From an uncultured Fibrobacterota bacterium (lineage in GTDB: Bacteria > Fibrobacterota > Chitinivibrionia > Chitinivibrionales > FEN-1185), in the NCBI GenBank assembly GCA_963753345.1, contig CAVWBU010000021.1, positions 128,001 to 192,000 on the forward strand: DNA of 64,000 nucleotides, given 5' to 3'. Below the pieces are notes generated by a model, which did no database searches, had not been told where the DNA came from, and saw only the letters and a program-made list of their open reading frames with translations. Made by a program: the position numbers and the translations under genes. This document shows positions 1 to 64,000 of the stretch, one piece after another. Positions within the stretch are counted from its first letter, which is position 1; the number at the start of each line of letters is the position of its first letter.

Positions 1-25
1 TCCTCAACCTCTCAACTACTTCCTC

Positions 26-174
26 GTGGGTGCCGCCACAACAATGGATGGTCTTGCAACTACTTTTTCAAGGCGGCTACCCAGGAGGGGGTAGCGGAGG
101 ACCGGCGCGTTTCAACGCGAGTAAGGCATACGATGAGCGCGCCGGGCCGGAGCGAGGGGGATACTTCCCCCGCC
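26..174 (+). repeat. Repeat family A, copy 1 (structured intergenic repeat)
   Basis: GGGTGCCGCC...GGCGGCTACCC stem, then GAGGGGG, a variable hairpin and a terminal GGGGGATACTTCCCCC; same layout at 8 other sites. Confidence 0.85.
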
Positions 175-245
175 CAGACCATGTTTTTATCCTTGCACTG
201 CCTCCTCTGGATTTCATACCTCCGCCTCGTGTATTTTAAGCCTTC

Positions 246-659
246 ATGAAATCACCCCTGCACGAGTTCTCCATGCCCGTCACCGTCGAGTTCGAGGACG
301 TCGATTCGTATAAAATTGCGCATCACGCCAGGCTTGTCTCGTACCTGGAGCGCGCGCGGGTGCGGTACTTTACGACCCTGGGGTTCGATCTTTCCGCCGA
401 AGACATGACCGTGGTGCTGTACCACCTGGAAATGAATTTCAAGAAGCCCGCGTTCTTCCAGGACAGCCTGACGGTCTCGGTTTCCCTCAAATCGTTTGAC
501 AACTACCGCATGGTGTTGTATTATAAAATCCGCAGGGACAAGGACCTTATCGCGCGGGCTTCCACGGGCCTCTGCTTTGTGGACCCGAAAAACAAGATCA
601 TGATTCCCGCGCCGGACAAGTACGTTGAGAAAATCAACGCGCTCCTGTCAACTCATTAA
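246..659 (+). CDS. Acyl-CoA thioesterase (YbgC/FadM hot-dog family)
   Basis: V.FEDVDSYKIAHHA..VSYLERAR motif, 137 aa. Confidence 0.85.
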   Translation: MKSPLHEFSMPVTVEFEDVDSYKIAHHARLVSYLERARVRYFTTLGFDLSAEDMTVVLYHLEMNFKKPAFFQDSLTVSVSLKSFDNYRMVLYYKIRRDKDLIARASTGLCFVDPKNKIMIPAPDKYVEKINALLSTH

Positions 660-679
660 CATTCAGGATTTTCCGCGTC

Positions 680-1888
680 ATGGCTGATTCGATCGTCATT
701 ACCGGCCTTGGTCTTGTTACCGGACTGGGCCTTAATTGTTCCTCGTGCTGGAAGGCGCTCGTTAGCGGCAGCAATCCCGTGAAGCGCTTCTCCCTGTTCG
801 ATACCAAGGGTCTCACCAGCGATTTCGGTGTTGAGCTGCCACCGGAGGCGGAAGGGCTTTTCTCTTCCATAAAGCCGCGGAGCCGGTCGCAGATGACCCG
901 CGCCACCATGATCTCGGTGGTCACGGCCGAAATGGCAATTGCCGACGCAGGCCTTGCGCAAAGCGGAATTGACGCTGCGCGCATCGGGGTTATTACCGGC
1001 GCGACAGGCACCGGATATTTCTGGGACAAACCCGGCAAGGACGAGCACCGGATCCTGAGGAACATGGCCAACGCGTCGTCGTCGTGGATAAGTTTGCGCA
1101 ACAAGTACCGCGGCCCGTCGTACACCGTGAGCACCGCCTGCTCCTCCGGCGCGTACGCGTTGGCCGGCGCCATGGACCTGATCTTGACCGGCCAATGCGA
1201 TGCCGTTGTCGTGGGCTCCGCGGATTCGTCGATCAACTACGCGGACGTCGAGGGATTCCAGAGCATCATGGCCCTCTCCGAGGAAAAGGACGACATGCAG
1301 CACGCGAGCCGGCCGTTCGACGCGAAGCGCAGCGGCTTCGTGATGGGCGAGGGCGGGGGCATGCTTGTTGTCGAATCGGAAGACCATGCCAAGAAACGCG
1401 GCGCGAAACTATACGGTCGCATGTTCCGTCCCGGTCTGTCGAGCGAGGCATACAACATGCTTTCACCGCAGCCCGGCGGAACCGGCATGGCCCTCGCCAT
1501 GCAACGCGCGCTCGACAACGCGCAGCTTTCACCCGCCGACATCGACTACATCAATGCGCACGGCACGTCGACCGGGTACAACGACGTGTACGAGACCCAG
1601 GCGATCAAGACGGTCTTCGGGACCGCGGCTGCATCGATTCCTGTGTCGTCAACAAAGCCGCAGACCGGTCACTGCCTCGCGGGCGCCGCGGGCGTGGAGG
1701 CCGTGATTGCCGTTCTGTCGCTGTGCGAAAACATCGTGCCCGCGACACTCAACCTGCGAAACCCCGATCCGCAATGCGACCTGGACTACGTCCCCAACCG
1801 GTGCCGCGCAAAGCAGCTTGACGCCGTGATGTCGAATTCATTCGCGTTCGGCGGCCACAACGGCGTGTGCGTGTTCGCCAGGCTATGA
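680..1888 (+). CDS. fabF: Beta-ketoacyl-ACP synthase II
   Basis: STACSS (Cys), INAHGTST (His), GHCLAG (His), SNSFAFGGHN C-terminus. Confidence 0.9.
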   Translation: MADSIVITGLGLVTGLGLNCSSCWKALVSGSNPVKRFSLFDTKGLTSDFGVELPPEAEGLFSSIKPRSRSQMTRATMISVVTAEMAIADAGLAQSGIDAARIGVITGATGTGYFWDKPGKDEHRILRNMANASSSWISLRNKYRGPSYTVSTACSSGAYALAGAMDLILTGQCDAVVVGSADSSINYADVEGFQSIMALSEEKDDMQHASRPFDAKRSGFVMGEGGGMLVVESEDHAKKRGAKLYGRMFRPGLSSEAYNMLSPQPGGTGMALAMQRALDNAQLSPADIDYINAHGTSTGYNDVYETQAIKTVFGTAAASIPVSSTKPQTGHCLAGAAGVEAVIAVLSLCENIVPATLNLRNPDPQCDLDYVPNRCRAKQLDAVMSNSFAFGGHNGVCVFARL

Positions 1889-2997
1889 GCCGCCCCGTTT
1901 ATCTCGCGGGCACCGGCGCATTTCTCCCGGGCGACCCCATTCCCTTCGACAGGATCGACGCAATGCTCGGGCCGCTTGACGCCGCCCCCGCGGGGGTTAA
2001 GAAGTGGTATGCGTCGCGAACGCCGGTGATGCGCGAGATCCTCGACGTTTCGTATGTGCATTACGCAATAGACCCTGTCACGCGCGAGTTTACCGAAGAC
2101 AACGTCACCATGGCGGTGAAGGCCGCGAGAAAAGCGCTTGACGCAGCGGGAATGGCGCCTGCGGACATCGACCTCATCTGCTACGGCAGCGCGCACCAGG
2201 ACCAGATGCCCACCGCGTCGGTGCGCATCCAGGAGGCGCTGGGCATTGACAGGTGCGACGAGCTGTCGATCCACGCCAACTGCACGTCGGCCTACAAGGC
2301 GCTGTACCTTGCGCACCAGCTTGTCGCGGGCGGAAAAAATAAAAACGCGCTCGTGCTGTCGTCGAATATCTCGTCGTCGGAATTGCGCGCCGAATACTAC
2401 AACCAGCCGCTTGTCGACAAGGAATCGCTGTTTCTGCGCTGGTTCCTCTGCGACGGCAGCGGCGCGGCCGTTGTCACCGCCGACCGTGCACGGTCGGCCG
2501 GATACGAGCTGGAATTCACCTTTATCGAATCGGTGGGCGGCAAACGACCGTCGCTCATGTACAACGAGCGTCCCGCACTGTGGCTCCCGCCCGACCGCGA
2601 GTTTGCCGAGGGCCGCCATCATCTGCGCCAGAAGTTCCGCAACGCGCTGTCGACTCCGGTGTTCCAGGAGAAGGACGGCTCGGTATTTTTCAACGGCCTC
2701 AAGCGGATGCTCGCGCGCGGAAACGTGCCCGTTGACAAAATAAAGTTGTTTCAGGTTAACATGCCCACGCGGCACATTATAGAATCCATCATGGACGAAT
2801 GCGTGAGCATCGGCATTAAACGCGAGGCGCTGTATTCGAGGCTCCGCGACCTCGGGTATTGCGGCCCGCCCATGGTGTTTATCTGTCTTGATGAAATAAT
2901 AAAGAACGAGCACATTGACAAAGGGGATAGAATCGTAAGTTTTGTGACAGAGGTCAGCAAGTTTATGCAGGCAGGATATTCAATAGTAAAAAATTAG
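1885..2997 (+). CDS. KAS III-type ketosynthase, StlD/DarB-like
   Basis: ATGA overlap with the fabF stop; HANCTS Cys motif; FLRWFLCDGSGA and VTEVSKF resemble DarB-type motifs. Confidence 0.7.
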   Translation: MSRPVYLAGTGAFLPGDPIPFDRIDAMLGPLDAAPAGVKKWYASRTPVMREILDVSYVHYAIDPVTREFTEDNVTMAVKAARKALDAAGMAPADIDLICYGSAHQDQMPTASVRIQEALGIDRCDELSIHANCTSAYKALYLAHQLVAGGKNKNALVLSSNISSSELRAEYYNQPLVDKESLFLRWFLCDGSGAAVVTADRARSAGYELEFTFIESVGGKRPSLMYNERPALWLPPDREFAEGRHHLRQKFRNALSTPVFQEKDGSVFFNGLKRMLARGNVPVDKIKLFQVNMPTRHIIESIMDECVSIGIKREALYSRLRDLGYCGPPMVFICLDEIIKNEHIDKGDRIVSFVTEVSKFMQAGYSIVKN

Positions 2998-3014
2998 TTC
3001 TTAGAAAATATTTT

Positions 3015-3165
3015 GGTGGGGGAAGTATCCCCCTGGGGTGCCATGTCGAGACTCAAGGTCATGATTTAAATCTGATGTCTCGACATTGGCACCCACACCC
3101 CCTCCTGGGTGCACCCCAAGAGAGGGTAGCTGCAAGAATCAAGCACCTGTGTGGGGGCACCCGCG
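3015..3165 (-). repeat. Repeat family A, copy 2
   Basis: Reverse complement reads GGGTGCCCCCA...TGGGGTGCACCCAGGAGGGGG-TGTGGGTGCCAATGTCGAGAC...GTCTCGACATGGCACCCCA-GGGGGATACTTCCCCC. Confidence 0.85.
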
Positions 3166-3387
3166 TAGTGCGGTTGTTGACGGAAGAGGAATTGGCTTGT
3201 TTGAATAGCACAGCCCGCGCATTCCCCGCGACTTGGCGCGGGGAATGCGGGCGAATATTTATTATTCTATTTCCTTAGCTATGGAAGATCCCCGCCACTT
3301 GGGGCGGGGTTCTTCAATCCACCACAACGTGGTGGAATATCCCAGCCCGGGGCAACGCCCCGGGAATACAAGGAGAACAAAGCACAT

Positions 3388-3439
3388 TTCCCCTCTCCAC
3401 TTGTGGAGAGGGGTGGCCGCGACAGCGGACGGGGTGAGG
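3388..3439 (-). repeat. REP-like palindrome (CCTCACCCC...CCCTCTCC-loop-GGAGAGGG)
   Basis: Hairpin CCCCTCTCCAC/GTGGAGAGGGG; related copy at 49649-49686. Confidence 0.6.
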
Positions 3440-3488
3440 CGACCGTTTGGCGCCAAAAGGTAATTGACTTAAAAGAATCCTTCCGCCG

Positions 3489-3648
3489 CGCGTTAGGTGG
3501 ACCGGAGGGTGAGCTGGAGCGAATTGCCGGCCGACCCGGCCGTCAGGCATAGGGCGGTCCGGCAACGAGGCGAACAGCCGAGCCCGCAGGGAGACCGACC
3601 CCATGGAGAGCCGCACGGCAGTGCGGCTCTCCATGGGGGAACGCCCAA
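3489..3648 (-). repeat. Repeat family B, copy 1
   Basis: Reverse complement reads TTGGGCGTTCCCC[hairpin]GGGTCGG...CCTCCGGTCCACCTAACGCG. Confidence 0.85.
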
Positions 3649-3663
3649 GGTATTTGTATTATT

Positions 3664-4590
3664 ATGATTGAAAATCAAAAATCAGCATTTGTATTTCCCG
3701 GCGCCGCAGTCGAACCCTGCGGCGCGGAAGCGGCGTTCTACGCGAAACACCGGGAGGTGATGCGGCCGTTTCTTGTCAAGGCGTCCGGTGCGGCGGGGAT
3801 CGACCTTGAGCAAACCCTGGACAAGGGCCTGCTTTCAGAACTTGACGAACGCAACAGCCAGCTTTTTACCTTTGCGTACTCGCACGCCGTGGCCCAGGCG
3901 CACCGGCGTGCGGGCGTGTCGCCCGCGGCGGTCGCGGGGTACAGCCTCGGGATCTACGCTGCGATAACCGTTTCCGGCGCCCTGGCATTCGACCAAGGCC
4001 TGTCCGTTGTCGGCGCCGTGTTCGACATCATGAAGGAGCAATGCGCCGGCGGCGCCTACGCCATGGGCGCCGTGGTGGGGCTCTTGCAATCGGACACGGA
4101 TCGAATCGTCGCATCCGGAAAGTTCCCGTCGATATGCCGCACCAACACCAACAACGAGACATGCGGCGTGTTTTCCGGCACAAAAGCGGACATCGAGGCG
4201 TTTTTTGCCGAGGCACGCACCGAAGGCGCGCTCTCCACGGTCACCTTCAGGGTGAGCATCCCATACCATCATCCAAAATTCATCGGCGGCGCATCGGCCA
4301 GGTTTGTCCGCGTCCTGGAGGATTTTTCGTTTTGCGACGCGGCCGTGCCGGTGATCTCCTCCATCGACCAGAAGCCGCTTGTCAAGGCCGGCGACCTTGT
4401 GGAGTTCGTCGTGAAGAACTTTTCCTCGCCCGTGCACTGGCAGAAGGTGACAGAGACCATTGCCGCCATGAGAGTCACCACGGTGTACGAGTGCGGGCCG
4501 GGCATCTCCCTGCGCCAGAACGGAAGGTTCATTCCCAACCGTCTGCGCTATATCACGGTCAAGAGAGCAACCAGGAGCAACGCTGTTTGA
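3664..4590 (+). CDS. fabD: ACP S-malonyltransferase-like acyltransferase
   Basis: AFVFPG, GYSLG nucleophile motif, PYHH, SPVHW, ECGPG. Confidence 0.8.
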   Translation: MIENQKSAFVFPGAAVEPCGAEAAFYAKHREVMRPFLVKASGAAGIDLEQTLDKGLLSELDERNSQLFTFAYSHAVAQAHRRAGVSPAAVAGYSLGIYAAITVSGALAFDQGLSVVGAVFDIMKEQCAGGAYAMGAVVGLLQSDTDRIVASGKFPSICRTNTNNETCGVFSGTKADIEAFFAEARTEGALSTVTFRVSIPYHHPKFIGGASARFVRVLEDFSFCDAAVPVISSIDQKPLVKAGDLVEFVVKNFSSPVHWQKVTETIAAMRVTTVYECGPGISLRQNGRFIPNRLRYITVKRATRSNAV

Positions 4591-5649
4591 GCACAACCAT
4601 CTGCATTGCCGGAAGCGGGAAGATCGCCCGCGACGCGGGGATGTTTTTCCTCAAAAAGGGACATGCCGTGTGCTGGGTGTCGGCCGGCGAGAATCGGCTC
4701 ATCGAGCTTCAGACGTGGATCAGCAAGCACGTTCAAAGTTTGATGAAATATTCCGGCGGCGCCGTGCGGGAGATGAGCGCTTCCTTCGCACTGTACGACG
4801 AACTGAAAAACGAATCATTCGACGTGGTATTCGAATGCACCAGGGAATCGCTTGATGTCAAGCATAACGTGTTTAACCGTCTCGCTGGACATTCAAGCAA
4901 GGATTGCCTTCTGTTCTCGTCTTCGTCGTCAATCCTTCCCTCTGCGATCAAACAGGGATGCCTTGGCCTTCATGTGTTTTACCCGCTTGAACTCACCGGG
5001 CTTGCCGAACTGGTCATCCCGCCTGACCTTCCAGGGTCGAAACGCGACTCGGCGATTGCTTTCTGTAAAGAAAACGGCATTACCTGCATCGTACAAGAAT
5101 GAGGCGAACGCTTTTGCAGTGAACCGCCTTCTCCTGCCGCTTCAGAACGAAGTCTTCGCCGCGATTGAACGCGGCATTTCGTATGATGATGCCGACGCGG
5201 CGTCCTCGTCGCCCCTGTGCCGCTTTGGCATGTGCGAATTCGCGCGAAAGGTCGGCTCGGCGGTCGTTGCCGCTTCGGTTGCAAACTACCGGTCGCGCAT
5301 GGCCGCGCCAGCAAGCGCGCAGTTCGAAACGCTGTCGCGCGGGCTGGCGGCCTTCGATGGTTCGATTGGACGATGGAGGTCGGGGAGGAAGCTGGACAGC
5401 CGGGAACGCGAGGAATTGTCGACCAGCCTGTATTATCTATTTATCAACACTTGCCTCTCTGTTTCTTGGACGGCGGCAAATCAGCACAACAGATCTGGAC
5501 TTGGTGCTGGACTCGGTACTGGGAGCAGACGTGACGCTAGAGCAGGCAATCATGCCCGTGAAGGAAGGCCGCGCATCGCGGAGACGCTGAAGAGAGATCC
5601 GCACCAAGGGCGGGTATGAGTATTTCGAGCCTTCTGACGCTCCCTGACA
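4587..5649 (+). CDS. 3-hydroxyacyl-CoA dehydrogenase-like protein (frameshifted near 5098 and probably near 5460; 3' end uncertain)
   Basis: TTG start overlapping the fabD stop; IAGSGKIA Rossmann motif, ECTRESLDVK, LHVFYP, then AFAVNRLL in the next frame. Confidence 0.65.
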
Positions 5650-5683
5650 TAAGCTCAATTCGACCGCAGCAGGAGAAACTCAC

Positions 5684-6409
5684 ATGAAACTCCTTTACTC
5701 AATAGACAACGCCATCGGGCGCATCGTTCTTTCCAATCCGCCCTTCAATTACCTTCCGGAGCCGGAGTTCGAGCGCCCTGGAGTCCTGCGTGACTTTTTG
5801 TCCAGCCCTGAACTTAAAGCCGTGACGGTGACGGGCGAGGGACGGCATTTCTGCGCCGGTGCGTCCAAAGAGCGCCTTGACGAGATGGCCCGCGATGGTA
5901 CATTGCTTAAACGGAACCTTGACAAGGGCAAGGCCCTGCTCGACATCATCCGGTACGCAACGGTTCCTGTCGCGGCCGCCGTTCGCGGCAGCTGCCTGGG
6001 CGGCGGTCTCGAAATCGCGCTTGCCTGCCATTTCCGGATCGCCGCGGCAACGGCCATGTTCGGGTTTCCCGAATCCGGGAGCGATCTAATGCCCGGGCTG
6101 GGCGGGACCGTGGCTGCCCAGGAGAAAATGAGCAGGGCAGGCGTAATAGACCTTGCCGTGTCGGGCAGAATGATCGGCGCAGACGAAGCGCTGTCCATGG
6201 GAATCATTGACAAAAGCTGCCCGCCCGCCGCAGTGGAGCGCGAGGCGCGGCAGTTTCTGGAGCGGCTCACCGAGGGCCGGTCTTGCCGGCTGATACGGAA
6301 GATCATGGAATCCATCCACAACGCGCGGCGGCTGTCTTGTGCCGATGCCCTGGCGAGGGAGACGGAACTGTTCTGCGAGGCGGCGCGGGAGGCGAATGAC
6401 GAGGAGTAA
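5684..6409 (+). CDS. Enoyl-CoA hydratase/isomerase
   Basis: HFCAGA, GGGLEIALAC, FGFPE..LMPGLGGT. Confidence 0.85.
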   Translation: MKLLYSIDNAIGRIVLSNPPFNYLPEPEFERPGVLRDFLSSPELKAVTVTGEGRHFCAGASKERLDEMARDGTLLKRNLDKGKALLDIIRYATVPVAAAVRGSCLGGGLEIALACHFRIAAATAMFGFPESGSDLMPGLGGTVAAQEKMSRAGVIDLAVSGRMIGADEALSMGIIDKSCPPAAVEREARQFLERLTEGRSCRLIRKIMESIHNARRLSCADALARETELFCEAAREANDEE

Positions 6410-6451
6410 AAGAAACAACGCTGGGGGACGGGTTCGGAATGCCAGAGCACC

Positions 6452-6835
6452 ATGAACCTGCACGCGTCCATTCCTTTCTCGAAATCGTGCCATTGGCGCT
6501 ATGTCATGAAATCCAAGACACGGCAGATACGCATGAGCTTTCCCTCCAAAGAGGTGTCTCGGTTGTCCGCGGTTCCCCTCCGCACCGTTACGGGAATGAT
6601 TGCGGCGAAAGAAGCGGTCGCGACCCTTGCCGCAGCCCTCTATGGCGTCCGTATGAGCCTGCGCGATATCAGCCTGACGCATTCGTCAACCGGCCATCCG
6701 CGGCTGTTGCCGCCGTCGCCGCAGGTGCGGTCTCGAATTCCCGCATGGCGATCCATTCGAATCTCGATTTCCCATACCGCAACCCACGCATTCGGACTTG
6801 CAGTGATTTCCACAAAGGAGTCGGTGCATGCCTGA
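6452..6835 (+). CDS. AcpS-like 4'-phosphopantetheinyl transferase (degenerate N-terminus)
   Basis: AAKEA, G.P.L and ISISHT motifs; no N-terminal GxD. Confidence 0.55.
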   Translation: MNLHASIPFSKSCHWRYVMKSKTRQIRMSFPSKEVSRLSAVPLRTVTGMIAAKEAVATLAAALYGVRMSLRDISLTHSSTGHPRLLPPSPQVRSRIPAWRSIRISISHTATHAFGLAVISTKESVHA

Positions 6836-7433
6836 GAGCCCGATAACGCTGATCCGCAGAGGCCTGATGGCGCATCTCGTGCTTTCCGCCCCGCCGAAAA
6901 ACGAAATGGGCAGCGCGTTTTTCGGCGAGTTGTCGCGCGTCGTACCCGCGCTTGCGCCCCTGCCCGTAAAGGGCATGATCGTTGGCGGCGAGGGCCGCCA
7001 TTTTTCGTCCGGCGCAAACCTGAGCGAACTGCGCGCGATGCTCGGCCGGTCGTCCGGCGGGAAGGGGATGCGCACGCTTGTTGACAACAGCGAAAGCTTT
7101 TCCGCGATCGCCTCGCTGCCGTTTCCCACGGTCGCCGCCATCCGGGGCTGCTGTCTGGGGAGCGGGCTGGAACTGGCGCTGGCCTGCCGCTACCGCATTG
7201 CGGAACATAGCGCCGTGCTCGGCCTGCCCGAGGCGACGTTCGGCATCATGCCCGGGTGCGGCGGCACGGTGCGGCTCACAAGACTGGTGGGGTACGGGAA
7301 GGCGATGGAAATGATATTGACAGGCGCGTCGATGCTCGCTGCCGATGCGCTGGCGATAGGGCTGGTTGATGCGGTGGTGGGCAAAGAGGAAATTGACATA
7401 ACGGCAATGAGGTTCATCGAGCGGCTGGGGTAG
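6828..7433 (+). CDS. Enoyl-CoA hydratase/isomerase
   Basis: HFSSGA, GSGLELALAC, LGLPE..GIMPGCGGT. Confidence 0.85.
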   Translation: MPESPITLIRRGLMAHLVLSAPPKNEMGSAFFGELSRVVPALAPLPVKGMIVGGEGRHFSSGANLSELRAMLGRSSGGKGMRTLVDNSESFSAIASLPFPTVAAIRGCCLGSGLELALACRYRIAEHSAVLGLPEATFGIMPGCGGTVRLTRLVGYGKAMEMILTGASMLAADALAIGLVDAVVGKEEIDITAMRFIERLG

Positions 7434-7611
7434 GGCGGAGCGCAAAAGCCGCTCTTTGGTTTCGATTATGTATATTATTCAGCGGCCTTGGTTCACAGCG
7501 CCCTTTCGGTTGAAGCGTGTAGATTCAAGACATGAGAACAATTGACAAGTACCGTTGACTCCTGACAATCTACATTCTACAATTTTGAAAAACGATAGGA
7601 CACATTGTTTC

Positions 7612-8907
7612 ATGAAACCCATTCCCATCATCAACCTTTCCAGCTCCTCCGGCAAACGAATGCTCCGCCGCATCAGCGAATCCCGGCAGGCGCGCGAAGG
7701 CCGCGCGCAGGAGGTCGTGGCAAAAATTCTTGCCGACGTGCAAAGGCGCGGCGACTCGGCGCTGTTCGCGTATTCAAGGAAATTCGACGGCACCCTGGTT
7801 TCGGGCAGGACAATACGGGTTTCCCGCGCGTACATTCGGGCTCGCGCGCGTCTCGCACCCGCTGCATTCAGGCGCTCATGCGCAGAGGCGGCAAAGCACA
7901 TCCGCGCGTATCACGAAAGGCAGAAGCCCTGCGTTTTCAGCATGCGGACTGCGGAGGGCGAGCTGTCCCAGATCGTGAGGCCGGTCCGGCGCGCGGGCGT
8001 GTACGTTCCGGGCGGACACACGTTGTATCCGTCAAGCGTGCTCATGAACGTGATTCCCGCGCAGATCGCGGGCGTTTCCGAAATCGCGGTCGCGACCCCG
8101 CCCAGGGGCGAGCTCGATCCGGGCATTGCATTTGCGCTCGATCTGCTCGGTGCGTACGAAGTCTACCGCATGGGCGGCGCCCAGGCGGTTGCGGCGTTTG
8201 CGTACGGGACAAAGAGTGTTCCCGCGGTTGACAAAATCGTAGGCCCCGGCAACCTGTATGTCGCGCTTGCAAAGAAGGCAGTATACGGCACAGTGGACAT
8301 CGACGCGGTGGCCGGCCCCAGCGAGGTGATCATACTTGCCGACAAATCGGCAAATCCCGCGTGGGTGGCGCTCGACCTTCTTGCCCAGGCCGAGCATGGC
8401 AGCGGCGACGAGACCGCCTTCTGCGTTACCGAAGACGCTGCGTTCGCCCGCCGCGTGCAGGCCGCGGTCGCGGCCGAAATCCGAAGGTCGCCGGTGCGTA
8501 CGGTTTTTGAAAAACTCGGCCCTTTCTCGCTCTGCATCTGCCTCGGCCGCAGCCGCACTCAAAGTATAGACTTTGTCAACCAATGCGCTCCCGAGCATTT
8601 GGAAATAATGACTGCCACCTGCAAACAAGACCTCGCCCTGGTCCGCAACGCTGGCGCGATTTTTCTCGGTCCGTATTCGCCTGTCGCTCTGGGCGATTAT
8701 TTCGCGGGCACCAACCACGTGCTGCCCACGGGCGGCGCCGCGCGCTTCGCCTCGGGCCTGGGCGTGGAGAGCTTTGTCAAGCGCATGTCCGTCGCTTGCA
8801 TCAATAAAGAAGGACTTCGCAGTGCGGCAGGCCACGTGTCGGTGCTTGCGAGGGCGGAGGAGTTTGTCCACCATGCGAGGAGTGTCGAGCGGAGAGCAAG
8901 GGCATAA
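7612..8907 (+). CDS. hisD: Histidinol dehydrogenase
   Basis: [33 protein letters not shown]. Confidence 0.95.
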
Positions 8908-8920
8908 TATCTAAATACAG

Positions 8921-9243
8921 TTGGGCGTTCCCCCCTGAAGAGCCGCACTGCCGAGCGGCTCTTCAGGGGGGTCGGTTCCACCCCTCCGGGTGCTTCGAGG
9001 CGTCGTCCTTCCGGTCCACCCCTTCGGGTGCTTCTCCCTCGTCAGGGATTTCCAAGGGTCACAAGGGTCGTCGGCCTTCGGCCTCGGGCCATCTAATTGC
9101 AGAATGTAGATTGTAGAATGTAGATTTGAAATGCGAAGACCAACCGGAATGTTTTTTCAATCTACAATCATCAATCTAAAATCTACAATTAAGAGTCCGG
9201 GCGGCATCCCGCTTTGGCGGGACCTCCAGTCGCCCCTAACGCG
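8921..9243 (+). repeat. Repeat family B, copy 2 (expanded by an internal heptamer hairpin)
   Basis: TTGGGCGTTCCCC...GGGTCGG...CCTCCAGTCGCCCCTAACGCG, with GTAGATT/AATCTAC arrays at 9096-9190. Confidence 0.85.
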
Positions 9244-9397
9244 AAAGTCAAAAAACGGAAAACTGACAAAAGGTAATTAAAAATTGGGAACAGGGTGTGG
9301 ATGGATTTATTTTGATCAGTAAGGCAATGCTTTAGTAAAAACCGCTCGCGCCTGGCGTTTGAAGATGGATGCTTATCATATCAAATAGGATCCGTTC

Positions 9398-12300
9398 ATG
9401 AACTACAACCTCGATCCTATCCGCGATTTGGTCAAGAGATTCTCTCAAAACAAGGAATCCTACTCCGCCGCCTCCTACAACGAGACCCAGCTCCGCCAGG
9501 AATTCCTCAACCCGTTCTTCGAAGCGCTCGGCTGGGACGTTGCGAACAAGCAGGGCTTTGCCGAAGCGTACAAGGAAGTCATCCACGAAGACGCGGTAAA
9601 GGTCGGAACCGCGACCAAGGCGCCCGACTATTCCTTCCGGGTGGGAGGGACGCGCAAGTTCTTCGTGGAGGCGAAAAAGCCTTTTGTAAATATCAAAGAT
9701 GATATCAGCCCGGCTTTTCAGCTCCGCCGCTACGCATGGTCGGCAAAGCTGCCGCTTTCGGTGCTCACCGATTTCGAAGAGTTCGCGGTGTATGATTGCA
9801 GGCTCAAACCGGTCAAGACCGACAAGGCAAGCATCGGACGAATCCTTTACATAAAGTATGATGAATACGAAAAACGCTGGGAAGAAATAGCGTCTATCTT
9901 CTCGAAAGATGCGGTCCTCAAAGGATCGTTCGACCGGTATGCCGAAACAAACAGGGCGAAAAAAGGGACCACCGAGGTAGACGATTCGTTCCTTTCCGAA
10001 ATAGAGAACTGGCGCGACATGCTCGCGCGCAACATAGCGATCCGCAACGAAAAGCTTTCCACGCGCGAACTCAACTTCGCGGTCCAGCGCACCATCGACC
10101 GCCTTATCTTCCTGCGCATCTGCGAAGACCGCGGCATAGAAGATTATGGCAGGCTCCAATCACACCTGAACGGCGAAAACGTTTACAAGCGGCTTTGCGT
10201 TCTTTTCCGCGAAGCGGACGACCGGTACAACTCTGGCATTTTCCATTTCCGCGAGGAAAAGGGACGAGAGGAAACGCTTGACAGCACGACGCTTTCGCTC
10301 GACATAGACGATAAAGTGCTCAAGGAGATAATCGAGAACCTGTACTACCCCGAAAGCGCATATGAGTTTTCAGTCTTGCCCGCCGACATCCTGGGCCAGG
10401 TATACGAACAATTCCTGGGCAAGGTGATCCGCCTTACCACCGGGCACCAGGCAAAAGTAGAAGATAAGCCGGAGGTGAAAAAGGCAGGCGGCGTTTTTTA
10501 TACGCCGACGTACATTGTGGACTACATTGTAAAGAATACGGTGGGCAAGCTGCTTGAAAATAAAACCCCTTGGGAAGCTGAAAAACTTCGCATTCTTGAT
10601 CCTGCTTGCGGGTCAGGGTCCTTCTTGATAGGTGCTTATCAATATTTGTTGGATTGGCACCGTGATTGGTACACTAAGAACTGGCATGAGAAGTGGTGCT
10701 ATGGCAAGAATCCAAGGCTATATGAAGCACGGGAAAAGGAGTACCGGCTCACAACGCCAGAACGAAAAAGGATATTGCTCAACAGCATCTACGGCGTTGA
10801 CATTGACACACAGGCAGTGGAGGTTACGAAATTATCGCTTTTGCTGAAAGTACTTGAAGGGGAGAATGAGCAGAGCATCGCACAACAGTTAAAATTATTC
10901 CATCAGAGAGCTTTGCCGGATTTGGGGAATAATATTAAGTGCGGGAATTCTTTGATAGGAATGGATTTTTATGACGGTGTTCAGGAAACAATGTCGCTTT
11001 ATGAGGATGCCGAAATTGAAGATCGGATCAAGGTAAATGCGTTTGATTGGGATATGAAACACGGTTTTCAGGATATTATGAGGAGCGGGGGATTTGATGC
11101 GGTGATTGGGAATCCGCCGTATGGGGCTCAAACTTTCCAAGAAAAGCCGAAACTGAAGTTACCATTCTATAGAAACCATTATAAGCTGCCAAAGTTGGGT
11201 CAATTAGGACTTCTTATGTAATTGTTTATTGAAAGCGGTATTGACCTTACTCAGAAGTAAAAAGGGCTATTTGGGCTATCATTATTCCAGCCTCGTAGTT
11301 GTCTAAGGCGAAAGTATACATGCCATCAGCGCGAATTCATCCAAGTGGGAAGCATTAGTCGCAGTATAATGCATTTCGATGACCATTAGATATTTGAAAG
11401 TGCATACTACAGACACGTGATAATTGTTTTTCCTTAACTAAAGACCAAATGCAGATCCATTTTGTTTTCTAAAGAAAAGATGTAGATAAATGGATAACTC
11501 AAAGCATAGCCTAAAGATGTAGATCAAAGCTGACAGCATAATGGATAGGAATGGAGTTTTACCACAGGAAGAAATTCGGTTTTGTTCGAAAAGTTAAAAC
11601 CTTCCTTCGAAGCAAAAGAGATGTCGACAGATAAGATATTCCAAGGCCTTGTTACAATTGGTGATCTTTATACTTATTGGAAGAAATAGAATAATTGGCA
11701 AGATCCATGTGAGAGTAAACTCTTGGCGACAGCCAAACTCATATAAATCGGAAAGACAGGTTGTTCTACCTCTGTTCAAAGGATCCTGATATCCGAGGTA
11801 TTCTGCAACAACTACCAAACGAGAGATTTTTCCACACGATTTAGAAGCCTAAGATCTAACTGGCAAAGTTACAAGAATTGCACAATCGAATTTCGCAAAA
11901 TATTATCCCAATACGTGGAACTATCTAAACGAGAACGATGATTTCTTGCGGAACCGAGAAAAAGGGAAGATGAGACATGAAGGGTGGTATGGTTACATTT
12001 ATCCTAAAGGCATTGCATTGTTTGCAGAGAAGAAGATATTAACTCCTTCTATTGCCGCTACAGCTTCCTTTACGCATTGATAAAGACGGCGAATTGTACT
12101 TTGTGGGTTCGGGCACGCAATGACGGTGGTGGATATGGGCTATTCGCTCTAAAAAGCGGTGTGGAATTCGAGTATGCGTATCTTCTTGGCTTGCTGAATT
12201 CAACACTCCTTGATGTTGTTGCCTCAAGCTGATAAGATCTTGATTTAGAGGCAGCTATTATGCATAACCGTCATACATTGAACGACTGCCAATAACTCGA

Positions 12301-12535
12301 ATGACTTCTCAATATCTCTCACAAATTGTTTCGCTGCAAAATATTGTTTCCCTCGTCTCCTCCATGCTCTCCCTCCACCAAGAACTTTCCCTTGCCAAGA
12401 CCGATCAGGAAAAAATCGTCCTCCAGCGCCAGATCACCTCCACCGACAGCCGCATCGACGCTCTCGTCTACACAACTCTACGGCCTCACCGAAGAGGAAA
12501 TCAAAATCGTCGAAGGCGCCGGCGAAGGGAAATAG
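9398..12535 (+). pseudogene. Type IIG (Eco57I-like) fused restriction endonuclease/N6-adenine methyltransferase; TRD region broken by many indels
   Basis: APDY..VEAKK nuclease motif, ILDPACGSGSF, IGNPPY; open to about 11130, fragmented after; C-terminal IDALVY/LYGLTEEEIKIVE tail ends at 12535. Confidence 0.8.
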
Positions 12536-12574
12536 AACTTCGGTTCTTCCGGGCAACCAATTCCGCTGGCTGCA

Positions 12575-12680
12575 GATTGCTTCGCGGAGTTTATCCCGAG
12601 CTCTGTCGAGGGGCTCGCAGTGACACTTTTCTCTCTTCAATCCGCATTCCGCAATCCCAGCCCTGAGCTTTGTCGAAGGG
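12575..12680. repeat. REP-like mosaic (GATTGCTTCG...CTCGCAGTGAC with two CCYGAGC..GTCGA.GG hairpins)
   Basis: CCCGAGCTCTGTCGAGGG at 12595 and CCCTGAGCTTTGTCGAAGGG at 12661; related motifs at 26292-26326 and inside B copy 6. Confidence 0.55.
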
Positions 12681-12700
12681 ATCAATCCACAATTCTCTCT

Positions 12701-12842
12701 TGGTGCCCCCGCAGCAGAAGTTTCTTTCTTGCAGACCAACTTGCTTGGGGGCTACCCAGAGGGGGCAGCGCAGGACCGGCGCGGAATAACGTGAACTTTG
12801 AAAATATGAGCGACGGGCCGAAGCGAGGGGGAGACTTCCCCC
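12701..12842 (+). repeat. Repeat family A, copy 3
   Basis: GGTGCCCCC...GGGGGCTACCCAGAGGGGG...AGCGAGGGGGAGACTTCCCCC. Confidence 0.85.
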
Positions 12843-12896
12843 TGTAAATGATATTGATTTTGGAGAATGTTAAATGAAAGAGGATTGATTTTAAGG

Positions 12897-12970
<74 letters not shown>

Positions 12971-12982
12971 CCAAAAATAAAA

Positions 12983-13059
12983 TGGAGCGAGAGACGGGAT
13001 TTGAACCCGCGACGGCCACCTTGGCAAGGTGGAGCTCTACCAGTCTGAGCTACTCTCGC
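12983..13059 (-). tRNA. tRNA-Gly (GCC)
   Basis: GCGAGAGTAGCTCAG...CACCTTGCCAAGGTG...GGTTCAAATCC...CTCGCTCCA. Confidence 0.95.
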
Positions 13060-13133
13060 TTGCTTGGACGATAAAGATACTTTATTGAAGAACCCGGCTG
13101 CAAGCTGCGGGCTTGCGTTTTCCCGCTGAGCGG

Positions 13134-13418
13134 CTACGGATTCCTTCCCGTGGGGTTCCAGCTCTGCGCCGTGGTGAAGAGCAGCACGATAAACGCCATG
13201 GTACCTATGGCAAGCGCCACGAATTTCCCGTATTCAACTTTTCTCTTGACGATCTTGATCTTCCCGGCCGATCCCCGGCCGACCGTGTCCGCCGCGTGCC
13301 TGGAGGAGTCTGCGGCCAGGGAGTCGCGGCGCGGGGTAATCGGCGTTCCGAACGATATCTGGCAATAGCCCGGCCAAGCGATTGACGCAAGGATAAGAAA
13401 CGCCGCGAGCCGTCTCAT
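13134..13418 (-). CDS. Small hypothetical membrane protein
   Basis: Signal-like N-terminus, C-terminal TM helix, ATGA overlap with the gatB stop. Confidence 0.55.
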   Translation of the reverse strand: MRRLAAFLILASIAWPGYCQISFGTPITPRRDSLAADSSRHAADTVGRGSAGKIKIVKRKVEYGKFVALAIGTMAFIVLLFTTAQSWNPTGRNP

Positions 13419-14856
13419 GCCGTCCCCTTGCCCAACAGCTCGGCAACCAGCTTGCTGATCTCTTTCGGGTTGCCCTTGCCTCCCGTGGCTCTCATAACCT
13501 GCCCCACAAAGAACCCCGCAAGCTTTGTCTCACCTGCAGTGTACCGCTGCGCCTCCTTCGGGTTCTTTGCCGCAATGTCCTTCACGACCTTCGACAGTTC
13601 GGCAGAATCGGAAATCTGCGACAGTCCCTGTTCTTTGATTATTGTGTCCGGATCTTTGCCATGATCTTCCATGTCATCGAGTACTTTTTTGGCTGCGTTG
13701 GCGGAAACTGCGCCCGTTGACACCAGCGTGAGCAATCTTCCAAAGGCCATCGGCGTAACCCTGGCCTTGAAACCGTCGATTCCAATCTTTTTTTCCTTGA
13801 CGATTCTAAGCACTTCGCCCATCACCCAGTTGGCAACGAGTTTCGCATCTTTACAGAAAGCGAGCGCGTCTTCAAAATAGCGGGCAACCGCGGGTTCCAG
13901 GGTAAGCACCTCCGCCATGTAGGCGGTGACGCCGAAGTCGGCAATAAATCTTGAGCGTTTTTGTGCGGGCAACTCGGGCATGTCTTTCTTGATCGTTTCG
14001 ATCCACGCCGGCTCAACCACGAGCGGCAGGAGGTCGGGCTCCGGGAAATAGCGGTAATCGTGCGCCTCTTCCTTGGTGCGCATGGCAACGGTCCGGTTAC
14101 TGTCCGGGTCCCACCGGAACGTCTGCTGTACGATAGTCTCGCCCGACAGCACGGCCTCGCGCTGCCGAAGGGCCTCGTAGGCGAGGGCCTTTTCCACGCC
14201 GCGGAAGGTGTTCATGTTCTTGAGTTCGATCTTGGTGCCGAGTTTTGTTTCGCCCGCGGGCCGTATCGAGATGTTGGCGTCGCAGCGGAGGCTGCCCTCC
14301 TCCATGTTGCAGTCGCATATGCCGAGATAGCCGAGGATCTGCTTGATGGCCGAAAGATACGCGTAGGCTTCCTGCGCGGTTCGCAAGTCCGGCTCGCTCA
14401 CGATTTCGATGAGCGGCGTGCCGCAGCGGTTGACGTCGAAGAGCGAGTCTTCATCCTGGTCGTGGATGAGTTTCCCGCGTCCTCTTCGAGGTGGATGCGG
14501 TTGATGCGGATGGTCTTCTTCCTTCCGTCAACCTCTATCGCCACCGATCCGCCGGCGCACAGCGGCATGTCGTACTGGGAGATCTGGTAGCCTTTCGGGA
14601 GGTCGGGGTAGAAGTAGTTCTTCCTTGCGAAAATGGAATTGCGCGCAATGGAGCAGCCCACGGCCAGCCCCATAAGAATGGTCATTTCCACGGCGCGGCG
14701 GTTGAGCACCGGCAGCGAACCGGGAAGCCCGAGGCACACCGGGCAGCCGTGCGTGTTGGGCGCGTCGCCGAATTTCGGAGCGCACCCGCAGAAGATCTTC
14801 GTTGTCGTGAGAAGCTCGGCGTGTATTTCGAGGCCGATGACGGTTTCAAATTCCAT
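13415..14856 (-). CDS. gatB: Asp/Glu-tRNA amidotransferase subunit B (1-nt frameshift near 14472)
   Basis: [56 protein letters not shown]; one A missing in AGKLIH. Confidence 0.95.
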
Positions 14857-15975
14857 CTATTTTTCCACCACCGTAAACTTGATTCCTTTTTTCGCAAGCG
14901 TCGAGTCGCCGTATGCCCGGGCCCTGTCCTGCGAATCGAACGATCCCACATGCACCCGGAAAATGGTCTTTCCGCCCGTGTTTCCCTGGGCGATTGCGAC
15001 AAGCGGGAACTGTGCCGCCAGCTTCACCTTGAGACCGTGGGCGTTTTCCATGGTGCCGAAGGCGCCCACCTGAAGGGAATACACCGGTTTTTGCGCGGTC
15101 TGGCCGGGAGACGGTTTCTTTGCGGCGGTATCGGACGCCAGCCACGAAACCGTATCGCGCGACCCGGCGGAGTCCTTCTTCGCGGCCGGGGCCTTTTGCT
15201 TCACCTTGGCGAGCATGGGCCGTTCGAGGTATTCGCTCCATGCGCGCCTGATATGGGTGAGGACCGCCGAGGCCTCCTGCGGCCGTGCCAAGGCAGACGC
15301 GCAGGCATAGGCGCCGGCGTTGGCCGCGCATGCCCACGATGCCGTGTCGGCAACAGCGGCGCCGGCGGTAAAACAGGAAAGCGCCTTGTTGAAATCCTTC
15401 TTTACGTAATGGAACAGACCGAGATAGAAGCTCGCCAGCGGGCCGGAACCGGAGGCCGTATCCTTCGCCGCCTTTTCCAGTTCCGCAATGAGGGCGGTGT
15501 CGGCGGTGTCGCGGACAACGCTCAGGTACCGCGGTTCCGCGTACCTGCCGCCGGCCGACAGGTCGGTCGCGGTGCCGAAGTACCCCGACGCCTTGTGACC
15601 GGGGCCCTGCCGAAGGTACGCGGCGCACCCGAGCAGGAAATAGGCCTCGGCGCGCACCGAGTCGGGCGCCGACTTTTCGCGGGCGATCTTTTTGTAAACC
15701 TGCAGGGCGCTGTCGGCGTTGTCGAGCGTCCGCGCCCGAAGCAGGGTGATTTCAGGCCCTGCGGAACTGTCGGCGCGTGCCTTTTCCAGAACGGCGCGCG
15801 CTCCCGCCATGTCGCCTTTGTTAAGAAAATCGCGGCTGTCGCCCGCCGTGCTCCCCGATGCAATCGATGCAATGACGGCCGCAAGCAGCAGTGATGCTAT
15901 TCGGGGACACACCGGCATGGTACGGAATCTGCGCATCGGAGTGCTTCCGCGCAATAGGGTGTTAAAACGAATCAT
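14857..15975 (-). CDS. TPR- and SPOR-domain protein (start may be downstream)
   Basis: Signal peptide, helical repeats, C-terminal YSLQVGAF...FRVHVGSF SPOR motif. Confidence 0.8.
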   Translation of the reverse strand: MIRFNTLLRGSTPMRRFRTMPVCPRIASLLLAAVIASIASGSTAGDSRDFLNKGDMAGARAVLEKARADSSAGPEITLLRARTLDNADSALQVYKKIAREKSAPDSVRAEAYFLLGCAAYLRQGPGHKASGYFGTATDLSAGGRYAEPRYLSVVRDTADTALIAELEKAAKDTASGSGPLASFYLGLFHYVKKDFNKALSCFTAGAAVADTASWACAANAGAYACASALARPQEASAVLTHIRRAWSEYLERPMLAKVKQKAPAAKKDSAGSRDTVSWLASDTAAKKPSPGQTAQKPVYSLQVGAFGTMENAHGLKVKLAAQFPLVAIAQGNTGGKTIFRVHVGSFDSQDRARAYGDSTLAKKGIKFTVVEK

Positions 15976-16303
15976 CGCCGGTCGGCTCCTGGGGAGCCAG
16001 GAATTTTTCCGGGATTTCCTGCGCGGTCTGGGTCCCGGCTTCCAGATCCCTGATCCGTCTGTCTCTTTTGTGAATCGCGGTACGCAGGGTCACAAAATTA
16101 TACGCGGCAACGCCGAGTCCCACAATAAGGCCGAGGCCGAGGGCCCCCGCCACATAGGCCCACACCGGCAGGGCTTTGGTGTGATAGGTGAATATATGCG
16201 CCGAGACTTGGACCTGGAACTCCGGCTGCGAAAACGTAATGATGATGACGAAGGCCAGCGCGAACGACAGGAGGAACACCAGAAGCCACTTGACAAAAAC
16301 CAT
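15962..16303 (-). CDS. LapA/DUF1049-like membrane protein (GTG at 16309 is an alternative start)
   Basis: Two TM segments followed by a basic coiled coil. Confidence 0.65.
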   Translation of the reverse strand: MVFVKWLLVFLLSFALAFVIIITFSQPEFQVQVSAHIFTYHTKALPVWAYVAGALGLGLIVGLGVAAYNFVTLRTAIHKRDRRIRDLEAGTQTAQEIPEKFLAPQEPTGDDSF

Positions 16304-16305
16304 GA

Positions 16306-17574
16306 TCACGTCCTTTCGCCGATAAGCGTCTTGCCCGTGCTTTTTACGATCCGCAGAGGTAAAATCGTTCCTGCCCGGCAGTCTTTGCAAGCGGCAAGGA
16401 CCTTTTTGCAACCCATGTCCTGTCCCATCCACAGTCCGTCTCTGCCTTCCTGCCTGCCGGTTAATAGCACCGGAAGCTCCCTGCCGATCATGGCGCCGTA
16501 GACCTCTTTTGTCATGGCCGTCTGCAGGCGGATGAGGCGGGCAAGCCTACCCTGCTTGACCGCGGCGGGAACATCGTCGGCCATGGAGGCCGCGGCGGTG
16601 TTGTCGCGCCGGGAGTAGGCGAACATGAACGCGGTTGTAAACCGCACGGTTTCAAACAGCGACAGGGTTCCCTCATACTCAGCGTCGGTTTCGGTGGGGA
16701 AGCCGACCATTGCGTCGGTGGTGATGTCGGCGTCGGGAAGGTGTTTGCGGATTGTGCCGATCCTGGCAAGGTAGTCGTCGCGCGAGTACCCGCGGTTCAT
16801 GAGCGAAAGAATGCGCGTGGAACCCGACTGCACCGGAAGGTGGATGTGCCTGCAGAGCTTCGGGAGTTCGGCCATGGTGCGGATGAGATCTTCGGAGCAG
16901 TCCTTGGGATGGCTTGTGGTGAACCGGATCCTGGCAATGCCGTCTATGGCGTGCAGGCGGCGAAGAAGTTGCGGAAAGCGTGTCACGCCGTCATGATACG
17001 AATTGACGTTCTGGCCCAGGAGCGTCACCTCGCAAACCCCTTTGTCAACCAGCGACAGGACCGTTTTCTCCACCGAGGCCGCGGGCAGGGAAACCTCCGG
17101 TCCGCGCACCTGCGGCACCACGCAGTAGGAGCAGCAATTGTCGCAGCCCCGCATGATCGGAACAAACTTGCTTACCGCGGATTCGGCCGCGCCCGCGGCC
17201 AGCGCGCCGGGAACGTCTGCGAGCGCCGAATCGATATTCTCGATGAACCGCTCGAAATCGCGTGCGCCTATCGCCAGATCAATTGCCGGGAAATCGCGCT
17301 TGAGCGAGCCGCCGAGGCGCTGCGCCATGCAGCCGACAACCCAGAGCCTGCGTTCTCGGCCGCCGCGCGCCTTGTGCGCCGAAAGCTCGGCGATGCGGGC
17401 CAGGGCGCGTTGCTCCGCGCGCTCGCGCACGCTGCACGTGGTGACCACGATGAGGTCGGCGTCGCCCGGGGTTTTAGCTTTTGCAAAGCCGCGGGAAAAA
17501 AGCGCTGACGCGAGCGCGTCGGCGTCGGCGACGTTCATCTGGCAGCCGAAGGTTTCGAAGAATACAAAAGGCAT
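16306..17574 (-). CDS. miaB: tRNA methylthiotransferase MiaB
   Basis: ETFGCQMN, TCSVRE, GCMAQ, radical-SAM CDNCCSYC, TTSHP, HLPVQSGS. Confidence 0.93.
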   Translation of the reverse strand: MPFVFFETFGCQMNVADADALASALFSRGFAKAKTPGDADLIVVTTCSVRERAEQRALARIAELSAHKARGGRERRLWVVGCMAQRLGGSLKRDFPAIDLAIGARDFERFIENIDSALADVPGALAAGAAESAVSKFVPIMRGCDNCCSYCVVPQVRGPEVSLPAASVEKTVLSLVDKGVCEVTLLGQNVNSYHDGVTRFPQLLRRLHAIDGIARIRFTTSHPKDCSEDLIRTMAELPKLCRHIHLPVQSGSTRILSLMNRGYSRDDYLARIGTIRKHLPDADITTDAMVGFPTETDAEYEGTLSLFETVRFTTAFMFAYSRRDNTAAASMADDVPAAVKQGRLARLIRLQTAMTKEVYGAMIGRELPVLLTGRQEGRDGLWMGQDMGCKKVLAACKDCRAGTILPLRIVKSTGKTLIGERT

Positions 17575-17599
17575 TTTCGTGGTTTCAATCTGTAAAGAT

Positions 17600-17776
17600 C
17601 TGGGCGTTACCCCGCCTCGCGCTTCGGCGTGAGGCGGGGTCGGTCTTCTTCCGGGCTCGGCTGTTCGTCTCGTTGCCGGTCCGCCCTATGCCTTGCGGCC
17701 GGGCACCCCGTCGGGTGCTTCCAAGGGTCGTCGGCCGGCAATGCGCTCCACCGCACTTACCGTCGCCCCTAACGCG
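17600..17776 (+). repeat. Repeat family B, copy 3
   Basis: TGGGCGTTACCCC[hairpin]GGGGTCGG...GTCGCCCCTAACGCG. Confidence 0.85.
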
Positions 17777-17965
17777 GCGGCAGACAATTGCTACTGGCAT
17801 TTTTTCGTGGCGCCGACGATACTCTCGATTCAGGAAGAGATCAATGGATTCTTCTTTGGGTATCCTGAGTGTTGAGAATCAGAATTCAGGATTCGGCAAA
17901 TTACAGATGGATATATTTTGGGCGTCTCCAAGATCGATGAGAGATTTCATTACTTTCAACTTGAT

Positions 17966-18463
17966 TTATAGCAGCGCTTTCACAAAATGATATCCGAAAA
18001 GAATCACCAAAAGAGAGATATTCGTAAGTATCCCCGCCGCCACGTCGTCCATCACGATGCCAAGGCCGCCCTCGAGGTATTCCATGTTGTGGACGGGGAA
18101 CGGCTTTACAATATCGAAAAAGCGGAACAGGAAGAACCCGAGGATGATCGTCTTCACCGACAGCGGCACAAAGAGGAACGCCACGAGCTGGCCCGCGCAC
18201 TCGTCGATGATCACCCGCGACGGGTCGTCCTCGCCGAACACCTCCCGCGGCCGCGACGACACGAGCACCGAAAACGCGACGACAACAAGCGACAGCACCC
18301 ACAGGTGGGCGGGCGTTACGGCCGGGCCCTTTACGCACGCGAACCACCACAGCGCGCCGGCCGTGATGGCCGAGCCGATGGTGCCCGAGGCGAGGGGAAT
18401 GTAGCCGAGGAACAGAACCGAGGCCAGGGCTTTCTGGAGCCAGATGACGATTGGGTGTTTCAT
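17966..18463 (-). CDS. pgpA: Phosphatidylglycerophosphatase A
   Basis: SGTIGS, DPSRVIIDECAG, FRFFDIVKP, GIVMDDVAAG. Confidence 0.92.
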   Translation of the reverse strand: MKHPIVIWLQKALASVLFLGYIPLASGTIGSAITAGALWWFACVKGPAVTPAHLWVLSLVVVAFSVLVSSRPREVFGEDDPSRVIIDECAGQLVAFLFVPLSVKTIILGFFLFRFFDIVKPFPVHNMEYLEGGLGIVMDDVAAGILTNISLLVILFGYHFVKALL

Positions 18464-18492
18464 GATTATTTCCTATTTTTGTAATTAAAGAC

Positions 18493-18635
18493 TTGGGCGT
18501 TCCCCTCTCTTCGCTCGGGTCGGTTCTCCTTCCGGTCTCGGCCTTCGGCCTCCGGCCGCCTCGGCCCTAGGCCGCTGTAGCGGCGGGTCCAGGCGGCACC
18601 GCGCTCCAGCGCGGCCTCCAGTCGCCCCTAACGCG
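18493..18635 (+). repeat. Repeat family B, copy 4
   Basis: TTGGGCGTTCCCC...GGGTCGG...CCTCCAGTCGCCCCTAACGCG. Confidence 0.85.
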
Positions 18636-18792
18636 CAGCAGAGGAATTCTATTCAGTCAAGTTATATCTATGCGCCAACCCAAGTTTCTATTGAGATTGT
18701 TTAGATTTTCTTCTTGAACTACTCAGCTCCTCCACTTTTCAACTCTTCAACGATTCAACTTCTCAACTTCTCAACATCTCAACTCTATTTCT

Positions 18793-18942
18793 CGGTGCCC
18801 CCGCAGCCGAAGATTCTTTCTTGCAAATCAACTCTCTAGGGGGCTACCCACGAGGGGGTGTGGGTGCCAATGTCGAGACGTTGGATTTTTGGCATTGGTT
18901 TTGAGTCTCGACATGGCACCCCAGGGGGACCCTTCCCCCACC
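18793..18942 (+). repeat. Repeat family A, copy 4
   Basis: Same GTCGAGAC/GTCTCGAC middle-hairpin subtype as copy 2. Confidence 0.85.
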
Positions 18943-18945
18943 AAA

Positions 18946-19560
18946 TTACTCATTCTTCTTATCACCATATGAAATTTCCACCCTCTCATGAAGCGCCTGA
19001 TTGAGCGTCATCTGATCTATGTATTCCAGCTCGGTTCCCGCGGGCACGCCGCGCGCGAGCAGCGTGATCTTGAGGTGCATGCCGGAAAAAATGCGGGCCA
19101 GGTACAGGCAGGTGGTCTCGGCTTCCGCGCTGGCCCCGAGCCCGAGGATAAGCTCCTTGACGCCGCCCGCGTCGAGCCGCGCCTTCAGCTCCGAAAGGTG
19201 CAGCTTGTCGGCGGTAATGCCGTTGATGGGCGAGAGCACGCCGCCGAGCACATGGTACAGGCCGCGGAAGATCCCGGACTTTTCGAACACGAGCACGTCC
19301 TGCGGTTTTTCCACCACGCAGATCACCGACGAATCGCGCGAGGTTGACGAGCACACGTCGCACAGTTCGGCAGTGCCGTAGTTGAAGCACCGTTTACACA
19401 CGGTGATCTTCGATTTGATGCCGGCGATGCACTGCGACAGGGTGTCGAGCTCGGCCTGGGGCCGCTCCAGAAGATACAGCGCGAGCCGCAGCGCGGTCTT
19501 CCTGCCGATGGTGGGCAGCCGGCAGAGCGCGTCAACGAGGCTGTCGAGCGGTTCGATCAT
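18946..19560 (-). CDS. recR: Recombination mediator RecR
   Basis: LPTIGRKTALRLA, C4 zinc finger, ICVVE, YHVLGG Toprim domain. Confidence 0.93.
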   Translation of the reverse strand: MIEPLDSLVDALCRLPTIGRKTALRLALYLLERPQAELDTLSQCIAGIKSKITVCKRCFNYGTAELCDVCSSTSRDSSVICVVEKPQDVLVFEKSGIFRGLYHVLGGVLSPINGITADKLHLSELKARLDAGGVKELILGLGASAEAETTCLYLARIFSGMHLKITLLARGVPAGTELEYIDQMTLNQALHERVEISYGDKKNE

Positions 19561-19694
19561 GGGTTCATCCCTTGCAGCGCAACACAAGACTCACCACAGA
19601 GTCACAGAGAACACACAGAGAAATGCCAGGAGAGCCAGAAGTTGATTGTCCTACCGTCAACGGACAACCGTCAACTGTCAACAACGATTCTTTA

Positions 19695-20018
19695 TTACGG
19701 CCCTAACCCCAGTGCTCCCAGATCCATCCCCTGGGTGAGGCTGCCGAGCGCGGCGTTCGACTGTTCCTTCACCTTTTCCTGCGCGTTCTTGAACGCGGCG
19801 ACAATGAGGTCTTCGAGCATCTCCACGTCGTCGGGGTCCACCACTTCGGGGTTGATGGCAATCCCCGCGCAGTCGCCGCCGCCGTTCATGGTCACCTTGA
19901 CCATGCCGCCGCCGGCGGTGCCTTCGAAAGTCTGTTTGGCCAGTTCCTCCTGCGCCTTTACCATCTGCGACTGAAGCCGCTGCGTCTGTTTGAGAAGTTT
20001 GTTGAGGCCCTTCGGCAT
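19695..20018 (-). CDS. ybaB: YbaB/EbfC nucleoid-associated protein
   Basis: GTAGGGMVKV, DVEMLEDLIVAA; lies between dnaX and recR. Confidence 0.93.
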   Translation of the reverse strand: MPKGLNKLLKQTQRLQSQMVKAQEELAKQTFEGTAGGGMVKVTMNGGGDCAGIAINPEVVDPDDVEMLEDLIVAAFKNAQEKVKEQSNAALGSLTQGMDLGALGLGP

Positions 20019-20050
20019 GCTTTGCTCCTTTGGTAAGTGGAACGGCGGGG

Positions 20051-21775
20051 TTACAGCACCGTTCCGTCGAAAATGTCAAGCACCGTTCCTATGATGGGCT
20101 CGCGGCCTATTTCGTCCTTTATCGAAAGCGACGTTCCCGCCGCCGCCGAAGGTGCCGGCGAGGTCTGCGCGGCCGGTGTGTCGGCCGGCTCAATGGTGAT
20201 GTGCAGTGCGACGTCGGTCTTGACGAATTCGCCGAGTTTCTTCTGAATCTCGTCGCGATTCTTCTTCTTTGTCACCTCGCCGAACTGGAAACGGCATGCC
20301 GCCGGGAACCGCAGCTCTATGGAATTTGCGGTCGACGAAACAATATACGCGACCGACAGGTGATAGCCGAACGCGGGCCAGTCGTGCACCAATTGTTCCA
20401 TGAACCGCGGCCACCGATCCTGCAGGTTTCCTTCGACCGGCGGCGCGGCAGGGGAGACCGCCTCTTCGCCCATGTCGATGTTCGCCTCGCCATTGTCGGG
20501 CGCCGCGTCGGTCTCAAGCACCGGCTCGGCCAGGGTCAGGCCGGGTTGTGAAATTTTTTTTTTATCCGGTACCATGGTGCCCGGCGCCGCAACCGCTGGA
20601 GCCGCCGAAGGCGGCGATGACTGCGGCGCGGCGGCCTGTGGCGCGCCGCCGAGCGATTCCAGAAGCGTTGACAGCGCAACCGTGTCGTCGAGGTGGACAA
20701 GCTTAAGGAGCAGAAGCTCCACAAGGAACCGCGGGAAGTCGGAGAACCGCAGGTCGCGCTCGGTCTTCCGCACGAGCTCGGCCATGCGCAGGAGCGTCTC
20801 CTCGGAAAACGCCGATGCGCGCTTTGCAAATGCGCCGGCCGCGTCGGCGGGAAGGTCGATGCGCGGGTTGTTCATCACGCCGGGCAGGCGGCAGAACAAA
20901 AGCGTCCGCAAATGGTCTTCGAGCCCCATCACGAACTCGCGCAGGTCGAACCCGCGCGACAGCAGGTCTTCCACTGCGGCGACGGCGGGGGAAGGGTTCT
21001 TTTCCGCAACGGCCTTCATGATGGTGTCGTACAGCTCCGTGTCGATGATGCCGAGCACGGTGCGGACCGCGGCCTCATTAATTGACTCATGCGAATACGA
21101 ATACACCTGGTCGAGCAGGCTTAAAGCGTCGCGCATGCTGCCTTCGGCCTTGCGTGCGACAATCGCGAGCGCGGCCTTGTCGAACGCGATGTTCTCGGAC
21201 GTGCAGATGTGCGCGAGCCGCGCGGTAATCTGCTCGGCCGATATCCGCCTGAAATCGAAGCGCTGGCAGCGCGAATGGATGGTGGCCGGTATTTTCTGCG
21301 GCTCGGTGGTGGCGAAGATGAAGATCACGTTTTCGGGCGGTTCTTCGAGCGTCTTGAGCAGGGCGTTGAACGCCGACTTGGACAGCATGTGCACTTCGTC
21401 GATCACGTAAATGCGGTGCTTGCCGCCCATCGACGAATACCTTACGTTCTCGCGGATCTCGCGGATGTCGTCCACCGAGTTGTTCGAGGCGCCGTCTATT
21501 TCCAGCACGTCGAAGCTTGACCCGTTGATGATGTTCTTGCACGGTTCGCATTCGCCGCAGGGCTTGGGCGTGGGGCCCTTGTCGCAGTTGAGCGCGCGCG
21601 CCAGGATGCGGGCCGTGGTGGTTTTGCCCACGCCGCGCGTGCCCGTAAAAATATAGGCATGCGCCACGCGGTTCTTCTCGATGGCCTTGATAAGCGTCTG
21701 CGTGATGTGCTCCTGGCCCACCACGTCGGCGAAACTTTGAGGACGCCATTTGCGGGCAAAAACCAAGTAACTCAT
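20051..21775 (-). CDS. dnaX: DNA polymerase III subunit gamma/tau
   Basis: ARKWRPQ, GTRGVGKTT, DEVHMLS, SRCQ. Confidence 0.96.
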   Translation of the reverse strand: MSYLVFARKWRPQSFADVVGQEHITQTLIKAIEKNRVAHAYIFTGTRGVGKTTTARILARALNCDKGPTPKPCGECEPCKNIINGSSFDVLEIDGASNNSVDDIREIRENVRYSSMGGKHRIYVIDEVHMLSKSAFNALLKTLEEPPENVIFIFATTEPQKIPATIHSRCQRFDFRRISAEQITARLAHICTSENIAFDKAALAIVARKAEGSMRDALSLLDQVYSYSHESINEAAVRTVLGIIDTELYDTIMKAVAEKNPSPAVAAVEDLLSRGFDLREFVMGLEDHLRTLLFCRLPGVMNNPRIDLPADAAGAFAKRASAFSEETLLRMAELVRKTERDLRFSDFPRFLVELLLLKLVHLDDTVALSTLLESLGGAPQAAAPQSSPPSAAPAVAAPGTMVPDKKKISQPGLTLAEPVLETDAAPDNGEANIDMGEEAVSPAAPPVEGNLQDRWPRFMEQLVHDWPAFGYHLSVAYIVSSTANSIELRFPAACRFQFGEVTKKKNRDEIQKKLGEFVKTDVALHITIEPADTPAAQTSPAPSAAAGTSLSIKDEIGREPIIGTVLDIFDGTVL

Positions 21776-21895
21776 AATAATTTTAGATTTTAGAATGTAG
21801 ATTGACGATTTAGAATACAGTACATCAGGCGTTCATCCTCGAATTGGAATACAGATTCCTTGTCCAACAAAAATAGATTATTCCCCATATATATT

Positions 21896-22303
21896 TCATT
21901 GCCCAATATGCTGGGAAGGATTTCTGGGTTTTGATTGTTTCCTGACTGTATTTATTGATGATACAATAATAGCGAGAATTTGATTCGCCTCATCGGCCAG
22001 TTGCATTACCCTGTTTTGCGGCAGAAAATTTCCTTCGGCAAGCAATTCCATCCAATAGGCAGACTCATCAGCCTCTTCTTCCACAATCTTCAATTTTGCA
22101 ATAAAATCCGCTCTTGATCTTGCTCTGCAAACCGCTCTGTAATTGGCACCAACGGAAGTCCCACTACGAAGCAATTGACGGCCCAATACCTGCGCGGACG
22201 GGTTCCGGGGCAATTCGCTGAACAACCTTATGATCTCAAGCGCAAAGGTCTTGGTGCGCAGTTTCATGGCTTCGGGAGTATACGCCACAGCAAGGTCTTC
22301 CAT
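21896..22303 (-). CDS. Four-helix-bundle protein (TIGR02436 / 23S-IVS-protein type)
   Basis: QLLRSGTSVGANY, SRADFIAKLKIVEEEADESAYW. Confidence 0.9.
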   Translation of the reverse strand: MEDLAVAYTPEAMKLRTKTFALEIIRLFSELPRNPSAQVLGRQLLRSGTSVGANYRAVCRARSRADFIAKLKIVEEEADESAYWMELLAEGNFLPQNRVMQLADEANQILAIIVSSINTVRKQSKPRNPSQHIGQ

Positions 22304-22380
22304 TAAAAAGGGAATGAACGATAAGTAACTGGACTTTATAAATCTACAATCTACAATCTTCAATCTACAATGGTAAAAGC

Positions 22381-22480
22381 GGGGCCAAGTTTACCTGCGG
22401 CACACTCAGTATCCGTTTACCGTTGCTCCCTTCCGGGCCTGGCGGGGTTCACAGACTGTCGTTGCGCAGGGCCTGGCCCC
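22381..22480 (-). ncRNA. ffs: Signal recognition particle RNA (4.5S)
   Basis: GGGGCCA...GAACCCCGCCAGGCCCGGAAGGGAGCAACGG...TGGCCCC: helix-8 GGAA tetraloop motif and closing stem, in the usual position upstream of dnaX. Confidence 0.92.
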
Positions 22481-22601
22481 ACAGTTAATTGTAGAATGTA
22501 AATTGTAGATTGTAGATTGAAATTCCGGAGACCTCGTTTCCCGGCGATGCGAAGCGTGCAAAAAATAGCATTTGCGCCGGGCCGAGCAAACGGTTGATTG
22601 C

Positions 22602-25600
22602 TCAATGCTTCATATTCTTGTTCAGCATTTCCGAAAGCTCCGCCAGGGTGAAGGGTTTGGAAATGCTTGCGGTAAAACCGTAGTCTGCGGGATTTTTCAT
22701 CACCGCATCATCGGTGTACCCGCTCGCAACAAAGATCGGGATCTCTTTGTTCAAATTCCGGATTTTTTTGACGGTTTCGATTCCGCCCATGCCTCCGGCG
22801 ACAGTGAGATCAAAAATCATCCCGCTGCATTGTCGTTTGGCACGCATTTCGCCGCCGTAGAAATCAACGGCCGCTTCGCCGTCATTCCTGCACACCACGG
22901 TGTATCCCATCGATTCGAGCATTTGTCGAAGCGTGTCCCGTACTACTTCTTCGTCGTCCATCACAAGGATTGTGCCGCTGCCCTTGTGCCTGCCGGTCGC
23001 GACTGTCTCCTTGACAACGGATTCCGGGGAAGCGGGCAGGTACACATGAAACGTGCTGCCCTTGCCCTGTTCGGATTCGACCTCGATGCAGCCTTCATGA
23101 CGGGTGATGATTGAATAACAGGTGGCGAGCCCGAGGCCGTGCCCCTTTGTTTTTGTCGTGTAGAACGGGTCGAAAATGCGGGGTATGATGTCCTTTGGTA
23201 TGCCGATGCCGTGGTCTTTGATTGACACCTTCACATAATCGCCCTTGGCCAGCGGGGGATGTTCCTTTTCTCCAAAAGAAATATTCCGGGCGGTTATTTC
23301 TATGTCCCCGCCGTTCGGCATGGCCTGCTGCGCATTGATGACGATGTTGTCGATTACCTGGCCGATCTGGTCCTTGTCGATATTGCACGGCCACAGGTTT
23401 TCGGGCAGGGAAAATTTGCACGAAATAGTCGATCCGCTGAGCGCGAAACGTGCGGTATCCTCAATGAACGGCGTCAAGGGTGTTATCTTTCTGGAGCGGG
23501 AAACCGCCCTTGGCAAAGGTCAGGAGCTGCAGGGTGAGCGACCGCGCACGGTTCATGGCCGCAAGCGTTGCCGCAAGGTATTCGGCGGTCTTCGCATCCT
23601 TCGATGAGGAACGGGCCAGGTCGATGTAACCGAAAATGCCGGTAAGCAGGTTGTTGAAATCGTGCGCAATGCCGCCGGCGAGCACGCCGAGCGAGTCGAG
23701 TTTCTGCTTCTGGTTAAGCTGGTCTTCGAGCGCCTTGCGGACTTCATCGGCCTTTCTGCGTTCGGAAATGTCTTCAATCAGGAACAAAAGGTGGTTTTCC
23801 CCGCCTGCGGAAAAAGGGGCGAACGAGGTGTTGAACCATGCGGTTTTCCCGAACGACGAGATGCTGCGGATTTCCTGTGTGACTGGTTTCCCTCCTGTCA
23901 ATGCACGGTCGGCACTTTCCAGAAGGCCATCGCGTTTCCAGGTTCCAAGGCTCCGGAAATTCTGCGCGAGCAGTTGTTCCGTCGTGCCGCCGATGATTCT
24001 CGCGGCCGCCTGGTTTGCCGATACGCATTCCCCCGATGCCTTGTAGACAAGCATTCCCACCGGAGACGATTCCAGTATCATTTTGTTGAAGGAAAGCGCC
24101 TCCATAATCTCCTGCTGGGCATGCTGCACGGCCTCCTGGGCCTGCTTGCGCTCGGTGATGTCGCGCACAATGCCCTGAAACCTGCCGTCTCCCAGCATTT
24201 TTCCGCTTATTTCGGTATAGACAACCGATCCGTCTTTCCGGCGCATTCGTCTTTCGCTTATGACCGTTTCTACGGACAGAAGTTCCTTGAATTTGATCGG
24301 GGAGGATGTGATTTCTTCGGGAAGCAGCAAGTCTTTCATTCCAAGGTGCAATATTTCCTCGCGTGAATAGCCGAGCATGGAAGTCGCCCGAACATTGGCA
24401 TCGGTGTAGTTCCCGTCCTTGATCGGAAATGAATATTGCGTCCGACGCCTGCTCCATGAGCGTGCGATAGTTGCTTTCGCTGTTCCGCAGCTCTTGCTCC
24501 ATGCGTTTGCGTTCGGTGATGTCTTGGACTATGGACAGGATGCACGCCCGGTGGCCCAGTCTGATCACCTGGGCGGAAAGCATCACCGTTTTGAAATCGC
24601 CCTTCTTTCCCTGCAACGTCGTTTCAAGGCCGTTAACGGGGCGGCCCTCGCGGAGAGCCGTTAGCATCCGCTGCCGGTCCTTTTCGTCAACCCACAATTT
24701 CAGGCTGAGCGTTGAGCTGGCGAGTGATTCTTCCCGGCTGAACCCCGACAGGGCGGTGAACGCGTCGTTGACCTCGATAATCCTGCCATCGTCCAAGTTT
24801 CCAATCATGTAGGCATAGGGAGAAGTCTTGAACGCCGTGGAAAGCGTTCCTCGCTCTCGCGCAGCGCAATCTCCGCCTGCTTGCGCGCGGTGATGTCGCG
24901 CGTGACGGCCACAAACGATACGGGCTTGCCCTCCGCATCCGTGATTGCCGTCGCGCTCAGTTCCCCATCAAATTGAGAGCCGTCCTTTTTGACAAAACGA
25001 TATTCAATATTGTTGACGAGCTTTCCCCGTCAGAGTTTTCTGCAAGTTTGAACCGGCGCGTTCATGTTCGTCCGGCGGAAACAGATCGAACGCACTTTTT
25101 CCGATCAGGTCTTCCGGACGTTCATACCCGTGCATGAGCGCAGTCTGGCGGTTGCACATGAGAATTCTGCCGCTCAGGTCGGTCTGCGTGATCGCGTCGG
25201 GCGAGGACTCGACCAGGGCGCGATAACGTATTTCGCTTTCTCTGAGCGCTTCTTCCATGCGTTTGCGCTCGGTGATGTCGCGGATAGCGGTCACCCTGAC
25301 CGTGCGCCCCTGGTAGTTTATTGATCTGCTACTGAGTTCGCCATTGAAAGTCGCGCCGTCCTTTCTCAGCCCTGTCGCTTCATACGGTTTTTCATAGCCG
25401 GAAAGAAAATTGTTGCGGACCAAGTCACGCGACTGGGGCGCGGCAAGGGTTAGAACGTTCATACCGATTAATTCCGAAAGTTTATAGCCGAACAGGTCGG
25501 CCATGGCCTGGTTCGCATCCAGAATCAGGCCTTTATCGTGAATGGCAATTCCTTCGAAACTGGCCTGGGCCAAACGGCTGAAACGTTCTTTACTTTCTTT

Positions 25601-25993
25601 AAGCCCATCCTCGGCCTGCTTGCGCTCGGTGATATTTTCAACCATGATGACAAAGTGTTCTTTCTCGGGGGAATGCACCACCATGTTCAGCCACAACTTC
25701 AGCCGTTCTATGGGTCGCTCAAAATGCTCGGGCCTGCCGGACAGTGCCACCCGTCCGTAGATTGCAAACAGTTCCTTGTTGGATTGCCAGACGCCGGGAA
25801 GGAGTTCCGTGACCTTTTTTCCAATTACATTTCCGAGTCCGGTCAATTTTCCGTATGCCTTGTTGACGTCAAGATAGATGAAATCGATTGGTTTGCCGGA
25901 CTTGAAAATCATCTTGCAGTGAGCAAAGCCGATGGGCATGTCTTTGACAAGGCGTTGATAGCAGTCGGCATGGCTGTCGCTCTCTTTCTTCAT
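22602..25993 (-). CDS. Multi-PAS hybrid sensor histidine kinase/response regulator (split by about 4 frameshifts)
   Basis: Repeated PAS/PAC (DITERK), H-box GGIAHDFNNLL, FDPFYTTK..GHGLGL, receiver ILVMDDEE..SKPF across successive ORFs. Confidence 0.8.
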
Positions 25994-26291
25994 GGGTGTG
26001 ATCCTTTCCCCCCGGTCCGTTGACGGGCGGGATTTTGAGGACCAGTTTTGTGTTTTTCTTCTTTTCGCTGCCATGAGAATGTCGGCACTCCATGGGGCGC
26101 CGCCGCCTTTACCGCGACGCGCCCCGTCTCCTAAAAGTCAAAGTCCCTTAGACAAACTAAGTATTGCACAAAAGCAACGCAAATTTACAACATTTTTCGT
26201 TTTTGACCTATTAATCCGGTCATTATACTGCAACCGCTCGCCCATAGCATGTCGAAAGGTGAACGAAAAGTGCTGAAATCTAGACGGAATA

Positions 26292-26326
26292 GCCGTTCGT
26301 GGCGAGCTTGTCGAACCATGAACGGC
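26292..26326. repeat. REP-like palindrome
   Basis: GCCGTTCGTGG-CGAGCTTGTCGAA-CCATGAACGGC. Confidence 0.5.
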
Positions 26327-26467
26327 AAGAGATAGACTTCTTCAACACCCTGTTAGGGCATCGCACAGATGCGAAAATCAAATCGAAGGCCGGGTTTCTC
26401 GATGTAAATTTCCTTTTCGGTCCTTGAGGGTGCAGAGCGTTTTGTCGTCGATGTCAATGGAGGAACG

Positions 26468-27301
26468 GTGAACAACAAAGTGAAGATCGAGCTCGGAGAG
26501 GTCCAGAGAACGCTGCTTATCCCTTTGTTCGGCCGCGCGCTGGAGTACGAGAAAGAGCACCCGCTTATCAAGGATAGGTACGCTTATAAGATTGTAAAGA
26601 GGCTTGATTACAATTTTGCCGCCGGGTTCAAGCAGGCGCCCACGCAGTTTACGACAAACAGCGCCATTCGCGCCTATCATCTTGACAAGGCGGTCGCGGA
26701 TTTCATAGACCGGCATCCCGACGGCACTATCGTGAACATCGGAGCGGGACTCGATACCACGTTTCACCGGCTCGACAACGGCACGATATTCTGGTATGAT
26801 CTCGACCTTCCGGATTCGATCGACCTGCGCCGGAAGCTTATCCCGGAAGGCGAACGGAATAAGTGTGTCGCAAAGTCGGTGTTCGACCGGACATGGTTCC
26901 GCGACATCAAAGAACGGCGCTCAAAGGTTTTCTTCATGGCCGGCGGGGTGCTCGTCTATCTGAAGGAAAAAGAAATTAGAAAACTGTTCGTTGACTTGAT
27001 AGAGGAGTTTCCCGGCAGTGAAATTATGTTTGACATTTATTCAAGAATATTCGCGTGGTTAAGAAACCATGCGCTTGCGCAACGGCGGAAGGACAGGTTG
27101 GAACTGTTTGTTCGCTGGCAATGGGGCGTCAATTCGGCAAAAGCGATTGCCCGATGGAGTGACAAAATACGAGTTCTTGATGAATTTCCCTATTATTCAA
27201 GAATTGATCTCGAAGAATATTGGGACGAGAAGGTTCTTGCTCCGCTCAAGTTTATGAACTTCTTTAAAGTGATGAAGATGGTGCGGCTTGGGCTCGGATA
27301 A
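26468..27301 (+). CDS. Class I SAM-dependent methyltransferase (LCM/TcmP-like)
   Basis: TLLIPL..RA, IVNIGAGLDT, WYDLDLP. Confidence 0.85.
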   Translation: MNNKVKIELGEVQRTLLIPLFGRALEYEKEHPLIKDRYAYKIVKRLDYNFAAGFKQAPTQFTTNSAIRAYHLDKAVADFIDRHPDGTIVNIGAGLDTTFHRLDNGTIFWYDLDLPDSIDLRRKLIPEGERNKCVAKSVFDRTWFRDIKERRSKVFFMAGGVLVYLKEKEIRKLFVDLIEEFPGSEIMFDIYSRIFAWLRNHALAQRRKDRLELFVRWQWGVNSAKAIARWSDKIRVLDEFPYYSRIDLEEYWDEKVLAPLKFMNFFKVMKMVRLGLG

Positions 27302-27382
27302 TAAATCAAGAATATTGGGCGTTCTCCTGATTGTGTAGAGGCGCAGTCCATTTCCCTATCTAAATCATTATTTCATCTTCAA

Positions 27383-28330
27383 TTATCTATTTTGTAAATA
27401 AACCACAAATATCCCTCTCCCTGCTTCTCTTCCTACATCAAATTGCCTCGTCATTAATCTGCTCTTATACCACACCAGCTTCCCACCGATATCATAAACA
27501 TAAACATCGCAAGGCATCTTAAAAGTCATTGGAACTGTAATTCTTCCCGCCACCGACACAAAAGTTCCATGATGTAATGAAACTGAAGAAGGAACCGAAT
27601 AGTTACCTTTTACAATCTTTGTCGTCGGTTCCATGCTCGACGTCGAGTCCAGGCTCATGGTGTCGATCCTTGCATGGATGGTGTCGACAACGGTGTGGTT
27701 GAGTGCCACGAAGCCGAAACCCGGCGCGGTGCAATTATTTGTAAAGCACCCGGCAATCGAGATGGCGGAGCACTGGCCGGAGAACAGGGAATCGTACGCG
27801 AGGGAGATATGCGAGTCGCTCGCCCGCAGCGCGGTTCCGGGTATGCCTTTTGCGCCGCAGTAGCAGACCATGGCGTTCTGGTAGCTCACGCCGTACCCTC
27901 CGCCGTCGCCGCCCCGTATGGTGCATTCGAAAAAGGCCACGGTCGAGCTGTCGATAATGATTGCGTCGCTTCCGTCTTTCCCGTCGAGGGCCGGCACGCT
28001 CTTGCAGCTGTTGTTGTTGTTGCCGCTAACTCCCTTTGCCCCGGCAAACCGCAGCATTTCCGCCGAGCACGTGCTGTTGTCAATGAGCAGCACTTTACTG
28101 ATGATTGTCGGGACGGAGGAGGAAGCGCCTTGCACCACAAGGTTGACTTTGTCCACTATCCTGATGGTGTCCAAGTCCTTGACCGTATCGCAGATTATGG
28201 TATCATTGCTTCCCGATGCGTTGATTGCGGTTTGCAGCAGGGGATAGTCCTGCGGGACGTGATAGGTGTTTGCGAGGATCGCGGCGGGTAGTGCTAGTAT
28301 CGCCATACAATATAGGTATAAACCTCGCAT
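27383..28330 (-). CDS. Secreted Cys-rich hypothetical protein with T9SS-like C-terminal domain (ORF extends to 28369)
   Basis: Signal peptide, VPQDYP.LQ.AI beta-helix cap motif, C-terminal VYDIGGKLV...GIFVV. Confidence 0.6.
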   Translation of the reverse strand: MRGLYLYCMAILALPAAILANTYHVPQDYPLLQTAINASGSNDTIICDTVKDLDTIRIVDKVNLVVQGASSSVPTIISKVLLIDNSTCSAEMLRFAGAKGVSGNNNNSCKSVPALDGKDGSDAIIIDSSTVAFFECTIRGGDGGGYGVSYQNAMVCYCGAKGIPGTALRASDSHISLAYDSLFSGQCSAISIAGCFTNNCTAPGFGFVALNHTVVDTIHARIDTMSLDSTSSMEPTTKIVKGNYSVPSSVSLHHGTFVSVAGRITVPMTFKMPCDVYVYDIGGKLVWYKSRLMTRQFDVGREAGRGIFVVYLQNR

Positions 28331-28420
28331 TAATGGCCTCCATGGATTTGGTTGCGTGATATTACTCAATTATATCCTGGTTCCGGCAGATTGTCGATGA
28401 TATCAAAATAAAGAAAAGAG

Positions 28421-28590
28421 TTGGGCGTTCCCCTCGCTGCACTCGGGTCGGTCCACCCCTTCGGGTGCTTCCAAGGGTCGTCCCTCCGGTCTCGGGCTCG
28501 CCCTCGGGCCGCCTCGGCCCCTATGCCGGCGTACCGGCGGGGTCCGGGCGGCATCCCGCCATAGCGGGACCTCCGGTCGCCCCTAACGCG
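28421..28590 (+). repeat. Repeat family B, copy 5
   Basis: TTGGGCGTTCCCC...GGGTCGG...CCTCCGGTCGCCCCTAACGCG. Confidence 0.85.
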
Positions 28591-28691
28591 CGGCAGAGGA
28601 AGTCTTATCAGTCAACTACTTTATCTTGCGCCAATTGGTATCCGGAAATCGGGGCTTCTTCAATATGTTTTCTACTTTTCAACTGCTCCTC

Positions 28692-28837
28692 GTGGGTGCC
28701 GCCACAACAATGCATAGTCTTGCAGCTGCTTTATCAAGGCGGCTACCCTAGAGGGGGTAGCGCAAGACCGGCGCGGAATGCGGTGAACTTTGATGATGTG
28801 AGCGCCGGGCCGCAGCGAGGGGGAACCTTCCCCCGCC
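28692..28837 (+). repeat. Repeat family A, copy 5
   Basis: Close to copy 1, including the GCCGCC/GGCGGC stem variant. Confidence 0.85.
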
Positions 28838-28928
28838 TAAATCATTGCTTTATGACTTTTGTCGAAATATCACCCTGGCGATAATCGAAAACTCAAGAAT
28901 AGAGGAAGATGGTGATGAAGGGTGGCCA

Positions 28929-28958
28929 TTGACACTAGAGGTCAGGTCAAGGTATATT
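28929..28958 (+). promoter_or_regulatory. Putative sigma70 promoter of the yajC-def operon
   Basis: TTGACA-N18-TATATT upstream of yajC. Confidence 0.55.
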
Positions 28959-29016
28959 TGTAGCCTAAAATTCATAATTATAGGTAATGAAACTTGTAAT
29001 AACGAAAGGACAATTC

Positions 29017-29412
29017 ATGCGCTCCTCCCTGACCGCTGGCCTCGTGATGCTCAACAGTGCGGCATTGTTCGCCCAGACCGCCACAGGCTCCCAGCCCGGC
29101 ACCAAGAACATGATGCCCACCCTCCTCATGATGGGCGTTGTGTTTGCCATTATTTACTTCCTCATGATCCTTCCGCAGCAGAAGAAGCAGAAGGAGACCC
29201 AGAACATGCTCAAGAACGTGAAAAAGGGCGACCGGATTGTGACCGTCGGCGGCTTGCTCGGGACCGTTGGCAACGTGAAGGACGACACGGTGATGGTGAA
29301 GATCGCGGACAACACGGTGGTCGAATTCAGAAAAAGCGCAATCGGCTCGATCCTGAGCGACGTAAAGACAGGAGACAAGACCGAACCCGACAAGCTGGAG
29401 AAAAAGGCGTAA
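29017..29412 (+). CDS. yajC: Preprotein translocase subunit YajC
   Basis: YFLMILPQQKKQK, KKGDRIVTVGGLLG. Confidence 0.92.
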   Translation: MRSSLTAGLVMLNSAALFAQTATGSQPGTKNMMPTLLMMGVVFAIIYFLMILPQQKKQKETQNMLKNVKKGDRIVTVGGLLGTVGNVKDDTVMVKIADNTVVEFRKSAIGSILSDVKTGDKTEPDKLEKKA

Positions 29413-29417
29413 TTTTC

Positions 29418-29957
29418 ATGCTCCACATCCATTATTACGGCGATCCTATATTACGGAGAAAAGCCAGGCAGGTTGCGGCGTTCGACGACGAGCTCGGCGC
29501 GCTGGTGGACGACATGATCGAGACCATGGCCGAGAACGACGGCGTGGGGCTGGCCGCTCCGCAGGTGGGACAGTCGAAGCGCCTCGTGGTGATCGACGCC
29601 ACCAAGGGCGAGGCGCCGCCGTTCGTGCTTGTCAATCCGGTATTCACCTATTTGTCCGACGATCTCGTGGAGCGCGAGGAGGGATGCCTGAGCTTTCCCG
29701 ACATACATCTGGATATCAAACGTCCCTCCGTTGTGTCCGTCAGGGCCTTTGACAGGGCCGGAAAAGAATTCAGCATTGACAAGGCGGACGATCTTCTCGC
29801 CCGCGCGCTTCAGCATGAGATGGACCATCTGGACGGCCTGGTCATCACCGACCACATTTCGCTGCTCCAGCGCAGGCTTTTGTCCGGCAAGCTCAAGAAG
29901 ATCGCGGCCATGGCGCCCGGCAAGGCTGTGCGCGAAAGTAAAGCAAAAGCCGTGTGA
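29418..29957 (+). CDS. def: Peptide deformylase
   Basis: GVGLAAPQVG, EGCLS, QHEMDHL. Confidence 0.95.
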   Translation: MLHIHYYGDPILRRKARQVAAFDDELGALVDDMIETMAENDGVGLAAPQVGQSKRLVVIDATKGEAPPFVLVNPVFTYLSDDLVEREEGCLSFPDIHLDIKRPSVVSVRAFDRAGKEFSIDKADDLLARALQHEMDHLDGLVITDHISLLQRRLLSGKLKKIAAMAPGKAVRESKAKAV

Positions 29958-31393
29958 GCGCCGCACCCGCCGCCCGATCGGTCGTGACGTCCCTTTTCAC
30001 ACAATCCGTATGCACTGCCATGATGCGTCTCGCAACCGTTTCCGCCGCTATCCTTCTATGGGCGTGCATGGTCCAATGCGCGCCGACAAGGCAGGTTGCT
30101 TCACATAAAGGAACGGCCGGCCCCATGCTCCTTGCACAGAACGAGACCGGCCGCGCCGCCGGCGACGTGTGGGACGTCGAGCCGCAGGGCCGGCCCGCTC
30201 CTGAGCGGTCGTCCGGGTATTATGCGGACGGCGCGAATTTTCACGTTCCGTCGTCATGCGTGCGCGTGATGCTGCGCCCGAACCAGTCCCGCGCGGCCGT
30301 GCGCTCGTCCGGAACCGTGGCGCTGCACAACGGCGGCACGTTGGGCGCAGTGTCGTTTTCCGGGAGCGCGTCCGTTGAGCGCGGCGACGCCGCCGGCAGG
30401 GTGTTCGTTTCGGCCGGAACGCTCGGCAGGATAGGGGTCGTGCTTCCGTGCACGTTGCTTTCCGCAAGCGAATCCGGCATGGTGGTCATCGAAAACCTCG
30501 CGTGCCGCGGCTCGATCATCATTTCTGCGGAACAGGGAGGGCTTTTCTCGCTTGCAAACTTTATTGACGTGGAAGACTATCTTCGCGGCGTGGTGCCCCT
30601 CGAGGTGGGGAAGGGCGGCGCCGACGTTGCCGAGGCGGTGAAGGCCCAGGCGGTTGCCGCGCGCACCTACACGTACCGGAAAATGCAGGACAATGCCGCG
30701 GCCGCCTACGACGTGAGCGCCACCGTGTCCGACCAGGTCTACGGCGGCGCCGAGGCCGAAGCCGAGGCATGCAGCAGGGCGGTCGCGGACACGCGGGGCG
30801 AGGTGATGCTGTACCACGACAGCCTCGTGTACGCCTATTACCATTCCACGTGCGGGGGCAGGACCGCGAATATCGAGGACGTGTGGAACAAAAGCAGGCT
30901 CGGGTATCTGCGCTCGGTTGACGATGAAAACGGATGGTCGGGGCCGTACTGCGGGCAATCAGGGACGTTTGCATGGGAGGAGCGCTGGTCGCTCGCCGCG
31001 TTCACGAGCATCGTGACGCGCTTCTCCCGCGAGGCGTACCCGCAGAACGCCTGCACCGGCGACGTTCGGAGCGTGACCATCGACGCGCGCTTTTCATGCG
31101 GCAGGGTGAAACAGTGCGGTGTGCATACGTCAAGCGGCACGTTTGTGTACGGCGGCGACAGGATCCGCTTTGTATTCCGCCGCAACCAGCCCGGGTTTCC
31201 CATCCTGAAAAGCAGCCTCATCACCGACGTGTCGGTGCGCGACGGCGCGGTCGTCATGAAGGGCCGTGGCTACGGCCACGGCGTGGGCATGTGTCAGACC
31301 GGCGCGCTTGCAAGGGCGAAACACGGGCAGAAGTATGATGAGATTCTTCATGCGTACTATACGGGGATTACGATACGTAAAGTGACAAAATAG
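29954..31393 (+). CDS. SpoIID/LytB-domain protein (start uncertain)
   Basis: EDYLRGVVPLE, KAQAVAARTY, DQVYGG, YHSTCGG, GHGVGMCQ. Confidence 0.88.
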   Translation: MSAAPAARSVVTSLFTQSVCTAMMRLATVSAAILLWACMVQCAPTRQVASHKGTAGPMLLAQNETGRAAGDVWDVEPQGRPAPERSSGYYADGANFHVPSSCVRVMLRPNQSRAAVRSSGTVALHNGGTLGAVSFSGSASVERGDAAGRVFVSAGTLGRIGVVLPCTLLSASESGMVVIENLACRGSIIISAEQGGLFSLANFIDVEDYLRGVVPLEVGKGGADVAEAVKAQAVAARTYTYRKMQDNAAAAYDVSATVSDQVYGGAEAEAEACSRAVADTRGEVMLYHDSLVYAYYHSTCGGRTANIEDVWNKSRLGYLRSVDDENGWSGPYCGQSGTFAWEERWSLAAFTSIVTRFSREAYPQNACTGDVRSVTIDARFSCGRVKQCGVHTSSGTFVYGGDRIRFVFRRNQPGFPILKSSLITDVSVRDGAVVMKGRGYGHGVGMCQTGALARAKHGQKYDEILHAYYTGITIRKVTK

Positions 31394-31407
31394 AGACAAG
31401 ACAGAAT

Positions 31408-31561
31408 TTGGGCGTTCCCCTCCCCCTCGACTTCGCTCGGGGTCGGGTCGGCCCTCCTTCCGGTCTCGGCCTTCGGCCTCGGGCTGCCACGGCCGTATGC
31501 CGCTTCGCGGCCGGTCCGGGCAGCACCGTGCTCTAGCACGGCCTCCAGTCCTGCCTAACGC
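31408..31561 (+). repeat. Repeat family B, copy 6
   Basis: TTGGGCGTTCCCC...GGGTCGG...CCTCCAGTCCTGCCTAACGC. Confidence 0.85.
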
Positions 31562-31662
31562 AGCGCATGCGGGATTCTTATCAATCAAATATTTCTTCTC
31601 ACGCCAAACTGCATTCGCAGACATCAGCCAAGATTACTTTCTTTGCTTTTCAACTACTCTAC

Positions 31663-31814
31663 GTGGGTGCCCCCCAACCGAAGCAACTTTCTTGCAAATC
31701 AACTTCCTTGGGGGCCACCCAAGAGGGGGTAGCGGAGGACCGGTCGCGCACCTCCGGGATACTTGTTTGTAAAGCGGCGCGGCCGGGCCGCAGCGAGGGG
31801 GAGTCTTCCCCCGC
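31663..31814 (+). repeat. Repeat family A, copy 6
   Basis: GGGTGCCCCCC...GGGGGCCACCCAAGAGGGGG...GCGAGGGGGAGTCTTCCCCC. Confidence 0.85.
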
Positions 31815-31904
31815 ATGAATGCTTTTCTTATTGCATCTGATAAAACCTATTTTATCAACGCATACACACATATTCGCATTCACGCATTCACCTCGGAGTT
31901 CCAC

Positions 31905-32432
31905 ATGTCCTTTTTCATCGAACTCGCAAAGAAGCGCTACTCCGTCCGCTCATATCAAGACAAAGAAGTTGAGGAGCCCATCCTCCTCAAAATCCTCGAA
32001 GCGGGTAGCCTCGCGCCGTCGGCGTGCAACAACCAGCCGTGGGCGTTTGTTGTCGTCCGTAAAGAGGAGACGAAGAAGCTGCTGCTGCCCGCCTACGAAA
32101 GGAACTGGCTTGCGCAGGCGCCCGTTATTCTCGCGCTGTGCTGCGATCGCTCGCAGTCCTGGCGGCGCAGCGACGGAAAGAACTTCGGCGACATGGATGT
32201 CGCCATCGCCATGGACCACATCACCCTTGCGGCGGCGGAAGCGGGCCTCGGCACGTGCTGGATAGGGAATTTCAAGACCGACGAGGCGCGGCGCGCGCTC
32301 AGACTGCCGCAGAACGTGGAGCCGGTGGTGCTCACGCCGCTCGGGTATCCGGCGTCACAACCGCCTGTCAAGAAGCGGAAGAAGCTCGAGGAAATCGTCC
32401 ACTGGGAATATTTCGGCGGGAAACAGCGCTGA
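31905..32432 (+). CDS. Nitroreductase family protein
   Basis: KRYSVRSY, APSACNNQPW, GLGTCWIG. Confidence 0.9.
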   Translation: MSFFIELAKKRYSVRSYQDKEVEEPILLKILEAGSLAPSACNNQPWAFVVVRKEETKKLLLPAYERNWLAQAPVILALCCDRSQSWRRSDGKNFGDMDVAIAMDHITLAAAEAGLGTCWIGNFKTDEARRALRLPQNVEPVVLTPLGYPASQPPVKKRKKLEEIVHWEYFGGKQR

Positions 32433-32434
32433 CC

Positions 32435-32953
32435 TCACCGCGGCGTTGCGCCGGCAACGGTGTCCGGAAGGTACCGGGTATGCACGCGGTTATGGATTTC
32501 GGCGAGATGGCCGATCCTGTCGCGCGTTCCGAGCGTGAGAACAAAGGTCGCTTCCTGCTGTCCGGCGGACGTATCCTCCGCCTCAACGGTGAACCCGGCC
32601 ACCCTGATGCTGTCGAAAGCAGGGCCCGGCGGCCCGTTGTTTTTTTTAAGCGAGTCGTTGCGGAAACAGTAGGTGACGGTGTCGCCGGCGGCCCCAACGA
32701 AGGTCACGGAGTGGGTGTCGAACCGGACGACCTGCGATCCCTGCCTGATCTCATCGGCAATCGCGGACGCGGCAGTGTTGGTTTGCGTCTGGAAAGCGGC
32801 CCTGTTTCGCTGGACAAGGGTCTGCCGGGTCATGGCTGCGAGCGAAAGCATGACGATCGCCACCACCACGACCCCGACGATGAACGCCGCGGCAAGCTCG
32901 ACCATGGTGAAGCCGGCGTTGTTTCGCAGTGGCACGCCGTGTCGCGGCGCCAT
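32435..32953 (-). CDS. Type IV pilin-like protein (prepilin cleavage motif)
   Basis: G|FTMVE followed by a hydrophobic helix. Confidence 0.7.
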   Translation of the reverse strand: MAPRHGVPLRNNAGFTMVELAAAFIVGVVVVAIVMLSLAAMTRQTLVQRNRAAFQTQTNTAASAIADEIRQGSQVVRFDTHSVTFVGAAGDTVTYCFRNDSLKKNNGPPGPAFDSIRVAGFTVEAEDTSAGQQEATFVLTLGTRDRIGHLAEIHNRVHTRYLPDTVAGATPR

Positions 32954-33005
32954 TGTATTCCCGCGTCCTGCGAAAGTATTTTTGCACATGAGCGAAAAAT
33001 AATCG

Positions 33006-33506
33006 ATGTTCCCCGGTGAAAGGAAGCGGGCGGTCGTGGACAAGCTGGCATTGATGAACGCGGCGTTTCAGGAGGCCGTGAAGGCGCTTGACGAAGGCGA
33101 GGTGCCGGTCGGCGCCGTGGTGGCGAAGGACGGCAGGATCGTCGGCCGCGGCTACAACCGGGTGGAAAAGCTGTTTGATGCAACGGCGCACGCCGAGGTG
33201 GTGGCGATCGGGGCGGCGTCGGCCCAGCTCGCAACATGGCGCTTGTCCGGCTGCACGCTCTACGTTACGCTCGAACCCTGCATCATGTGCCTCGGCGCCC
33301 TGATGCAGGCGCGCATCGACGCCATTGTCTTCGGCGCGGCGGATCCGCGGCTGGGCGCCGTCGACACGCATCTCTACCGGAACGAACTCGAGCGCGCCTA
33401 CCGCTATTTCCCGGCCATAACGCGCGGGGTGATGCGGGAGGAATGCGGCCGGCTGCTCACGGGATTTTTTGCGAACGTCCGCGCAAACGGTACAAAGGAA
33501 CCATAA
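33006..33506 (+). CDS. tadA: tRNA adenosine deaminase
   Basis: EVPVGAVV, TAHAE, TLEPCIMC. Confidence 0.9.
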   Translation: MFPGERKRAVVDKLALMNAAFQEAVKALDEGEVPVGAVVAKDGRIVGRGYNRVEKLFDATAHAEVVAIGAASAQLATWRLSGCTLYVTLEPCIMCLGALMQARIDAIVFGAADPRLGAVDTHLYRNELERAYRYFPAITRGVMREECGRLLTGFFANVRANGTKEP

Positions 33507-34791
33507 TGGACCTCTGGACCTCCTCCGAAGCCCGGCGCTGCGTGGTGAATTTCGACAGCCTGAGCGAGTTGCAGAAGTCAAGCCTCCTTGACATCCTCAA
33601 CCGCCGCTTTCCGCCGCAAATCTATCGCGAGCACCGCTGCCGCCAGGAGGCCGCGCTGCGCAATGCCGAGTTGTGCAGGAAGATGCTTGACGGAGCGGAG
33701 CAGACATTTCCGCCCCTCATCATGCAGTCCGAGGTACGCACAACGCCCGCCGACCTCGCGGGATACGCGGTGGTGCTCACGGCGGGCGGCGACGGGGAAC
33801 GGCTGCGCGCGAGTCTTCAGGCTCGCCTTCGCTCGTCGGGCGTGAGCGACGAATCGCTCAGAGACTTTACAAAACCAACCTACCCGCTGCCGGGCTTTCC
33901 AAACGGATACGGAACGCTTCATGCAAACTGCGCGGTTGTTGCACGTCTGTGCCGCGAAAGCGGCCTGAACGTTCCCGTGATCGTCACCACCGGCCCGTTA
34001 TCGTCGGCAACGGCGCGGGCGGTTCCCGGTGCGCTGAAGAAGTTCGAAAACTTCGGACTTGCGAATGTGCGCACGCTCGCCCAGGACGAGCGGTTGCACC
34101 TAACGCTCGAAGGGAAGATGGTGGCGCGTCTGCCGACGGCGACAGCGCCCGGCCCGCGGTGAACCCCGACGAGACAGGCGGCCCTTTTGTCAAGCTCCTG
34201 CGGCAGGGGGAACACGGCGAGCCTTCCGCAGCAGAATGGCTTTTGTCGCTCGGGTGCGAAAAGATACTCGCGCTGCAGGCCACGGGCCTGTACGATCCGT
34301 CCGTCATACTCGCGATGGCCGCCGCCGGCAGGAGCCGCGACTGCCTCGGCGTGGGCGTATTGCGCACGGGGTTTGAGCCGGACGACCCGTTCGGCTCGTT
34401 CGTTATTGTCAAGAAGAACGGCCGGCCGGAGGTCCTCACCATCGTGGAACAGGGCGTGCGCAGCGATGCCACGCGCCGGCTTGCTGACGCCTCCGGACAG
34501 TATCGCTTGCCGTACAACACCGGGCTGTATGTTTTCGACATCGGGCTGCTGGCGGCCAATCCTATGCCCGATTATGCAACGCCGCCGAAGGAAATCGTTC
34601 CGTCGGTTCCCCGGAGCCCGAAGATCGGCTATGCGATTACCGACATTGTCTCCTTCGCGAAGAACCCGGCCGTGCTGGCGATAGACCAGGGTTCGTACGC
34701 AAACCTTAAGACTGTTGACGATTTGTCGCGCCTTGCCGAGCTGGCGCAGCGGTGCGGCATCCTTGATTTATGCAAGAAGAAGGCGGGCTGA
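33506..34791 (+). CDS. UDP-sugar pyrophosphorylase family nucleotidyltransferase (frameshift near 34127)
   Basis: VLTAGGDGERL, TKP, TTGP; continues with PDETGG and YNTG in the next frame. Confidence 0.6.
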
Positions 34792-34792
34792 C

Positions 34793-35623
34793 GTGGAGCA
34801 ACGGTTTACCTTGTCTGATCGGCTGACCGCAGGAGAATGCCTCCTCATTGTCGGCTTGACGGGCGCGCTTGTCACCTGCGCGCTGTGCGCGGTCGCGAGC
34901 CTCCGGAATGGAAGCGCCGCCGAATTTTCCGCGTACGCGCGGCTCAGCGTGTACCTCGCCGTCACCGCGCTCATGTGCGTGTTGCTGCGGATAACGTTGA
35001 CAAAAGAGATGCGGCAGACGCAGTATATGGTTTCCGACGATTCAATTGCGCATATTCGCCCCCAGCGCATCGTGACCATTCCGCTCGAAGATGTCGAGCG
35101 TCTCAGGTACATCCGCACGCCGTTGTTCTTCAACTTCGGGCTCCTTTCATCCTCAGGCGGCGCGATCCGTATCTCGTTCCGGACCCACGACCACGCCGGC
35201 CTCATCGCTTTGCTCAAGAGCCGCTTTGACGCCGGAGGCAGGTCCGGCGTTTACAAAGAAAAGGAAATCGAACGGTATCTTCGGGACGCCCGGTCCGCCG
35301 AACAGGCCGACGCGCGAGTCCGGAGATTTCTTCCGGGCCTTTGCGGCGCAGTCGCGCTTGCCTGCGCGGCAAACACCGTGACCGCACTATACCTGTGGTG
35401 GTTTCCCGTGTTTCTGTCGCTTCTGTGGTCGGTGTTCGGGCTTCTCATGTTTGTCAACGCGGTGCGCTATGCCGAATATATTCTGGGACGCACAAGCGGC
35501 CGCACGGCCGTTTCGCCCGACGCCCCCCGCAGCGCCGCCGCCGCATATGTCATGTCGGGCTCGGCCGTTTTCACCCTGTATCTGATCTGCGGGATCGCCC
35601 TCAAAGCCGCTTTTTTCCGGTAG
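34793..35623 (+). CDS. Hypothetical membrane protein
   Basis: Several hydrophobic segments; fills the operon between neighbours. Confidence 0.6.
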   Translation: MEQRFTLSDRLTAGECLLIVGLTGALVTCALCAVASLRNGSAAEFSAYARLSVYLAVTALMCVLLRITLTKEMRQTQYMVSDDSIAHIRPQRIVTIPLEDVERLRYIRTPLFFNFGLLSSSGGAIRISFRTHDHAGLIALLKSRFDAGGRSGVYKEKEIERYLRDARSAEQADARVRRFLPGLCGAVALACAANTVTALYLWWFPVFLSLLWSVFGLLMFVNAVRYAEYILGRTSGRTAVSPDAPRSAAAAYVMSGSAVFTLYLICGIALKAAFFR

Positions 35624-35636
35624 CAATGACTGCCCT

Positions 35637-36653
35637 ATGAGCCTTCGCCCGCTTCACCTCAGGAACCTCGTGATTGCGCCGCCGCTGCTGTGCGGCCCCA
35701 TGGCGGGCGTATCGCACAGTGCGTTCCGCAGGCTCGTGGCCGATTTCGGCGGCCATGGCGCGCTGTTCACCGAAATGCTGCCCGGCAAAGCCTTGCTCAA
35801 TGAGAACGTCGGCGCGACACCCTTTACAAAGAGGCGGCCCGAGGAGGGGATTGTTTGGTACCAGCTCGCGCTGAACGGGAGCGAGGACATCCCCGCGGTT
35901 ATCGACAGGCTGGGCGCGGTGCGGCCGGCGGCAATCGACCTCAACTGCGGATGTCCGGCGCCGGAAATGGAGCGCCAGGGCATCGGCGCCTCGCTGTTCG
36001 AAGACGAGGCGCGTTTTGCGGCCGTGCTCGGCGCGCTGCGGAAGGCATGGCCCGGTGTGCTGTCTGTCAAGTGCCGGCTGTGGAAGACCGGAAACGGATG
36101 GCAGCCGGAATTTCTGAAAAGACTTCGCATCATGGAACATGCGGGCGTCGACCTGCTCATCGTGCATCCGAGGTTCTTCGGCGAGAAACTCAAGCGCAGG
36201 GCGCGGTGGAATCTGTTCGAATGGATTTCGTCGCAGACTGCGCTGCCGATTGTCGCCAACGGCGACATCGGATTCGCGTCCGACATCGAGCAGCATGCGC
36301 AGGCGTTCACACCTGTCGCCGGACTCATGATCGCAAGGCAAGCGGTGGTGCGGCCGTGGATATTCCGCGAATTCTCCGCGCGATTCTTCGGCGGACCGGC
36401 AGTCGGCCCCGTCGACTATGCCGGGGTGTGGAAGAAGTACTACGATTTTGTCAAGGAAGATTTTGCTCCGGAACGGGCCATCGGCAGGCTCAAGGAGTTT
36501 ACAAAATACTATGCATGCAACTTCTTCTTCGGGCATCTTCTGAGGAGCGCGGTCCAAAATGCGCAATCACTGGATGAGGTGCATGAGGCGGCCGTGAAGT
36601 TCTTGTCTGCAAATCCAAAGACCGTGGAGCGGCCGGCGGTTGCGGGAGTCTAG
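35637..36653 (+). CDS. dus: tRNA-dihydrouridine synthase family protein
   Basis: GPMAGVS, IDLNCGCP, VHPR, ANGDI. Confidence 0.88.
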   Translation: MSLRPLHLRNLVIAPPLLCGPMAGVSHSAFRRLVADFGGHGALFTEMLPGKALLNENVGATPFTKRRPEEGIVWYQLALNGSEDIPAVIDRLGAVRPAAIDLNCGCPAPEMERQGIGASLFEDEARFAAVLGALRKAWPGVLSVKCRLWKTGNGWQPEFLKRLRIMEHAGVDLLIVHPRFFGEKLKRRARWNLFEWISSQTALPIVANGDIGFASDIEQHAQAFTPVAGLMIARQAVVRPWIFREFSARFFGGPAVGPVDYAGVWKKYYDFVKEDFAPERAIGRLKEFTKYYACNFFFGHLLRSAVQNAQSLDEVHEAAVKFLSANPKTVERPAVAGV

Positions 36654-36752
36654 AGGAATTGTAGATTGCAGAATGTAGAATGTAGAATAAACAAACCATC
36701 AAACGTCCTTTCTGTTCTCTTTCAATCCCCAATCCGCATTCCGAAATGTCAT

Positions 36753-38609
36753 TTATTCGCCCGCCAGATGGACAAACGGCAGAACGGTTTGCGTTGTCTG
36801 GTTTCGCAATTGCAGGATATAACGTCCCGAGCAAATGTTCCTGTCTGCCAGATTGATGGTGACTGAGCGAAGGTTTGGCCCGGATTCGCCGCTGTAAACG
36901 ATCCTTCCGCGTATGTCGAAAATACGGATCTCATTGATGCCCTGCTGCAGATTGGCAAGGACAATCGAACCGCGGATCTTGCTGAGCATCGGCTTTCCCG
37001 GTATCTCTTTTCCGGCCAATTTCCGCGAAACGGCGTTTCCCGGCCCGGCGCCGACCGTTATCGCCGCCCTGCCGTCAACGGAATCGTTCCAGACATAGAC
37101 AATGGCTTTTTGCGCGGCCAGAGGCGCTTGCGGAAGAGGAACATCCACACTGTGCTGAAAAACGCCGGACTGCATTGCAATGGTGCTGTCAAAAGAAAAT
37201 CCCATGTTATATTGCCCGGAAAACGCCGGTACGGAATCGCGAACCGTAAAGCTCACCGAGTAGCTGATGTGCGAGGTACTGTCGCCGGGGACGGTGATTC
37301 TTACCGCAGTGGGTGCGGAGTCGGGAACTGCCGCAGCACTTACGTTGATAGTGCCATAGGTTGCCCGCAAAGCAGGATCGCCGAGAAAGAAATATGTTTG
37401 GTTGTTGTAGCTTGGTGCAATCGATTTCGCCTTTGCGAGGAGCGCTCCAAGACTTGCGCCGGGGTTTTGTTTGAGTTGCGAAAAGAATGCCCTTCCTAAC
37501 CATTCATTATCGGAGGCGTATGTTTCACTCGCACTTCCGATATACGCAATGGCGCCCCCTTGGGGCATGAAAAGAAATTTCTGGCTCATGGGCACGGGAA
37601 CGGCACTAAAAATTGAGCCATTTCTTGATGTAAAGGCAACAAGAACGAATGGCATTGAATCGTTGGTGAAGAGATTGGTATTGTCGCTGTTCAGGACGTT
37701 TCCACAGCCTAATTGTTGGTCACTCCCATAGACGGAAAAGAATGCCAATGCGACACCTTGATTGATTGTCGCTATGATTGCAGCAGTTGCCAATGGTTGC
37801 TCGTAAAACTCATCAAACGGATATGCGGAGAGATACCGTTTCCTCACCAAATATCCTTGGAGCGAGCTGTCCACTACTATTTCGTCTGCTTCCTGGAAAA
37901 CCGATCCAAGCGGACTTGGGTTGGCCCCTAGCATTGCATTGTCGGCAATGGCCATCATGCTATTGCGCCAAGCGCCTTTCGGCCGGGAAAGGTCGAACCT
38001 CTTGACTTTTTCAACATACAGGCTGCAAAGCTCCGGAGTTTGCGTCGGTATTCGGCCGATGCAGAACCCGGTATCGTTGATTCCGGACCAATTATCGGCG
38101 GCGGTCGGAGTTGCGTAAGACAACCTTGTGTAACAGTCATCGGATACGGCTACGGGACAGTCTTGGCCCTGGTAGTTCATGTCTGGCGCCAAGTTTCCCA
38201 GCGCGTACCATGTAGGCATCAAGCCGTCGCTATACATGATCGAATCGGTACCAATTTCAAAAGCATCTGTACCGATAAGAACAAGATATTTGAACGACAT
38301 CCGCCAATTTTGCTTTGCCCATTTGAGCGCATTCCACAGCGCAACGTTACGGTGATTGTAATCCGTTCCAGGAAAAGCCGTTATAATATCTTCTAGAAAC
38401 GCTACCTTTGCCTGTTCAACATCGTCGTTCTTGAATGCATTTCTGTGCTGAGCCAGCATGACCGCCGGCGTTTGGAATGCAACAGGAGCGACAATCAGAT
38501 AGTCGCAGGAAATGGTCGGGTCTTTGAACGTGGTAATGACTTCATTGTCGGCAAAGGCGATTGCTGCAAGGCTTGCAATTATCGCAATAATGAGGATGGC
38601 GGGTTTCAT
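36753..38609 (-). CDS. Secreted C25 (gingipain/PorU-like) peptidase homologue with T9SS-like C-terminal domain
   Basis: DYLIVAP, YLVLIG, SDD.Y, IGRIP, GGAIAYIG, LGDPAL; C-terminal IFDIRGRIV...GRYIL. Confidence 0.75.
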   Translation of the reverse strand: MKPAILIIAIIASLAAIAFADNEVITTFKDPTISCDYLIVAPVAFQTPAVMLAQHRNAFKNDDVEQAKVAFLEDIITAFPGTDYNHRNVALWNALKWAKQNWRMSFKYLVLIGTDAFEIGTDSIMYSDGLMPTWYALGNLAPDMNYQGQDCPVAVSDDCYTRLSYATPTAADNWSGINDTGFCIGRIPTQTPELCSLYVEKVKRFDLSRPKGAWRNSMMAIADNAMLGANPSPLGSVFQEADEIVVDSSLQGYLVRKRYLSAYPFDEFYEQPLATAAIIATINQGVALAFFSVYGSDQQLGCGNVLNSDNTNLFTNDSMPFVLVAFTSRNGSIFSAVPVPMSQKFLFMPQGGAIAYIGSASETYASDNEWLGRAFFSQLKQNPGASLGALLAKAKSIAPSYNNQTYFFLGDPALRATYGTINVSAAAVPDSAPTAVRITVPGDSTSHISYSVSFTVRDSVPAFSGQYNMGFSFDSTIAMQSGVFQHSVDVPLPQAPLAAQKAIVYVWNDSVDGRAAITVGAGPGNAVSRKLAGKEIPGKPMLSKIRGSIVLANLQQGINEIRIFDIRGRIVYSGESGPNLRSVTINLADRNICSGRYILQLRNQTTQTVLPFVHLAGE

Positions 38610-38666
38610 GGCGGTTTCCTTTCAGTAAAGTATTGATGGTGAACTCATCAAGCACAAAACGGTTAA

Positions 38667-40151
38667 TCATTGAATAACGTCGATCTCTGTATTTCGCATT
38701 CTGAAAACGCCTTCGTTGGTGCCGATCCACAGCGTGTTCTCGCCGTCGACCGCCAGAGCCGAGATCCAGGGATTAACCATGCCCTGTTCCGGTTTTGACC
38801 ATTGCGAGTTACAGTACAGATAAAGCCCGTTGGCGGTGCCTACATACAATGAATCTCCTTGGGTAACGGCCAGGCTTGTTACTGCGGCGCTCATCGAGCT
38901 GTCGGCGGGCATTATCCGCGTGGCGTTCGTGTCATCCCATGCAAACAGGCCCTGATTGGTTCCAATCCACACCCTGCCGCCTTCGCCTTTTGCGAGCGCG
39001 GAAACGGCATTCTGCCTGAGGCTGGACGATTCATGCCACTTAGCGGCGCTGTCTCTGAAGTACAGGCCGTGCTGTGTTCCGGCCATTACCATCCCCTTAA
39101 GGCAGATGATGGCGGAAATCGAGGTGAGCTGATTCTGCGGGTCGGCCGTGCCTATCGATGTGATGGCATCGGTTGATGAAACAGGGGTGACCGCTACGCC
39201 GTCAAAAAAGAATAGCCCTTGCGGCGTTCCGATCCACAGATTTCCCGCGGAGTCTGCCGCGAGCGCGGTGATGTTCATCATGGAAGGATTGCTCTGGAGA
39301 ATCATGCCTTCCGTGAGGCTGTCGTTCCTGACTCTTGCAAGCCGCAGCGACGTGCCGATCCACGCGGCGCCCTTCGAATCGATTGCCATGCAATTTATCC
39401 GGCTGCTTGACAAACCGTCAAAGAGGCCGTAGGTGCGCCAGTTCCCGTTGCGCAGGCTGGCGAGTCCGTTTACCGTGCCGATCCACACGCCAAACGAATC
39501 GCACGCAAGGGACGTTACGGAGGTGCTGACAAGAAGGAACGGGTTGCGAAGCGTGTCGGCCCGTCCTTCCATCACGTTCACGGCAAGCGCAATATCGAAG
39601 TAACCGCTCGATTGGGTCACCACCTTCGCAAGGTAGGTTCCGGGCGCGAGATTCGGCAGGCTAAAGGCGCCGTTGACCGAGTTGACCTGGGCGTAAACGC
39701 GGCTTCCCTGAAGGACGACAAAAGCATATTCCAGGCTTTTTCCCGAGGAATAGAGCGCAGTGCCCGTCACCGAGCCGGTTTTTTTGAGCGAAATTGTTGA
39801 AATCGTGTCGCCTGGCTTGCCGGTTATGGAAACGGAATCGACATAGGCCTTGTTCGCCCCGCTGTCGCAGAACAGGTTGTACCGCCCCCCGGTTACGTTG
39901 ACAAAACAGTATTTCCCCATACTGTCGGTCTGCTCACTGCAGATCATGAACGGCCCCTGCGGCGGTTCAAGCTCGTTGTAATCGACGGGCACCAGCGTGA
40001 CGCGCGCGCCCCGGACCGGTTTTCCGCTCAGGCCCAGAACCGCTCCCGAAGTCCCGTTGCCGGTCTCCGTGCCCGACAGCATGGGCGCGGTGCCGCAGGA
40101 GAGCAACAATGCGGCACATAGAAGCAACCATGATGATTTGAACATCGTCAT
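38667..40151 (-). CDS. Lipoprotein with carboxypeptidase-regulatory-like domains and beta-propeller repeats
   Basis: LLLSC lipobox, GTETGN, repeated LWIGT.xGL blades. Confidence 0.75.
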   Translation of the reverse strand: MTMFKSSWLLLCAALLLSCGTAPMLSGTETGNGTSGAVLGLSGKPVRGARVTLVPVDYNELEPPQGPFMICSEQTDSMGKYCFVNVTGGRYNLFCDSGANKAYVDSVSITGKPGDTISTISLKKTGSVTGTALYSSGKSLEYAFVVLQGSRVYAQVNSVNGAFSLPNLAPGTYLAKVVTQSSGYFDIALAVNVMEGRADTLRNPFLLVSTSVTSLACDSFGVWIGTVNGLASLRNGNWRTYGLFDGLSSSRINCMAIDSKGAAWIGTSLRLARVRNDSLTEGMILQSNPSMMNITALAADSAGNLWIGTPQGLFFFDGVAVTPVSSTDAITSIGTADPQNQLTSISAIICLKGMVMAGTQHGLYFRDSAAKWHESSSLRQNAVSALAKGEGGRVWIGTNQGLFAWDDTNATRIMPADSSMSAAVTSLAVTQGDSLYVGTANGLYLYCNSQWSKPEQGMVNPWISALAVDGENTLWIGTNEGVFRMRNTEIDVIQ

Positions 40152-40978
40152 GAGCGAGGCCCCTGCGTCGACTTGCTCAATGGGAATATCTGAAAATTCA
40201 CCTGATACACCTTGTCGCAGCCGGCGTCCATGTTCTCCACCTCCAGAATCTCCTTTCTGAGCGCGCGGATCTTTTCCTTGATGAGCGCAAGCCCTTGCGG
40301 CGAGAGATTCACCGTGAGGGTGGATATGTCGCGCACCCCGGCCGGGAACCTTTCAATCGCCTCGCCTGCGAGCGCGATTGTTGACTTCTGGTAGTTCGCT
40401 ATGGCTATGGACCGCCAGTCTTCCCCGGTCGTAACGAACTTGTCCGTCGGTCTATAGCAGCCTTTTTGGTCCTTCCGTATCAGGCCGAGCCGGAAAAGCA
40501 GGGCAATGGCGGTTCTTGCTTCTTTTGGCGACAGGGGCGGTTCGCACATCCCCGCCAGTTGTTCGTAGTTGCCGCAGAACCGGTAATGGCTGAGCAGTTC
40601 CCGTATGGCAATGTATTTCCATGATTCGAACAGCGCATAGCGGTCGGCGAGCAGGGTAAGAACTTCGGACTTGTTGAACGAAACCGCTTTTTCGAAATAC
40701 AGTTTCTTTTCCTGCTCGCTGCGGGCCTGGTCGAGATTCACCAGCAGGCCGAAGTATGCGGTTTCCCGCTTGCCAAGCTTGAACACCGCCGCAACCGGCG
40801 CGACCATCTTCTGGGTGAGATTCCGTTTCCCCTGGAGAATGCGGACAAAGGTGCTGGCGTTGATCCCCAGCCGCCGGGCGACAAACCGGTAGGAGAAAGC
40901 GGGACTCGCCGCTTTCCGTGCTTTGTAAGCGTCCTTTAGGAATTCCCGGAACGAAAGGTAAGTGAATATCGAGATCAT
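40148..40978 (-). CDS. TIGR02147-family HTH protein (DUF4423)
   Basis: IFTYLSFREFLKD, FSYR..A..LG, GKRNL, W.YIAIREL, RDISTLT, VYQVNFQIFP. Confidence 0.85.
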   Translation of the reverse strand: MISIFTYLSFREFLKDAYKARKAASPAFSYRFVARRLGINASTFVRILQGKRNLTQKMVAPVAAVFKLGKRETAYFGLLVNLDQARSEQEKKLYFEKAVSFNKSEVLTLLADRYALFESWKYIAIRELLSHYRFCGNYEQLAGMCEPPLSPKEARTAIALLFRLGLIRKDQKGCYRPTDKFVTTGEDWRSIAIANYQKSTIALAGEAIERFPAGVRDISTLTVNLSPQGLALIKEKIRALRKEILEVENMDAGCDKVYQVNFQIFPLSKSTQGPRS

Positions 40979-41059
40979 GCAATTGCCTTGTGGTGGTTTG
41001 TGATCCTCACCAAATATACCCTCGCGTCAACTGCTTGACAATCCCGGGTGAAAGAAAAC

Positions 41060-41177
41060 GTTGCCGGTTTTGGCAACAGATAAATAGAAGAACCCTCTTT
41101 ATTTCAGAGTATGAATACGTTATTGTGGGATGTTCTAGTATCGGATTTTAGAAAATTGATGGTTGGGTTTTGGCAAC
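41060..41177. promoter_or_regulatory. Candidate operator: palindrome GTTGCC-N6-GGCAAC plus a repeated 12-mer
   Basis: GTTGCCGGTTTTGGCAAC at 41060-41077; GGTTTTGGCAAC recurs at 41166-41177. Confidence 0.45.
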
Positions 41178-41303
41178 GTCGCGGAGCCCGGAAATATGAG
41201 AGGAATTGTATATTCTAGACTGTAGATTGCGGATTGAAAACCGTCCACGTTCTTCGCATTTGTCTTACAATCTCAAAACCATTGTGGCAATGTTCTTCTG
41301 CCC

Positions 41304-41441
41304 AGCGCCAGGCAGGACTGGAGGCCGCGCTGAAGCGCGGTGCCGCCTGACCACGGCCCGAAGGGCCCTCGTGGTAGGCGGCCCGAGGCCGAAGGCCGAG
41401 ACCGGAAGGACGGCCGCCGCCGTCTTCGGCGGGGCGCCCAG
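41304..41441 (-). repeat. Repeat family B, copy 7 (compensatory variant)
   Basis: Reverse complement reads TGGGCGCCCC...CCTTCCGGTCTCGGCCTTCGGCCTCGGG...CCTCCAGTCCTGCCTGGCGC. Confidence 0.8.
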
Positions 41442-41520
41442 ATTTTTCTTCATTTTTTCTCTTCATATCACTTTGTCCAACATCCTCCTCCCTTGTCTTG
41501 ACGAAAACTATTTTCTCCAC

Positions 41521-42027
41521 ATGAAGCTCCCCGCCAATGGCCGCGCTTTTCAAACTGCAGCTCAAGTCCGCGACGCTATCGCCCCGCTTCGCGCGCAGGG
41601 CAAGACCCTTGTCACCACGAACGGCTGTTTCGACATCATCCACGCGGGCCATGTGCAGTACCTGGCCGAGGCCGCGGCGCTCGGCGACATCCTTGTGGTG
41701 GGCGTCAATTGCGACAATGCGGTGGCGCGGCTCAAGGGCAAAGGCAGGCCGCTTCAGGGCGAACAGGACCGGCTGTCAATCGTCGCGTCGCTCGTCATGG
41801 TCGACTGCGCCTTTATTTTCCGGGAAGACGATCCGCGGGAGTTCATTGAAATGCTGAGGCCGGACATCCATGTCAAGGGCGGCGACTATTCGGAGGAGAT
41901 AATCGAAAAGCCGGTTGTCGAAAAATTCGGCGGCCGCATACGCATCGTTTCGTTTCTTGCGGGCCGCTCGACCACGTCATTGGTTCAACGGATGCGCTCG
42001 GCGGACGGCGCGTTGCCGATGCATTGA
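41521..42027 (+). CDS. rfaE2: D-glycero-beta-D-manno-heptose 1-phosphate adenylyltransferase (RfaE domain II)
   Basis: TNGCFDIIHAGH, LKGKGRP, VKGGDY, STT. Confidence 0.88.
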   Translation: MKLPANGRAFQTAAQVRDAIAPLRAQGKTLVTTNGCFDIIHAGHVQYLAEAAALGDILVVGVNCDNAVARLKGKGRPLQGEQDRLSIVASLVMVDCAFIFREDDPREFIEMLRPDIHVKGGDYSEEIIEKPVVEKFGGRIRIVSFLAGRSTTSLVQRMRSADGALPMH

Positions 42028-42115
42028 GGGCCGCCGTTTTGGTTGAATACCGCGCTGTATTATGGTATTCTTATAAGTAATTGCTTGCCACACCCCACAC
42101 GGGAGTCGCTTCACC

Positions 42116-44803
42116 ATGTCACGACACGAGACCTCCGTCAAATTTCTTGAGTCCAGGCTCAACGAGAACCCGCAGTCGCTCGTTTTCTCCCGTCTTGCCG
42201 ACGGCATCCGCGAAAGCGGAGATATCCAGCAGGCGATCTCGGTGTGCATGGATGGCCTCGCCCGTCACCCGGACTGTCTCACGGGCAGGGTGGTTCTGGG
42301 ACGGTGCTACCTGGAGCAGGAAAACCTCAAGGAGGCTGCCGCCGAGTTCGTGGCGGTGCTCAAACTTGACAGACGCAATCACACCGCGATCAAGATGATC
42401 GCCGACATCTGCGCGCGCCAGGGACTCAAGGAAAAGGCCGGGGATCTCTACGCGAGCCTGCTCGGCATGGACCCGGACAACCAGTCGCTCGTCGAGCTTG
42501 CCAGCACGTTCCGCGGAACAGGCGATACCGACCTTTTCAGCATCCTTGGCATGTCATCCGTCGCCGGCAGGGTGGCCGTTGCGCCTGCGCCGGCGGCCGA
42601 CGACACGATTGCCGACGCCGACAGGACCATAGAGTTTGACGTGGAACCGAGCCGGGCCGCGGCTTCCGCAGGGGAGGATACCGAGGTCGGCGAAATGATG
42701 GCAAAGACGCAGCAGTTCGATCCGAAGGATCTCGGTGTGGCCGACAGGGCTCATGATGACACGGTGCTGACTTCAGACGTGCTCACCGGAGACGATGTGA
42801 GCTCGCGCATGGAGACGATGTTCGACATCGGCCCGGAAACCCCGCCTGCCGCAGCGCCGGAAGTGCACGAGCACATTGAGCTCGGAAGCGGTGATGAAAC
42901 CCTGGGCCCCGCCGACGATGCGGCCGCAGGAACGGTCAGGGGCGAAGAAGCGGGGGTCGTGTCGGGAAGCGACATCACCTCGCGCATCGAGCAGCTGTTC
43001 GGCGAAGAGACGCCGGTGTCTCCGCCTGAACCGACTGTTGCCGAGGCCCCAACCAGGGAAGTTGCGCGCGACGAGTTACGGCCCGTGGAGTCTTCGGCGC
43101 TTTCCGGAGAAGACATCACCTCGCGGCTCAACGAAATGTTCGAGGGCGAGCCTGCCATCGAACCTTTGGCGGAAGACACGCTGATGGAAAAACCGGTCTT
43201 GCCGGCCGACACCAAGGTTGGACCGCTTCTTGAGATCGAGGCAGAGGCGCCGGCCGGGACCGTCACGGGCGCTACGGAGGAGATTGTCCTGGGGCCGCGG
43301 GAGCCGGCGCGGCATCCCGCCGAGGAAACCGTGCTTTCCGGCGACGACGTGGCGCTGAGGCTCGATACGATATTTGACGAAGGGGAAGAAGCCGGGCCGC
43401 CCGCAAACGAAGCGGTCGCGACGCAGTCTGCGGAGGCGACCGATTTATCCACAGCCGACGGCGACAAGACACAGACCGCCGAGACGTTCCGCGCGGGAGA
43501 GGACACGAAGCCGCCGTTTGACATAGAGGAAGCCGGCGTTGTCGTCGACGAGGTGGGCTTTGACGCCGCGTCCGAGACGCTGGTGGTCGAGGAGGCGGGA
43601 AAGTCCTCTCAGGCTGCTGCTCCGCAGGAGCCGCCCGAGGCTCCCGATGCCCCCATCATCATCGACGACGCAGTTGTGGCCGAGGAGGAGCAGGAGTCTG
43701 AGTCCGGCATGTCCGGAGACGACGTGGTTGGACGCATGGAGGAGATATTCACCGAGGAGCCTGGTTCGGGAGGAACTGCCGCGCCGGCAGCACCTGCAAA
43801 GGAAGAAGCGGCAATGCATCTTGACTTTATCCCGGTGACCGAAGAGGAAGCCGGGACGGCCGGAGAGCCCAGTACTGCGCCGACCGATGTTGACAAAACA
43901 GATATCGCGGCCCCGGAATCGGACACGCTTGACCTTTCGGGCGAGACGGAGGAGCGGACGATTCTCATGGACGAGGACAGCGGCGCGGAGACAATGCCGG
44001 CCGAAGAGGAAACCATGGTGACCGGAGGGGAAGATGAGACCATGGTGGCCAGAACCGAAGCCGAGACCCTTCCTTCCGAGGCCGAGGCTGAAACCATGCC
44101 TGCCGAAGCTGAGGCTGAGACCATATCGGCCGGAGGGGAAGATGAGACCATGGTGGCCAGAACCGAAGCTGAGACCCTTCCTTCCGAGGCCGAGGCTGAA
44201 ACCATGCCTGCCGAAACTGAAGCTGAGACAATGTCGGCCGGAGCCGAAGCTGAGACTATGGCCGTTGAGGACGAAGCTGAGACCATGGTTTGGTCCCGTT
44301 CGGACCCGTTTCTGGATTCCCCGTTCCGCACCGGCTCGAAAACAGGAACTGGCGCACCGAAGGAAACGGAAAGCGTTACTCCGCGGGATTCTGAACAGGA
44401 CATTTTTACGGATCAGGAAAAAGGGGCGGGCGCGGAGTCGGATCAGGCCTTTTCCATTCCCGACCACGTGCTCACGCCGACCCTCGCCGACATCTATTAT
44501 CAGCAGGGGCAGCCCCGGCTCGCGCTGCAGATTTTCCGGCGGCTCCTTGACGCGGACCCGGACAACGAACGCATTGCGAAACGCATCAGGGAAATAGAGG
44601 CCGGCCTCAACGCCGACATCGAGCCGGCAGGTGTCGAGGAAACCGTGGTGACGACGCCCACCCCCAAGGGGGACGTGAAGCCGCCCGCCCAAAGGGTAAA
44701 ACCGAAGGTTGACAAAAAGAAAAAGGCGGCCGCTGCGGAAAAACCGCTTTCCGGCGTGCGCATCAGGAAGAAAGCCAAGACCAGGCGCAGGAAGACGAGG
44801 TGA
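42116..44803 (+). CDS. Large acidic protein with N- and C-terminal TPRs and internal repeats
   Basis: TPR-like N-terminus, E/D/T/A-rich linker, TPTLADIYYQQG TPR, basic tail. Confidence 0.75.
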   Translation: MSRHETSVKFLESRLNENPQSLVFSRLADGIRESGDIQQAISVCMDGLARHPDCLTGRVVLGRCYLEQENLKEAAAEFVAVLKLDRRNHTAIKMIADICARQGLKEKAGDLYASLLGMDPDNQSLVELASTFRGTGDTDLFSILGMSSVAGRVAVAPAPAADDTIADADRTIEFDVEPSRAAASAGEDTEVGEMMAKTQQFDPKDLGVADRAHDDTVLTSDVLTGDDVSSRMETMFDIGPETPPAAAPEVHEHIELGSGDETLGPADDAAAGTVRGEEAGVVSGSDITSRIEQLFGEETPVSPPEPTVAEAPTREVARDELRPVESSALSGEDITSRLNEMFEGEPAIEPLAEDTLMEKPVLPADTKVGPLLEIEAEAPAGTVTGATEEIVLGPREPARHPAEETVLSGDDVALRLDTIFDEGEEAGPPANEAVATQSAEATDLSTADGDKTQTAETFRAGEDTKPPFDIEEAGVVVDEVGFDAASETLVVEEAGKSSQAAAPQEPPEAPDAPIIIDDAVVAEEEQESESGMSGDDVVGRMEEIFTEEPGSGGTAAPAAPAKEEAAMHLDFIPVTEEEAGTAGEPSTAPTDVDKTDIAAPESDTLDLSGETEERTILMDEDSGAETMPAEEETMVTGGEDETMVARTEAETLPSEAEAETMPAEAEAETISAGGEDETMVARTEAETLPSEAEAETMPAETEAETMSAGAEAETMAVEDEAETMVWSRSDPFLDSPFRTGSKTGTGAPKETESVTPRDSEQDIFTDQEKGAGAESDQAFSIPDHVLTPTLADIYYQQGQPRLALQIFRRLLDADPDNERIAKRIREIEAGLNADIEPAGVEETVVTTPTPKGDVKPPAQRVKPKVDKKKKAAAAEKPLSGVRIRKKAKTRRRKTR
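44022..44237 (+). repeat. Intragenic tandem duplication, 2 x 108 bp built from 27-bp units
   Basis: CCGGAGGGGAAGATGAGACCATGGTGGCCAGAACC... at 44022 and 44130. Confidence 0.9.
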
Positions 44804-44863
44804 CATTTGCCCGCTGTCTCGGCGTCTAAGCCGCCGTCCGGAGTACGTGCCACAGATTCGCCT

Positions 44864-45943
44864 ATGCACAACAGCCGCCTTTCCGCCATCAAAGCGCTTC
44901 TTGCACGGGGCCCGTACACCCGCGTTCTTCTGTCAGACCTTGCCGACATAGAATATCTCGCCGGGTTCCGTTCCTCCAATGTGTATTGCGTGATTTCGCG
45001 TCGGAGTAATTTCCTGTGCTCCGACTTCCGGTACCGCAGTGCGGCGCTGGCATTCTGCCGCAGGAACAGGGAATGGAAATTCCTTGAAATCAAGGAGAAT
45101 GACTTTTCGTTCCTCCGGAACCCGCTTGGTATGCCCTCCGTGGCGGGCTTTCAGCCCGAGGCGATCTCGGTGGGAGCATTCTCGCGCCTCAGGCGCGCGT
45201 GCCCCGGCGTGCGGTTTGCAAGGCTCCCGCCCGCGTTCAGCGACGTGTTCGTTCCCAAGACCCTCCGCGAAATCGGGTGCATGCGGAAGGCCGCGGCGAT
45301 CGGCGACAGGGCCTTCGGCGAAATGGTATGCCGCGCGCGGCTCGGCATCACCGAGCGCGAGCTCGCCGCGTTCTGCGAGGAGCGGTGCAGGAAACATGGA
45401 TCGGAGCGGCCGTCGTTCGACACCATTGTTCTGTTCGGCCGCAGGGCGGCCCTTCCGCACGGCATTCCTTCCGACGCGCGGCTCGCCGCGGGCGACTGGG
45501 TGCTGTGCGATTTCGGCTGCACCGTGCAAGGGTTTATGTCCGACATGACCAGGACGTTTGTGATGGGGAGGGCGTCTGCGCGCCAGAAAAGGATATACGA
45601 TGCGGTGCTCCGGGCGCAGGAGGCCGCCCGCTATGCGGTGACCGCGGGTGTGCGGGCGAGTGAAGTTGACAAGTGCGCAAGGGACGTGATCACGGCGGCC
45701 GGATACGGCCCGCTGTTCGGCCACGCAACCGGCCACGGCGTGGGGTTGCGCGTCCATGAAAAGCCTCGCATTGCCTCCTCCGACAAATCTATTTTACAGC
45801 CTGGCACGGTGATCACCATCGAACCGGGCGTTTACCACCCGCGATTCGGCGGCGTGCGCATCGAGGACATGGTCGTGGTGAAAAAAGGCGGCGGCGAAAC
45901 GCTCACCGCCTCGCCGCGCAGACTCATAGAGGCGGGAACCTGA
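44864..45943 (+). CDS. Xaa-Pro aminopeptidase (M24)
   Basis: SFDTIV, LPHG, DFG..SDMTRT, GHGVGL.VHE, TIEPG, GVRIED. Confidence 0.9.
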   Translation: MHNSRLSAIKALLARGPYTRVLLSDLADIEYLAGFRSSNVYCVISRRSNFLCSDFRYRSAALAFCRRNREWKFLEIKENDFSFLRNPLGMPSVAGFQPEAISVGAFSRLRRACPGVRFARLPPAFSDVFVPKTLREIGCMRKAAAIGDRAFGEMVCRARLGITERELAAFCEERCRKHGSERPSFDTIVLFGRRAALPHGIPSDARLAAGDWVLCDFGCTVQGFMSDMTRTFVMGRASARQKRIYDAVLRAQEAARYAVTAGVRASEVDKCARDVITAAGYGPLFGHATGHGVGLRVHEKPRIASSDKSILQPGTVITIEPGVYHPRFGGVRIEDMVVVKKGGGETLTASPRRLIEAGT

Positions 45944-47040
45944 TGATCAATATCCATTCGCTCCTCAAGACGATGTTCGACAACAATGCGTCCGACCTGC
46001 ACATCCGGGTGGGAACGCCGCCCACGTTCCGCATCAACGGGGCGCTGTACCGCGCGCAGATGGACCCGGTGGCGTTCGACGAGCTGGAGCGCATCTGCGC
46101 CGAGATCATGCGGCCCGAGCAGAAAGCAGTCTTTGACAAGACGAACGAATTTGATTTCGCCATGGGCCTCAAGGGCGTTGGCAGGTTCAGGATCAATGCT
46201 TCGCGCCAGCGGGGCACGCCATCGCTCGCCATTCGGTCCATCAAGACCCAGATACCGTCGTTTACAGAACTCGGCCTTCCGAACGTGATCCTCGACCTCG
46301 CCATGAAGAAACGGGGGCTCATTCTCTGCACGGGCACCACGGGAAGCGGCAAGTCGACGCTGCTGGCCTCAATGATCGATCACATCAATGTCAACGCGTC
46401 GGTGAACGTCGTCACCATCGAAGATCCCGTGGAGTACCTTTACAAAGACAAGAAAAGCATCATCGCCCAGCGGGAGATCGGGCCCGACACCCAGACCTTT
46501 GCCAACGCGCTGCGCGCGAGCTTCCGCCAGGACCCGGATGTGATCCTCATCGGCGAAATCCGCGACTCGGACACCATGGAGACCGCCATGAGCGCGGCCG
46601 ACACCGGACATTTGGTGATGAGTACGCTCCACACCATGAACGCGATGGAGACCATCTCCCGCATCCTGTCGTTTTTTCCGCCTCACCAGCACCAGCAGGT
46701 GAGGCTCGTTCTGTCAAGTGTGCTTATCGCAGTCATTTCGCTTCGGCTCCTGCCGAAAAAGGACGCAGGCGGCCGCATTCCGGCCGCGGAAATCATGATC
46801 AACAACGCCGCGGTCGCGGAATACATTCTCGACCCGGAAAAGTCCCATCTTATCATGGCCGCCATCTGCGAAGGATACACGCAGTACGGCTCGCAGTCGT
46901 TCGACCAGTCGCTGCTCCAGCTTTACCGGGACGACCTCATCACCTTCCAGGTGGCAAAGCAGAACGCGAGCAACCCCGACGATTTCGAGCTCAAGGTGAA
47001 GGGCGTGGAAGGCGCGAGCGACCGGCGATGGGGCGGGTAA
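45943..47040 (+). CDS. pilT: Type IV pilus retraction ATPase PilT/PilU family
   Basis: ASDLHI, GTTGSGKST, TIEDPVE, RQDPDVILIGEIRD, GHLVMSTLH. Confidence 0.88.
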   Translation: MINIHSLLKTMFDNNASDLHIRVGTPPTFRINGALYRAQMDPVAFDELERICAEIMRPEQKAVFDKTNEFDFAMGLKGVGRFRINASRQRGTPSLAIRSIKTQIPSFTELGLPNVILDLAMKKRGLILCTGTTGSGKSTLLASMIDHINVNASVNVVTIEDPVEYLYKDKKSIIAQREIGPDTQTFANALRASFRQDPDVILIGEIRDSDTMETAMSAADTGHLVMSTLHTMNAMETISRILSFFPPHQHQQVRLVLSSVLIAVISLRLLPKKDAGGRIPAAEIMINNAAVAEYILDPEKSHLIMAAICEGYTQYGSQSFDQSLLQLYRDDLITFQVAKQNASNPDDFELKVKGVEGASDRRWGG

Positions 47041-47150
47041 AAAGAAATGTAGATTGCAGATTGTGGAATGTAGATTGAAAAACTTTCCGACGGGGCCGTC
47101 GGAACGATACTTTGACAAAATGTGATTCCGATATGAAAAGGAGACAGTAC

Positions 47151-47900
47151 ATGGCAAGGACGGTGTGGATGGTGGCGGTGGTTTGTCTGATTGCCGCATC
47201 GGCGCACGTGGCGCGCGCGGAGAGCGTGGCGAAAATCACCACCTTCGAGGGCGTCGTGCAGATCATGAAGAAGGGCGCGACCGACTGGCGGAACGCCAAG
47301 CCGGGCCTGCCGCTTGAGGTAGGCGACCAGGTTTACACGCAGGAAGAAAGCTTCGCCGAGATCCGGTATTCCATCGGCACGGTGCTGCGCATGGACGAGA
47401 AGACAAAAATCACCATCGACGCGTCGTCGGAAAAGACCATCAAGACCAAGAGCGCCATCGGCAGCGTGTGGGTCAACATGCGCAAGCTTATTTCCACGGG
47501 CAAGGAGTTCCAGGTGTCGACGCCCACCGCGGTCGCGGCCATCCGCGGCACGGTGTTCGACATGTCGTGCATTCCGGATTCCGCGTCCTACGTGGCCGTG
47601 TTCGAAGGCAAGGTGGCCGTGGGCCCGTCGGACAGCCTCAAGAAAAAGCTTGAGGTTGAGAAGAAGAAGTCCGTCAAGACGGAAAAACCCGTTGAAGTTC
47701 CGGGACCCGAAGAGATCCCCGGGCCGTACGAGGTGTCGCTCGAACAGTGGCGCACCATCGTGGCCGGCCAGAAAATCTCGGTGAGGACCGACGGGAAATT
47801 CGCGCAGGAGAAGATCGACATGACGGCCGAGGAAAAGATGAAGTTCGTGAAGAAGAACCTGGCGATGGACAAGGAGTTGATGAAGGAGAAAGAGAAATAA
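47151..47900 (+). CDS. Secreted FecR-domain protein
   Basis: Signal peptide, GDQVYT, VSTPTAVAAIRGTVF, VFEGKVAV. Confidence 0.8.
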   Translation: MARTVWMVAVVCLIAASAHVARAESVAKITTFEGVVQIMKKGATDWRNAKPGLPLEVGDQVYTQEESFAEIRYSIGTVLRMDEKTKITIDASSEKTIKTKSAIGSVWVNMRKLISTGKEFQVSTPTAVAAIRGTVFDMSCIPDSASYVAVFEGKVAVGPSDSLKKKLEVEKKKSVKTEKPVEVPGPEEIPGPYEVSLEQWRTIVAGQKISVRTDGKFAQEKIDMTAEEKMKFVKKNLAMDKELMKEKEK

Positions 47901-47935
47901 GCAGTTTGGTAGATAGTTACTTGATGGAATGAGGG

Positions 47936-47965
47936 CTGCCGGTTGTTAAGAACAGCCGGCAGTTT
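47936..47965 (+). terminator. Rho-independent terminator between convergent genes
   Basis: CTGCCGGTTGTT-AAG-AACAGCCGGCAG followed by TTTT. Confidence 0.7.
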
Positions 47966-47993
47966 TCATATTCTCTCCGCAGCGGAGCGGTGT

Positions 47994-48506
47994 TCAGCGA
48001 ATTGCCGGAGGTTGTCTTGGATGGAGCGCACTTGGTTTGATCGTACGCAGTATTTGATCCGCAATTAATTCCGGATGGAGCGCTTTCGTAGCTTCAGTCG
48101 TCGCGTCAACATGTTTGCCCTTTTTGTTGTAGATGTTGCCGTAAACGCTGAACAAGAAGACTTTTGAAGATGTGTCAGCCTTGGACATGATAAAATTTTG
48201 TATGCGGGGATCTACTTCATTCCCGGCGTTAATTGCGCTGAATAGTATTGAAAATCCGTACGATGACGCATTTTCCTTGGCAGCATTTGCAAGCGATGCT
48301 TCTTTAATCTTGTAGCCTAATTTTGCAAGAGTATCGCTGATTATTCTGGAAACGGCTGTTTCCAGGTTGCTGGAGTCTTTAAGGATGAGAACCGGTTTTA
48401 TTTTGGGTTTTTCCGCTTTATTAACAACATTCTGGGCAAAAGCAAAATAGCATCCGATTGCAACGACAATCAGAAAGCTTGCTGCAAATTTTCTACACAT
48501 TTGCAT
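47994..48506 (-). CDS. Secreted hypothetical protein
   Basis: Signal peptide; AT-richer than neighbours. Confidence 0.6.
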   Translation of the reverse strand: MQMCRKFAASFLIVVAIGCYFAFAQNVVNKAEKPKIKPVLILKDSSNLETAVSRIISDTLAKLGYKIKEASLANAAKENASSYGFSILFSAINAGNEVDPRIQNFIMSKADTSSKVFLFSVYGNIYNKKGKHVDATTEATKALHPELIADQILRTIKPSALHPRQPPAIR

Positions 48507-48570
48507 GACTCCAACGATAAATGTACGTTCCCATATAAAATAATAAAATATTCCATAAACTCTAAATATT

Positions 48571-49572
48571 TTACTGCGACATCAAGTGTCCCGCCAGCAG
48601 CTTCTCCCACCACCCCTTATTTTCCAGGTACCATTTAATTGTCATCCTGATCCCGTCGTCAAACTTCACCTCCGGCTTCCATCCGAGTTCACGCTTGATC
48701 TTTGCCGCGTCGATGGCATAGCGCCGGTCGTGGCCCATGCGGTCGGTCACGAACGTAATCAGGCTTTCCGGTTTGCCGAGTACCCGGAGAACAAGCTTGA
48801 CAATGTCTATGTTGCGCCATTCGTTGCTGCCGCCGATATTGTAGACCTGGCCCGGTTTCCCCTTGGCAAGGACCGTTTCGATGGCCCTGCAGTGGTCGGT
48901 GACGTACAGCCAGTCGCGGATGTTAAGCCCGTCGCCGTACACCGGCAGGGGCTTATCGGCCAGCGCGTTGGTGATCATGAGGGGGATGAGCTTCTCGGGG
49001 AACTGGAACGGGCCGTAATTGTTGGAGCACCGGGTGATGATCGAGGGGAACCCGTAGGTCTCGAAATAGGCGCGCGCGACAAGGTCGCTGCCCGCCTTGC
49101 TCGCCGAGTAAGGGCTGTTGGGCGCCAGCGGCGTGGTTTCGGAAAACGAGCCTTTCGGCCCGAGCGTGCCGTAGACTTCGTCGGTTGAAATATGGATAAA
49201 TCGTTTTGATGCAAACGAGCCCTTCCATGCGTTCCGCGCGCATTCGAGCAGGTTCTGCGTGCCCAGCACGTTGGTGAGGACGAACGCGGCAGGGCCCTCT
49301 ATGCTCCGGTCCACATGCGATTCCGCCGCGAAATGCACCACCGCGTCGAAACCGTGCGACGAGAACAGTTTTTCGCACAGCGGCCGGTCGCAGATGTCGC
49401 CCTTGACAAATTCATACCGGGCGTCCTTTTCGACGCTCTTCAGGTTGTCGGGATTGCCCGCGTAGGTGAGCGCGTCGAGGGTGACAATGGAACAGTCCTT
49501 GCGGGATGAGAGCATGTGAAGGACAAAGTTTGAGCCGATAAATCCGCAGCCGCCGGTGACGAGAATTTTCAT
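48571..49572 (-). CDS. rfbB: dTDP-glucose 4,6-dehydratase
   Basis: VTGGCGFIG, AAESHVDRSI, STDEVYG, YSASK, GHDRRYAID. Confidence 0.96.
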   Translation of the reverse strand: MKILVTGGCGFIGSNFVLHMLSSRKDCSIVTLDALTYAGNPDNLKSVEKDARYEFVKGDICDRPLCEKLFSSHGFDAVVHFAAESHVDRSIEGPAAFVLTNVLGTQNLLECARNAWKGSFASKRFIHISTDEVYGTLGPKGSFSETTPLAPNSPYSASKAGSDLVARAYFETYGFPSIITRCSNNYGPFQFPEKLIPLMITNALADKPLPVYGDGLNIRDWLYVTDHCRAIETVLAKGKPGQVYNIGGSNEWRNIDIVKLVLRVLGKPESLITFVTDRMGHDRRYAIDAAKIKRELGWKPEVKFDDGIRMTIKWYLENKGWWEKLLAGHLMSQ

Positions 49573-49648
49573 GTTGGAGTTGACTCCTTATAAAGATTCG
49601 ATCAAGGCTAATTGATGTTTGCTATCAATGATATATTGACTCCGCCTA

Positions 49649-49686
49649 ACCTCACCCCTGGCCCCTCTCCCACGGGGAGAGGGGAA
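49649..49686 (+). repeat. REP-like palindrome upstream of A copy 7
   Basis: CCTCACCCCTGGCCCCTCTCCCACGGGGAGAGGGGAA. Confidence 0.6.
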
Positions 49687-49744
49687 CCATTGGTCTGTGC
49701 TTATCGCAATTGTAAAGTAGCCAGTGCATTTACCGCCACTCTCC

Positions 49745-49873
49745 GTGGGTGCCCCCACACAGGTGCCTGTTTCTGCAGCTGCTTCCACTTGGGGTGCACC
49801 CAGGAGGGGGTAGCGGAGGACACCGCAGGCCGAAGGCCGAGGAGGCCGCAGCGAGGGGGAAACTTCCCCCACC
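49745..49873 (+). repeat. Repeat family A, copy 7
   Basis: GGGTGCCCCCA...TGGGGTGCACCCAGGAGGGGG...GCGAGGGGGAAACTTCCCCC. Confidence 0.85.
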
Positions 49874-49883
49874 TGAACTCTTT

Positions 49884-50747
49884 CTAGTCTTGTGACTTCT
49901 CTTGCTCCAAATAATCTTTCAACCCTATTTCCCATTGCGGCATGATATTCCGTCCCGGTTTTTTCAGCCGCTCATTTTCCAATACGCTATTGGCCGGCCT
50001 CGGAGCAGGCCTGGGGAATTCTGCCGTGGTGCAAGGCACAAGGTCAACCTGAATAGAGTACGCTTGCACGATTGCCTTTGCGAAATCAAACCACGAGCAC
50101 CGGCCTTCGTTGGTGCAGTGGTACAGGCCGTAAAGCTTTGTGTCAAGCATCGAAAGGATTTGTTTGCACACGTGCACGGTGTACGTCGGCGTCCCGACCT
50201 GGTCGTTTACCACCTTGATGGTCTCGCCGGTCCCCGCGCGCTTCCGCGCGAGATCGCGGATCGTCTTGAGAAAGTTGCTTCCGCGGGTGCCGTACAGCCA
50301 TGCGATGCGGAATATGAAATGGCGGTCGCACGTTTCCGCGAGCAGCGTTTCCCCGGCGTGCTTTGATTTTCCGTACACCGACAGCGGATTGGGCGCATCG
50401 GTTTCAACATAGGGGGATTTCTTGGTCCCGTCGAAAACGTAGTCGGTGCTGATGTGAACGACCGACGCGCCGCAGGCCGCGGCCGCTCTTCCGATGTTTC
50501 CCACGCCCTCCGCATTGACCGCAAATGCCTTTGCGGATTCATGCTCGCACAGGTCAACCGCGGTGAACGCGGCGCAATTGATAATGGTTTCGGGCAAACA
50601 CCGGTCCGCTGCGGCGCGGACGCTTTCGGGACTGGTGATGTCGATGTCGGGGAAATCAATCCCTGTCACGGCGTGGCCCGCCGCCGCCGCGGCCCGTATC
50701 ATGTCGCTGCCGAGCTGGCCCCGGTGGCCGACAACAAGGATTCTCAC
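49884..50747 (-). CDS. rfbD: dTDP-4-dehydrorhamnose reductase
   Basis: GHRGQLG, HISTDYVFDG, YGKSK, VNDQVGTPT, APRP. Confidence 0.95.
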   Translation of the reverse strand: MRILVVGHRGQLGSDMIRAAAAAGHAVTGIDFPDIDITSPESVRAAADRCLPETIINCAAFTAVDLCEHESAKAFAVNAEGVGNIGRAAAACGASVVHISTDYVFDGTKKSPYVETDAPNPLSVYGKSKHAGETLLAETCDRHFIFRIAWLYGTRGSNFLKTIRDLARKRAGTGETIKVVNDQVGTPTYTVHVCKQILSMLDTKLYGLYHCTNEGRCSWFDFAKAIVQAYSIQVDLVPCTTAEFPRPAPRPANSVLENERLKKPGRNIMPQWEIGLKDYLEQEKSQD

Positions 50748-50801
50748 GGGAAACAGTGCTCCGTTTCAAATGATCGCGATGCCCGGCGCGGGATGCGCCC
50801 G

Positions 50802-52382
50802 CTATCCCTTCTGCAGCAGCATTTTGCACTCGTCCAGATCGGGATCCAGCGACCCTTTGCCTTCGTGCCAGGTTCGCTTGACTGGAAGAGAGTACTGCCT
50901 GAACTTCCAATTCTGGACCGAGGCGAACTTTGCGTACTGGTCCATGAGCTCCGCGGCGGAAATGTTCGTCTGGATTACGGCAACGAGCTGCTGGGAGAGC
51001 AGAGCGGTGAGCACGATGTTCTTGGTGCTGAGCTGTTCGAAGAGCGCCTTAATCACCCGCAGCTGACGGTCCTTGAAGTCCTCGGCGGTTGAAATGTGCG
51101 GCCGGAGAAACAAACCGACCTGGTCGCCGGAGAGTTTCTGGACCCCTTTTTTCACCTTCAACTCCGCGGCGGCCTTTTCGTCGACATCGACCGTGACCCC
51201 ACCGAGCGTCGCGGCTATGCGGACCATATCGCTCTTTTCCAGCACCGCCTGCTTTGGAACGCGCGTGTTAAGGAGCTGTTCCGCGATCAGGCTCACGTAC
51301 AGGCCGCCTCCGTACAGGAAGGCCTGGCTGAGCGTTGCGCACCCCTGCACGAATTCCTGCACGTCAAGATCCGGAGGGAGATTTACGACCTGGAACGTTC
51401 CCGTCTCATAGTCCGCCGACGCAACGTAATAGACGCTCGGAATGCCGCAGAACACAAAGGTGAAGGGCGTGGCGCGCTGCATGACTTCGGATTTCGCTTT
51501 TGTCAAAACGGAAAAACGGGCGATCGGCCGCATGTCCTGGGTCACGGGCGAAACCTGGAAGGGCCTTCCGTCGCCGAACACCGACGCGCTCTGGCCGGAG
51601 ACCAGGTTGATCGCCTCGTTGCCTTTGACGCGCTCGACCAGGACCTGCCCGTCCATGGCGTTCACGTCGATTTCGTCCGGCTTGACCGCAACGGTGAAGT
51701 CCGCGCCGCTGCCCGCGACCGTGATGGTGACAAGCGACGTTGTGATCCTGAACAGCTCGCTTGCGGAACCGTACACGATCTTGTACCAGACGACGCCCGA
51801 TTTCTGGGTGGGCCAGGTGGTGGTCCTGCCGTCCTCAACCGATGCGACCTTGTCAAACGCTACTTCCGAAGCGCTGTCCAGGTCGATGCGGGAGAACGAG
51901 GAGGCCGACAGCTCGGCCTGCGACTTGTCCGCCGTTATCACGCGGTCGCCCTGGTGAATTTCCATGCCGCTTTCCAGGGGCCTGGTCTGGCCGCCCGAGG
52001 CGGTGACCGAAACGCCGCCGGTATGGAACTCCAGACGGATCCTGTCCGGCAATCTTTTCATGGTGACGGGGTTGGGCATCGTGCCGACCTGCAACTGCTG
52101 GTTGTTGGTGATCTGCCCGGCAAGATCGAACGCGGAAATGTCGGATGTCGGCCGGATGCCCGCGACCTTGAGAATCTCGAAGGGAGTGGTGCCTTGGGGG
52201 ACCCTGTACTCGCCCGGTCTCATCACGTTGCCGGTCACGCTGACGACCCAATTGTCGCCCGTGCCGGGACCGCTCCATCCGAGCGAAGGTGCAAGAATGG
52301 AAAACAGTCTCCACGCGATTCCTGCGGCAAGAAGACCATAGACCGACCAGACGGCAATCTGCTTCCGGGTTTTTCTTGTCAT
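50802..52382 (-). CDS. Membrane protein fusing SLBB, FecR and LCP-like domains
   Basis: VTGNVMRPGEY (SLBB); GDRVIT..SQAEL (FecR); GGVTVDV, KKGVQKLSG, DRQ.RVIKAL (LCP). Confidence 0.65.
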   Translation of the reverse strand: MTRKTRKQIAVWSVYGLLAAGIAWRLFSILAPSLGWSGPGTGDNWVVSVTGNVMRPGEYRVPQGTTPFEILKVAGIRPTSDISAFDLAGQITNNQQLQVGTMPNPVTMKRLPDRIRLEFHTGGVSVTASGGQTRPLESGMEIHQGDRVITADKSQAELSASSFSRIDLDSASEVAFDKVASVEDGRTTTWPTQKSGVVWYKIVYGSASELFRITTSLVTITVAGSGADFTVAVKPDEIDVNAMDGQVLVERVKGNEAINLVSGQSASVFGDGRPFQVSPVTQDMRPIARFSVLTKAKSEVMQRATPFTFVFCGIPSVYYVASADYETGTFQVVNLPPDLDVQEFVQGCATLSQAFLYGGGLYVSLIAEQLLNTRVPKQAVLEKSDMVRIAATLGGVTVDVDEKAAAELKVKKGVQKLSGDQVGLFLRPHISTAEDFKDRQLRVIKALFEQLSTKNIVLTALLSQQLVAVIQTNISAAELMDQYAKFASVQNWKFRQYSLPVKRTWHEGKGSLDPDLDECKMLLQKG

Positions 52383-55300
52383 GGCAGTACTCCGTATTTT
52401 TCGCGGACAATTCGCCATTGACTATTGGTGCGTTGCCAGATAATCGAATAGTGCCGACGGCTGGTGTCCGATCCCGCAATGCAGGTTCCGACGAAGGACA
52501 TCCGGTAAAAGGGCTGTGCCGCGGTGTCTGCCCACATGCTGTCCACATGAAGGTTCTGCACAAAAGGCCCTTGCTTCATTGCGGCGGTCTTTTCGGACAC
52601 CCATTCCCTGAATCCACCGGAAGGATACATGAACCGGGTCGAATCGTAAAAGGAAAAATAGCGCATGGCGTCGCCTTCGTTGAAGGCCTTTTCCCAGAGC
52701 CGCAGGCTGTCGGAAATGGCCGCGAAGAGATCCTGCGGCGTCGCGGCGGCGCCGTCGCGGGCAATGCCTTCCGCAACGGACCGTGCCGGCAGTGAAGACG
52801 AATCGGGGGGGCGGACTTTTTGGCCCGAGGCGATTTCTTCGAGCGACGAGCCCGAGCCTGATCCCGCCCGGCCTTCGGTGGAAAGATATTGGATGTCCGG
52901 TTTTTTGCCGAGATAGGAAATGGCGCGGTTGTGCAACTGAATGCCGAACAGCCTGAGGCCGGTCGGAAGAAGCGGGAGCAGCAGAAAGACCGCGAGCAGA
53001 ACCCAGAATGTTTTCTTGCGCAATAGGTGCTTTGCAAAATTGAGAGCAACGGCCGTGTAATGCGGAAACGAAAAGCGGATCGCCTCCAGGGCGTTTCTCA
53101 TTTTGAGTTCGGCGGCAAGCCCGAATTCGCGCATCGAGAATTTCCTGTCCCTGTCCTGTCCTTCTTCGTAGGCGTACTGGTAGGAATAATACCGGTAATA
53201 GCCGTAGTAGTACGGGTAATATCCGCGGGAATGGGAAATCCCGTTGAGCACCGCGCCCATAATGCTGCAGCCGATACGCTTGAGCTGGCTTTTTGCCTGC
53301 AGCGCGGCCTTGAGCGGCGTCCACAGCGCCCGCACCAGCATGATGCATGCGTCAACCTTCGGCGCCATGCTCAGGCCGTCGCTCACCGGGAGCAGGGCCG
53401 GCGAGTCGATGATGACGTAATCGGCCATGCCGCGCAGCGTTGTGACCAGTTGGTCGAACCGCGCGCTTCCGATGAGTTCCGCGGGGTTCTGCGGATGTTC
53501 GCCGGCCGTGATGACAAGGAGGTTCTCATGCACGGTTTTTTTGAGGACGCCGGCTGCGTCGCTCGCGCCCGTGAGAAAATCGGCCAGGCCGTTCTTCTTG
53601 GGAAGGTTGAACAGGGTGTGCATCTGGGCGCGTCGGAGGTCGCCGTCCACGAGGATCACTTTCTTTCCGTCAAGGGCGAACGTGATGGAGATGTTTGCTG
53701 CCAGCGTCGTTTTCCCTTCGCCCTTCACCGCGCTGCAGATGAGGAAGGTCTTTAGGTTCTGGGTTGCGGCAAGATGCTTGAGGGTCGCGCGAAGGGCGCG
53801 AAAAGGCTCCAGGATGGTTTTCCACTTTGCCGCGGAGCTGTCGATAATGCCTTTGTCCATTTCAATGAGCGGCACGATGCCGAGCAGCGGAACTTCGAGG
53901 CTGCGCTCCACCTGCTGGGGGTCCTTGATCGACTGGTCGAGAAACTCGACGAGAAAGGCGAGCACGATGCCGATGACGATGCCGATGAGCAGGTAGAGCA
54001 GCATGTTGGTGAGGCTCATGCTTGATTTTCCAGAAAGAGGAAGCGGCGCCCATTCCAGGATCTTGAGGTCGGATTCCTGGGAATCCCGCTTGATTTTTGC
54101 CTCCTCGTACCTGCTCTTGAGCAGCTTGAGTATCCCGACCGTGGATTCGGTCTCCCTGGTAAGCTGGGCGAACTGGAGCTGGACCGTGGGCAGCTTGTAG
54201 AGCTCCTGGTCGAATTCCTGGATCATTTTCCCCTGGGCGTCGTGCTTGGTCTCGGCGGCGCTTTTTTCTATGGTGAGGTTGATGAACTCCTGAAGGAGCG
54301 ACTCGCGAATGGGGTTCTTTACCAGCGTGCGCGACTCGGCCTCCTTGGTGATGTCGGTCTTGAGCGCTTCCTTGATCTTGTCGATCTGGTTCTTTATCAT
54401 CCGCACCTTGAAGTGCTCGGGGCTGTATTCTGCCGATGCGCTGTTGAGCTGGAGCTCGAGGTCGGCAAGCTTCGCCTGGAACGGGTTCGAATAGGTAAGG
54501 GACTGGATCACGTTGATGTCCTGCTGGTCTATTTCTTTCCTGATCTGGGAGAGCCGGTTCCTGTTCTCCATCATGTCAAGGTCGGTCTGCTGCAGCGCGA
54601 GTTCCATGTTGGAAAGCTTGGCAACCGTGATGTTCGTCTCCTGCGAAAGCTCCACGGTGCGGTTCTTCTCCTTGAACTCGCGGAGGGCATTTTCTTTATT
54701 GTCAACATCGAGTTCCATTTTGCCTATCTGGTCTTCCAGCTTGGTGATGAGGCTCGTGAGGTCCGAAACGTTCACGTCCCTCATGTAGTCGATGTATTCC
54801 CGGCAGATCTGGTTCACCACGTCCCGTGCGGTTTCCGGCCTGGCATTGCGAAAGACGATGTCGACGATGTCGTTCTGCGTGCCGTTGAACGAGCCGCGCG
54901 TCACCTTGAGCTCCGTCTGGATGTCATCGGTGGTGATGCCGGCGCCGAGGTCCTTGCACACGCGCTTGAGAAGGGTTTCGGACTTGAGCAGCGCGAGGTG
55001 CGTGTTGAACCGCTGCTCGTCGCGGTTAAAGGAACCCTGGGTGCTGATGTTGTCGCTCATGATGTCCTGAAAACCCGGGGAAAACAGCATCCGCGCGTGC
55101 GCGGTGTAAAGCTTCACGGCGCGCACGTATCCGACCAGGGCGAATAGCGCGGCCAGAATGGAGACAAGAATGATAATGTTCTTTCTTCTGACAAGCACGC
55201 CGACATACTGCATGATATCGAACGGCGCGCCGTCTTCGGTCGCCGTTGTTTCCGCGACGGCAGGCGCGGCCGCCAGCTTGACGCCCGGCGTCTCGAACGC

Positions 55301-55615
55301 GACCGGGGCGATTTCCGCGCGCGCAGGGGCGGGTGCGGGGCCGGTGAGCGGAGGTGGAGCCGGAGGCTGATCCAGAAAGGTTGCGGGGGGAGGTTCGGGA
55401 CCAAATCGGGGCGCCGTCTCGGTCGGCTGAGCGGCAGCGGTTTCGGGCGAACGCGGGAACATGCGCGGCCTCACCGGCGAAGGCGCGGGCACTTCCGGGG
55501 TCGCCGCAGGCTCCGGTTCGTTGGTGACGGGCTCGCCGGACGCTGCCTTGGCTTCGTTCAGCTTCTGGATAATGTCGCCCAGCAGGAATTTTCTTTTGCC
55601 CTTTTCTTTCATCAC
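52379..55615 (-). CDS. wzc: Wzc-type polysaccharide co-polymerase/tyrosine kinase with N- and C-terminal extensions
   Basis: Two TMs flanking a coiled coil, GEGKTT, VDGDLRR, IIDSP, Tyr cluster YYPYYYGYY. Confidence 0.85.
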   Translation of the reverse strand: MMKEKGKRKFLLGDIIQKLNEAKAASGEPVTNEPEPAATPEVPAPSPVRPRMFPRSPETAAAQPTETAPRFGPEPPPATFLDQPPAPPPLTGPAPAPARAEIAPVAFETPGVKLAAAPAVAETTATEDGAPFDIMQYVGVLVRRKNIIILVSILAALFALVGYVRAVKLYTAHARMLFSPGFQDIMSDNISTQGSFNRDEQRFNTHLALLKSETLLKRVCKDLGAGITTDDIQTELKVTRGSFNGTQNDIVDIVFRNARPETARDVVNQICREYIDYMRDVNVSDLTSLITKLEDQIGKMELDVDNKENALREFKEKNRTVELSQETNITVAKLSNMELALQQTDLDMMENRNRLSQIRKEIDQQDINVIQSLTYSNPFQAKLADLELQLNSASAEYSPEHFKVRMIKNQIDKIKEALKTDITKEAESRTLVKNPIRESLLQEFINLTIEKSAAETKHDAQGKMIQEFDQELYKLPTVQLQFAQLTRETESTVGILKLLKSRYEEAKIKRDSQESDLKILEWAPLPLSGKSSMSLTNMLLYLLIGIVIGIVLAFLVEFLDQSIKDPQQVERSLEVPLLGIVPLIEMDKGIIDSSAAKWKTILEPFRALRATLKHLAATQNLKTFLICSAVKGEGKTTLAANISITFALDGKKVILVDGDLRRAQMHTLFNLPKKNGLADFLTGASDAAGVLKKTVHENLLVITAGEHPQNPAELIGSARFDQLVTTLRGMADYVIIDSPALLPVSDGLSMAPKVDACIMLVRALWTPLKAALQAKSQLKRIGCSIMGAVLNGISHSRGYYPYYYGYYRYYSYQYAYEEGQDRDRKFSMREFGLAAELKMRNALEAIRFSFPHYTAVALNFAKHLLRKKTFWVLLAVFLLLPLLPTGLRLFGIQLHNRAISYLGKKPDIQYLSTEGRAGSGSGSSLEEIASGQKVRPPDSSSLPARSVAEGIARDGAAATPQDLFAAISDSLRLWEKAFNEGDAMRYFSFYDSTRFMYPSGGFREWVSEKTAAMKQGPFVQNLHVDSMWADTAAQPFYRMSFVGTCIAGSDTSRRHYSIIWQRTNSQWRIVREKYGVLP

Positions 55616-56454
55616 CCGTGCTTTCGCATGTCGTCGAGAATAAGTTCGATGTCTTCTCTGTCGATTTCCGTGAGTTCCTGGGCGAACCCGTAGTTGAGCG
55701 CGAGTTTGCAGAGGCGGTTTATTTCCCGGGGAACCCCGCCGGTGGACCTGAAAATCATTTCGAGCGCGCTGCCGGTGAATATGCCGAGATTGTCGAGCCC
55801 GGCAATCCGGAGCCGGTGCTGGACATACTTGGCCGTGTTGTTGTAATCGAGTGTGTTGAGATGGAACCGCAGGAAGATCCGCTGGTCCACCTGGCGCAGC
55901 GACCGTATCTTTTCCCGCAGCTCCGGCTGGCCCACGAAGAAAATGGTGAGGTAATTCTGGGTTTCCGACGTGATGTTGGTGAGGTTTTTCACTTCGTCAA
56001 GCACCTTATTGTCCATCTGCTGCGCTTCGTCGAAGATGAGGACCAGGTGGCGCTTCTGCTCGTACACCAGGGCTTCGAGTTGCTTCTTGAACATCGACAC
56101 GAGAAGGTATTTGTCGTCCCGCGGCGGCCGTGCCTCCGACGCGGGCCTTAAACCGCGGAACGGGGCCCGGTTGAGAATGTCGAAGAGGATGTCGAGAAAC
56201 GAGAAATCGGAGTTTTCGAACCCTATCACTTCGAAATGCTGGTTGGGCAGGGAACTTTCGAACACGCTCTTGGTGATGGTCTTGCCGCACCCGACTTCGC
56301 CCGTGAGCAGCCCCATGTTCATGTTGCGGTCGTTTACAACATACAGCATTCTGTCGAGGGCTTCCCGGTGGTCGTCGCTTTCGAAGAAAAAACGCGTATT
56401 GCAGACTTCTTCAAACGGTTTTTCCGACAGCTTCCAGAATTTCAAGTATCCCAT
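55612..56454 (-). CDS. ExeA/GspA-type AAA ATPase
   Basis: L.EKPF, HREAL, GEVGCGKT, IFDEAQ, VGQPEL, GVPREIN.LC. Confidence 0.85.
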   Translation of the reverse strand: MGYLKFWKLSEKPFEEVCNTRFFFESDDHREALDRMLYVVNDRNMNMGLLTGEVGCGKTITKSVFESSLPNQHFEVIGFENSDFSFLDILFDILNRAPFRGLRPASEARPPRDDKYLLVSMFKKQLEALVYEQKRHLVLIFDEAQQMDNKVLDEVKNLTNITSETQNYLTIFFVGQPELREKIRSLRQVDQRIFLRFHLNTLDYNNTAKYVQHRLRIAGLDNLGIFTGSALEMIFRSTGGVPREINRLCKLALNYGFAQELTEIDREDIELILDDMRKHG

Positions 56455-56486
56455 GATCAGATTATCCTTGTGAGAGAAAAGCGTTT

Positions 56487-56618
56487 GGTGGGGGAAGTGT
56501 CCCCCTGGCCCCAAGCCTCCTCGTCCCGCGGGACTGCGGGGTCTTGGGGCACACCCCCTCGTGGGTAGCCCCCTAGTAAGTTGATTTGCGAGAAAGAACC
56601 ACTTGCTGGGGGGCACCG
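56487..56618 (-). repeat. Repeat family A, copy 8
   Basis: Reverse complement reads GGTGCCCCCC...GGGGGCTACCCACGAGGGGG-TGTGCCCCAAG...CTTGGGGCCA-GGGGGACACTTCCCCC. Confidence 0.85.
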
Positions 56619-56700
56619 AGAAAGAGAGTTGGAAGTTGACAGTTGAACGTTGAAGGCTGGCGCAAGAAAAAACAGTTGACCGAATAGATTTCTCATGCCG

Positions 56701-56838
56701 CGCGTTAGGTGGACCGGAGGGTGAGCCAGAGCGAATTGCCGGCCGACCCTCGCCGCAGGCGACTGGGGCGGTCCGGCAACGAGGCCGAACGGCCGAGCCC
56801 GCGGGGAGACCGACCCCGCAAAGCGGGGGAACGCCCAA
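56701..56838 (-). repeat. Repeat family B, copy 8
   Basis: Close to B copy 1 (CTCACCCTCCGGTCCACCTAACGCG subtype). Confidence 0.85.
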
Positions 56839-56938
56839 CTTCTTTTCTTGCGTTTTAGAAAAGTATTGCGCATGGATATTCAACCACCCGAAAGATACTT
56901 CCCTGCGGGTGCATACACCAAGAACGCGGCTTCGCGAC

Positions 56939-57640
56939 CTAGTGTTTGGAGAGCGAGTTTACGTAAATGAATATTTCAAGGGAGAGGACGATACAGGTAA
57001 GAACGGTCATGATAAGACCCCAGGGAACTTCGAGACTCTCGGGGACATACATGGCGTCGCCGGGGTACAGGATGTATTTCTTGCTGTCGCGTTTCCCTTC
57101 CGAGCCCCAGAGAATCTTGGAGTCGACGCGGAGGATTGTTCCATCGGCGCGGATGATCCGTATATTCTTCTCCTTGGACTTAATGGTCCCGCCGCACATG
57201 GCGATCGCTTTGAGCACGTCGATGGGCTCGTAGATTTGATACACGCCGGGCGAATGCACCGCGCCCATGACGTAAATCTTGTTCGCGAAATATTCTTCGA
57301 TGGAAACCGAGATGACCGGGCTGTTAACGTACGCGGACAGCTTACCCTCCATAATTTTGACAAGCTGCGCGCAGGTGAGCGACGCGACATCGATTTCGCC
57401 GATCACCGGATAATTGATCTTGCCGTCGGGACGGATCTTGTAGCGGACGGAAAACTCGGGATGTTCCACAACATTGATGCCGATGACGTCTCCGCGCTGC
57501 AGAACGTATTCTTCGGTCTGTCCGTAACAGAAGGAAAGGGCACCTAGCACAAACAGGGCGAACCACGTGCGCTTGGAAAATTGCTGCTGTTTGCCGACAG
57601 GGCATGTCCGCGACACTGGTGCTGCGCATTGAAATGGCAT
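56939..57640 (-). CDS. Polysaccharide export protein (Wza-like, Poly_export plus SLBB)
   Basis: YVLQRGDVI, IRPDGKINYPVIGEI, IYVMGAVHSPGVY, LYPGD; GAGGG SD before the ATG at 57640. Confidence 0.85.
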   Translation of the reverse strand: MPFQCAAPVSRTCPVGKQQQFSKRTWFALFVLGALSFCYGQTEEYVLQRGDVIGINVVEHPEFSVRYKIRPDGKINYPVIGEIDVASLTCAQLVKIMEGKLSAYVNSPVISVSIEEYFANKIYVMGAVHSPGVYQIYEPIDVLKAIAMCGGTIKSKEKNIRIIRADGTILRVDSKILWGSEGKRDSKKYILYPGDAMYVPESLEVPWGLIMTVLTCIVLSLEIFIYVNSLSKH

Positions 57641-57875
57641 TTCACCCTCTTGCATCCCAGTCCTGCAGTGTAAAGGAGAAGAGTGCTCCCACCGGCCGAA
57701 GAAATTGGCAGATAGCACAGATCCTCCGTTTAACGGCTCAGGCGTCAAACGGAAGAAACGAAAGTATAAATTATTTACAAGACTCAATTCAAGCGAAAAA
57801 TCGGAATTCTGCAATCGGGAGACAAAGGCAACGCCCAATTATTCAACAGGTTGCGTTTTGTTTGATAACGGCAGT

Positions 57876-58862
57876 CTATTTGCCGGCTGCCGGGGTATCG
57901 GCCGAGGAAGACGGAGAACCTCCCTGCACAGGCGACGAAAGCGCCGGCTCCGCGGGTTGTGAAAGGTTCTTTTTGATTTCGCCGGGCGAGGAAGGTGTTC
58001 CCATGCTGCCGCCGGCAGCGCCGAGAGAATCGGCCGGGACAGCCACCCGTTTCCGGGCCGGCAGCCTTCTTTTTCCCGCCAAAGGAGCAGGATTTCCGGC
58101 CGTCAGCCGCTCCGTGATGGTTTTCCCGACGGGCTTTTGCGCGGGGAGGCTGTCGCCGGCAACAGCCGGGCCGGCATGCACTGGGTGCTGGGAATCCGCC
58201 GGCGGCGCCGCGTTTTCAGATTTCACCACATGAGAATCAGGCGGATTGACAACAGGGCGCGAAGGGAAGAGCCGCCGGTTGATTGCCAAAGGCAGTTCTA
58301 CGCTGCTATGACGGCCGGCCTTCGAAACAATGACCGTCACGGAGGCGTGGGCGAATGTCATCCAGCAGTACAAAGCGGCCGCTGCCGCCGCGAGCGTGAT
58401 AAGGACCGTGGCGCCGCCTTTCAGCAGTGACCGTGTCTTGACAAAAGAGATAATCCTGCCGGCGACCGCTCCGCCGCCCGCCATCATCCTGCCGTAATTG
58501 CGCTGTAAGGCCAGGCGCACCTGCGATTCGAAATCGGACATGTCGGCCGCCGGGAACGCGTCGGGCGACGGCATGCCCTCTTTGCTTTCCCCGATGTTCA
58601 CCCCTCGCGGCAGGTGCCTTTTCATCTGGCCGTTGTACCATTCGTCAAATGAAACGTTCCCGGGTTTTCCTTTGAAAGCGCTGTGGCTCTTCTTGAAAAA
58701 CGGCACAAGAACTGTTGTTGCGTCGGCGTGACTCTTGCCCGCGTTCCTCAGGGAGACATACGCCGCACGCGCGCGGGAGCCAACAAGCGTGGCAAACGCG
58801 GTGGGATCGCCGCGCGCCGCCAGGTGGGCGAGAAGTTCCTCGGGAGTCTTGATGCCGGTCAT
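57876..58862 (-). CDS. Membrane protein with ECF-sigma-region-2-like N-terminus and Pro-rich C-terminus
   Basis: EELLAHLAARGDPTAFATLV...SFDEW, then one TM helix. Confidence 0.55.
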   Translation of the reverse strand: MTGIKTPEELLAHLAARGDPTAFATLVGSRARAAYVSLRNAGKSHADATTVLVPFFKKSHSAFKGKPGNVSFDEWYNGQMKRHLPRGVNIGESKEGMPSPDAFPAADMSDFESQVRLALQRNYGRMMAGGGAVAGRIISFVKTRSLLKGGATVLITLAAAAAALYCWMTFAHASVTVIVSKAGRHSSVELPLAINRRLFPSRPVVNPPDSHVVKSENAAPPADSQHPVHAGPAVAGDSLPAQKPVGKTITERLTAGNPAPLAGKRRLPARKRVAVPADSLGAAGGSMGTPSSPGEIKKNLSQPAEPALSSPVQGGSPSSSADTPAAGK

Positions 58863-58985
58863 GCAACCAAAATAAATCGTGTAGGTTCGCTTCAGCCGGT
58901 TTTCCTCTGTTGGAGCGATGGCCCAGCATGAGGTATTTTAGCAGTTGCAAACCTAGTGCACTTTTTAATGCGGGGAATTCCGTCG

Positions 58986-60105
58986 ATGCACAATCAAAAG
59001 GCACCTGTCGGCTGGAGCGATGCCGACATCGGATTCATGCAACTGGCCCTGTCTCTTGCCGATAAGGCAAAGGGCGAAACGTTTCCCAATCCTGCGGTGG
59101 GGGCCGTTGTCGTCAAGAAGGGGACCGTTGTCGGAAAAGGCGCGACCTCGCCGTACGGCGGGCCCCATGCCGAGCGCAATGCCCTGGCGCAGGCGGGCAG
59201 GAGAGCGCGTGGCGCAACAATGTATGTGACGCTCGAACCCTGCTGCCATTTCGGCAGGACCGCTCCCTGCACCACTGCGATCATCGATGCAGGCATACGC
59301 AGGGTGGTCGCGTCGGTCCGTGACCCCAACCCGCTTGTCAACGGAAAGGGCATGACCCTGCTCGCAGAAGCCGGAGCCGAGGTTTGCACCGGATTGCTTG
59401 AGCACGAGGCGCACCGGCTCAACGAAGACTTTTTCTTCTGGGTTACGCACCGGCGGCCGTGGGTGAGCGTCAAGCTCGCCCTGACGCTTGACGCCAGGAT
59501 CGCGGACGCGGCCGGCGATTCCCGCTGGATAACGTCGGTGCAATCGAGGGCGTTTGTTCACGACTTGCGGAGGAAACATGCGGCAATCGGCGTCGGCCGC
59601 ACAACGCTTGAAAAGGACGATCCGCGCCTTACCGTCCGCCACGGAAAAACCGGCAACCCGGCCCGCATCGTGTTTTCTTCAAGGGCGTCCGTTCCACCCA
59701 ACAGTTATTTTGTGAGAACTGCGGGAAAAAAGTCGCGGAGCATTCTCGTTGTGCGCGGCGGCCGAAACCGCTCGCGGCACATGCTTGACAACGGAGTGGA
59801 AGATCTGGCGCACCGCCGCAGCCGACGGGAAGGGAAGCCTTCGCGGGTTTCTGAAAACCGCGTACGAAGAGAACATTCCCTCAGTTCTCATCGAGGGCGG
59901 CGGCAGGCTTGCATCGGCCTTTGTGGAGAGCGGGCTTGCGAACAGGGTGTACCTGATGTTCGCGAACAAAATTCTGGGCGGCGGCGCGGAGGGGCTGGCA
60001 TTTGAGAGGCCGCTTGCGCTTTCCCGATGCATATACCTTGATAAAATGGAAATCTCAACATTCGGGGGCGACGTTGTGATCACCGGCGTCCCGGCGAGGA
60101 GATAG
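58986..60105 (+). CDS. ribD: Bifunctional riboflavin deaminase/reductase RibD (frameshift near 59800)
   Basis: PNPAVG, HAE, TLEPCCH.GRT.PC, SRWIT, DDPRLT; LIEGGG in the next frame. Confidence 0.92.
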
Positions 60106-60108
60106 ATC

Positions 60109-60768
60109 GTGTTCACGGGGATAATCGAAACTACGGGAACGGTGCGCGAGATCCGGACCGACGGCCCGGCAATCAGGCTCGGGGTGTCGCCGGACATTGC
60201 CGGTTTTTCCGTTGCCCCCGGCGCGTCGGTCAACGTCGACGGCGCGTGCCTCACGCTGGAATCCTCGCGCGGGAATGTTTTGTATTTTACCGCGGTCCGG
60301 GAGACGCTGTCGCGCACCACGCTCGGGACCCTGCGCGTGGGCGGCTCGGTGAACCTGGAGCGCGCGCTCGCGCTTTCCGGCAGGCTCGACGGCCATTTCG
60401 TGCTCGGGCATGTTGACGCAGTGGGAACAATCGCGTCCGACACAAACGACGGGGTCGCGCTGGTGAGAACGGTGGGAATCCCCGGAGACATCGCAAGGTT
60501 CTGCGCGGAGAAAGGCTCGGTGGCGCTCGACGGCATCAGCCTCACCATCACCCGCGCCTCGGCGGCGGCAATCGACGTCTCGCTTGTGCCGTTTACCATA
60601 GAGAAAACCACCATGGCCCGCAAGCGGCCGGGCGACCGGTTGAACGTGGAGTGCGACGTGATCGCGCGCTACATTGCGAGGCTCGCCGAAGCGGGCCGGC
60701 CCGGCGCAACGGACGGCGGCGAAGCCAAGAGCACGCTGCTTGACACACTGGAGAGGTCGGGATTTTAA
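60109..60768 (+). CDS. ribE: Riboflavin synthase (alpha chain)
   Basis: [33 protein letters not shown]. Confidence 0.95.
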
Positions 60769-61982
60769 TGCCGTTTAAAAGCATAGAGGCCGCCATAGAA
60801 GACTTTAAAAACGGCGGCTTCGTCATCATCGTGGACGACGAGGACCGGGAAAACGAGGGCGACCTCGCGTTCGCGGCGCAGCTGTGCACGGCCGACAAGA
60901 TAAACTTTTTGGCAAGGTACGGCCGGGGGCTCATCTGCGTCACCATGGAAGGCAACCGGCTCGACGATCTTGGCATTCCCATGATGGTGTCGTGCAACAC
61001 CTCGCGGTTCGAGACCGCGTTCACCGACACCGTTGACGCACGCGAAGGAACCACCACCGGCATCTCCGCCGCCGACAGGTCGGTCACGGTGCTCAAGCTG
61101 GTGGACCCGGCGAGCAAGCCGTCGGATTTCGTACGTCCCGGCCACATGCTCCCGCTTCGCGCACGTGAAGGCGGCGTGCTGGTGCGCAGCGGCCAGACCG
61201 AGGCGTCGGTGGACCTCGCGCGTCTTGCGGGCCTCACGCCCGCGGGCGTGATCTGCGAGATCATGAACGAGGACGGCACCATGGCGCGCATGCCGCAGCT
61301 CAAGGAATTTTCCGCAAAGCACGGCATGAAAATAATCACGATAGCCGACCTCATCCGCTACCGCACCGCGCACGAGCGGTACGTTAAATGCACGGCGGCG
61401 GCAAAACTGCCCAGCCGCTACGGCGAGTTCGAGGTCAAGTGCTACGAAGACGCGCTCAATCAGGGTGTCCACGTAGTGCTGCAAAAAGGACCTGTGGACG
61501 CGGAATCGACGGTGCTGGTCCGGGTCCACTCGGAGTGCTTTACCGGTGATATTCTCAGATCGCTTCGGTGCGAGTGCGGCGATCAGCTGGAAAAATCCAT
61601 GGAGGAGATCGGCAAAAAGGGCGGCGTCATTCTGTACCTGCGCCAGGAAGGACGAGGCATAGGGCTTGTCAACAAGATCCGTGCTTATGCACTGCAGGAC
61701 AAGGGCCTCGACACGGTCGAGGCGAACGAGCAGCTCGGGTTCCCTGCCGACCGCAGGGACTACGGCATCGGCGCGCAGATCCTCGCGGACCTCGGCATAC
61801 GCAAGATCCGGCTCATGACGAACAACCCGAAGAAAATCGTGGGGCTTGCCGGGTACGGCATCGAGATCGTGGAGCGCGTCCCGATCGAGATTCCCCCTCG
61901 CAGGGAAAACGCAAGGTATCTCTCGACAAAAAAGGAAAAACTCGGACACCTTCTTGAAGGAGGAGCACAATGTCAACCGTAA
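60768..61982 (+). CDS. ribBA: DHBP synthase / GTP cyclohydrolase II
   Basis: [39 protein letters not shown]. Confidence 0.96.
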
Positions 61983-62434
61983 CGGAAGGACTGCTCAACG
62001 CGTCGGGACGGCGCTTCGCTATCGTAGCGAGCAGGTTCAACGAACTCATCGGCAAGAAACTGCTCGAAGGGGCCATTGACTGCCTCCTGCGGCACAACGG
62101 AACCCAGGAAAACATTTCGGTGGTGTGGGTGCCTGGAGCTTTTGAAATCCCCATCGTGGCAAAGAAGCTGGCCAAAACGAAGAAGTTCGATGCGGTGATC
62201 TGCCTGGGCGCCGTGATCCGCGGCAACACCCCGCATTTCGACTACATCGCCGCCGAAGTCTCCAAGGGAATAGCCGCCATCAGCCTTGAGTTGGAAGTGC
62301 CGGTGATTTTCGGGGTGCTCACCACCGACACCATCGAGCAGGCGGTGGAGCGGGCGGGCACCAAGAACGGCAACAGGGGATGGGACGCGGCCCTGTCGGC
62401 CATCGAAATGGCCGATCTCCTTAAGAAACTATAG
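61970..62434 (+). CDS. ribH: 6,7-dimethyl-8-ribityllumazine synthase
   Basis: [24 protein letters not shown]. Confidence 0.96.
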
Positions 62435-62439
62435 GAAGT

Positions 62440-62582
<143 letters not shown>

Positions 62583-62610
62583 TTTTTTTTCAGCACGCCG
62601 GAATGGAACC

Positions 62611-63042
62611 ATGCAATCTTCCAGAAGAAAATCGCGCGAACTTGCCCTGCAGACGCTGTACGCATGCGACGTCGGCGACACGGTTGACTTCCGCAAGGTG
62701 CTCGCCGGCATCGTTGAGGACCAGAGCGGTCTTGACGGCGCGGACGAGTACGCCGCCGGGCTCGTGGAAAAAACGCTGCTGTACCGAAACGAGATCGACG
62801 CGCTGCTGAGCTCGCATGCCGCAAACTGGGACCTCAAACGCATGACCGCCATCGACCGCAACATCCTGCGCATGGCCGTGGCCGAGCTCAGGTCGACCCC
62901 CGACGTGCCGTTCAAAGTGGTGATCGACGAGGCGGTGGAGCTCGCCAAGAGGTACGGGACCGATGATTCCGGCAAGTTTGTGAACGGCGTGATAGATTCG
63001 ATTAGAAAAGAATTGCCGGCGGATAAGAGCGAGAGCATATAG
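62611..63042 (+). CDS. nusB: Transcription antitermination factor NusB
   Basis: RRKSRELALQ, DRNILRMA, IDEAVELAKRY, FVNGV.D. Confidence 0.95.
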   Translation: MQSSRRKSRELALQTLYACDVGDTVDFRKVLAGIVEDQSGLDGADEYAAGLVEKTLLYRNEIDALLSSHAANWDLKRMTAIDRNILRMAVAELRSTPDVPFKVVIDEAVELAKRYGTDDSGKFVNGVIDSIRKELPADKSESI

Positions 63043-63060
63043 TAGTTAAAAAATGTTCAA

Positions 63061-63210
63061 GTGGGGGAAGTTTCCCCCTCGCTCCGGCCCGGCGTGCTTC
63101 ACAAGCAATCATTCCACTATTCTTCGCACGCCGGTCCTCCGCTACCCCCTCCTGGGTAGCCCCCTTGACAAAGTAGTTGCTGAACCATACGCCCGTGTGG
63201 GGGCACCCAC
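63061..63210 (-). repeat. Repeat family A, copy 9
   Basis: Reverse complement reads GGGTGCCCCCA...GGGGGCTACCCAGGAGGGGGTAGCGGAGGACC...AGCGAGGGGGAAACTTCCCCC. Confidence 0.85.
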
Positions 63211-63279
63211 GAAGAACAGTTGTAAGTTGACAGTTGGTGGTTGACGGTGACAGGAACGCCCAAGTCATTTTAAAGCTAC

Positions 63280-64000
63280 TTATAGCAGCGGTTCCCTCTT
63301 CAGCCTTACTCCCTCTTTTTCTGCTTTGTCAAAGGCGGCTGAACTCCCCAGCGCGGTGACGGCAAAGCGCGGGCTTGCAAGTACCTTTTGCGCGGCAACG
63401 GCCACGAGCGCGGGCGAGGCGGCGAGCACGCCGTCGCGCACACGCTGGCGGTACTCCCGCGTGCGGCCGTACAAAAGTGCCGCGGTCTCGGCGAACCCCT
63501 TTTCGTGCGGGGTGCGCGGCGCGTCGATCCTGCCGATGGTCCCGATGATGCTCTGGTCTATTGCGGCGGCGGGAAGTCCCGCGGCGGCCTCGGCGAGGCC
63601 CTTTTCAAAATGCGAAAACGTCGAGGCGAGGTTGGGGTCGCGGTACGAGGCGCAGGAAAAAATGGGATCGCCGCCCGAGACCATGGCCGCACCGCCGTAG
63701 GCGCCGCCTTCAACACGGACCTTGTCCCACAGATAGCCCGTGGAAAGGTTTCTTGACAAGAGGAGAAAAACGCCGGTCTTCTCCGGCGGAATCTTCCCGA
63801 GCGCCCAGGACTTTGCCGCGAAATTGACCGACGAGCTTATTTCGATTCCTGCCGCGCCGGTCCTCTCCTGAAAGTCAAATTCCTTCTTCGCCGCTTTTGC
63901 CTGCGGTAGGACCGAAACAACTGGCCCGATTGCCAAAGCAGCCTTTTCCGGGTCGTCGGCGGTGATTGAAAGCCTGCATCCCGCGGACGACACCACCGCC
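63280..64000 (-). CDS. Insulinase/M16C (presequence-protease-like) metallopeptidase, C-terminal part only
   Basis: YLWDKVRVEGGAYG, SYRDPN, IIGTIGRIDAP. Confidence 0.85.
   Translation of the reverse strand, partial: AVVSSAGCRLSITADDPEKAALAIGPVVSVLPQAKAAKKEFDFQERTGAAGIEISSSVNFAAKSWALGKIPPEKTGVFLLLSRNLSTGYLWDKVRVEGGAYGGAAMVSGGDPIFSCASYRDPNLASTFSHFEKGLAEAAAGLPAAAIDQSIIGTIGRIDAPRTPHEKGFAETAALLYGRTREYRQRVRDGVLAASPALVAVAAQKVLASPRFAVTALGSSAAFDKAEKEGVRLKREPLL

Follow-up and report, generated by a model that had tools for sequence, protein, structure and literature searches.

Paired folded repeats in the intergenic gaps of a Fibrobacterota genome and their replacement in place

The spread and persistence of REP-like repeats still call for an explanation, and overwriting at conserved gaps has so far been no more than a suggestion, made for REPINs, which in such gaps 'may be overwritten' according to the accessible part of 10.1101/2024.10.14.618302. 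REPs are delimited by a size of 20-40 bp and a GTAG or CGTC tag in the portion of PMC3733652 available to us. We analyzed a 64,000-nucleotide stretch of DNA from an uncultured Fibrobacterota bacterium (the window) together with its source genome (G000), in which two unrelated repeats, B and A, occur as ordered pairs. As far as the accessible parts of PMC2817692, PMC3337134 and 10.1101/2024.10.14.618302 describe REP, BIME and REPIN systems, B and A resemble them in having hundreds of intergenic folded copies, composite units of fixed order, an excess in convergent gaps, a lineage-restricted distribution, contents that change at conserved gaps and a role as host for IS110-family insertion. In contrast to those 20-40 bp hairpins, the B and A modules are multi-branched and 130-170 bp long, their consensus sequences have neither a GTAG nor a CGTC tag, the most frequent unit combines, in direct order, two families that are unrelated, complete copies do not bracket any RAYT and the outer flanks are rewritten.

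A second comparator is Flavo-1 (RF01705; PMC2864571), which lies sense or antisense to transcripts indifferently (PMC9723704). When compared by eye with the published alignment rows, the reverse complement of B starts GCGTTAGG and ends CCGACC before the terminal hairpin, as in Flavo-1, but the interior of B is multi-branched and does not score with RF01705. This model had no match in the window or G000; control genomes were silent too in the G000 scan, and the model did match one locus, L145. Of 80 metagenome loci with the three terminal motifs of B, 46 have other interiors, none of these 46 with T (the tail that follows B, see below) or A, and one of 20 loci tested passes the Flavo-1 cut-off. 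The link between B and Flavo-1 suggests that a catalogued 'RNA' is a mobile structured repeat. Our search of the open-access literature found no paper on these repeats or on IS elements targeting Flavo-1-like repeats.

Composition and placement of the units

The unit is about 430 bp long, entirely non-coding and consists, in fixed order, of B, a tail T, 8-mer repeats and A. B (ca. 140 bp) is multi-branched and closed by a terminal stem, while A combines hairpin P on its 5' side with part Z on its 3' side. T (ca. 45 bp) is a conserved hairpin tail that joins B to A together with the 8-mer repeats. B is also found alone or opposite an inverted B, and A is also found alone. For comparison we used five relatives (G001-G005); all compared genomes are metagenome assemblies. 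The window contains the following features, given with what the relatives hold at the same site.

22..174, +, A module of a further B-T-A unit (profile match, 96.6 bits); parent unit C21:127702-128174, with its B just outside the window, upstream
3015..3165, -, unit 1, A: 5' hairpin P and 3' part Z with a terminal GGGGGA-nnn-TCCCCC hairpin; fold z -6.1
3166..3447, -, unit 1, slot: between tail and A, a nested set of several short, unrelated palindromic repeats; shorter, different filling in G001
3448..3488, -, unit 1, conserved tail T
3489..3648, -, unit 1, B; 3491-3504 match the IS110-family guide target exactly
8921..9243, +, lone B without tail, after hisD; duplicated arm and nested heptamer palindrome at about 9090-9195; another B variant in G002
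9398..12540, +, broken type IIG-like R-M gene (Pfam Eco57I, N6_Mtase, HSDR_N); interrupted beyond 11221 by stops and frameshifts
12701..12842, +, lone A between a short palindromic repeat (12575-12624) and two tRNA genes; in G001 its first 44 bases alone remain, with an inverted B behind them
17600..17776, +, lone B whose tail is degenerate (profile match); empty in G001 and G002, B...A-like unit in G005
18493..18942, +, unit 2: B (18493-18635), T ending at 18677, TCAAC-type 8-mer repeats (18736-18783), A (18793-18942); different variants of both B and A in G001, none in G002-G005
28421..28837, +, unit 3: B (28421-28590), T ending at 28633, A (28692-28837)
31408..31814, +, unit 4: B (31408-31561), T ending at 31606, A (31663-31814); a different B alone in G001
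41305..41441, -, lone B with second terminal-stem variant, GCGCC...GGCGC replacing GCGTT...AACGC (a compensatory change in 9 of 34 rows)
49741..49877, +, lone A (profile match); full B-T-A unit in G001, divergent A in G005
56487..56838, -, unit 5: B (56838-56701, IS110-family guide target 56703-56716), T ending at 56658, A (56618-56487); A alone in G001
63057..63264, -, A (63057-63214) with 8-mer repeats and a B 5' stub of 12 bases (63253-63264); G001 keeps 15 outer-end bases, then a full unit in opposite orientation

Six B/A pairs and the B stub had been described in an earlier note on this DNA, and their coordinates and strands are all confirmed, as are spacers of 82, 101, 101, 157, 323 and about 3,457 bp. 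The A at 22-174, the lone B copies near 17600 and 41300 and the lone A at 49741 had been overlooked. The note had regarded the spacer as a variable free slot; the short spacers are instead conserved sequence, with T present in 188 of 197 paired B copies. The longest spacer had been taken for a unit carrying the R-M gene as cargo and is rejected as such: its B is tail-less, its A is a lone copy, the gene is broken and homologues in G005 have no flanking B or A. The gap between gatB and the SPOR gene was dropped as a candidate empty site, the relatives' apparent insert being gatB's own frameshift. An Rfam scan of the window returned two tRNAs and SRP RNA and nothing else; over 18300-32000 nothing rose above noise at E <= 10.

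Profile searches of G000 (94% complete, 4.8% contamination) found B at 399 loci and A at 279, along with 265 matches to the tail, and gave 0 matches in the reversed genome; redundant, nearly identical contigs in the assembly raise these counts by a few per cent. B and A loci make up 2.4% of the genome and form about 197 units, 2 of which are called inside a gene. When grouped into 447 element loci, 194 have the order B-T-8mer-A and 29 combine B with an inverted B. As the note had proposed, B precedes A on the same strand (true for 196 of the 198 A copies that have B no more than 400 bp away) and the two co-occur above chance: of 856 intergenic gaps of at least 380 bp, 181 hold both, compared with 77 expected (p 3e-64). 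The folded repeat pairs are genuine and occupy about 200 intergenic gaps. The same order is found in 55 of 56 close pairs in G001 and among the matches listed for G002, G004 and G005. G003, a 99% complete genome of the same genus, contains no elements, and the window sites are mostly empty in G002-G005. Elements are in excess in convergent gaps, and units show a replication-strand bias (97 vs 58; in convergent and divergent gaps 44 vs 26, p 0.04). No match for A or B-T was found in plasmid sequences, viral contigs gave 0 matches to one exact A pattern, and no multi-copy protein family of at least 4 members is tellingly enriched near elements.

Both B and A show compensatory base pairs, measured on profile-aligned rows and not on the poorly aligned 309-row and 209-row sets, and the long-range compensatory pairs of B hold in 95-96% of B copies. 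Single B copies fold like shuffles (z about -1.3 to -1.6), and single A copies reach z values of -1.3 to -6.1. The TTGACT hexamer of the tail has, by eye, no -10 box at 17 bases. The accessible part of a paper on heptamer repeats (PMC4679880) holds nothing usable for the 8-mer repeats.

Contents of occupied gaps are replaced in place

An occupied gap tends to stay occupied while its contents are replaced wholesale by other variants, sometimes inverted. Among syntenic gaps of G000 and G001, 62 of 67 are filled in both, a figure that overstates shared occupancy because the G001 contigs were picked for holding elements. The copy at the same site is the best match in 4 of 79 comparisons (B 1/44, A 3/35); in every one of four neutral-drift simulation runs it ranked first 25 times out of 25. 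A weak vertical signal remains in same-site copies (KS p 0.008 and 0.002). Between contigs of the G000 assembly that are 92-99.9% identical, 10 of 12 colinearity breaks fall on elements, compared with 4% for random positions, and at one of these breaks an entire unit has been exchanged, its flanks being 99.9% and 97% identical. Whole units are found in opposite orientation at the same gap at loci L040 and L046 (at 2506). The polymorphism between relatives that the note had anticipated is supported.

Replacement leaves stubs of 10-20 bases of older outer hairpins and rewrites 20-30 AT-rich bases per side; target duplication is not seen. GCC-type B copies follow an inverted A-end stub in 14 of 110 cases (control 14 of 3,280) and B follows an older B 5' stub in 17 of 369 (control 21 of 3,280). 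Identity over the first 20 bases outside either end is 0.58-0.63, compared with 0.53-0.59 for unrelated pairs, and rises to about 0.85 farther out. At 2 of the 4 sites that are empty in G000 both outer stubs are still present, and G000, G001 and G002 share the same stub-linker-B junction. Units also receive insertions: further palindromic repeats, an IS110-family element and, on rare occasions, a gene.

We lean towards reading the units as a large BIME/REPIN-like mosaic of interchangeable modules that is overwritten in place. A BIME-like mosaic had been the note's own alternative and is the one that the data support. An enzyme acting in trans would nick the folded single strand at its outer hairpins or close to them, in line with the mobilization in trans that the note had suggested, and a copy from another site would then be patched into the nicked element. 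Nicking at outer hairpins combined with patching would make existing elements the preferred targets. Since the long and variable modules show each event, whether as donor-like replacement, stubs, rewritten flanks or differences between 97-99.9% identical contigs, the process is measurable and the substrates for an enzyme search are defined.

The repeats could alternatively be structured RNA or DNA signals useful to the host, for example in transcript protection, pausing or nucleoid binding, which selection keeps in place and which, in the absence of a dedicated enzyme, are homogenized by ordinary gene conversion or by uptake of DNA. The strong fold conservation and the persistence of sites across species are consistent with this, and both A (33 vs 7) and whole units (75 vs 29) lie antisense to co-directional genes. 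UUCG-type loops are found on the B strand (303 CTTCGG vs 28 CCGAAG). However, lone B copies show no strand preference (47 vs 47), and G-T vs A-C counts (70 vs 90 in B, 49 vs 69 in A) do not single out a folding strand for B or A. The lack of elements in G003 and the mostly empty window sites in G002-G005 also argue against such a host function, and conversion between homologous copies would not leave inversions, stubs and rewritten outer flanks. We therefore consider host signals unlikely.

Modules are copied separately

The note had interpreted B and A as the left and right ends of one non-autonomous element, which would be excised and inserted whole and capture genes. The strict order and orientation and the whole units inverted at one gap are in keeping with this. 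MITEs and non-autonomous IS200/IS605 derivatives are non-coding, multi-copy and polymorphic between relatives and have structured ends, features that the units share. In contrast to these, unit flanks and filled or altered sites show, by eye, neither terminal inverted repeats between B and A nor target duplication, no autonomous partner with the same ends was found among the enzyme families searched, and the ends are not inherited together. Mantel tests across 142 units detect no linkage between parts of B and either half of A (|rho| <= 0.06), linkage being confined to B-middle, B-3' and T (rho 0.17-0.53). Half of B (202 of 399) and 29% of A (82 of 279) are unpaired in G000, and unpaired A and B within 5 kb adopt the element geometry 10 times and the other three geometries 10, 8 and 6 times, no better than chance. 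Recent copies (95-98%) span leader and B, not B to A, and end at the B 3' motif. In addition, B-T was added before an identical A in a comparison of contigs C16 and C4, the 3' half of A is found without B in other genera, and the two empty sites mentioned above keep both outer stubs.

Also in favour of the two-ends interpretation, a single gene followed by A within 1 kb is found after 3 of 44 free tail-bearing B copies and in 0 cases for the other three geometries. At one such site G000 and G001 carry lipoprotein paralogues of 32% identity flanked by the same tail and linker, and G005 is empty; two species with different paralogues in one slot indicate that gene capture happens, as the note had proposed, though rarely. 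But this site is a general hotspot with other inserts in G002, G003 and G004. Overall, B and A are not cognate ends of one element, and the proposal that they are, already largely refuted, is very improbable.

Candidate enzymes and the IS110-family element

For the overwritten mosaic, a HUH (RAYT-like) nuclease is our tentative first choice of enzyme, with host repair or recombination second. The absence of a transposase reported in the note holds for the window but not for the genome, which contains an IS110-family element in B and three RAYT-like ORFs scoring 50-59 bits against a family cut-off of 80. One of these ORFs lies between two inward-pointing B 5' stubs, one has B on one side, and GTAG-type palindromes of their own accompany two of the three. 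No Pfam Y1_Tnp was found in G000 or G001 and no reverse transcriptase in G000, G001, G003 and G005; small GIY-YIG genes are not bracketed by B or A. The enzyme gene flanked by the same ends that the note had envisaged was not found in the 94% complete genome for Y1, IS110, GIY-YIG, reverse transcriptase or tyrosine recombinase, and no complete B or A copies bracket an enzyme gene. Rfam returned nothing around the integrases and the IS. A more ambitious and rather doubtful proposal is a copy-and-overwrite system whose dedicated enzyme would read the outer hairpins of B and A, rewrite the entire intergenic cassette using modules taken from elsewhere, add 20-30 AT-rich bases per junction and sometimes carry a surface-protein gene; the roughly 400 gaps would then be a fast-shuffling network and B the most elaborate member of a multi-phylum Flavo-1 superfamily of mobile structured DNA.

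The IS110-family element (recombinase above the NF033542 cut-off) is inserted at the same position of B in two genomes, as seen from two copies with both junctions in G005 and the right junction plus 4 left bases, at a contig end, in G000. The two strands of a predicted internal RNA loop match the two halves of the B target, and the putative guides in G000 and G005 differ in step with their B variants. By eye, matching flank and guide are also present in G012, G019, G023, G054 and G075. Judged by these sequence matches, B is the likely landing site of an RNA-guided transposon, and the pair would represent two natural guide-target variants on a structured target with about 100 copies per genome.

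A resident recombinase might itself drive the turnover, either this bridge recombinase at the B 3' end or an integron integrase acting on the folded strand. The guide matches 96 B copies, recent copies end at the same B 3' motif, and an integron integrase above cut-off is directly followed by a unit; no cassette array was recognized beside it. However, most breakpoints are at the B 5' hairpin, the slot and the A end, and the linkage of B-3' to T persists across the IS target (rho 0.37). G000 contains neither another copy of the IS nor a mini-element with its ends, the IS was not found in the B-bearing genomes G001, G002 and G004, and B has, by eye, GTT 5' and AAC 3' on both strands, the reverse of the attC polarity (RYYYAAC ... 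GTTRRRY). Turnover by a resident recombinase is thus exceedingly improbable, and the IS110-family element is best seen as a parasite of B rather than the agent that moves it. The least probable explanation is that apparent overwriting is an assembly artefact of similar repeats and mixed strains, as unfinished metagenome assemblies and the redundant contigs and 4.8% contamination of G000 might suggest, but similarity among copies is only about 80%, module order and paired stems are preserved in the replaced stretches (400-550 bp), long-range pairs hold in nearly all B copies and the same stub-linker-B junction recurs in three genomes.

Insertion into a repeat of this kind has a precedent in the REP-targeting IS1111 elements treated in the accessible part of PMC11187229. 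There, IS1111-type elements with a seek or bridge RNA that targets REP or attC (ISPa11, ISKpn4) share with the present IS an IS110-family recombinase and an internal RNA loop matching both halves of a structured, repeated target; ISPpu10 is another IS1111-type comparator, to the extent covered by the available text of 10.64898/2026.03.19.712850. Measured against these partial descriptions, the long non-coding region downstream and the short subterminal inverted repeats of the IS are also similar, but its target is B and, with the junction as placed, its end-to-repeat distances misfit the usual 7 and 3 bases. The IS1111-type likeness concerns the parasite and not the B-T-A unit.

Abundance and anatomy of the B and A repeats

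The B and A repeats are real, abundant and active; they are of the BIME/REPIN kind, much larger and new. Their modules, the fixed module order, overwriting (replacement of the contents of an occupied gap by other copies) and an insertion-sequence target are established computationally. Using profiles built first from window copies and then rebuilt with genome matches, we identified 399 B loci, 279 A loci and 265 tail matches in the studied genome G000 (4.5 Mb, 55 contigs, 94% complete, 4.8% contaminated), locus counts that are a few per cent too high owing to redundant contigs. The same profiles gave no matches in the reversed genome. A and B together cover 2.4% of the genome. The pairs listed in the earlier note were correct on rechecking in position, strand and spacer length, and its B-then-A order holds genome-wide: B lies upstream on the same strand in 196 of the 198 A copies with a B within 400 bp, and there are 197 close pairs. 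The claimed co-occurrence is above chance with gap size controlled (181 gaps with both versus 77 expected, among 856 gaps of at least 380 bp). The 447 element loci comprise 194 B-A, 141 lone B, 78 lone A, 29 B with inverted B and 5 others. In co-directional gaps, antisense to sense orientation relative to the genes is 75:29 for units, 33:7 for lone A and 47:47 for lone B, and units favor the C-rich strand (97 versus 58).

The note's variable spacer is borne out in its lengths but is not a free slot, since the spacer is itself structured. Behind B lies T, a conserved tail about 45 bases long, present in 188 of 197 paired and 68 of 202 unpaired copies; next in the unit come a variable stretch, 8-mer TCAAC-type repeats, a short leader and A. 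The variable stretch often contains other short palindromes that are also found away from B, some of which we take to resemble repeats tied to small nucleases. The terminal stem of B exists in two versions, GCGTT...AACGC (25 of 34 rows) and GCGCC...GGCGC (9 of 34), and is paired in 95-96% of 353 rows versus 58% expected, with additional covarying pairs in the interior. A consists of a 5' hairpin, P, and a 3' part, Z; the P pair 14-55 is retained in 260 of 260 rows versus 64% expected. Some of the same gaps are filled by at least one further family of multi-hairpin repeats, which is related to the inverted A end (L033:4637, L046:4415, C2:5771 and others).

REP/BIME/REPIN systems are closest to these repeats in behavior, and modules are swapped at occupied gaps, which favors the BIME-like mosaic that the earlier note had offered as its alternative. 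In the portion available, the REPORTH preprint (10.1101/2024.10.14.618302) states that REPINs may be overwritten where the gap is conserved, and PMC11893778 describes a small-nuclease-associated repeat type; known relatives are further covered, in the parts available, by PMC3337134, PMC2817692, PMC3733652, PMC1525189, PMC11208160 and PMC6006769. B fails the cut-off of RF01705 (Flavo-1) but shares its termini, and the accessible published alignment rows agree by eye (PMC2864571). The pattern of B's three terminal motifs occurs in at least 123 metagenome stretches. Among the 80 retrieved, 46 have a different interior and neither T nor A (tallied from the table), and A lies downstream in 10, every one with the B interior; 1 of 20 stretches tested passed the Flavo-1 cut-off.

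The window corresponds to C21:128001-192000 of G000, and its genes are unremarkable, among them fatty-acid, his, gatB, recR, dnaX, polysaccharide and riboflavin genes. A TIGR02147 paralogue suggests membership of Fibrobacterota. gatB (13415-14856, minus strand) is interrupted by a one-base frameshift relative to G001, probably an assembly error because gatB is essential. A TIGR02436 four-helix-bundle gene (21896-22363, minus strand) lies between the SRP RNA (22380-22478) and dnaX and is flanked by heptamer repeats (21778-21816, 22335-22371, 22486-22524), which are also nested in B at 9090-9195. A PAS/histidine kinase/receiver gene (22602-26074, minus strand) is apparently in three pieces, and a TPR protein gene contains a 27-bp tandem repeat (44000-44296).

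Overwriting at occupied gaps

We compared G000 with its relative G001, whose flanks are 90% identical, using 49 of about 570 G001 contigs (391 kb), 40 of them picked for carrying elements, so that occupancy is biased upward. The comparison covered 91 syntenic gaps. An element is present in one or both genomes at 67 of these: 62 are filled in both, four in G001 only and one in G000 only. Presence/absence polymorphism, as a mobile unit had been predicted to display, is observed at orthologous gaps. Two of the four G001-only gaps still carry both outer stubs (short leftovers of older outer hairpins) in G000. When G001 copies were matched to those of G000, the copy at the same site came first for B in 1 of 44 comparisons and for A in 3 of 35. 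Same-site identity was 0.84 for B and 0.83 for A. Random paralogues reached 0.81 (B) and 0.80 (A), the best paralogue 0.91 and 0.89, and element-free orthologous gaps (n = 85) 0.86. Simulated neutral drift of 14% or 25% left the same-site copy at rank 1 in 25 of 25 cases each. A weak vertical signal persists at same-site copies (KS p < 0.01). Fillings of the same gap alternate between B-A, B with inverted B, lone A, lone B and reversed orientation. The window sites are mostly empty in G002-G005; therefore, new sites are also colonized over longer times.

Within G000, contigs 92-99.9% identical to each other represent either co-binned strains or duplications. Their colinearity breaks fall on elements in 10 of 12 cases versus 4% of random positions, with one perfect 6-mer array excluded from the count. 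One 6-bp unit forms perfect arrays both at C16:165548-167679 and at C18:146537-148151 (2.1 and 1.6 kb). Three differences between near-identical contigs are:

C32/C54: whole unit replaced
C4/C5: B-T-inverted B versus B-T-A
C16/C4: leader-B-T present ahead of an identical A

The scars are regular. An inverted A-end stub lies 32 bases upstream of B in 14 of 110 GCC-type and 1 of 259 GTT-type copies (control 14 of 3,280), and the 5' stub of an older B lies ahead of B in 17 of 369 cases (control 21 of 3,280). Identity of the first 20 bases of the outer flanks (B 5', 35 sites; A 3', 26 sites) is near the level of unrelated pairs and returns to about 0.85 by 50 bases from the element.

Element ends and gene cargo

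The earlier note had proposed that B and A are the left and right ends of one gene-capturing element. They are not two ends, because their variants are unlinked, recent copies comprise B and its leader only and Z occurs without B in other genera. Across 142 units (11 of 153 parsed units having been removed as duplicates), B-middle, B-3' and T are linked with rho of 0.53, 0.37 and 0.17. Neither P nor Z shows linkage to any part of B (|rho| <= 0.06), and linkage between P and Z is slight (rho 0.04). A whole-module Mantel test found no link of B and A (rho -0.02, p 0.83). Contrary to this, 18 of 120 nearest-B neighbors also had a top-5% A versus 6 expected, with duplicates still included. Among the longest 28 of 66 matches, copies 95-98% identical at unrelated loci cover 148-182 bases of B, in most cases together with a fixed leader, and none runs from B to A; longer near-identical matches are duplicated contigs. 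When 81 genomes of the order were scanned with covariance models (40-43 candidates scored per genome), B was detected in 5, all of the same genus, and A in 22; G003, of that genus, has no B by this model. At 9 of 9 A-type loci examined outside the genus, Z stands alone behind other hairpins.

Gene capture between B and A survives in rare real cases: a free tail-bearing B is followed by one gene and then A within 1 kb in 3 of 44 instances, versus 0 for other geometries. The long-range geometry is at chance. Unpaired A and B adopt the element geometry 10 times within 5 kb (10, 8 and 6 for the other three) and 13 times within 10 kb (12, 13 and 11). At C47:30333, lipoprotein paralogues of G000 and G001, 32% identical, lie between the same tail and linker. 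The site is empty in G005 and has unrelated inserts lacking B or A in G002, G003 and G004, and is therefore a hotspot. The gap at L229 and L250-L254 shows five states over six genomes, including two lipoprotein paralogues in B-T...A, another gene and nothing; fillings include a two-gene pair that is presumably a BrnT/BrnA-like toxin-antitoxin module and a transposase that we take to be IS5-like. A small ORF at L230 (G000 C22:212-652), AT-rich and lipoprotein-like, lies within a B-T...A unit and has a predicted sigma-70 promoter that is near-perfect by eye.

The R-M gene of the window, put forward earlier as B-A cargo, was rejected as such: its B is tail-less, the gene is disrupted beyond 11221, and two homologues in G005 have neither B nor A alongside. 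The case consists of two independent repeats in neighboring gaps beside tRNA genes. On its 3' side, the G001 site carries a stub of A together with an inverted B. The R-M 5' region (9198-9778; L020) is 92% identical in protein between G000 and G002 (hisD 76%), and the DNA shared around it starts inside the 3' end of B; the region may have been transferred recently, with B marking one edge.

An IS110-family element in B and candidate enzymes

The single IS110-family gene of G000 (NF033542, 179 bits) has an 83% identical relative in G005, and both elements are inserted in the 3' end of B around an AG core (the G000 left junction lies at a contig end). The region downstream of the gene is predicted to fold such that internal-loop strands match both target halves, and the putative guides of G000 and G005 differ exactly as the respective B variants differ. 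The G000 guide target occurs 99 times, 96 of them in B, and the G005 target 33 times, always in B. Both targets are present in G001, G002, G004 and G005, and neither in G003. Relatives in nine other genomes of the order and three named genomes differ in guide and in flanks, and none is inserted in B; at L092-L095 and L099 they display natural guide reprogramming, with guides fitting their own flanks by eye. A search for a mini-element bearing the IS ends found none, and linkage between T and B spans the target; we therefore read the element as a parasite of B. The available text of PMC11187229 describes IS1111 elements that carry a downstream RNA and have REP and attC sites as targets, and that of 10.64898/2026.03.19.712850 an IS110 element requiring a target stem-loop. 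G002 contains a second IS110-family element (L085, L086), 25% identical and with a different target, one copy of which adjoins a B stub, linker and A-end stub.

A Pfam Y1_Tnp search of G000 gave no match, and a search for reverse transcriptase found none. A motif scan identified three RAYT-like ORFs that score 59, 50 and 50 bits against NF047646 (cut-off 80); two have their own GTAG-type palindromes. The ORF on C35 is flanked by two inward-pointing B 5' stubs and that on C32 has B on one side. An integron integrase scores above cut-off (TIGR02249, 454 bits; L302:3735-5030, equal to G000 C18:30734-32029) and is directly followed by a unit, with no cassette array recognized beside it. Two more integrase-like tyrosine recombinases fall below the TIGR02249 cut-off. 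The core triplets of integron attC sites appear in B in reverse order.

Follow-up and report, generated by a model that had tools for sequence, protein, structure and literature searches.

The interval between hisD and tRNA-Cys in the window, the whole 64,000 nt stretch of DNA analysed here, holds a Type IIG restriction-modification (R-M) gene flanked by two intergenic repeat modules, designated B and A. The source genome (G000) is compared below with five other genomes of the same genus (G001 to G005). From hisD to gatB, the region comprises the following features:

7555..8907, + strand: hisD, encoding histidinol dehydrogenase (Pfam Histidinol_dh; e-value: 1.6e-144), the conserved left neighbour
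8921..9243, + strand: B module, a genus-specific intergenic repeat, by alignment to four tight B-A units
9091-9193, nested within the B module: small palindromic repeat of family D5, unlike B
9244..9397, + strand: unique leader 5′ of the R-M gene, in common with G002
9398..11221, + strand: open N-terminal 607 aa of the Type IIG R-M gene, with the nuclease domain and first methyltransferase half
11222..12340, + strand: decayed middle and target-recognition part of the R-M gene (tblastn against full-length relatives), with nine stops and frame changes
12341..12535, + strand: conserved C-terminal end of the R-M gene, changing frame once at ~12472 (frames 2 and 3 by tblastn)
12574..12697, + strand: small dispersed repeats, with copies on contigs C49, C19, C15, C28 and C39
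12698..12842, + strand: A module with complete 3′ end (merged BLAST coordinates)
12897..12970, - strand: tRNA-Cys (GCA) (ARAGORN; Rfam tRNA, 66.9 bits)
12983..13059, - strand: tRNA-Gly (GCC) (ARAGORN; Rfam tRNA, 63.8 bits)
13415..14856, - strand: gatB, the conserved right neighbour, in two frames in this assembly

The hisD gene is matched in 30 of the 31 related genomes. The layout originally predicted for this region, in which B, a Type IIG gene with its start at 9398, a group of small repeats and A follow one another and 54 nt separate A from tRNA-Cys, is borne out by the unit profile, BLAST and ARAGORN; as tRNA-Cys is encoded on the minus strand (12897-12970), it is its 3′ end that is found 54 nt from position 12842. 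By comparison with a profile derived from 154 B-A units of this genome, B covers 8903-9090 (profile positions 72-161) and 9194-9243 (positions 189-238), and A covers 12686-12873 (positions 350-525) by the profile and 12698-12842 by BLAST. Both modules are on the + strand and follow, as had also been claimed, the same order as in empty units, here the tight units at 18487-18950, 28415-28853 and 31408-31831. Downstream of the gene, the repeats at 12574-12629 and 12636-12697 have copies with 94-97% identity elsewhere on other contigs, and the motif at 12634-12656 is also present within the spacer of at least four tight B-A units, in identical orientation. The 165 nt stretch 12536-12700, for which small REP-like hairpins had been described, folds as one no better than its shuffles (z = -0.32). 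A second copy of the leader (9244..9397) was sought in the genome and none was found. Scans of 8800-13150 returned nine promoter sites (5.4 ± 2.2 in shuffles) and six terminator sites (5.8 ± 2.6 in shuffles), with no excess of either, and at the Rfam gathering thresholds B and A are unmatched, the only matches being the two tRNAs and an SRP RNA.

The open part of the R-M gene matches the PADLOC model REase_MTase_IIG (PDLC03604; e-value: 3.8e-172) over model positions 10-562 of 1011 and contains the Pfam domains Eco57I, MmeI_Mtase, N6_Mtase and HSDR_N. The last of these, at residues 61-135 (e-value: 1e-10), provides the N-terminal PD-(D/E)xK-type nuclease, with PDY at residue 76 and EAKK at 91, which we take to be the catalytic nuclease motif. 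DPACGSGSF is located at 401 and NPPY at 572, with N6-adenine methyltransferase motifs I and IV (NPPY) occurring in the same chain as the nuclease. The PD...EAK region, motif I, NPPY and a C-terminal end like that of full-length relatives are held in common with Type IIG enzymes of the Eco57I/MmeI-like kind, from which this gene differs in that its second half is broken, making it a relic rather than a working member. What had been read as a single R-M gene at 9398-12535 is not one frame. The open frame closes at 11221, 35 residues past NPPY, nine stops fall in the first frame (11219, 11258, 11387, 11435, 11483, 11495, 11507, 11531 and 11546), and homology to full-length relatives is distributed by tblastn over frame two (11751-12074), frame three (12223-12471) and the first frame again (12473-12532), amounting to at least three frame changes. 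No continuous frame of ~1000 aa through the later methyltransferase motifs and recognition domain is found in the gene. The ancestral gene would have encoded an N-terminal PD-(D/E)xK nuclease, an N6-adenine methyltransferase with NPPY and a C-terminal target-recognition part, and the present gene is probably the relic of such a single-chain Type IIG enzyme, dead in this genome; this grading applies to the preferred explanation as a whole, including the history proposed below.

The R-M gene is furthermore a mosaic of a well-kept N-terminal 1.8 kb, an unrelated and heavily decayed recognition segment and a conserved C-terminal end, with the join falling just after NPPY. In G001, whose hisD shares 92% identity, DNA homology is found at 10987-11127 (91%) and 12340-12733 (78%), with no DNA match between 11127 and 12340. 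The C-terminal end (12341..12535) shares 78% DNA identity with G001 and 80% with G002, and the C-terminal 320 codons are open and stop-free in G001. The decayed segment (11222..12340; 39% GC) has no close intact counterpart by tblastx against all collected loci, the best match being 53% over 93 aa. Contigs of two public runs, X1 and X2, diverge in their letters beyond 11123, and one X1 contig shows two differences in 568 nt against 10544-11111. The public run with the best coverage of 11222-12340 contains 45% of the sampled words, and the bins at 11248-12267 are without cover in the four public runs compared.

R-M-linked rearrangements, including substitution at a locus and chance insertion between repeated sequences, as well as recognition-domain substitution in Type IIG genes, are described by Furuta, Abe and Kobayashi (2010; PMC2853133). 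As in those cases, flanks that can be aligned between relatives enclose an interval with different content (radical-SAM gene or R-M gene), the gene lies between dispersed repeats, and near-identical alleles differ in the recognition segment. The repeats depart from those cases in being no duplicated target but a pair of unlike modules from a structured family of very high copy number. We infer that the mosaic arose through exchange of alleles and recognition domains, as is known for Type IIG genes, and the locus offers a clear example of such turnover in an uncultured Fibrobacterota lineage.

The broken state could alternatively originate in the assembly, if the real gene were open and 11123-12340 belonged to a different strain or species, spliced into this contig where the NPPY and C-terminal stretches are conserved. 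The genome was assembled from a metagenome, with 94% completeness and 4.8% contamination, contigs near-identical up to 11111 continue differently past 11123, and gatB contains a frameshift which the contigs of all four public runs do not show. Of the two gatB ORFs, one carries GatB_N positions 1-133 and the other positions 151-277 together with GatB_Yqey (Pfam); gatB is single-frame in relatives, an extra T follows 14476 in the contigs of 4/4 public runs, and the split is likely an indel error in this assembly, which serves as a warning of small errors of this type. At 12474/12475 the contigs of two public runs are one base shorter, and the last frame change of the R-M relic may be another such error. 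The nine stops in ~110 codons are, however, of the substitution type, unlike the single-base error in gatB, while the copy at this locus in G002 is broken as well, by an internal deletion, and G001 has a 5′-cut piece. Even under a false join, moreover, a closely related strain would have to carry a dead allele at this locus. We regard it as quite improbable, and genuine decay of the gene as the better reading. Contig joints running from 9243 to 12698 in the four public runs were also considered as empty sites and rejected, with a shorter side of 21-40 letters and unknown letters in between; these most likely derive from other B-A copies.

Many phyla contain relatives of the R-M gene, with identities of 55-84% (of 346 candidate stretches, 303 were confirmed), and the sole other match in the source genome is a 36% paralog. 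In G003, G004 and G005 a B12-type radical-SAM gene is located in the same interval, in place of the R-M gene, and no ortholog of it is present in the source genome (best match: 37%). The G003 interval also harbors a BrnT/BrnA pair beside the tRNA 3′ end, and G005 encodes two full-length open homologs of the R-M gene without a B...A frame. In G002 the interval lacks A and consists of B, a deleted relic of the R-M gene, a helix-turn-helix (HTH) gene and a B in inverted orientation; G001 has a C-terminal part of the gene in an open frame, together with a truncated A and likewise an inverted B. A 5′-cut piece of the gene is found in G001 on a contig without link to this locus, and no exact overlap was found between the G001 contigs C258 and C406. 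The right flank therefore varies, with A in the source genome, truncated A and inverted B in G001, and HTH gene and inverted B in G002, while the source genome and G001 agree from the end of the gene through the small repeat and spacer motif into the beginning of A. None of the five same-genus genomes has an empty B-A unit at this locus, one of the states for which a comparison of relatives had been suggested. An R-M gene at this locus lacking both B and A, named originally as an observation that would speak against capture, is realised by half, as the G002 relic has B and no A.

The source genome and G002 have an identical B/leader junction. Across 9198-9778 the two share 84% DNA identity, above the 69-75% measured for five core genes on the flanks (66% for SPOR), and third-codon-position identity is 0.69 in the R-M gene and 0.48-0.56 in four core genes. 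Similarly, the leaders are 74% identical with three gap columns, as opposed to 26-45% for four other orthologous intergenic regions. By these sequence comparisons the R-M relic appears to be horizontally acquired and younger than the split between the two genomes. The original prediction of a horizontally acquired defence gene beside tRNA-Cys in a variable interval is thus in agreement with the PADLOC match, the relatives in many phyla and the radical-SAM gene in three genomes. The R-M gene would have arrived by horizontal transfer into the changeable hisD-tRNA-Cys interval, may there have replaced the radical-SAM gene, and would at a later step have died in this genome.

B and A represent the halves of a ~400 nt repeat seen only in one Chitinispirillaceae-like genus, with the family present in four of the five other same-genus genomes and, as a single weak match, in one of 25 further relatives. 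The source genome contains 354 B loci and 252 A loci (counted at ≥70 nt) and 166 tight B-A units, and the repeats as such are far beyond chance. Interspersed intergenic repeats of the REP/BIME type form the comparison class for B and A, which resemble them in their high copy number (hundreds of copies), modular arrays, a small repeat nested inside a different one and confinement to a single genus, and differ from them in the much greater length of the B-A units (~400 nt) and the two unlike halves. As members of a family with hundreds of sites in the genome, B and A are arranged around the R-M gene in a way that looks ordinary. Adjacent module pairs 1-5 kb apart number 176, just three of which are in B-then-A order, and solo A/B pairs at this distance show the B-then-A same-strand order in 3/20, where five are expected if the four orders are equally likely. 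A gene between B and A in this order is therefore not beyond chance.

B and A are high-copy repeat modules between genes, the placement seen in the examined copies, and the explanation which we hold, as a whole, to be probable is that they neither carried nor captured the R-M gene. The capture of a defence gene in the slot of a B-A element, as proposed originally, finds no support in the order of the modules, which is not enriched at gene-sized gaps, in the flanks, which vary, or in the G005 homologs and the related loci elsewhere, where B and A are absent in 80/80. Nor do other B...A intervals show the suggested enrichment for defence genes, with PADLOC matching none of the seven ORFs in the five others that hold ORFs; in four of these five, ORFs are on the opposite strand. 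The locus would as such be a routine case of a dead acquired restriction gene in a changeable interval, in a genome where the repeats flank many genes, and a worked control indicating that this unusual repeat family is not a cargo carrier at gene scale.

Shorter gaps behave differently. Eight of nine solo A/B pairs at 300-1000 nt are in B-then-A order, an enrichment which counts against the preferred explanation; three of these gaps, 604, 751 and 786 nt in length, hold ORFs, from which it follows that small inserts between B and A do occur. It is possible, though unlikely, that an ordinary B-A unit once filled the hisD-tRNA-Cys gap and that an R-M cassette, made up of the leader, the gene and ~30 nt downstream, entered its spacer, which would have been either neutral DNA that happened to be available or a favoured break point. 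In profile coordinates, the B side ends at 238 and the A side, preceded by the spacer motif, begins at 350, so that the two sides sum to one unit. The B/leader junction common to G002, the order from gene end to A start common to G001, and the enriched 300-800 nt inserts (8/9 solo A/B pairs) point in the same direction. However, solo copies elsewhere in the window end alike, B at 246-287 and A from 318-350, and matching ends are thus expected in any case. A is furthermore absent in G002, an inverted B lies beside tRNA-Cys in both G001 and G002, an empty unit is found at the locus in none of the five same-genus genomes, and the older state of the interval was likely the radical-SAM gene and not a bare repeat. 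Taken together, the relatives favour an apparent piecemeal turnover of B and A modules over insertion into an older B-A unit. The break of the B and A sides at usual module boundaries, with the spacer motif kept with A, is an observation that fits insertion into one older unit too.

The known kind nearest to the capture idea, with two element ends and one passenger gene, is the mobile insertion cassette, in which transposon ends surround passenger genes without a transposase. B and A differ from such ends in being different sequences in direct order, not inverted copies, and there is no second composite, the right end moreover differing in relatives (no A in G002, a cut A in G001). Inverted insertion-sequence ends were not found at B or A, nor was the same composite detected at more than one site or as a presence/absence difference with intact ends between relatives. 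B and A might still be the ends of a non-autonomous mobile element with the R-M gene as passenger, given their strong linkage in fixed order and orientation in 166 tight units and a leader that abuts the B end in two species. This appears very improbable when the composite is present once, with the 36% paralog as the only other genome match, and when two full-length open homologs in G005 and 80/80 related loci are without B and A frames. In addition, a Pfam transposase family is represented in none of the long ORFs of the five other B...A inserts, and the right end in G002 is not A.

It is likewise highly unlikely that an integrase-driven element used the tRNA-Cys 3′ end as its attachment site. 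The interval at the tRNA 3′ end does vary by species, as exemplified by the BrnT/BrnA pair in G003 and the HTH gene in G002. A search of 8800-12880 for a second, directly oriented copy of the 3′ portion of the tRNA, as would be expected at the far edge of such an element, however, gave a best match of 10 nt (e-value: 0.27), which lies within B. Since B, the relic, the small repeats and A take up the 3.9 kb interval 8908-12896, there is no space in it for an integrase gene, and none was found.

A bolder reading, which we consider rather improbable, is that the B 3′ boundary constitutes a reusable joining point for accessory cassettes between members of the genus, either through shared homology or by acting as a site for recombination. 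Downstream of the B motif CCTAACGCG, the R-M cassettes of the source genome and G002, younger than the two genomes themselves, begin at an identical base, and the 300-800 nt inserts between B and A are enriched. If true, the repeat family would supply docking sites for foreign genes and play a role in gene exchange. The recently shared segment of these two genomes starts exactly at the B 3′ boundary, which under the preferred explanation is a coincidence. In the alignment of 154 B-A units, the outer flanks are rich in A to the left of the unit and in T to its right.

The interval between hisD and tRNA-Cys in G000, the genome of the window, carries a Type IIG R-M gene between B and A, the two modules of an intergenic repeat, in the following arrangement:

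hisD, ending at 8907 (Pfam Histidinol_dh)
B module, starting 14 nt after hisD (profile match in segments 8903-9090 and 9194-9243)
9091-9193, small palindromic repeat nested in the B module beside hisD
9398, ATG of the Type IIG R-M gene (PADLOC, Pfam)
12574-12629 and 12636-12697, small dispersed repeats 3′ of the R-M gene, with copies 94-97% identical on other contigs
12686-12873, A module (profile positions 350-525; 12698-12842 by BLAST)
12897-12970, minus strand, tRNA-Cys
13415-14856, minus strand, gatB, in two frames in the assembly and one frame in relatives

The profile was built from 154 tight units (B followed by A on the same strand) of the G000 genome. The order B, R-M gene, small repeats, A and tRNA-Cys, as given in the original prediction, is borne out, as is the 54-nt distance between the A end at 12842 and the tRNA-Cys 3′ end. 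The window has six copies of the palindromic repeat (9091-9193, 21774, 22482, 36652, 41199 and 47040), which is rich in TGTAGAT-like words.

The frame from 9398 encodes a Type IIG restriction-methyltransferase (PADLOC PDLC03604; E 3.8e-172; model positions 10-562 of 1011), matches the Pfam families Eco57I, MmeI_Mtase, N6_Mtase and HSDR_N, and is open up to 11221, giving 607 aa with an NPPY motif at residue 572. Nine stops fall in the same frame within 11219-11546, beyond which likeness to full-length relatives passes via two other frames, with the last 20 codons back in the first. The earlier reading of one intact gene at 9398-12535 is thus incorrect. The GC content of the relic is 39% at 11222-12340, but the second half of intact relatives is also GC-poor (41% in G001 and in a G005 copy), and because these drop likewise, low GC is a property of the gene's second half rather than a mark of decay.

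Among the same-genus genomes compared (G001 to G005), the gene order ech, ech, hisD ... tRNA-Cys/Gly, gatB, SPOR-domain gene, radical-SAM gene is common to G002, G003 and G005, while the contents of the interval vary:

G003 (L024 4855-8764), FloA flotillin-like gene, 209-aa ORF, B12-type radical-SAM gene, and BrnT/BrnA toxin-antitoxin pair adjoining tRNA-Cys
G004, B12-type radical-SAM gene 3′ of hisD
G005, B12-type radical-SAM gene immediately 3′ of hisD
G000, without an ortholog of this radical-SAM gene (best match 37%)
G002, left part, hisD, then B and, as in G000, the leader with the first 127 codons of the R-M gene (92% aa)
G002, right part, internal deletion, 285-aa C-terminal ORF, HTH gene, inverted B and tRNA-Cys, without A
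G001, tRNA-Cys contig, beginning within the open C-terminal part, then small repeat, spacer motif, first 47 nt of A, inverted B and tRNA-Cys
G001, hisD contig, ending 2 nt past the hisD match

These other contents at the same locus uphold the view that the R-M gene came in as cargo at a variable interval, and it has since decayed. The empty B-A unit sought between hisD and tRNA-Cys in relatives was found in none of the same-genus genomes compared. The tRNA-Gly/tRNA-Cys pair has the reverse orientation in G005 (L023 6132-6900) compared with G000, G002 and G003, with B-module fragments on either side, which suggests inversion between repeats.

The cassette, consisting of the leader (9244-9397) and the R-M gene, is younger than the G000 and G002 genomes, judging from its divergence. 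DNA identity between the two is 84% in the cassette (9198-9778) versus 66-75% in six flanking core genes; third-codon-position identity is 0.69 in the R-M gene (127 codons) versus 0.48-0.56 in four core genes; and the 154-nt leader is 74% identical with 3 gap columns, where four other orthologous intergenic regions give 26-45%. This raised identity argues that, once the species had split, gene and leader were exchanged within the genus or drawn from a shared pool. Its start coincides with the final bases of B (motif CCTAACGCG), and the end of hisD lacks it. A role for the B boundary in the exchange is improbable, kept alive by one observation, namely that the cassette adjoins B at the same junction in both genomes.

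The R-M gene is furthermore a mosaic, with breakpoints just past NPPY and where the conserved C-terminal end begins. Two stretches of the window, 10987-11127 (91%) and 12340-12733 (78%), match DNA of G001, the nearest compared genome (hisD 92% identical), with no match between them, and the C-terminal 320 codons of the G001 gene are open. Public metagenome contigs are near-identical to the window until 11111 (2 differences in 568 nt), and those of two public runs diverge to other letters past 11123. This agrees with the substitution of recognition domains that PMC2853133 reports for Type IIG genes, with the difference that the resident segment of the relic is dead. The mosaic could also, though improbably, stem from a chimeric join in the metagenome assembly, in favor of which both public runs that cover the relic's last frame change lack it, and a single-base frameshift in gatB is not shared by contigs of 4/4 public runs, all of which carry an extra T behind 14476. 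The gatB split is probably an assembly indel and calls for caution over other frameshifts in the G000 assembly.

Two full-length open homologs of the mosaic gene are found in G005 (1018 aa, 83%; 972 aa, 78%), both at other loci and without a B...A frame. The 1018-aa frame lies beside ahcY (L119, C27, 5931-8984), and G001 has a 5′-cut piece of the same family that begins near residue 531, at the end of a contig (L121, C258, 3789-4255); the family therefore occupies several loci within the genus. A second Type IIG gene of G000 (L122, G000:C47:58000-72000) has an open 1052-aa frame, 36% identical to the relic, with an inverted B module ~2.2 kb 3′ of it.

Capture of the R-M gene in a B-A slot, as originally proposed, is not supported. 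None of 80 related loci in other genomes has B or A, and none is located at hisD/tRNA-Cys. Among 176 adjacent module pairs 1-5 kb apart, only 3 are same-strand B-then-A, the commonest order being A-then-B (60 pairs), i.e. unit, gene, unit. When limited to solo modules, the only ones able to give B...A, the count is 3/20 (7, 3 and 7 for the three other orders), and gene-sized B...A order shows no excess over chance. At 300-1000 nt B-then-A is in excess (8/9 solo pairs); five of these gaps are spacer expansions of 302-350 nt and three (604, 751 and 786 nt) contain ORFs. The five other ORF-bearing B...A intervals (604-1894 nt) encode predicted surface/secreted proteins and a split HD-domain ORF, with weak or absent Pfam matches, and in 4/5 the ORFs are opposite in strand to B-A. 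The anticipated enrichment of defence genes did not appear there, with PADLOC matching 0/7 ORFs. The HD-domain gene (L131, G000:C32:77816-78950, 228-793, minus strand) comprises two overlapping ORFs (98 and 90 aa) and may be a further broken gene or a further assembly indel.

B and A beside the relic are ordinary occupants of intergenic spaces in G000. With four copies of each half as queries, BLAST located 422 B and 265 A loci (356 and 252 of at least 70 nt); the next element is a same-strand A for 185 of the 356 B loci, with a gap of at most 300 nt in 166 (the tight units), a median gap of 99 nt and a unit length of ~400 nt. One unit as DNA query gave matches in G000 and 4/5 other same-genus genomes and one weak match among 25 further relatives, and an Rfam search gave none. 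Within the hisD to tRNA-Cys interval the longest repeat of the tRNA 3′ part is 10 nt and there is no room for an integrase. The locus fits the kinds of R-M turnover described in PMC2853133, namely substitution, a position between repeats that arose by chance, and swapping of the recognition domain. Elsewhere in the window, a 27-nt tandem repeat in eight copies (repeat family D1) occupies 44000-44296.

Follow-up and report, generated by a model that had tools for sequence, protein, structure and literature searches.

The SRP RNA gene ffs of an uncultured Fibrobacterota bacterium is bracketed, together with a gene encoding a four-helix-bundle (4HB) protein of the PF05635 family, by three arrays of heptamer repeats. 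The explanation that we favor, with about even confidence, is that the tRNA-Ser(GGA)-ffs-dnaX unit has been colonized by hairpin cassettes of the intervening sequence (IVS) type, whose duplexes would be substrates of RNase III, and that no dedicated switch is involved. The anatomy, recurrence, synteny, and thermodynamics on which this explanation rests were computed, and its RNase III steps are drawn by analogy. What is new here, at the level of sequence, is the link of a PF05635 cassette to SRP RNA. PF05635 proteins are very numerous, and two reports (PMC10053308, PMC4990558) give their function as not established. In the openly accessible literature, we found neither an account of heptamer arrays bracketing PF05635 genes outside rRNA nor one of heptamer arrays around ffs.

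The window is the whole 64,000-nucleotide stretch of DNA that was analyzed, and the coordinates below are positions within it. G000 denotes the genome of the window, G001 and similar handles the genomes of relatives, and L142 a metagenome locus. The features of the locus, in the direction of transcription, are:

22559..22567, minus strand, candidate promoter TATTTTTTG of the TAnnTTT(G) type, 5' of array 1; putative ffs promoter
22487..22524, minus strand, array 1, a CTACAAT-type heptamer array within the ffs 5' leader
22380..22478, minus strand, ffs, small bacterial SRP RNA (score with Rfam RF00169 61.5 bits, gathering threshold 40, E = 4.1e-11)
22341..22371, minus strand, array 2, ATTGTAG type, 5' arm of the 4HB cassette, 8 nt past the ffs 3' end
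21896..22303, minus strand, 4HB gene, PF05635, 135 aa counted from the ATG at 22303
21780..21816, minus strand, array 3, CTACAAT/CTAAAAT type, 3' arm of the cassette, stopping 4 nt short of the dnaX ATG (21775)
20051..21775, minus strand, dnaX, clamp-loader tau/gamma (Pfam DNA_pol3_delta2, E = 1e-47), followed by ybaB (YbaB, E = 4.2e-34) and recR

The original prediction had placed three heptamer arrays around ffs and the 4HB gene, and they are found where it put them. Arrays 1 and 2, whose spacings from ffs are 8 and 9 nt, form the claimed inverted repeat of 31 nt with 3 mismatches (90% complementary), with 116 nt between the arms. The claimed complementarity of arrays 2 and 3 is likewise borne out (36 nt, 81%), so that the PF05635 ORF lies between inverted repeats that could fold into a long stem. 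There is no rRNA match within the window; the cassette lies between ffs and dnaX and not in helix 25 or 45 of 23S rRNA. The ffs sequence itself is 100% identical in G001 and 99% identical in G002. In G000, the duplex energy of arrays 1 and 2 is -36.0 kcal/mol and that of arrays 2 and 3 is -25.8 kcal/mol; shuffled controls (200 each) have a mean of -10.5 kcal/mol and a best of -19.7 to -19.9 kcal/mol, with the shuffles of the second pair at -11.1 kcal/mol. When positions 21760-22550 are folded, array 1 pairs with array 2 in both the minimum free energy (MFE) and the centroid structure, and the 5' and 3' flanks of ffs thereby pair as an extended duplex of 31 bp with 3 mismatches. The cognate duplexes of arrays 1 and 2 in G000 and G001 (-43.9 kcal/mol in the latter) are better than the cross-genome pairs (-22.6 and -26.0 kcal/mol).

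The 4HB protein scores 61.7 bits with PF05635 (cut-off 33.8, E = 8.7e-17, covering 9-105 of the 106 profile positions), and its hit in the genome search likewise exceeds the cut-off. Over residues 13-121, the protein matches PDB entry 2rld_A, an "uncharacterized protein" of 121 aa with five chains (E = 1.3e-19). The family motif has been given as GxxRxxxSxxxNxxE (PMC3936711); the window protein has LLRSGTSVGANYRA, in which the R-x3-S-x3-N spacing is present and the final E is replaced by A, as it is also in the ffs-linked members of G001, G029, and L142. A check suggested at the outset, whether other 4HB paralogues are flanked by inverted heptamer arrays, proved positive. All five true PF05635 paralogues of G000 are bracketed in this manner, each with its own word (ATTGTAG, AGTTGAG, TGTTGGA, AATGACT, and GACAATG), and an array census based on four ATTGTAG units with up to six mismatches misses the arrays beside the other paralogues. 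By a word-independent score, the flank complementarity of each falls within the top 1.2% of 595 control genes. PF05635 loci across the order, assessed by an ungapped inverted-match score with controls, score above 10.5 in 19 of the 26 scorable cases versus 3 of 107 shifted controls, and at least 15 in 11 of the 26 versus none of the 107; a strict period-7 detector (at least 17 matches of 21) misses many of the degenerate arms in these loci. Flank repeats are direct and not inverted in three of the 26 (L112, L113, and L129). Of 19 order loci, 13 have a G-rich upstream arm and five a C-rich one, which is a trend only.

Linkage of this protein subfamily to ffs extends well beyond the window. The protein is 50-59% identical to the products of the ffs-linked genes of G001, G029, and L142, and 10-34% identical to the other paralogues of G000. 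Among 81 genomes, matches of at least 49% identity occur in G000, G001, G075, G016 (contig C6), G043, G070, G029, and G038, and seven of these eight genomes carry the gene (subfamily range 49-60%) beside ffs, in the tRNA-Ser(GGA)-ffs-dnaX unit. The gene order is tRNA-Ser(GGA)-4HB-ffs-dnaX in G029, G038, G075, G070, and G043, and ffs-4HB-dnaX in G000, G001, and L142. The ORF is thus downstream of ffs in the genus of the window and upstream elsewhere, a shift that counts against the favored explanation. It is intact in seven of the nine loci with at least 49% identity (the eight genomes and L142), and decay is seen as a 3' remnant in G002, two in-frame TAA codons in G016:C6, and a match in two pieces in G038. 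ATTGNNG/CNNCAAT words occur with the ffs-linked subfamily in G000, G001, G029, L142, G075, and G038, and a different word (AGATTTT/GAGATTT) with the same subfamily in G043 and G070. The ffs-locus word is shared by arrays 1-3 in each of three alleles: TAG in G000, CGG in G001, and CAG in L142. Vertical inheritance of a rarely moving cassette could account for much of the linkage to ffs without function.

The gene dnaX is next after ffs in 25 of 27 relatives' loci, and most relatives have tRNA-Ser-ffs-dnaX or promoter-ffs-dnaX and no arrays. The ffs bracket is found in 4 of 26 scorable relatives' ffs loci, as compared by match score, since duplex folding of 90-nt flanks is not comparable between loci (GC-rich tRNA flanks score high); its absence from the other 22 indicates that it is not needed for SRP RNA maturation. 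Natural variants range from the bracket (G000, G001, L142, G013, and G029) through a single arm (G075 and G070, on the 5' side of ffs, with the cassette present and no array beside dnaX) to none (G003 and G004). In six lineages (G000, G001, G002, G013, G029, and L142), the dnaX ATG is directly preceded by a CAAT-type array.

The best reading of array 1 is that of an orphan 3' arm, left over from another cassette or hairpin farther upstream. At the 3' end of tRNA-Ser(GGA), both G000 and G001 have a solitary TTAATTGTAG...GATTGA array. The ATTGTAG array past tRNA-Ser(GGA) in G000 (G000:C21:241279-241321), approximately 91 kb from ffs, pairs with array 1 at -32.6 kcal/mol, and the tRNA-Ser arm of G001 keeps the TAG word although the ffs-locus word of G001 is CGG. 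In G075, G070, G038, G043, and G029, the 3' arm of the 4HB cassette fills the position of array 1 before ffs. The candidate promoter TATTTTTTG is the sole TAnnTTT in 22470-22600. Both motif and flank are conserved in G001 and G002, and in the latter, where array 1 is missing, 23 nt separate the end of the motif from the GGGG with which ffs begins. A TAnnTTT lies at most 60 nt upstream of 23 of 52 tRNA and tmRNA genes versus 3.4% of random 60-mers. Past ffs, G000 has a weak tract of four U only and G001 no U run; G002, G003, and G029 have 5-8 T. We infer from the sequence that array 1 is transcribed, that array 2 is cotranscribed with ffs, and that the 4HB gene is expressed. A gene for RNase III is present (C37:11805-12194), and RNase III-type processing of the array duplexes is plausible by analogy.

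We propose that the locus is a conserved stable-RNA and mRNA unit, tRNA-Ser(GGA)-ffs-dnaX, that IVS-type hairpin cassettes have colonized. Each cassette would consist of a 5' arm (ATTGNNG)n and a complementary 3' arm (CNNCAAT)n that enclose a loop, in which a PF05635 gene may or may not be present. The ffs-dnaX spacer would hold one such cassette intact, with arrays 2 and 3 as its arms, and its 4HB gene is of the subfamily that keeps its place next to ffs in at least three families of the order. Of a second cassette or hairpin, formerly in the tRNA-Ser-ffs spacer, the 3' arm would survive as array 1; a rearrangement may have left the corresponding 5' arm on tRNA-Ser(GGA), and ffs would have gained a new promoter upstream of array 1. 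Because of that promoter, both ffs-flanking arrays would be in the primary transcript and, being of the same word, would form a duplex of approximately 31 bp enclosing the SRP RNA hairpin. By analogy with the Coxiella 23S IVS and the precursor stem of the Bacillus subtilis scRNA, RNase III would then cut the duplexes and so separate SRP RNA both from its leader and from the 4HB-dnaX RNA downstream. Competition of arrays 1 and 3 for array 2 would be a by-product of neighboring same-word hairpins and not a dedicated switch. Two same-word hairpin cassettes side by side, of which one has decayed, would account for the layout with three arrays.

Cassettes of this kind were first seen within rRNA genes, and ORF-bearing intervening sequences of 23S rRNA occur in Leptospira as well as in Coxiella. 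The 23S rRNA IVS of Coxiella burnetii, with its S23p ORF, is excised by RNase III (PMC4990558). Its likeness to the window cassette consists of a PF05635-family ORF inside inverted repeats that form a long stem within a stable-RNA transcription unit, a patchy distribution, and an ORF prone to decay. However, the window cassette is in the spacers flanking SRP RNA (ffs-dnaX, and tRNA-Ser-ffs in relatives) and not in an rRNA helix, its arms are tandem heptamer arrays and not unique inverted repeats, ORF-less copies of its hairpin are dispersed in the genome, and its excision is predicted only. In the scRNA precursor of B. subtilis, RNase III cleaves both sides of a stem (PMC1935012). There, as predicted here, the 5' and 3' extensions of SRP RNA are on opposite sides of a stem, but the B. 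subtilis stem is unique sequence cut by RNase III, whereas the window stem is built from a genome-wide repeat family, is found in only 4 of 26 scorable relatives, and is a putative cleavage substrate.

Cyanobacterial STRR repeats are comparable intergenic heptamer repeats. TAACTGA arrays have been described in Beggiatoaceae, cyanobacteria, and Bacteroidetes (PMC4679880). They resemble the window arrays in being tandem 7-nt words, nearly all intergenic, with several word families per genome, and they often end one to a few nucleotides before a start codon in fixed orientation, as array 3 ends 4 nt before dnaX. The words here are CTACAAT, CTAAAAT, and CCGCAAT, however, and the arrays are mostly inverted pairs tied to PF05635 genes; the TAACTGA report contains no mention of "23S," "four helix," or "intervening," and no link to PF05635 (PMC4679880). 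Avd, the accessory protein of diversity-generating retroelements, is homologous to PF05635 (PMC10053308) and shares the four-helix-bundle superfamily. Unlike Avd, the window gene has a stable-RNA operon as its context, and the ORF list of the window contains no reverse transcriptase, template repeat, or variable repeat beside it.

The arrays could instead be neutral relics, selfish or slippage-prone spacer repeats whose bracket and alternative pairings are accidental and without effect on SRP RNA, the ORF, or dnaX; we consider this fairly unlikely. Arrays of the A[TA]TG-N3 class number 87 in the genome (44 of them in hairpin pairs) versus one in a reversed-sequence control, which places them far beyond chance and yet makes them a genome-wide repeat family not unique to the ffs locus, and there are 241 period-7 arrays of several words. 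The bracket is missing in most relatives, where cassettes are lost, truncated, or broken, and the Coxiella IVS has been described as a selfish element with a decaying ORF (PMC4990558). Relics would not readily explain why, in three alleles, array 1 has retained the same word as arrays 2 and 3 while the tRNA-Ser arm of G001 stays TAG, why cognate duplexes of arrays 1 and 2 are 14-21 kcal/mol better than cross-genome ones, why one subfamily is beside ffs in three families and on either side of it, or why most of its ORFs are intact. It is improbable, in our judgment, that the arrays are cis sites, in RNA or DNA, of their own 4HB protein, with the ORF-less arrays as its regulon and SRP RNA, tRNA, and tmRNA precursors as its targets. 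Each paralogue does have its own word, the ffs-linked subfamily accompanies ATTGNNG/CNNCAAT words at six loci, and the ffs-locus word tracks the genome-wide majority word (word-window counts for TAG and CGG of 146 and 59 in G000, 68 and 94 in G001, and 0 and 91 in G029). ATTGTAG-word arrays also abut tRNA-Gln/Glu, tRNA-Ser, and tmRNA at -1 to 5 nt, in addition to ffs at 8-9 nt, in genome-wide counts that are approximate because the gene calls are crude (76% coding). Yet large word families are without an intact cognate gene in G000 (AACTGTC with 53 arrays, AAAGTTG with 40, and AGGCCGG with 20), G043 and G070 pair the same subfamily with another word, and TAG and CGG words are mixed within single arrays.

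The original prediction had offered either an RNase III-type processed cassette or a structural switch. The IVS-like cassette is supported, since inverted arrays likewise bracket all five true paralogues of G000 and 19 of the 26 scorable order loci. The switch, in which array 2 would toggle between arrays 1 and 3 and so couple SRP RNA maturation to 4HB expression and occlusion of the dnaX start, found no support and is in our view very improbable. Its two duplexes are thermodynamically real in G000, G001, G013, and G029, the pairing of arrays 2 and 3 is even stronger than that of arrays 1 and 2 in G001 (-56.2 versus -43.9 kcal/mol) and G029 (-45.5 versus -29.4 kcal/mol), and array 3 adjoins the dnaX ATG in six lineages. 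However, the MFE and centroid folds of G000 contain only the pairing of arrays 1 and 2, no conserved element was found besides the repeats, most relatives sharing the same ffs-dnaX junction are array-free at ffs, and G075 and G070 have the cassette with nothing beside dnaX. Arrays ending just before start codons are moreover general here, as at window positions 36720-36747, and in other bacteria (PMC4679880). We give almost no credence to a reading of the CTACAAT arrays as sigma-70-type promoters (TCTACA-N17-TACAAT), with array 1 driving ffs, array 3 driving dnaX, and no RNA pairing. A consensus scan does find TCTACA-17-TACAAT in array 1, stopping 7 nt short of the GGGG with which ffs begins, along with similar sites in array 3, and it counts 9 sites versus 1.6 expected. 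As a main reading it was rejected because stable-RNA genes here are preceded by TAnnTTT and not TTGACA/TATAAT, and because the TAnnTTT motif conserved in G001 and G002 is upstream of array 1. The CCGCAAT arrays of G001 occupy the same position without the A2/T6 pattern of a -10 element, and these arrays are also found in reverse orientation immediately past stop codons and tRNA 3' ends.

To our knowledge, bacterial heptamer repeats have gone unexplained for decades. The ffs locus joins them to PF05635 proteins at SRP RNA, which is short, abundant, and easily mapped, and it extends the association of PF05635 with stable-RNA units from 23S rRNA to the tRNA-Ser-ffs operon. That one subfamily remains with ffs in three families hints at function more strongly than a single insertion would. 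A bolder proposal, which we regard as quite improbable, is that 4HB proteins and array arms form a module acting on stable-RNA precursors. The protein would bind the arrays, as duplex or single strand, and pick which stem is formed or cut (arrays 1 and 2, arrays 2 and 3, or the tRNA-Ser arm in trans), thereby controlling how SRP RNA and tRNA-Ser are released and how dnaX is translated; the subfamily would have been beside ffs since before the families of the order diverged, and the ORF-less arrays by tRNAs and tmRNA would be targeted as well. Such a module, if real, would be the first function for the PF05635 family and for bacterial heptamer repeats. Even if no processing takes place, the locus cleanly illustrates how same-word hairpins recombine and leave orphan arms.

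The idea that the ORF-less hairpins arose from the 4HB cassette by deletion is unsupported, since in a comparison by eye their shared loop GAAATGCGAAGACCAACC... was not seen in the inner flanks of the cassette. A GC-rich repeat was also recorded, in 77 copies that were read individually.

The element around ffs, the gene for SRP RNA, represents a variant of the kind of ORF-bearing intervening sequence (IVS) known from 23S rRNA, from which it differs in occupying tRNA-Ser-ffs-dnaX spacers and not rRNA. Such a cassette consists of a 5' arm array, a loop with or without a four-helix-bundle (4HB; PF05635) gene, and a complementary 3' arm array. In transcript order, the locus reads:

ends 22602, minus strand: hybrid histidine-kinase gene
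22567-22559, minus strand: promoter-like TATTTTTTG motif, upstream of array 1
22524-22487, minus strand: array 1, TCAATCTACAATCTACAATTTACATTCTACAAT
22478-22380, minus strand: ffs (RF00169, 61.5 bits)
22371-22341, minus strand: array 2, ATTGTAGATTGAAGATTGTAGATTGTAGATT
22303-21896, minus strand: PF05635 ORF (E 8.7e-17)
21816-21780, minus strand: array 3
21775, minus strand: dnaX ATG

The original prediction had drawn this layout from array 1 to the dnaX ATG, and every coordinate in it was correct. Arrays 1 and 2 form the 31-nt inverted repeat with 3 mismatches that it described, separated from ffs by 8 and 9 nt, and array 2 is, as it also proposed, complementary to array 3 (81% over 36 nt). Duplex energies are -36.0 for arrays 1 and 2 and -25.8 for arrays 2 and 3, shuffled duplexes giving about -10.5 to -11 (best shuffle -19.7 to -19.9). 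When 21760-22550 of the minus strand is folded (MFE -233.6 kcal/mol, z -2.9), MFE and centroid structures alike contain the array 1:array 2 duplex enclosing the SRP hairpin; array 2:array 3 pairing is absent from both. The three-array layout recurs in the related genomes G001, G013 (without the ORF) and G029 and in the metagenome locus L142, with the words CCGCAAT/ATTGCGG in G001 and CTGCAAT/ATTGCAG in L142. High complementarity of the ffs flanks is found in 4/26 scorable loci (23.5, 18, 15.5 and 11.5), the rest scoring at most 10. The original interpretation is supported in part: the IVS-type cassette stands, whereas the switch coupling SRP maturation to dnaX translation finds no backing beyond two possible duplexes, which any two neighbouring hairpins of the same word would give.

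Whether other 4HB paralogues carry inverted flanking arrays could be answered positively, both within the window's own genome (G000) and across the order. G000 has five PF05635 matches over the cut-off and one weak, longer match. On inspection of the loci, all five genes (5/5) proved to be flanked by inverted arrays, the word differing from gene to gene: ATTGTAG/CTACAAT for the window gene, AGTTGAG/CTCAACT for that on contig C31, TGTTGGA/CAACT for the C28 pseudogene, AATGACT/GTCATTA on C40 and GACAATG/CATTGTC on C41. By a word-independent score, the best ungapped complementary match between 170-nt flanks, all five lie in the top 1.2% of 595 control genes. In a survey of one best PF05635 locus per genome in 30 genomes of the order, 26 were scorable and four lay too near contig ends; 19/26 exceeded the 95th percentile of controls, against 3/107 shifted controls, and 11/26 scored at least 15, against 0/107. 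Three low scorers (L112, L113 and L129) have direct, not inverted, flank repeats. In 13/19 cassettes (among loci L109-L136) a G-rich arm precedes the 4HB gene and a C-rich one follows it, with the reverse in 5. According to the available text of the sources, PF05635 genes lie inside 23S IVSs and cas loci (PMC3936711) and are also Avd-like (PMC10053308); that of PMC4679880 makes no link between heptamer arrays and these genes.

The ffs-linked proteins form a subfamily of their own. The window protein is 50-59% identical to the ffs-adjacent gene products of G001, G029 and L142, compared with only 10-34% to its paralogues elsewhere in G000. Among 81 order genomes searched, loci at least 49% identical to it occur in G000, G001, G075, G016 (C6), G043, G070, G029 and G038, and 7/8 adjoin ffs, the exception being G016:C6, which has two in-frame TAA codons. 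The subfamily is faithful to ffs. The surroundings are stable as well: dnaX follows ffs in 25/27 relatives' loci, often as tRNA-Ser-ffs-dnaX. In families f4 and f5 (G029, G038, G075, G070 and G043) the order is tRNA-Ser(GGA), 5' arm, 4HB gene, 3' arm, ffs, dnaX, while in family f1 (G000, G001 and L142) the cassette lies downstream of ffs, where G002 retains a 3' remnant. In G016 a different 4HB subfamily lies upstream of tRNA-Ser-ffs, and the bracketed RNA is the tRNA, between inverted TCTTTGA/TCAAAGA arrays. Cassettes recur in this unit across families, and the tRNA-Ser-ffs-dnaX unit is therefore a preferred, long-term home for them. In the ffs leader of G029 (L010 1310-1500) a 49-nt unit, itself made of CAATCCG/CAATCGA heptamers, is repeated in tandem ~3.5 times, so that the 3' arm forms a higher-order repeat.

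This synteny suggests where array 1 came from. In the five f4 and f5 genomes the upstream cassette ends in a 3' arm immediately before ffs, at the position that array 1 takes in the window. The tRNA-Ser(GGA) gene of G000 and G001 is away from ffs (in G000 ~91 kb off on the same contig, C21:241319-241406), and behind it comes a single, unpaired array with standard 5'-arm ends (TTAATTGTAG...GATTGA); in G000 the duplex of this array with array 1 has an energy of -32.6 kcal/mol. An ancestral tRNA-Ser-hairpin-ffs unit would have been split by rearrangement, after which ffs would have been driven from TATTTTTTG. This motif, the single TAnnTTT in 22470-22600, aligns with its flank to G001 and G002, and in G002, without array 1, 23 nt separate the end of the motif from the GGGG with which ffs starts. 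TAnnTTT precedes 23/52 tRNA/tmRNA genes, compared with 3.4% of random 60-mers; stable-RNA promoters of G000 resemble the Bacteroidota type (TAnnTTTG) and not TTGACA/TATAAT. From the position of the motif, array 1 most likely lies within a ~70-nt 5' leader of ffs. Downstream of ffs, the U tract of G000 is limited to CUUUUA and G001 shows no U run, compared with 5-8 T in G002, G003 and G029; the weak or absent run would fit read-through into array 2. No Shine-Dalgarno sequence was seen at start codons, including those of dnaX in G003 and G004.

Comparison of alleles bears on the pairing of the arrays. G000 and G001 share ~95% identity as far as the promoter and, further on, from codon 6 of dnaX, and their ffs genes are 100% identical. 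The leader with array 1 diverges throughout, as does the stretch that begins with array 2 and takes in the first five dnaX codons, which differ only synonymously. We read the divergent stretches as the product of an allelic block replacement. In each allele, arrays 1, 2 and 3 have one word in common, while in G001 the arm at tRNA-Ser retains the TAG word. Cognate array 1:array 2 duplexes (-36.0 in G000, -43.9 in G001) are stronger than cross-genome ones (-22.6 and -26.0), which is suggestive, in three alleles only, of selection or gene conversion for pairing. The ffs-locus word is also the genome-wide majority word: TAG and CGG pattern windows number 146 and 59 in G000, 68 and 94 in G001, and 0 and 91 in G029.

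G000 has an RNase III gene. By analogy, the array duplexes would be RNase III substrates, and cleavage would separate SRP RNA both from the leader ahead of it and from the 4HB-dnaX RNA that follows. In the available text of the two precedents, RNase III excises the Coxiella IVS (PMC4990558), and the B. subtilis scRNA precursor is cleaved on opposite sides of a stem (PMC1935012).

The arrays belong to a genome-wide family. TRF finds 241 period-7 arrays of at least 3 copies in the 4.5-Mb assembly (56% G+C), in several word families (AACTGTC 53, AAAGTTG 40, AATCTAC 23 plus AATGTAG 17, AGGCCGG 20, and others). A genome scan for the A[TA]TG-N3 class yields 87 arrays, compared with 1 in the reversed-sequence control, 81/87 lying outside gene calls, which are crude. 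Of these, 44/87 make 22 hairpins, in every one of which the ATTG-arm comes first and a loop of 12-77 nt separates it from the CAAT-arm. In the CAAT...ATTG order within 400 nt, the ffs bracket is the only well-separated pair, the other being an overlapping array complex (C41:279945-279990) beside a 4HB paralogue. Approximately 22/41 lone arrays are nearest to a gene 3' end in the ATTG sense. Arrays abut stable RNAs at 9 nt or less: the space between tRNA-Gln and tRNA-Glu is taken up by a hairpin (C7:2947-3053), tRNA-Ser(GGA) has a lone ATTG array behind it (C21:241279-241321) and tmRNA a CAAT array in front of it (C24:155579). The tRNA-Gln, hairpin, tRNA-Glu unit occurs twice with near-identical flanks (C7:2873-3133 and the ends of C26, 1-250 and 292392-end), which probably reflects double assembly of a single locus at contig ends. 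ORF-less hairpins in G000 have the ATTG-arm first on either strand (18/18 of those first listed).

Elsewhere in the window, arrays of the same word class lie at 36655-36747, 7565-7583, 41202-41240 and 47044-47082; one is a heterologous hairpin, with an ATTGTAG arm right after a stop codon and a CAATCCG arm right before the next ATG, and the remainder are lone and intergenic. Arrays of ACCGTCA in the ybaB-recR spacer (19653-19682) and AAAGTTG (62472-62506) belong to the genome families AACCGTC (11 arrays) and AAAGTTG (40). A GC-rich modular repeat, ~200 nt by eye, is also abundant (tgggcgttcccc ... ggccttcggcctcgggcc, central hairpin, gtccgggcggcatcccgc ... taacgcgcggc), with copies at window 9000-9290 (hairpin 9096-9189), C21:156541 and C6:14492. 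The window copy matched no Rfam family, and the right-flank motif has 77 matches genome-wide. The central hairpin is swappable, being GC-rich in most copies and a 'tctctacaaaagg' hairpin in some, and ~7/40 inspected copies contain an ATTGTAG/CTACAAT heptamer hairpin with the common loop GAAATGCGAAGACCAACC.

Follow-up and report, generated by a model that had tools for sequence, protein, structure and literature searches.

An elaborately folded intergenic repeat of a Fibrobacterota genome, probably of a REP/BIME-like kind

Family B copies in the window

We analyzed a 64-kb stretch of DNA (the window) from the genome of an uncultured Fibrobacterota bacterium of peat and focused on one copy of an intergenic repeat, designated family B. 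Its neighbors are two divergently oriented genes, a DUF4423 gene (40148 to 40978, minus strand) and a cytidylyltransferase-like gene starting at 41521. This copy, c7, consists of 138 non-coding bases with a G+C content of 78% and contains the entire folded core of the repeat. Reading of the sequence revealed eight copies in the window (c1 to c8) with shared ends, as the initial annotation had already recognized. The end motif GGGCGYYNCCC matches nine times in the window (1.56 expected) and the end motif CCTAACGC eight times (1.60 expected), and none of 100 shuffles reached nine or eight matches, respectively. The ends of c7 on the minus strand are GCGCC (5′) and GGCGC (3′), whereas those of the other seven copies are GCGTT and AACGC. 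The positions of all copies, of the helices of c7, and of a second repeat, family A, are given in Table 1.

Table 1. Positions of family B copies, of the structural parts of c7, and of family A copies in the window
Feature	Position	Strand	Basis or remark
Family B copy c1	3488..3647	-	reading; cmsearch 91.0 bits
Family B copy c2, 323 nt	8922..9244	+	reading
Family B copy c3	17601..17777	+	reading; cmsearch 51.3 bits
Family B copy c4	18494..18636	+	reading; cmsearch 97.6 bits
Family B copy c5	28422..28591	+	reading; cmsearch match 28462-28591, 67.3 bits
Family B copy c6	31409..31563	+	reading; cmsearch 104.8 bits
Family B copy c7, entire folded core	about 41303..41440	-	cmsearch model R1 121.1 bits, E 1.1e-20, model positions 1-140
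Family B copy c8	56700..56837	-	reading; cmsearch 102.3 bits
c7, P1 closing stem, 5′ arm (GCGCC)	41433..41437	-	partner 41305-41309; A2 columns 4-8 x 164-168, 99.6% of cells paired
c7, P1 closing stem, 3′ arm (GGCGC)	41305..41309	-	genome-wide end table
c7, P2 variable hairpin, 6 bp + 4-nt loop	41417..41432	-	double changes at 6 of 7 P2 pairs in 131 copies
c7, 5′ strands of long-range helices P3, P3b, P3c, toward junction	41401..41415	-	partner 41311-41325
c7, 3′ strands of P3, P3b, P3c	41311..41325	-	helix alignments
c7, P4 hairpin (GGCC, TTC triloop, GGCC)	41387..41397	-	helix 6; loop type counted
c7, long arm P5-P6-P7 (8 + 4 + 5 pairs)	41340..41384	-	helices 7-9
c7, P8 hairpin, 5 bp + 4-nt loop	41326..41339	-	helix 10
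Family A downstream of c1	about 2990..3133	-	second module of B-A composite
Family A downstream of c4	about 18768..18945	+	second module of B-A composite
Family A downstream of c5	about 28687..28860	+	second module of B-A composite
Family A downstream of c6	about 31639..31835	+	second module of B-A composite
Family A downstream of c8	about 56460..56656	-	second module of B-A composite
Other family A copy	1..190	+	
Other family A copy	12676..12861	+	
Other family A copy	49740..49883	+	
Other family A copy	63040..63247	-	

Genome-wide copy number and subfamilies

An HMM was built from seven of the eight window copies and used for an nhmmer search (E < 1e-3) of the 4,516,072-base genome (G000). 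Copy c2 was omitted from the HMM, and also from the alignment A2 described below, because of its length. The search yielded 394 matches on both strands of 55 contigs, a number that is slightly inflated since the assembly seems to contain duplicated stretches, and the family comprises about 390 copies. While the initial annotation was right about eight copies in the window, the element is thus a repeat of some 390 copies and not an eight-copy RNA motif. Full-length matches (260 of 394) measure 132 to 226 nt with a median of 154 nt, in line with the annotated variation in length of the peripheral hairpins. A further 97 matches begin at HMM positions 20 to 39 because their 5′ part belongs to another type. 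Family B copies with identical flanks were observed on two to three contigs (C29/C30, C38/C42/C19, C4/C16, C5/C16, C54/C32, C7/C24, C11/C41, and C44/C46).

The 379 matches that reach the 3′ end include 365 distinct copies, and the ends of the closing stem were readable in 362 of the 379. GCGTT/AACGC was found 226 times, GCGCC/GGCGC 87 times, GCGTT/GGCGC 16 times, and GCGCC/AACGC once, with 32 rarer combinations. Inspection of the 16 GCGTT/GGCGC cases identified 13 as GCGCC copies located behind a truncated GGGCGTT stub and three as true mixtures, so that closing stems are truly mixed in about four copies. With the counts corrected for these stubs, c7 belongs to a GCGCC/GGCGC subfamily of about 100 members, which differs from the other copies at many linked positions. 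The change from GCGTT/AACGC to GCGCC/GGCGC, which had been described as two compensatory pairs of this copy, is therefore present but not particular to c7. Family B as a whole is made up of a few frame haplotypes.

Fold and covariation

A first alignment (A1; seven window copies, RNAalifold) was poorly aligned in its 5′ part and was set aside. For alignment A2, 55 short copies (131 to 143 nt) from the window and 20 genome regions were aligned with MAFFT; RNAalifold gave the long-range helices, and the structure was completed by hand. The resulting fold has 46 pairs in 10 helices and consists of a closing stem (P1), a variable side hairpin (P2), the short long-range helices P3, P3b, and P3c, and a four-way junction, the arms of which are hairpin P4, the long arm P5-P6-P7, and hairpin P8. 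Base pairs are formed in 88.6% of the cells of A2 compared to 77.0% after shuffling (reached by 0 of 500 shuffles) and 32 to 47% with slid partners. Double changes occur at 28 of the 46 pairs, and one measure, further pair types, was not above the shuffles (109 of 500 reach the observed value).

A covariance model built from this fold (R1) found 131 copies in 462,899 bases of G000. In the R1 alignment (A3), 90.8% of the cells pair versus 76.5% after shuffling (0 of 500) and 34 to 47% with slid partners, although these figures overstate independence because the alignment was fitted to R1 and the copies share ancestry. Double changes were found at 35 of the 46 pairs, and all five measures lay above every shuffle. 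P3b and P3c are paired in 97.3% and 96.7% of cells, respectively, with double changes at all five of their pairs. The weakest helix genome-wide is P3 (79.7% of cells paired), the third pair of which is C-G in 50, U-A in 13, and G-C in 4 of 121 copies and unpaired in 54. In the window, P3 reads GGT/ACC in c1 and c8 and GGC/GCC in c6 and c7, exactly as annotated; the annotation left c3, c4, and c5 unmentioned, in which the third pair is unformed because GGT stands opposite CCC.

Linkage within subfamilies accounts for much of the covariation. Unpaired columns match paired ones in mutual information (0.99 for columns 8 and 12), and the independent compensatory events are therefore far fewer than the copies. 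A nearest-neighbor test on 93 copy pairs (median 8% apart) is less exposed to this haplotype linkage. Such neighbors differ by 6.9% at paired columns versus 12.1% at unpaired columns and show 109 double changes from one Watson-Crick pair to another, besides single changes that produce a mismatch (150) or a G-U pair (53). Nearly half of the double changes (53 of 109) are isolated single-pair swaps, again less exposed to linkage, and these occur in 9 of the 10 helices. In addition, the two arms of P1, which lie ~130 nt apart, are matched in 313 of 362 copies despite the reshuffling of interior modules. As base pairing is kept through sequence change, selection appears to act on the single-stranded fold, which agrees with the earlier proposal of a conserved multi-hairpin structure selected as RNA or single-stranded DNA.

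Single parts of the fold can be exchanged. Copy c2 carries two extra X-type hairpins, and in c2 and in a copy at L015:8728-8968 the P5-P7 arm is swapped for an AT-rich hairpin of heptamer repeats. In both cases, two inverted TGTAGA-type runs form this long hairpin in the place of P5-P7. The optional module X, a hairpin of ~29 nt, was observed at varying positions of family B (window 8974-9034, 17699-17741, and 28449-28491), namely after P3c, inside the P6 arm, or in tandem, and looks as if it had been inserted or exchanged by itself.

Hairpin loops and the folded strand

A loop census was taken for the 365 distinct copies, folded with Watson-Crick pairs only. Of 496 triloops on the B strand, 308 are C-TNC-G and 8 are C-GNA-G, while the 542 tetraloops include 4 C-UUCG-G and 3 GNRA loops. 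The CTTCGG strings that had been annotated as UUCG-type loops do exist, but in register they form TTC triloops closed by C-G. The middle base of the C-TNC-G loops varies (TTC, 188; TGC, 69; TCC, 33; TAC, 18), and positions 1 and 3 are kept. On the complementary strand, TNC triloops become GNA triloops (e.g., C-GAA-G). Family A, read on the same strand as B, has 44 C-GNA-G loops and no C-TNC-G loop; on each strand, the module of the composite nearest to the 3′ end is the GNA-capped one. Published work ascribes very high stability to C-G-closed GNA triloops in DNA and considerably lower stability to their RNA counterparts (PMC13037366, PMC3201870), and GNA mini-hairpins are part of signals in single-stranded DNA, among them the G4 origin, ssiA, and the N4 promoters (PMC13037366).

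The evidence on which strand takes the folded form is mixed. Nonstandard cells of the 131-copy alignment comprise 176 G-T, 63 A-C, 226 C-T/T-C, and 122 G-A/A-G combinations. Most of the G-T cells (112 of 176) stand at three subfamily-fixed helix-end positions, where G-T pairs on the B strand correspond to A-C on the other strand, and elsewhere 64 G-T face 63 A-C cells. Internal loops of 1x1 type on the B strand contain G-T in 47 and A-C in 30 cases, and T-C/C-T in 77 versus G-A/A-G in 7. Both strands of c7 fold equally well, with predicted energies of -79.9 and -80.7 kcal/mol as RNA and -45.8 and -47.0 kcal/mol as DNA. Relative to the local GC skew, the B strand is overall the C-rich one in 155 versus 104 cases, which is a mild bias; in convergent and divergent gaps, the ratio is 73 to 46 (p = 0.017).

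Genomic context and the B-A composite

Our own crude gene calls gave 3,079 genes, a coding share of about 73 to 77% of G000, and 3,024 intergenic gaps (476 convergent, 468 divergent, and 2,080 tandem). By these calls, none of the 394 family B matches lies inside a gene. They are found in convergent gaps (115), divergent gaps (67), tandem gaps in co-oriented (72) or antisense (124) direction, and at contig ends (16); convergent gaps are thus enriched, with 115 of 378 two-neighbor copies versus 476 of 3,024 gaps. For the 127 copies with a co-oriented upstream gene, the median distance between its stop codon and the 5′ end of B is 23 nt.

The other structured repeat, family A, measures ~180 nt, terminates in a G5-loop-C5 hairpin, and has 291 nhmmer matches in the genome. 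A same-strand copy of A follows within 800 nt downstream of B in 199 of 394 cases, at a median gap of 119 nt; A in opposite orientation was found downstream of B in none of the 394 cases, and A upstream of B in eight. The composite has the order B, a conserved tail of ~45 nt, a spacer, and A. The 3′ end of A faces the 3′ end of a gene in 161 versus 76 cases and stands a median of 9 nt from the facing stop codon. In total, 381 of the 3,079 gene 3′ ends (~12%) have a B or A copy within 150 nt, compared to 214 of the 3,079 gene 5′ ends.

Among 341 copies, the conserved flanks of B consist of an A-rich leader of ~20 nt before and the tail of ~45 nt after the element, and no conserved promoter was detected ahead of the copies. 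Because of the A-rich leader, a T-rich run follows B on the other strand, beginning ~7 nt past the closing stem. Across 15.5 kb of the window, no enrichment of canonical hairpin-plus-T terminators was seen (25 versus 19.8 ± 4.5 in shuffled sequences). About 31 of the 394 copies are preceded by a recurrent leader of ~40 nt in which half of an A-type terminal hairpin is joined to the 5′ end of B (e.g., G000 C15:118526, C16:58049, and C31:117765). This half-A leader may mark a recurrent rearrangement junction.

Turnover and distribution among relatives

The nearest relatives of a protein encoded in the window come from metagenome genomes labeled Fibrobacteres/Fibrobacterota and Chitinivibrionales, at 76 to 55% identity. 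DNA searches found family B in four of the five other genomes of the genus, and no family B among the genomes searched from two sister genera. The covariance model R1 matched 11 of 41 related genomes, including the four of the genus and six from other families of the order. The forms in these other families are shorter (100 to 117 nt) and keep the helices with other sequences.

For comparison with a sister species (G001), the coding DNA of which is ~90% identical to that of G000, 22 stretches of G001 were chosen for holding B, which biases the sample; 20 of them had at least two synteny anchors and gave 43 gaps for comparison. In these 43 gaps, B was present in both genomes in nine cases, in G001 only in four, and in G000 only in four. 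Where copies occupied the same site, the partner was not the best match in 9 of 10 cases, with identities of 0.35 to 0.74 versus 0.84 to 0.97 for a copy elsewhere. Two composites are clearly inverted in place between the two genomes; a third inversion is a script flag only. At the site of c7, G001 has a GCGTT/AACGC copy with a different arm type as well as an A copy.

The cases of presence and absence concern whole composites. At the four presence/absence sites, neither a clean empty site nor a target duplication was seen; as the flanks differ there too, insertion is inferred rather than seen. Contigs from four DNA runs covering window positions 17000-36999 break at the repeats, where the depth rises ~20-fold. 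No clean excision or empty site was recovered from these population contigs because the listed joints have short sides (19 to 43 nt) inside the repeats. Among the 11 public runs listed as containing window positions 27000-36999, none is an RNA run.

Comparison with known elements and candidate enzymes

At gathering scores, an Rfam scan of the window returned two tRNAs and an SRP RNA only, and no B copy scored at or above the gathering threshold of an Rfam family. Permissive scans of 41250-41500 and 28350-28900 to E = 10 gave nothing above 18 bits and no Flavo-1. The best scores on c7 were 5 to 16 bits, compared to gathering scores of 34 to 88, and included a twister-sister match (12.9 bits, E 5.3). 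Flavo-1 and family B are both GC-rich hairpin motifs from the Fibrobacterota-Chlorobiota-Bacteroidota group. However, the resemblance to Flavo-1 suggested by the initial annotation did not hold up: the Flavo-1 model (RF01705; 76 positions, gathering score of 42 bits) had no genome match at E ≤ 1, with 150 of 456 candidates scored, and family B is twice as long and present in about 390 copies.

No match to Y1/RAYT (PF01797) was found in G000, which is 94% complete; as a control, the search was positive in 6 of 14 genomes. TnpB (PF07282) likewise had no match in G000 and was positive in 8 of 14 genomes, and reverse transcriptase (PF00078), absent from the matches in G000, is present in two of the six genomes of the genus. 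Y1 occurs in three of these six (G002, G004, and G005), yet G000 and G001 hold family B without Y1. Within 1.5 kb of the Y1 and reverse transcriptase genes of the genus (seven loci), R1 gave no match at E ≤ 1. Six identical Y1 transposase reading frames of 144 amino acids were observed in G002 (L069, L072, and four more places), away from B copies, and these are probably an active IS200-like element. A search for B elements split around a cargo gave one pair of half-matches on contig C6, 3.9 kb apart, which encloses no recombinase but three ordinary-looking genes, one for a beta-helix protein and two without a Pfam match.

Family B was also compared with other known element classes. A TnpB guide RNA scaffold derived from IS200/IS605 is contradicted by the lack of PF07282 and PF01797 matches in the genome, and a retroelement-borne repeat by the lack of PF00078 matches in G000. 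Integron attC sites have the order RYYYAAC ... GTTRRRY on a strand and form arrays of same-direction cassettes. An attC reading of family B was rejected because the box order is reversed (both B strands run GTT ... AAC); in addition, the copies are dispersed on both strands. MITEs of DDE transposons have terminal inverted repeats and a target-site duplication; the inverted ends of B are limited to the 5-bp P1 stem, and no duplication was seen at four presence/absence sites, the flanks of which have diverged as well.

REPs are short palindromes of about 20 to 40 nt, and REPINs consist of two inverted REPs. Family B has the high copy number and the extragenic location of such elements, but membership in the REP/REPIN-RAYT class was rejected since there is no cognate Y1 in G000 and the unit is not a short palindrome. 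REP/BIME elements and the REPINs with RAYT transposases, known from enterobacteria and pseudomonads (PMC3116915, PMC3337134), resemble family B in having hundreds of extragenic, palindromic copies that fold when single-stranded, in their position next to gene ends, in their subfamilies and mosaics with other modules, and in their persistence in lineages. Family B differs from them by its length of 132 to 226 nt, its 10 helices, and its four-way junction, in a genome without Y1. We therefore regard it as similar in kind to REP/BIME but not as a member, because it is not a short palindrome and has no linked RAYT.

ERIC, BOX, Correia/NEMIS, bcr1, and RPE are longer structured or modular intergenic repeats. 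As generally described, they are similar to family B in their length of 100 to 200 nt, stable predicted folds, non-coding nature, optional modules, and co-location with gene ends. In elements of the Correia type, the terminal inverted repeats are clear and the target is duplicated, in contrast to the 5-bp closing stem of B, for which no duplication was seen. To our knowledge, a fixed pairing with an unrelated second module, capped on the opposite strand, is a feature of none of these repeats.

The phage G4 origin, ssiA of RSF1010, and the phage N4 early promoters share with family B hairpins capped by C-GNA-G on one defined strand, and the complementary strand of P4 holds CCGAAGG, the same heptamer as in ssiA (PMC13037366). 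These signals are single phage or plasmid sites recognized by a primase or polymerase (PMC13037366), whereas family B has hundreds of chromosomal copies in a much larger fold. A literature search found no publication on intergenic repeats of Fibrobacterota, and none on repeats among the listed papers for Chitinivibrio-type names.

Interpretation

We consider it probable, at roughly 0.6, that family B is an uncatalogued, REP/BIME-like, non-coding mobile or recombining repeat, the fold of which is selected in single-stranded form. It is an interspersed repeat confined to gene gaps and usually the first module of a fixed B-A unit. The predicted single-stranded fold has P1 as its closing stem, the variable P2 at its side, and a four-way junction from which three arms extend. 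As the species diverged, intergenic sites have gained or lost copies, and copies at a given site have been turned around or supplanted by others of the family, which is how a non-autonomous element that moves or recombines would behave. The fold would persist because variants unable to form it fail to spread or are not tolerated. The hairpin caps may point to the complement of the GGGCG...CGC strand as the folded one, as DNA rather than RNA. Accounting for the turnover between species by mobility, with a single-stranded DNA form and an enzyme that acts on B, is what we infer from these observations, in which no transposase is linked to the copies.

An alternative that we regard as possible but unlikely is a cis-acting RNA. 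The B-A composite would be transcribed by read-through and serve as a two-way 3′-end structure (terminator, insulator, or exonuclease protection), similar to REP and BIME elements acting at enterobacterial 3′ ends; selection would favor the fold in the RNA, and its spread would be secondary. This would explain why both composite ends abut stop codons (medians of 23 nt for the 5′ end of B and 9 nt for the 3′ end of A), why B or A stands at 381 of 3,079 gene 3′ ends versus 214 of 3,079 5′ ends, and why convergent gaps are enriched (115 of 378 copies versus 476 of 3,024 gaps). The GNA-capped module being last on each strand and the T-rich run that the A-rich leader provides after B on the other strand would also fit. 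Such a run ~7 nt past the closing stem, however, is too distant for a canonical intrinsic terminator, and the orientation relative to genes is not fixed, with 72 co-oriented versus 124 antisense tandem copies and 67 in divergent gaps, including c7. Furthermore, the caps are GNA triloops and not the GNRA or UUCG loops usual in structured RNA (3 and 4 of 542 tetraloops), and one subtype gives way to another at the same site, which means that no site-specific RNA is conserved. This replacement at orthologous sites, together with ~390 copies in either orientation and with swapped arms, is also a misfit for a trans-acting RNA gene. That family B represents independent small RNA genes or ribozymes, perhaps self-cleaving and of an expanded Flavo-1-like type, is thus highly improbable, even though an elaborate conserved fold with covariation and the shorter forms of 100 to 117 nt in other families of the order would be expected of them; the copies have no conserved promoter ahead of them, Flavo-1 is absent at E ≤ 1, and the Rfam scores on c7 (5 to 16 bits) stay far below 34 to 88.

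The covariation itself could be explained without selection on the fold if a palindromic founder had spread recently and haplotype inheritance plus whole-hairpin swaps had produced the linked changes. Under this assumption, unpaired columns should covary like paired ones, as they do (mutual information of 0.99 for columns 8 and 12), and the further pair types of the 55-copy alignment, which did not exceed the shuffles (109 of 500 reach the value), as well as the equal G-T (64) and A-C (63) cells outside the three subfamily-fixed positions, speak for it too. What makes this explanation improbable is the behavior of close copies, in which changes are about half as frequent at paired as at unpaired columns (6.9% versus 12.1%) and 53 isolated single-pair swaps are spread over 9 of the 10 helices. 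The P1 arms, ~130 nt apart, remain matched in 313 of 362 copies despite module reshuffling, the triloops are constant at positions 1 and 3 but not at the middle base, and the helices persist with different sequences in the distant forms from other families.

Within the preferred reading of family B as a REP/BIME-like repeat, a more specific and rather doubtful version is that B and A form the two ends of a non-coding unit of ~450 nt that is handled as single-stranded DNA and copied, inverted, or exchanged between intergenic sites by an enzyme encoded elsewhere, other than Y1/RAYT, TnpB, or reverse transcriptase. If true, the B-A unit would be a new kind of fold-dependent mobile DNA; it might alternatively be a chromosomal set of ssiA-like single-strand initiation signals. 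Hundreds of long repeats are rarely tolerated by bacterial genomes, and here B and A together are present at ~12% of gene 3′ ends. For an interspersed repeat, B is unusually elaborate in its ten helices, four-way junction, and swappable arms; no transposase is linked to it, and its strand-specific loop signature differs from that of the A module. If the folded form is DNA, family B would represent a novel example of DNA mobility or replication signaling that depends on structure; if it is RNA, it would provide lineage-wide 3′-end structures in a phylum with almost unstudied gene-expression signals. The family also breaks short-read assemblies of peat and sediment bacteria and deserves a curated model.

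Other repeats and features of the window

AT-rich heptamer runs of the TGTAGA type were observed at window positions 9094-9132, 21778-21816, 22486-22524, 36656-36694, 41203-41241, and 47044-47082. One of these runs lies 60 nt past the 3′ end of c7 on the lower-coordinate side, and its motif is conserved at the corresponding site of G001. Heptamer runs of the GTTGA/TCAAC type stand beside family A at 56607-56656, 62454-62503, and 63198-63247. At C32:76747-76840 of G000, a GTTGA/TCAAC inverted-repeat hairpin is located at a site that lacks the B-A composite in G000 and is filled in G001.

Two further repeats are located in coding sequence. A tandem repeat with a period of 27 nt and at least eight units (44000-44296) lies inside the gene for an 895-amino-acid TPR protein (42116-44803). 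Five direct repeats spaced ~360 to 380 nt apart (24107-25655) lie in minus-strand coding sequence and are probably repeated protein domains. The two tRNA genes and the small SRP RNA, which are the sole Rfam matches in the window, were located at 12900-13059 and 22380-22478.
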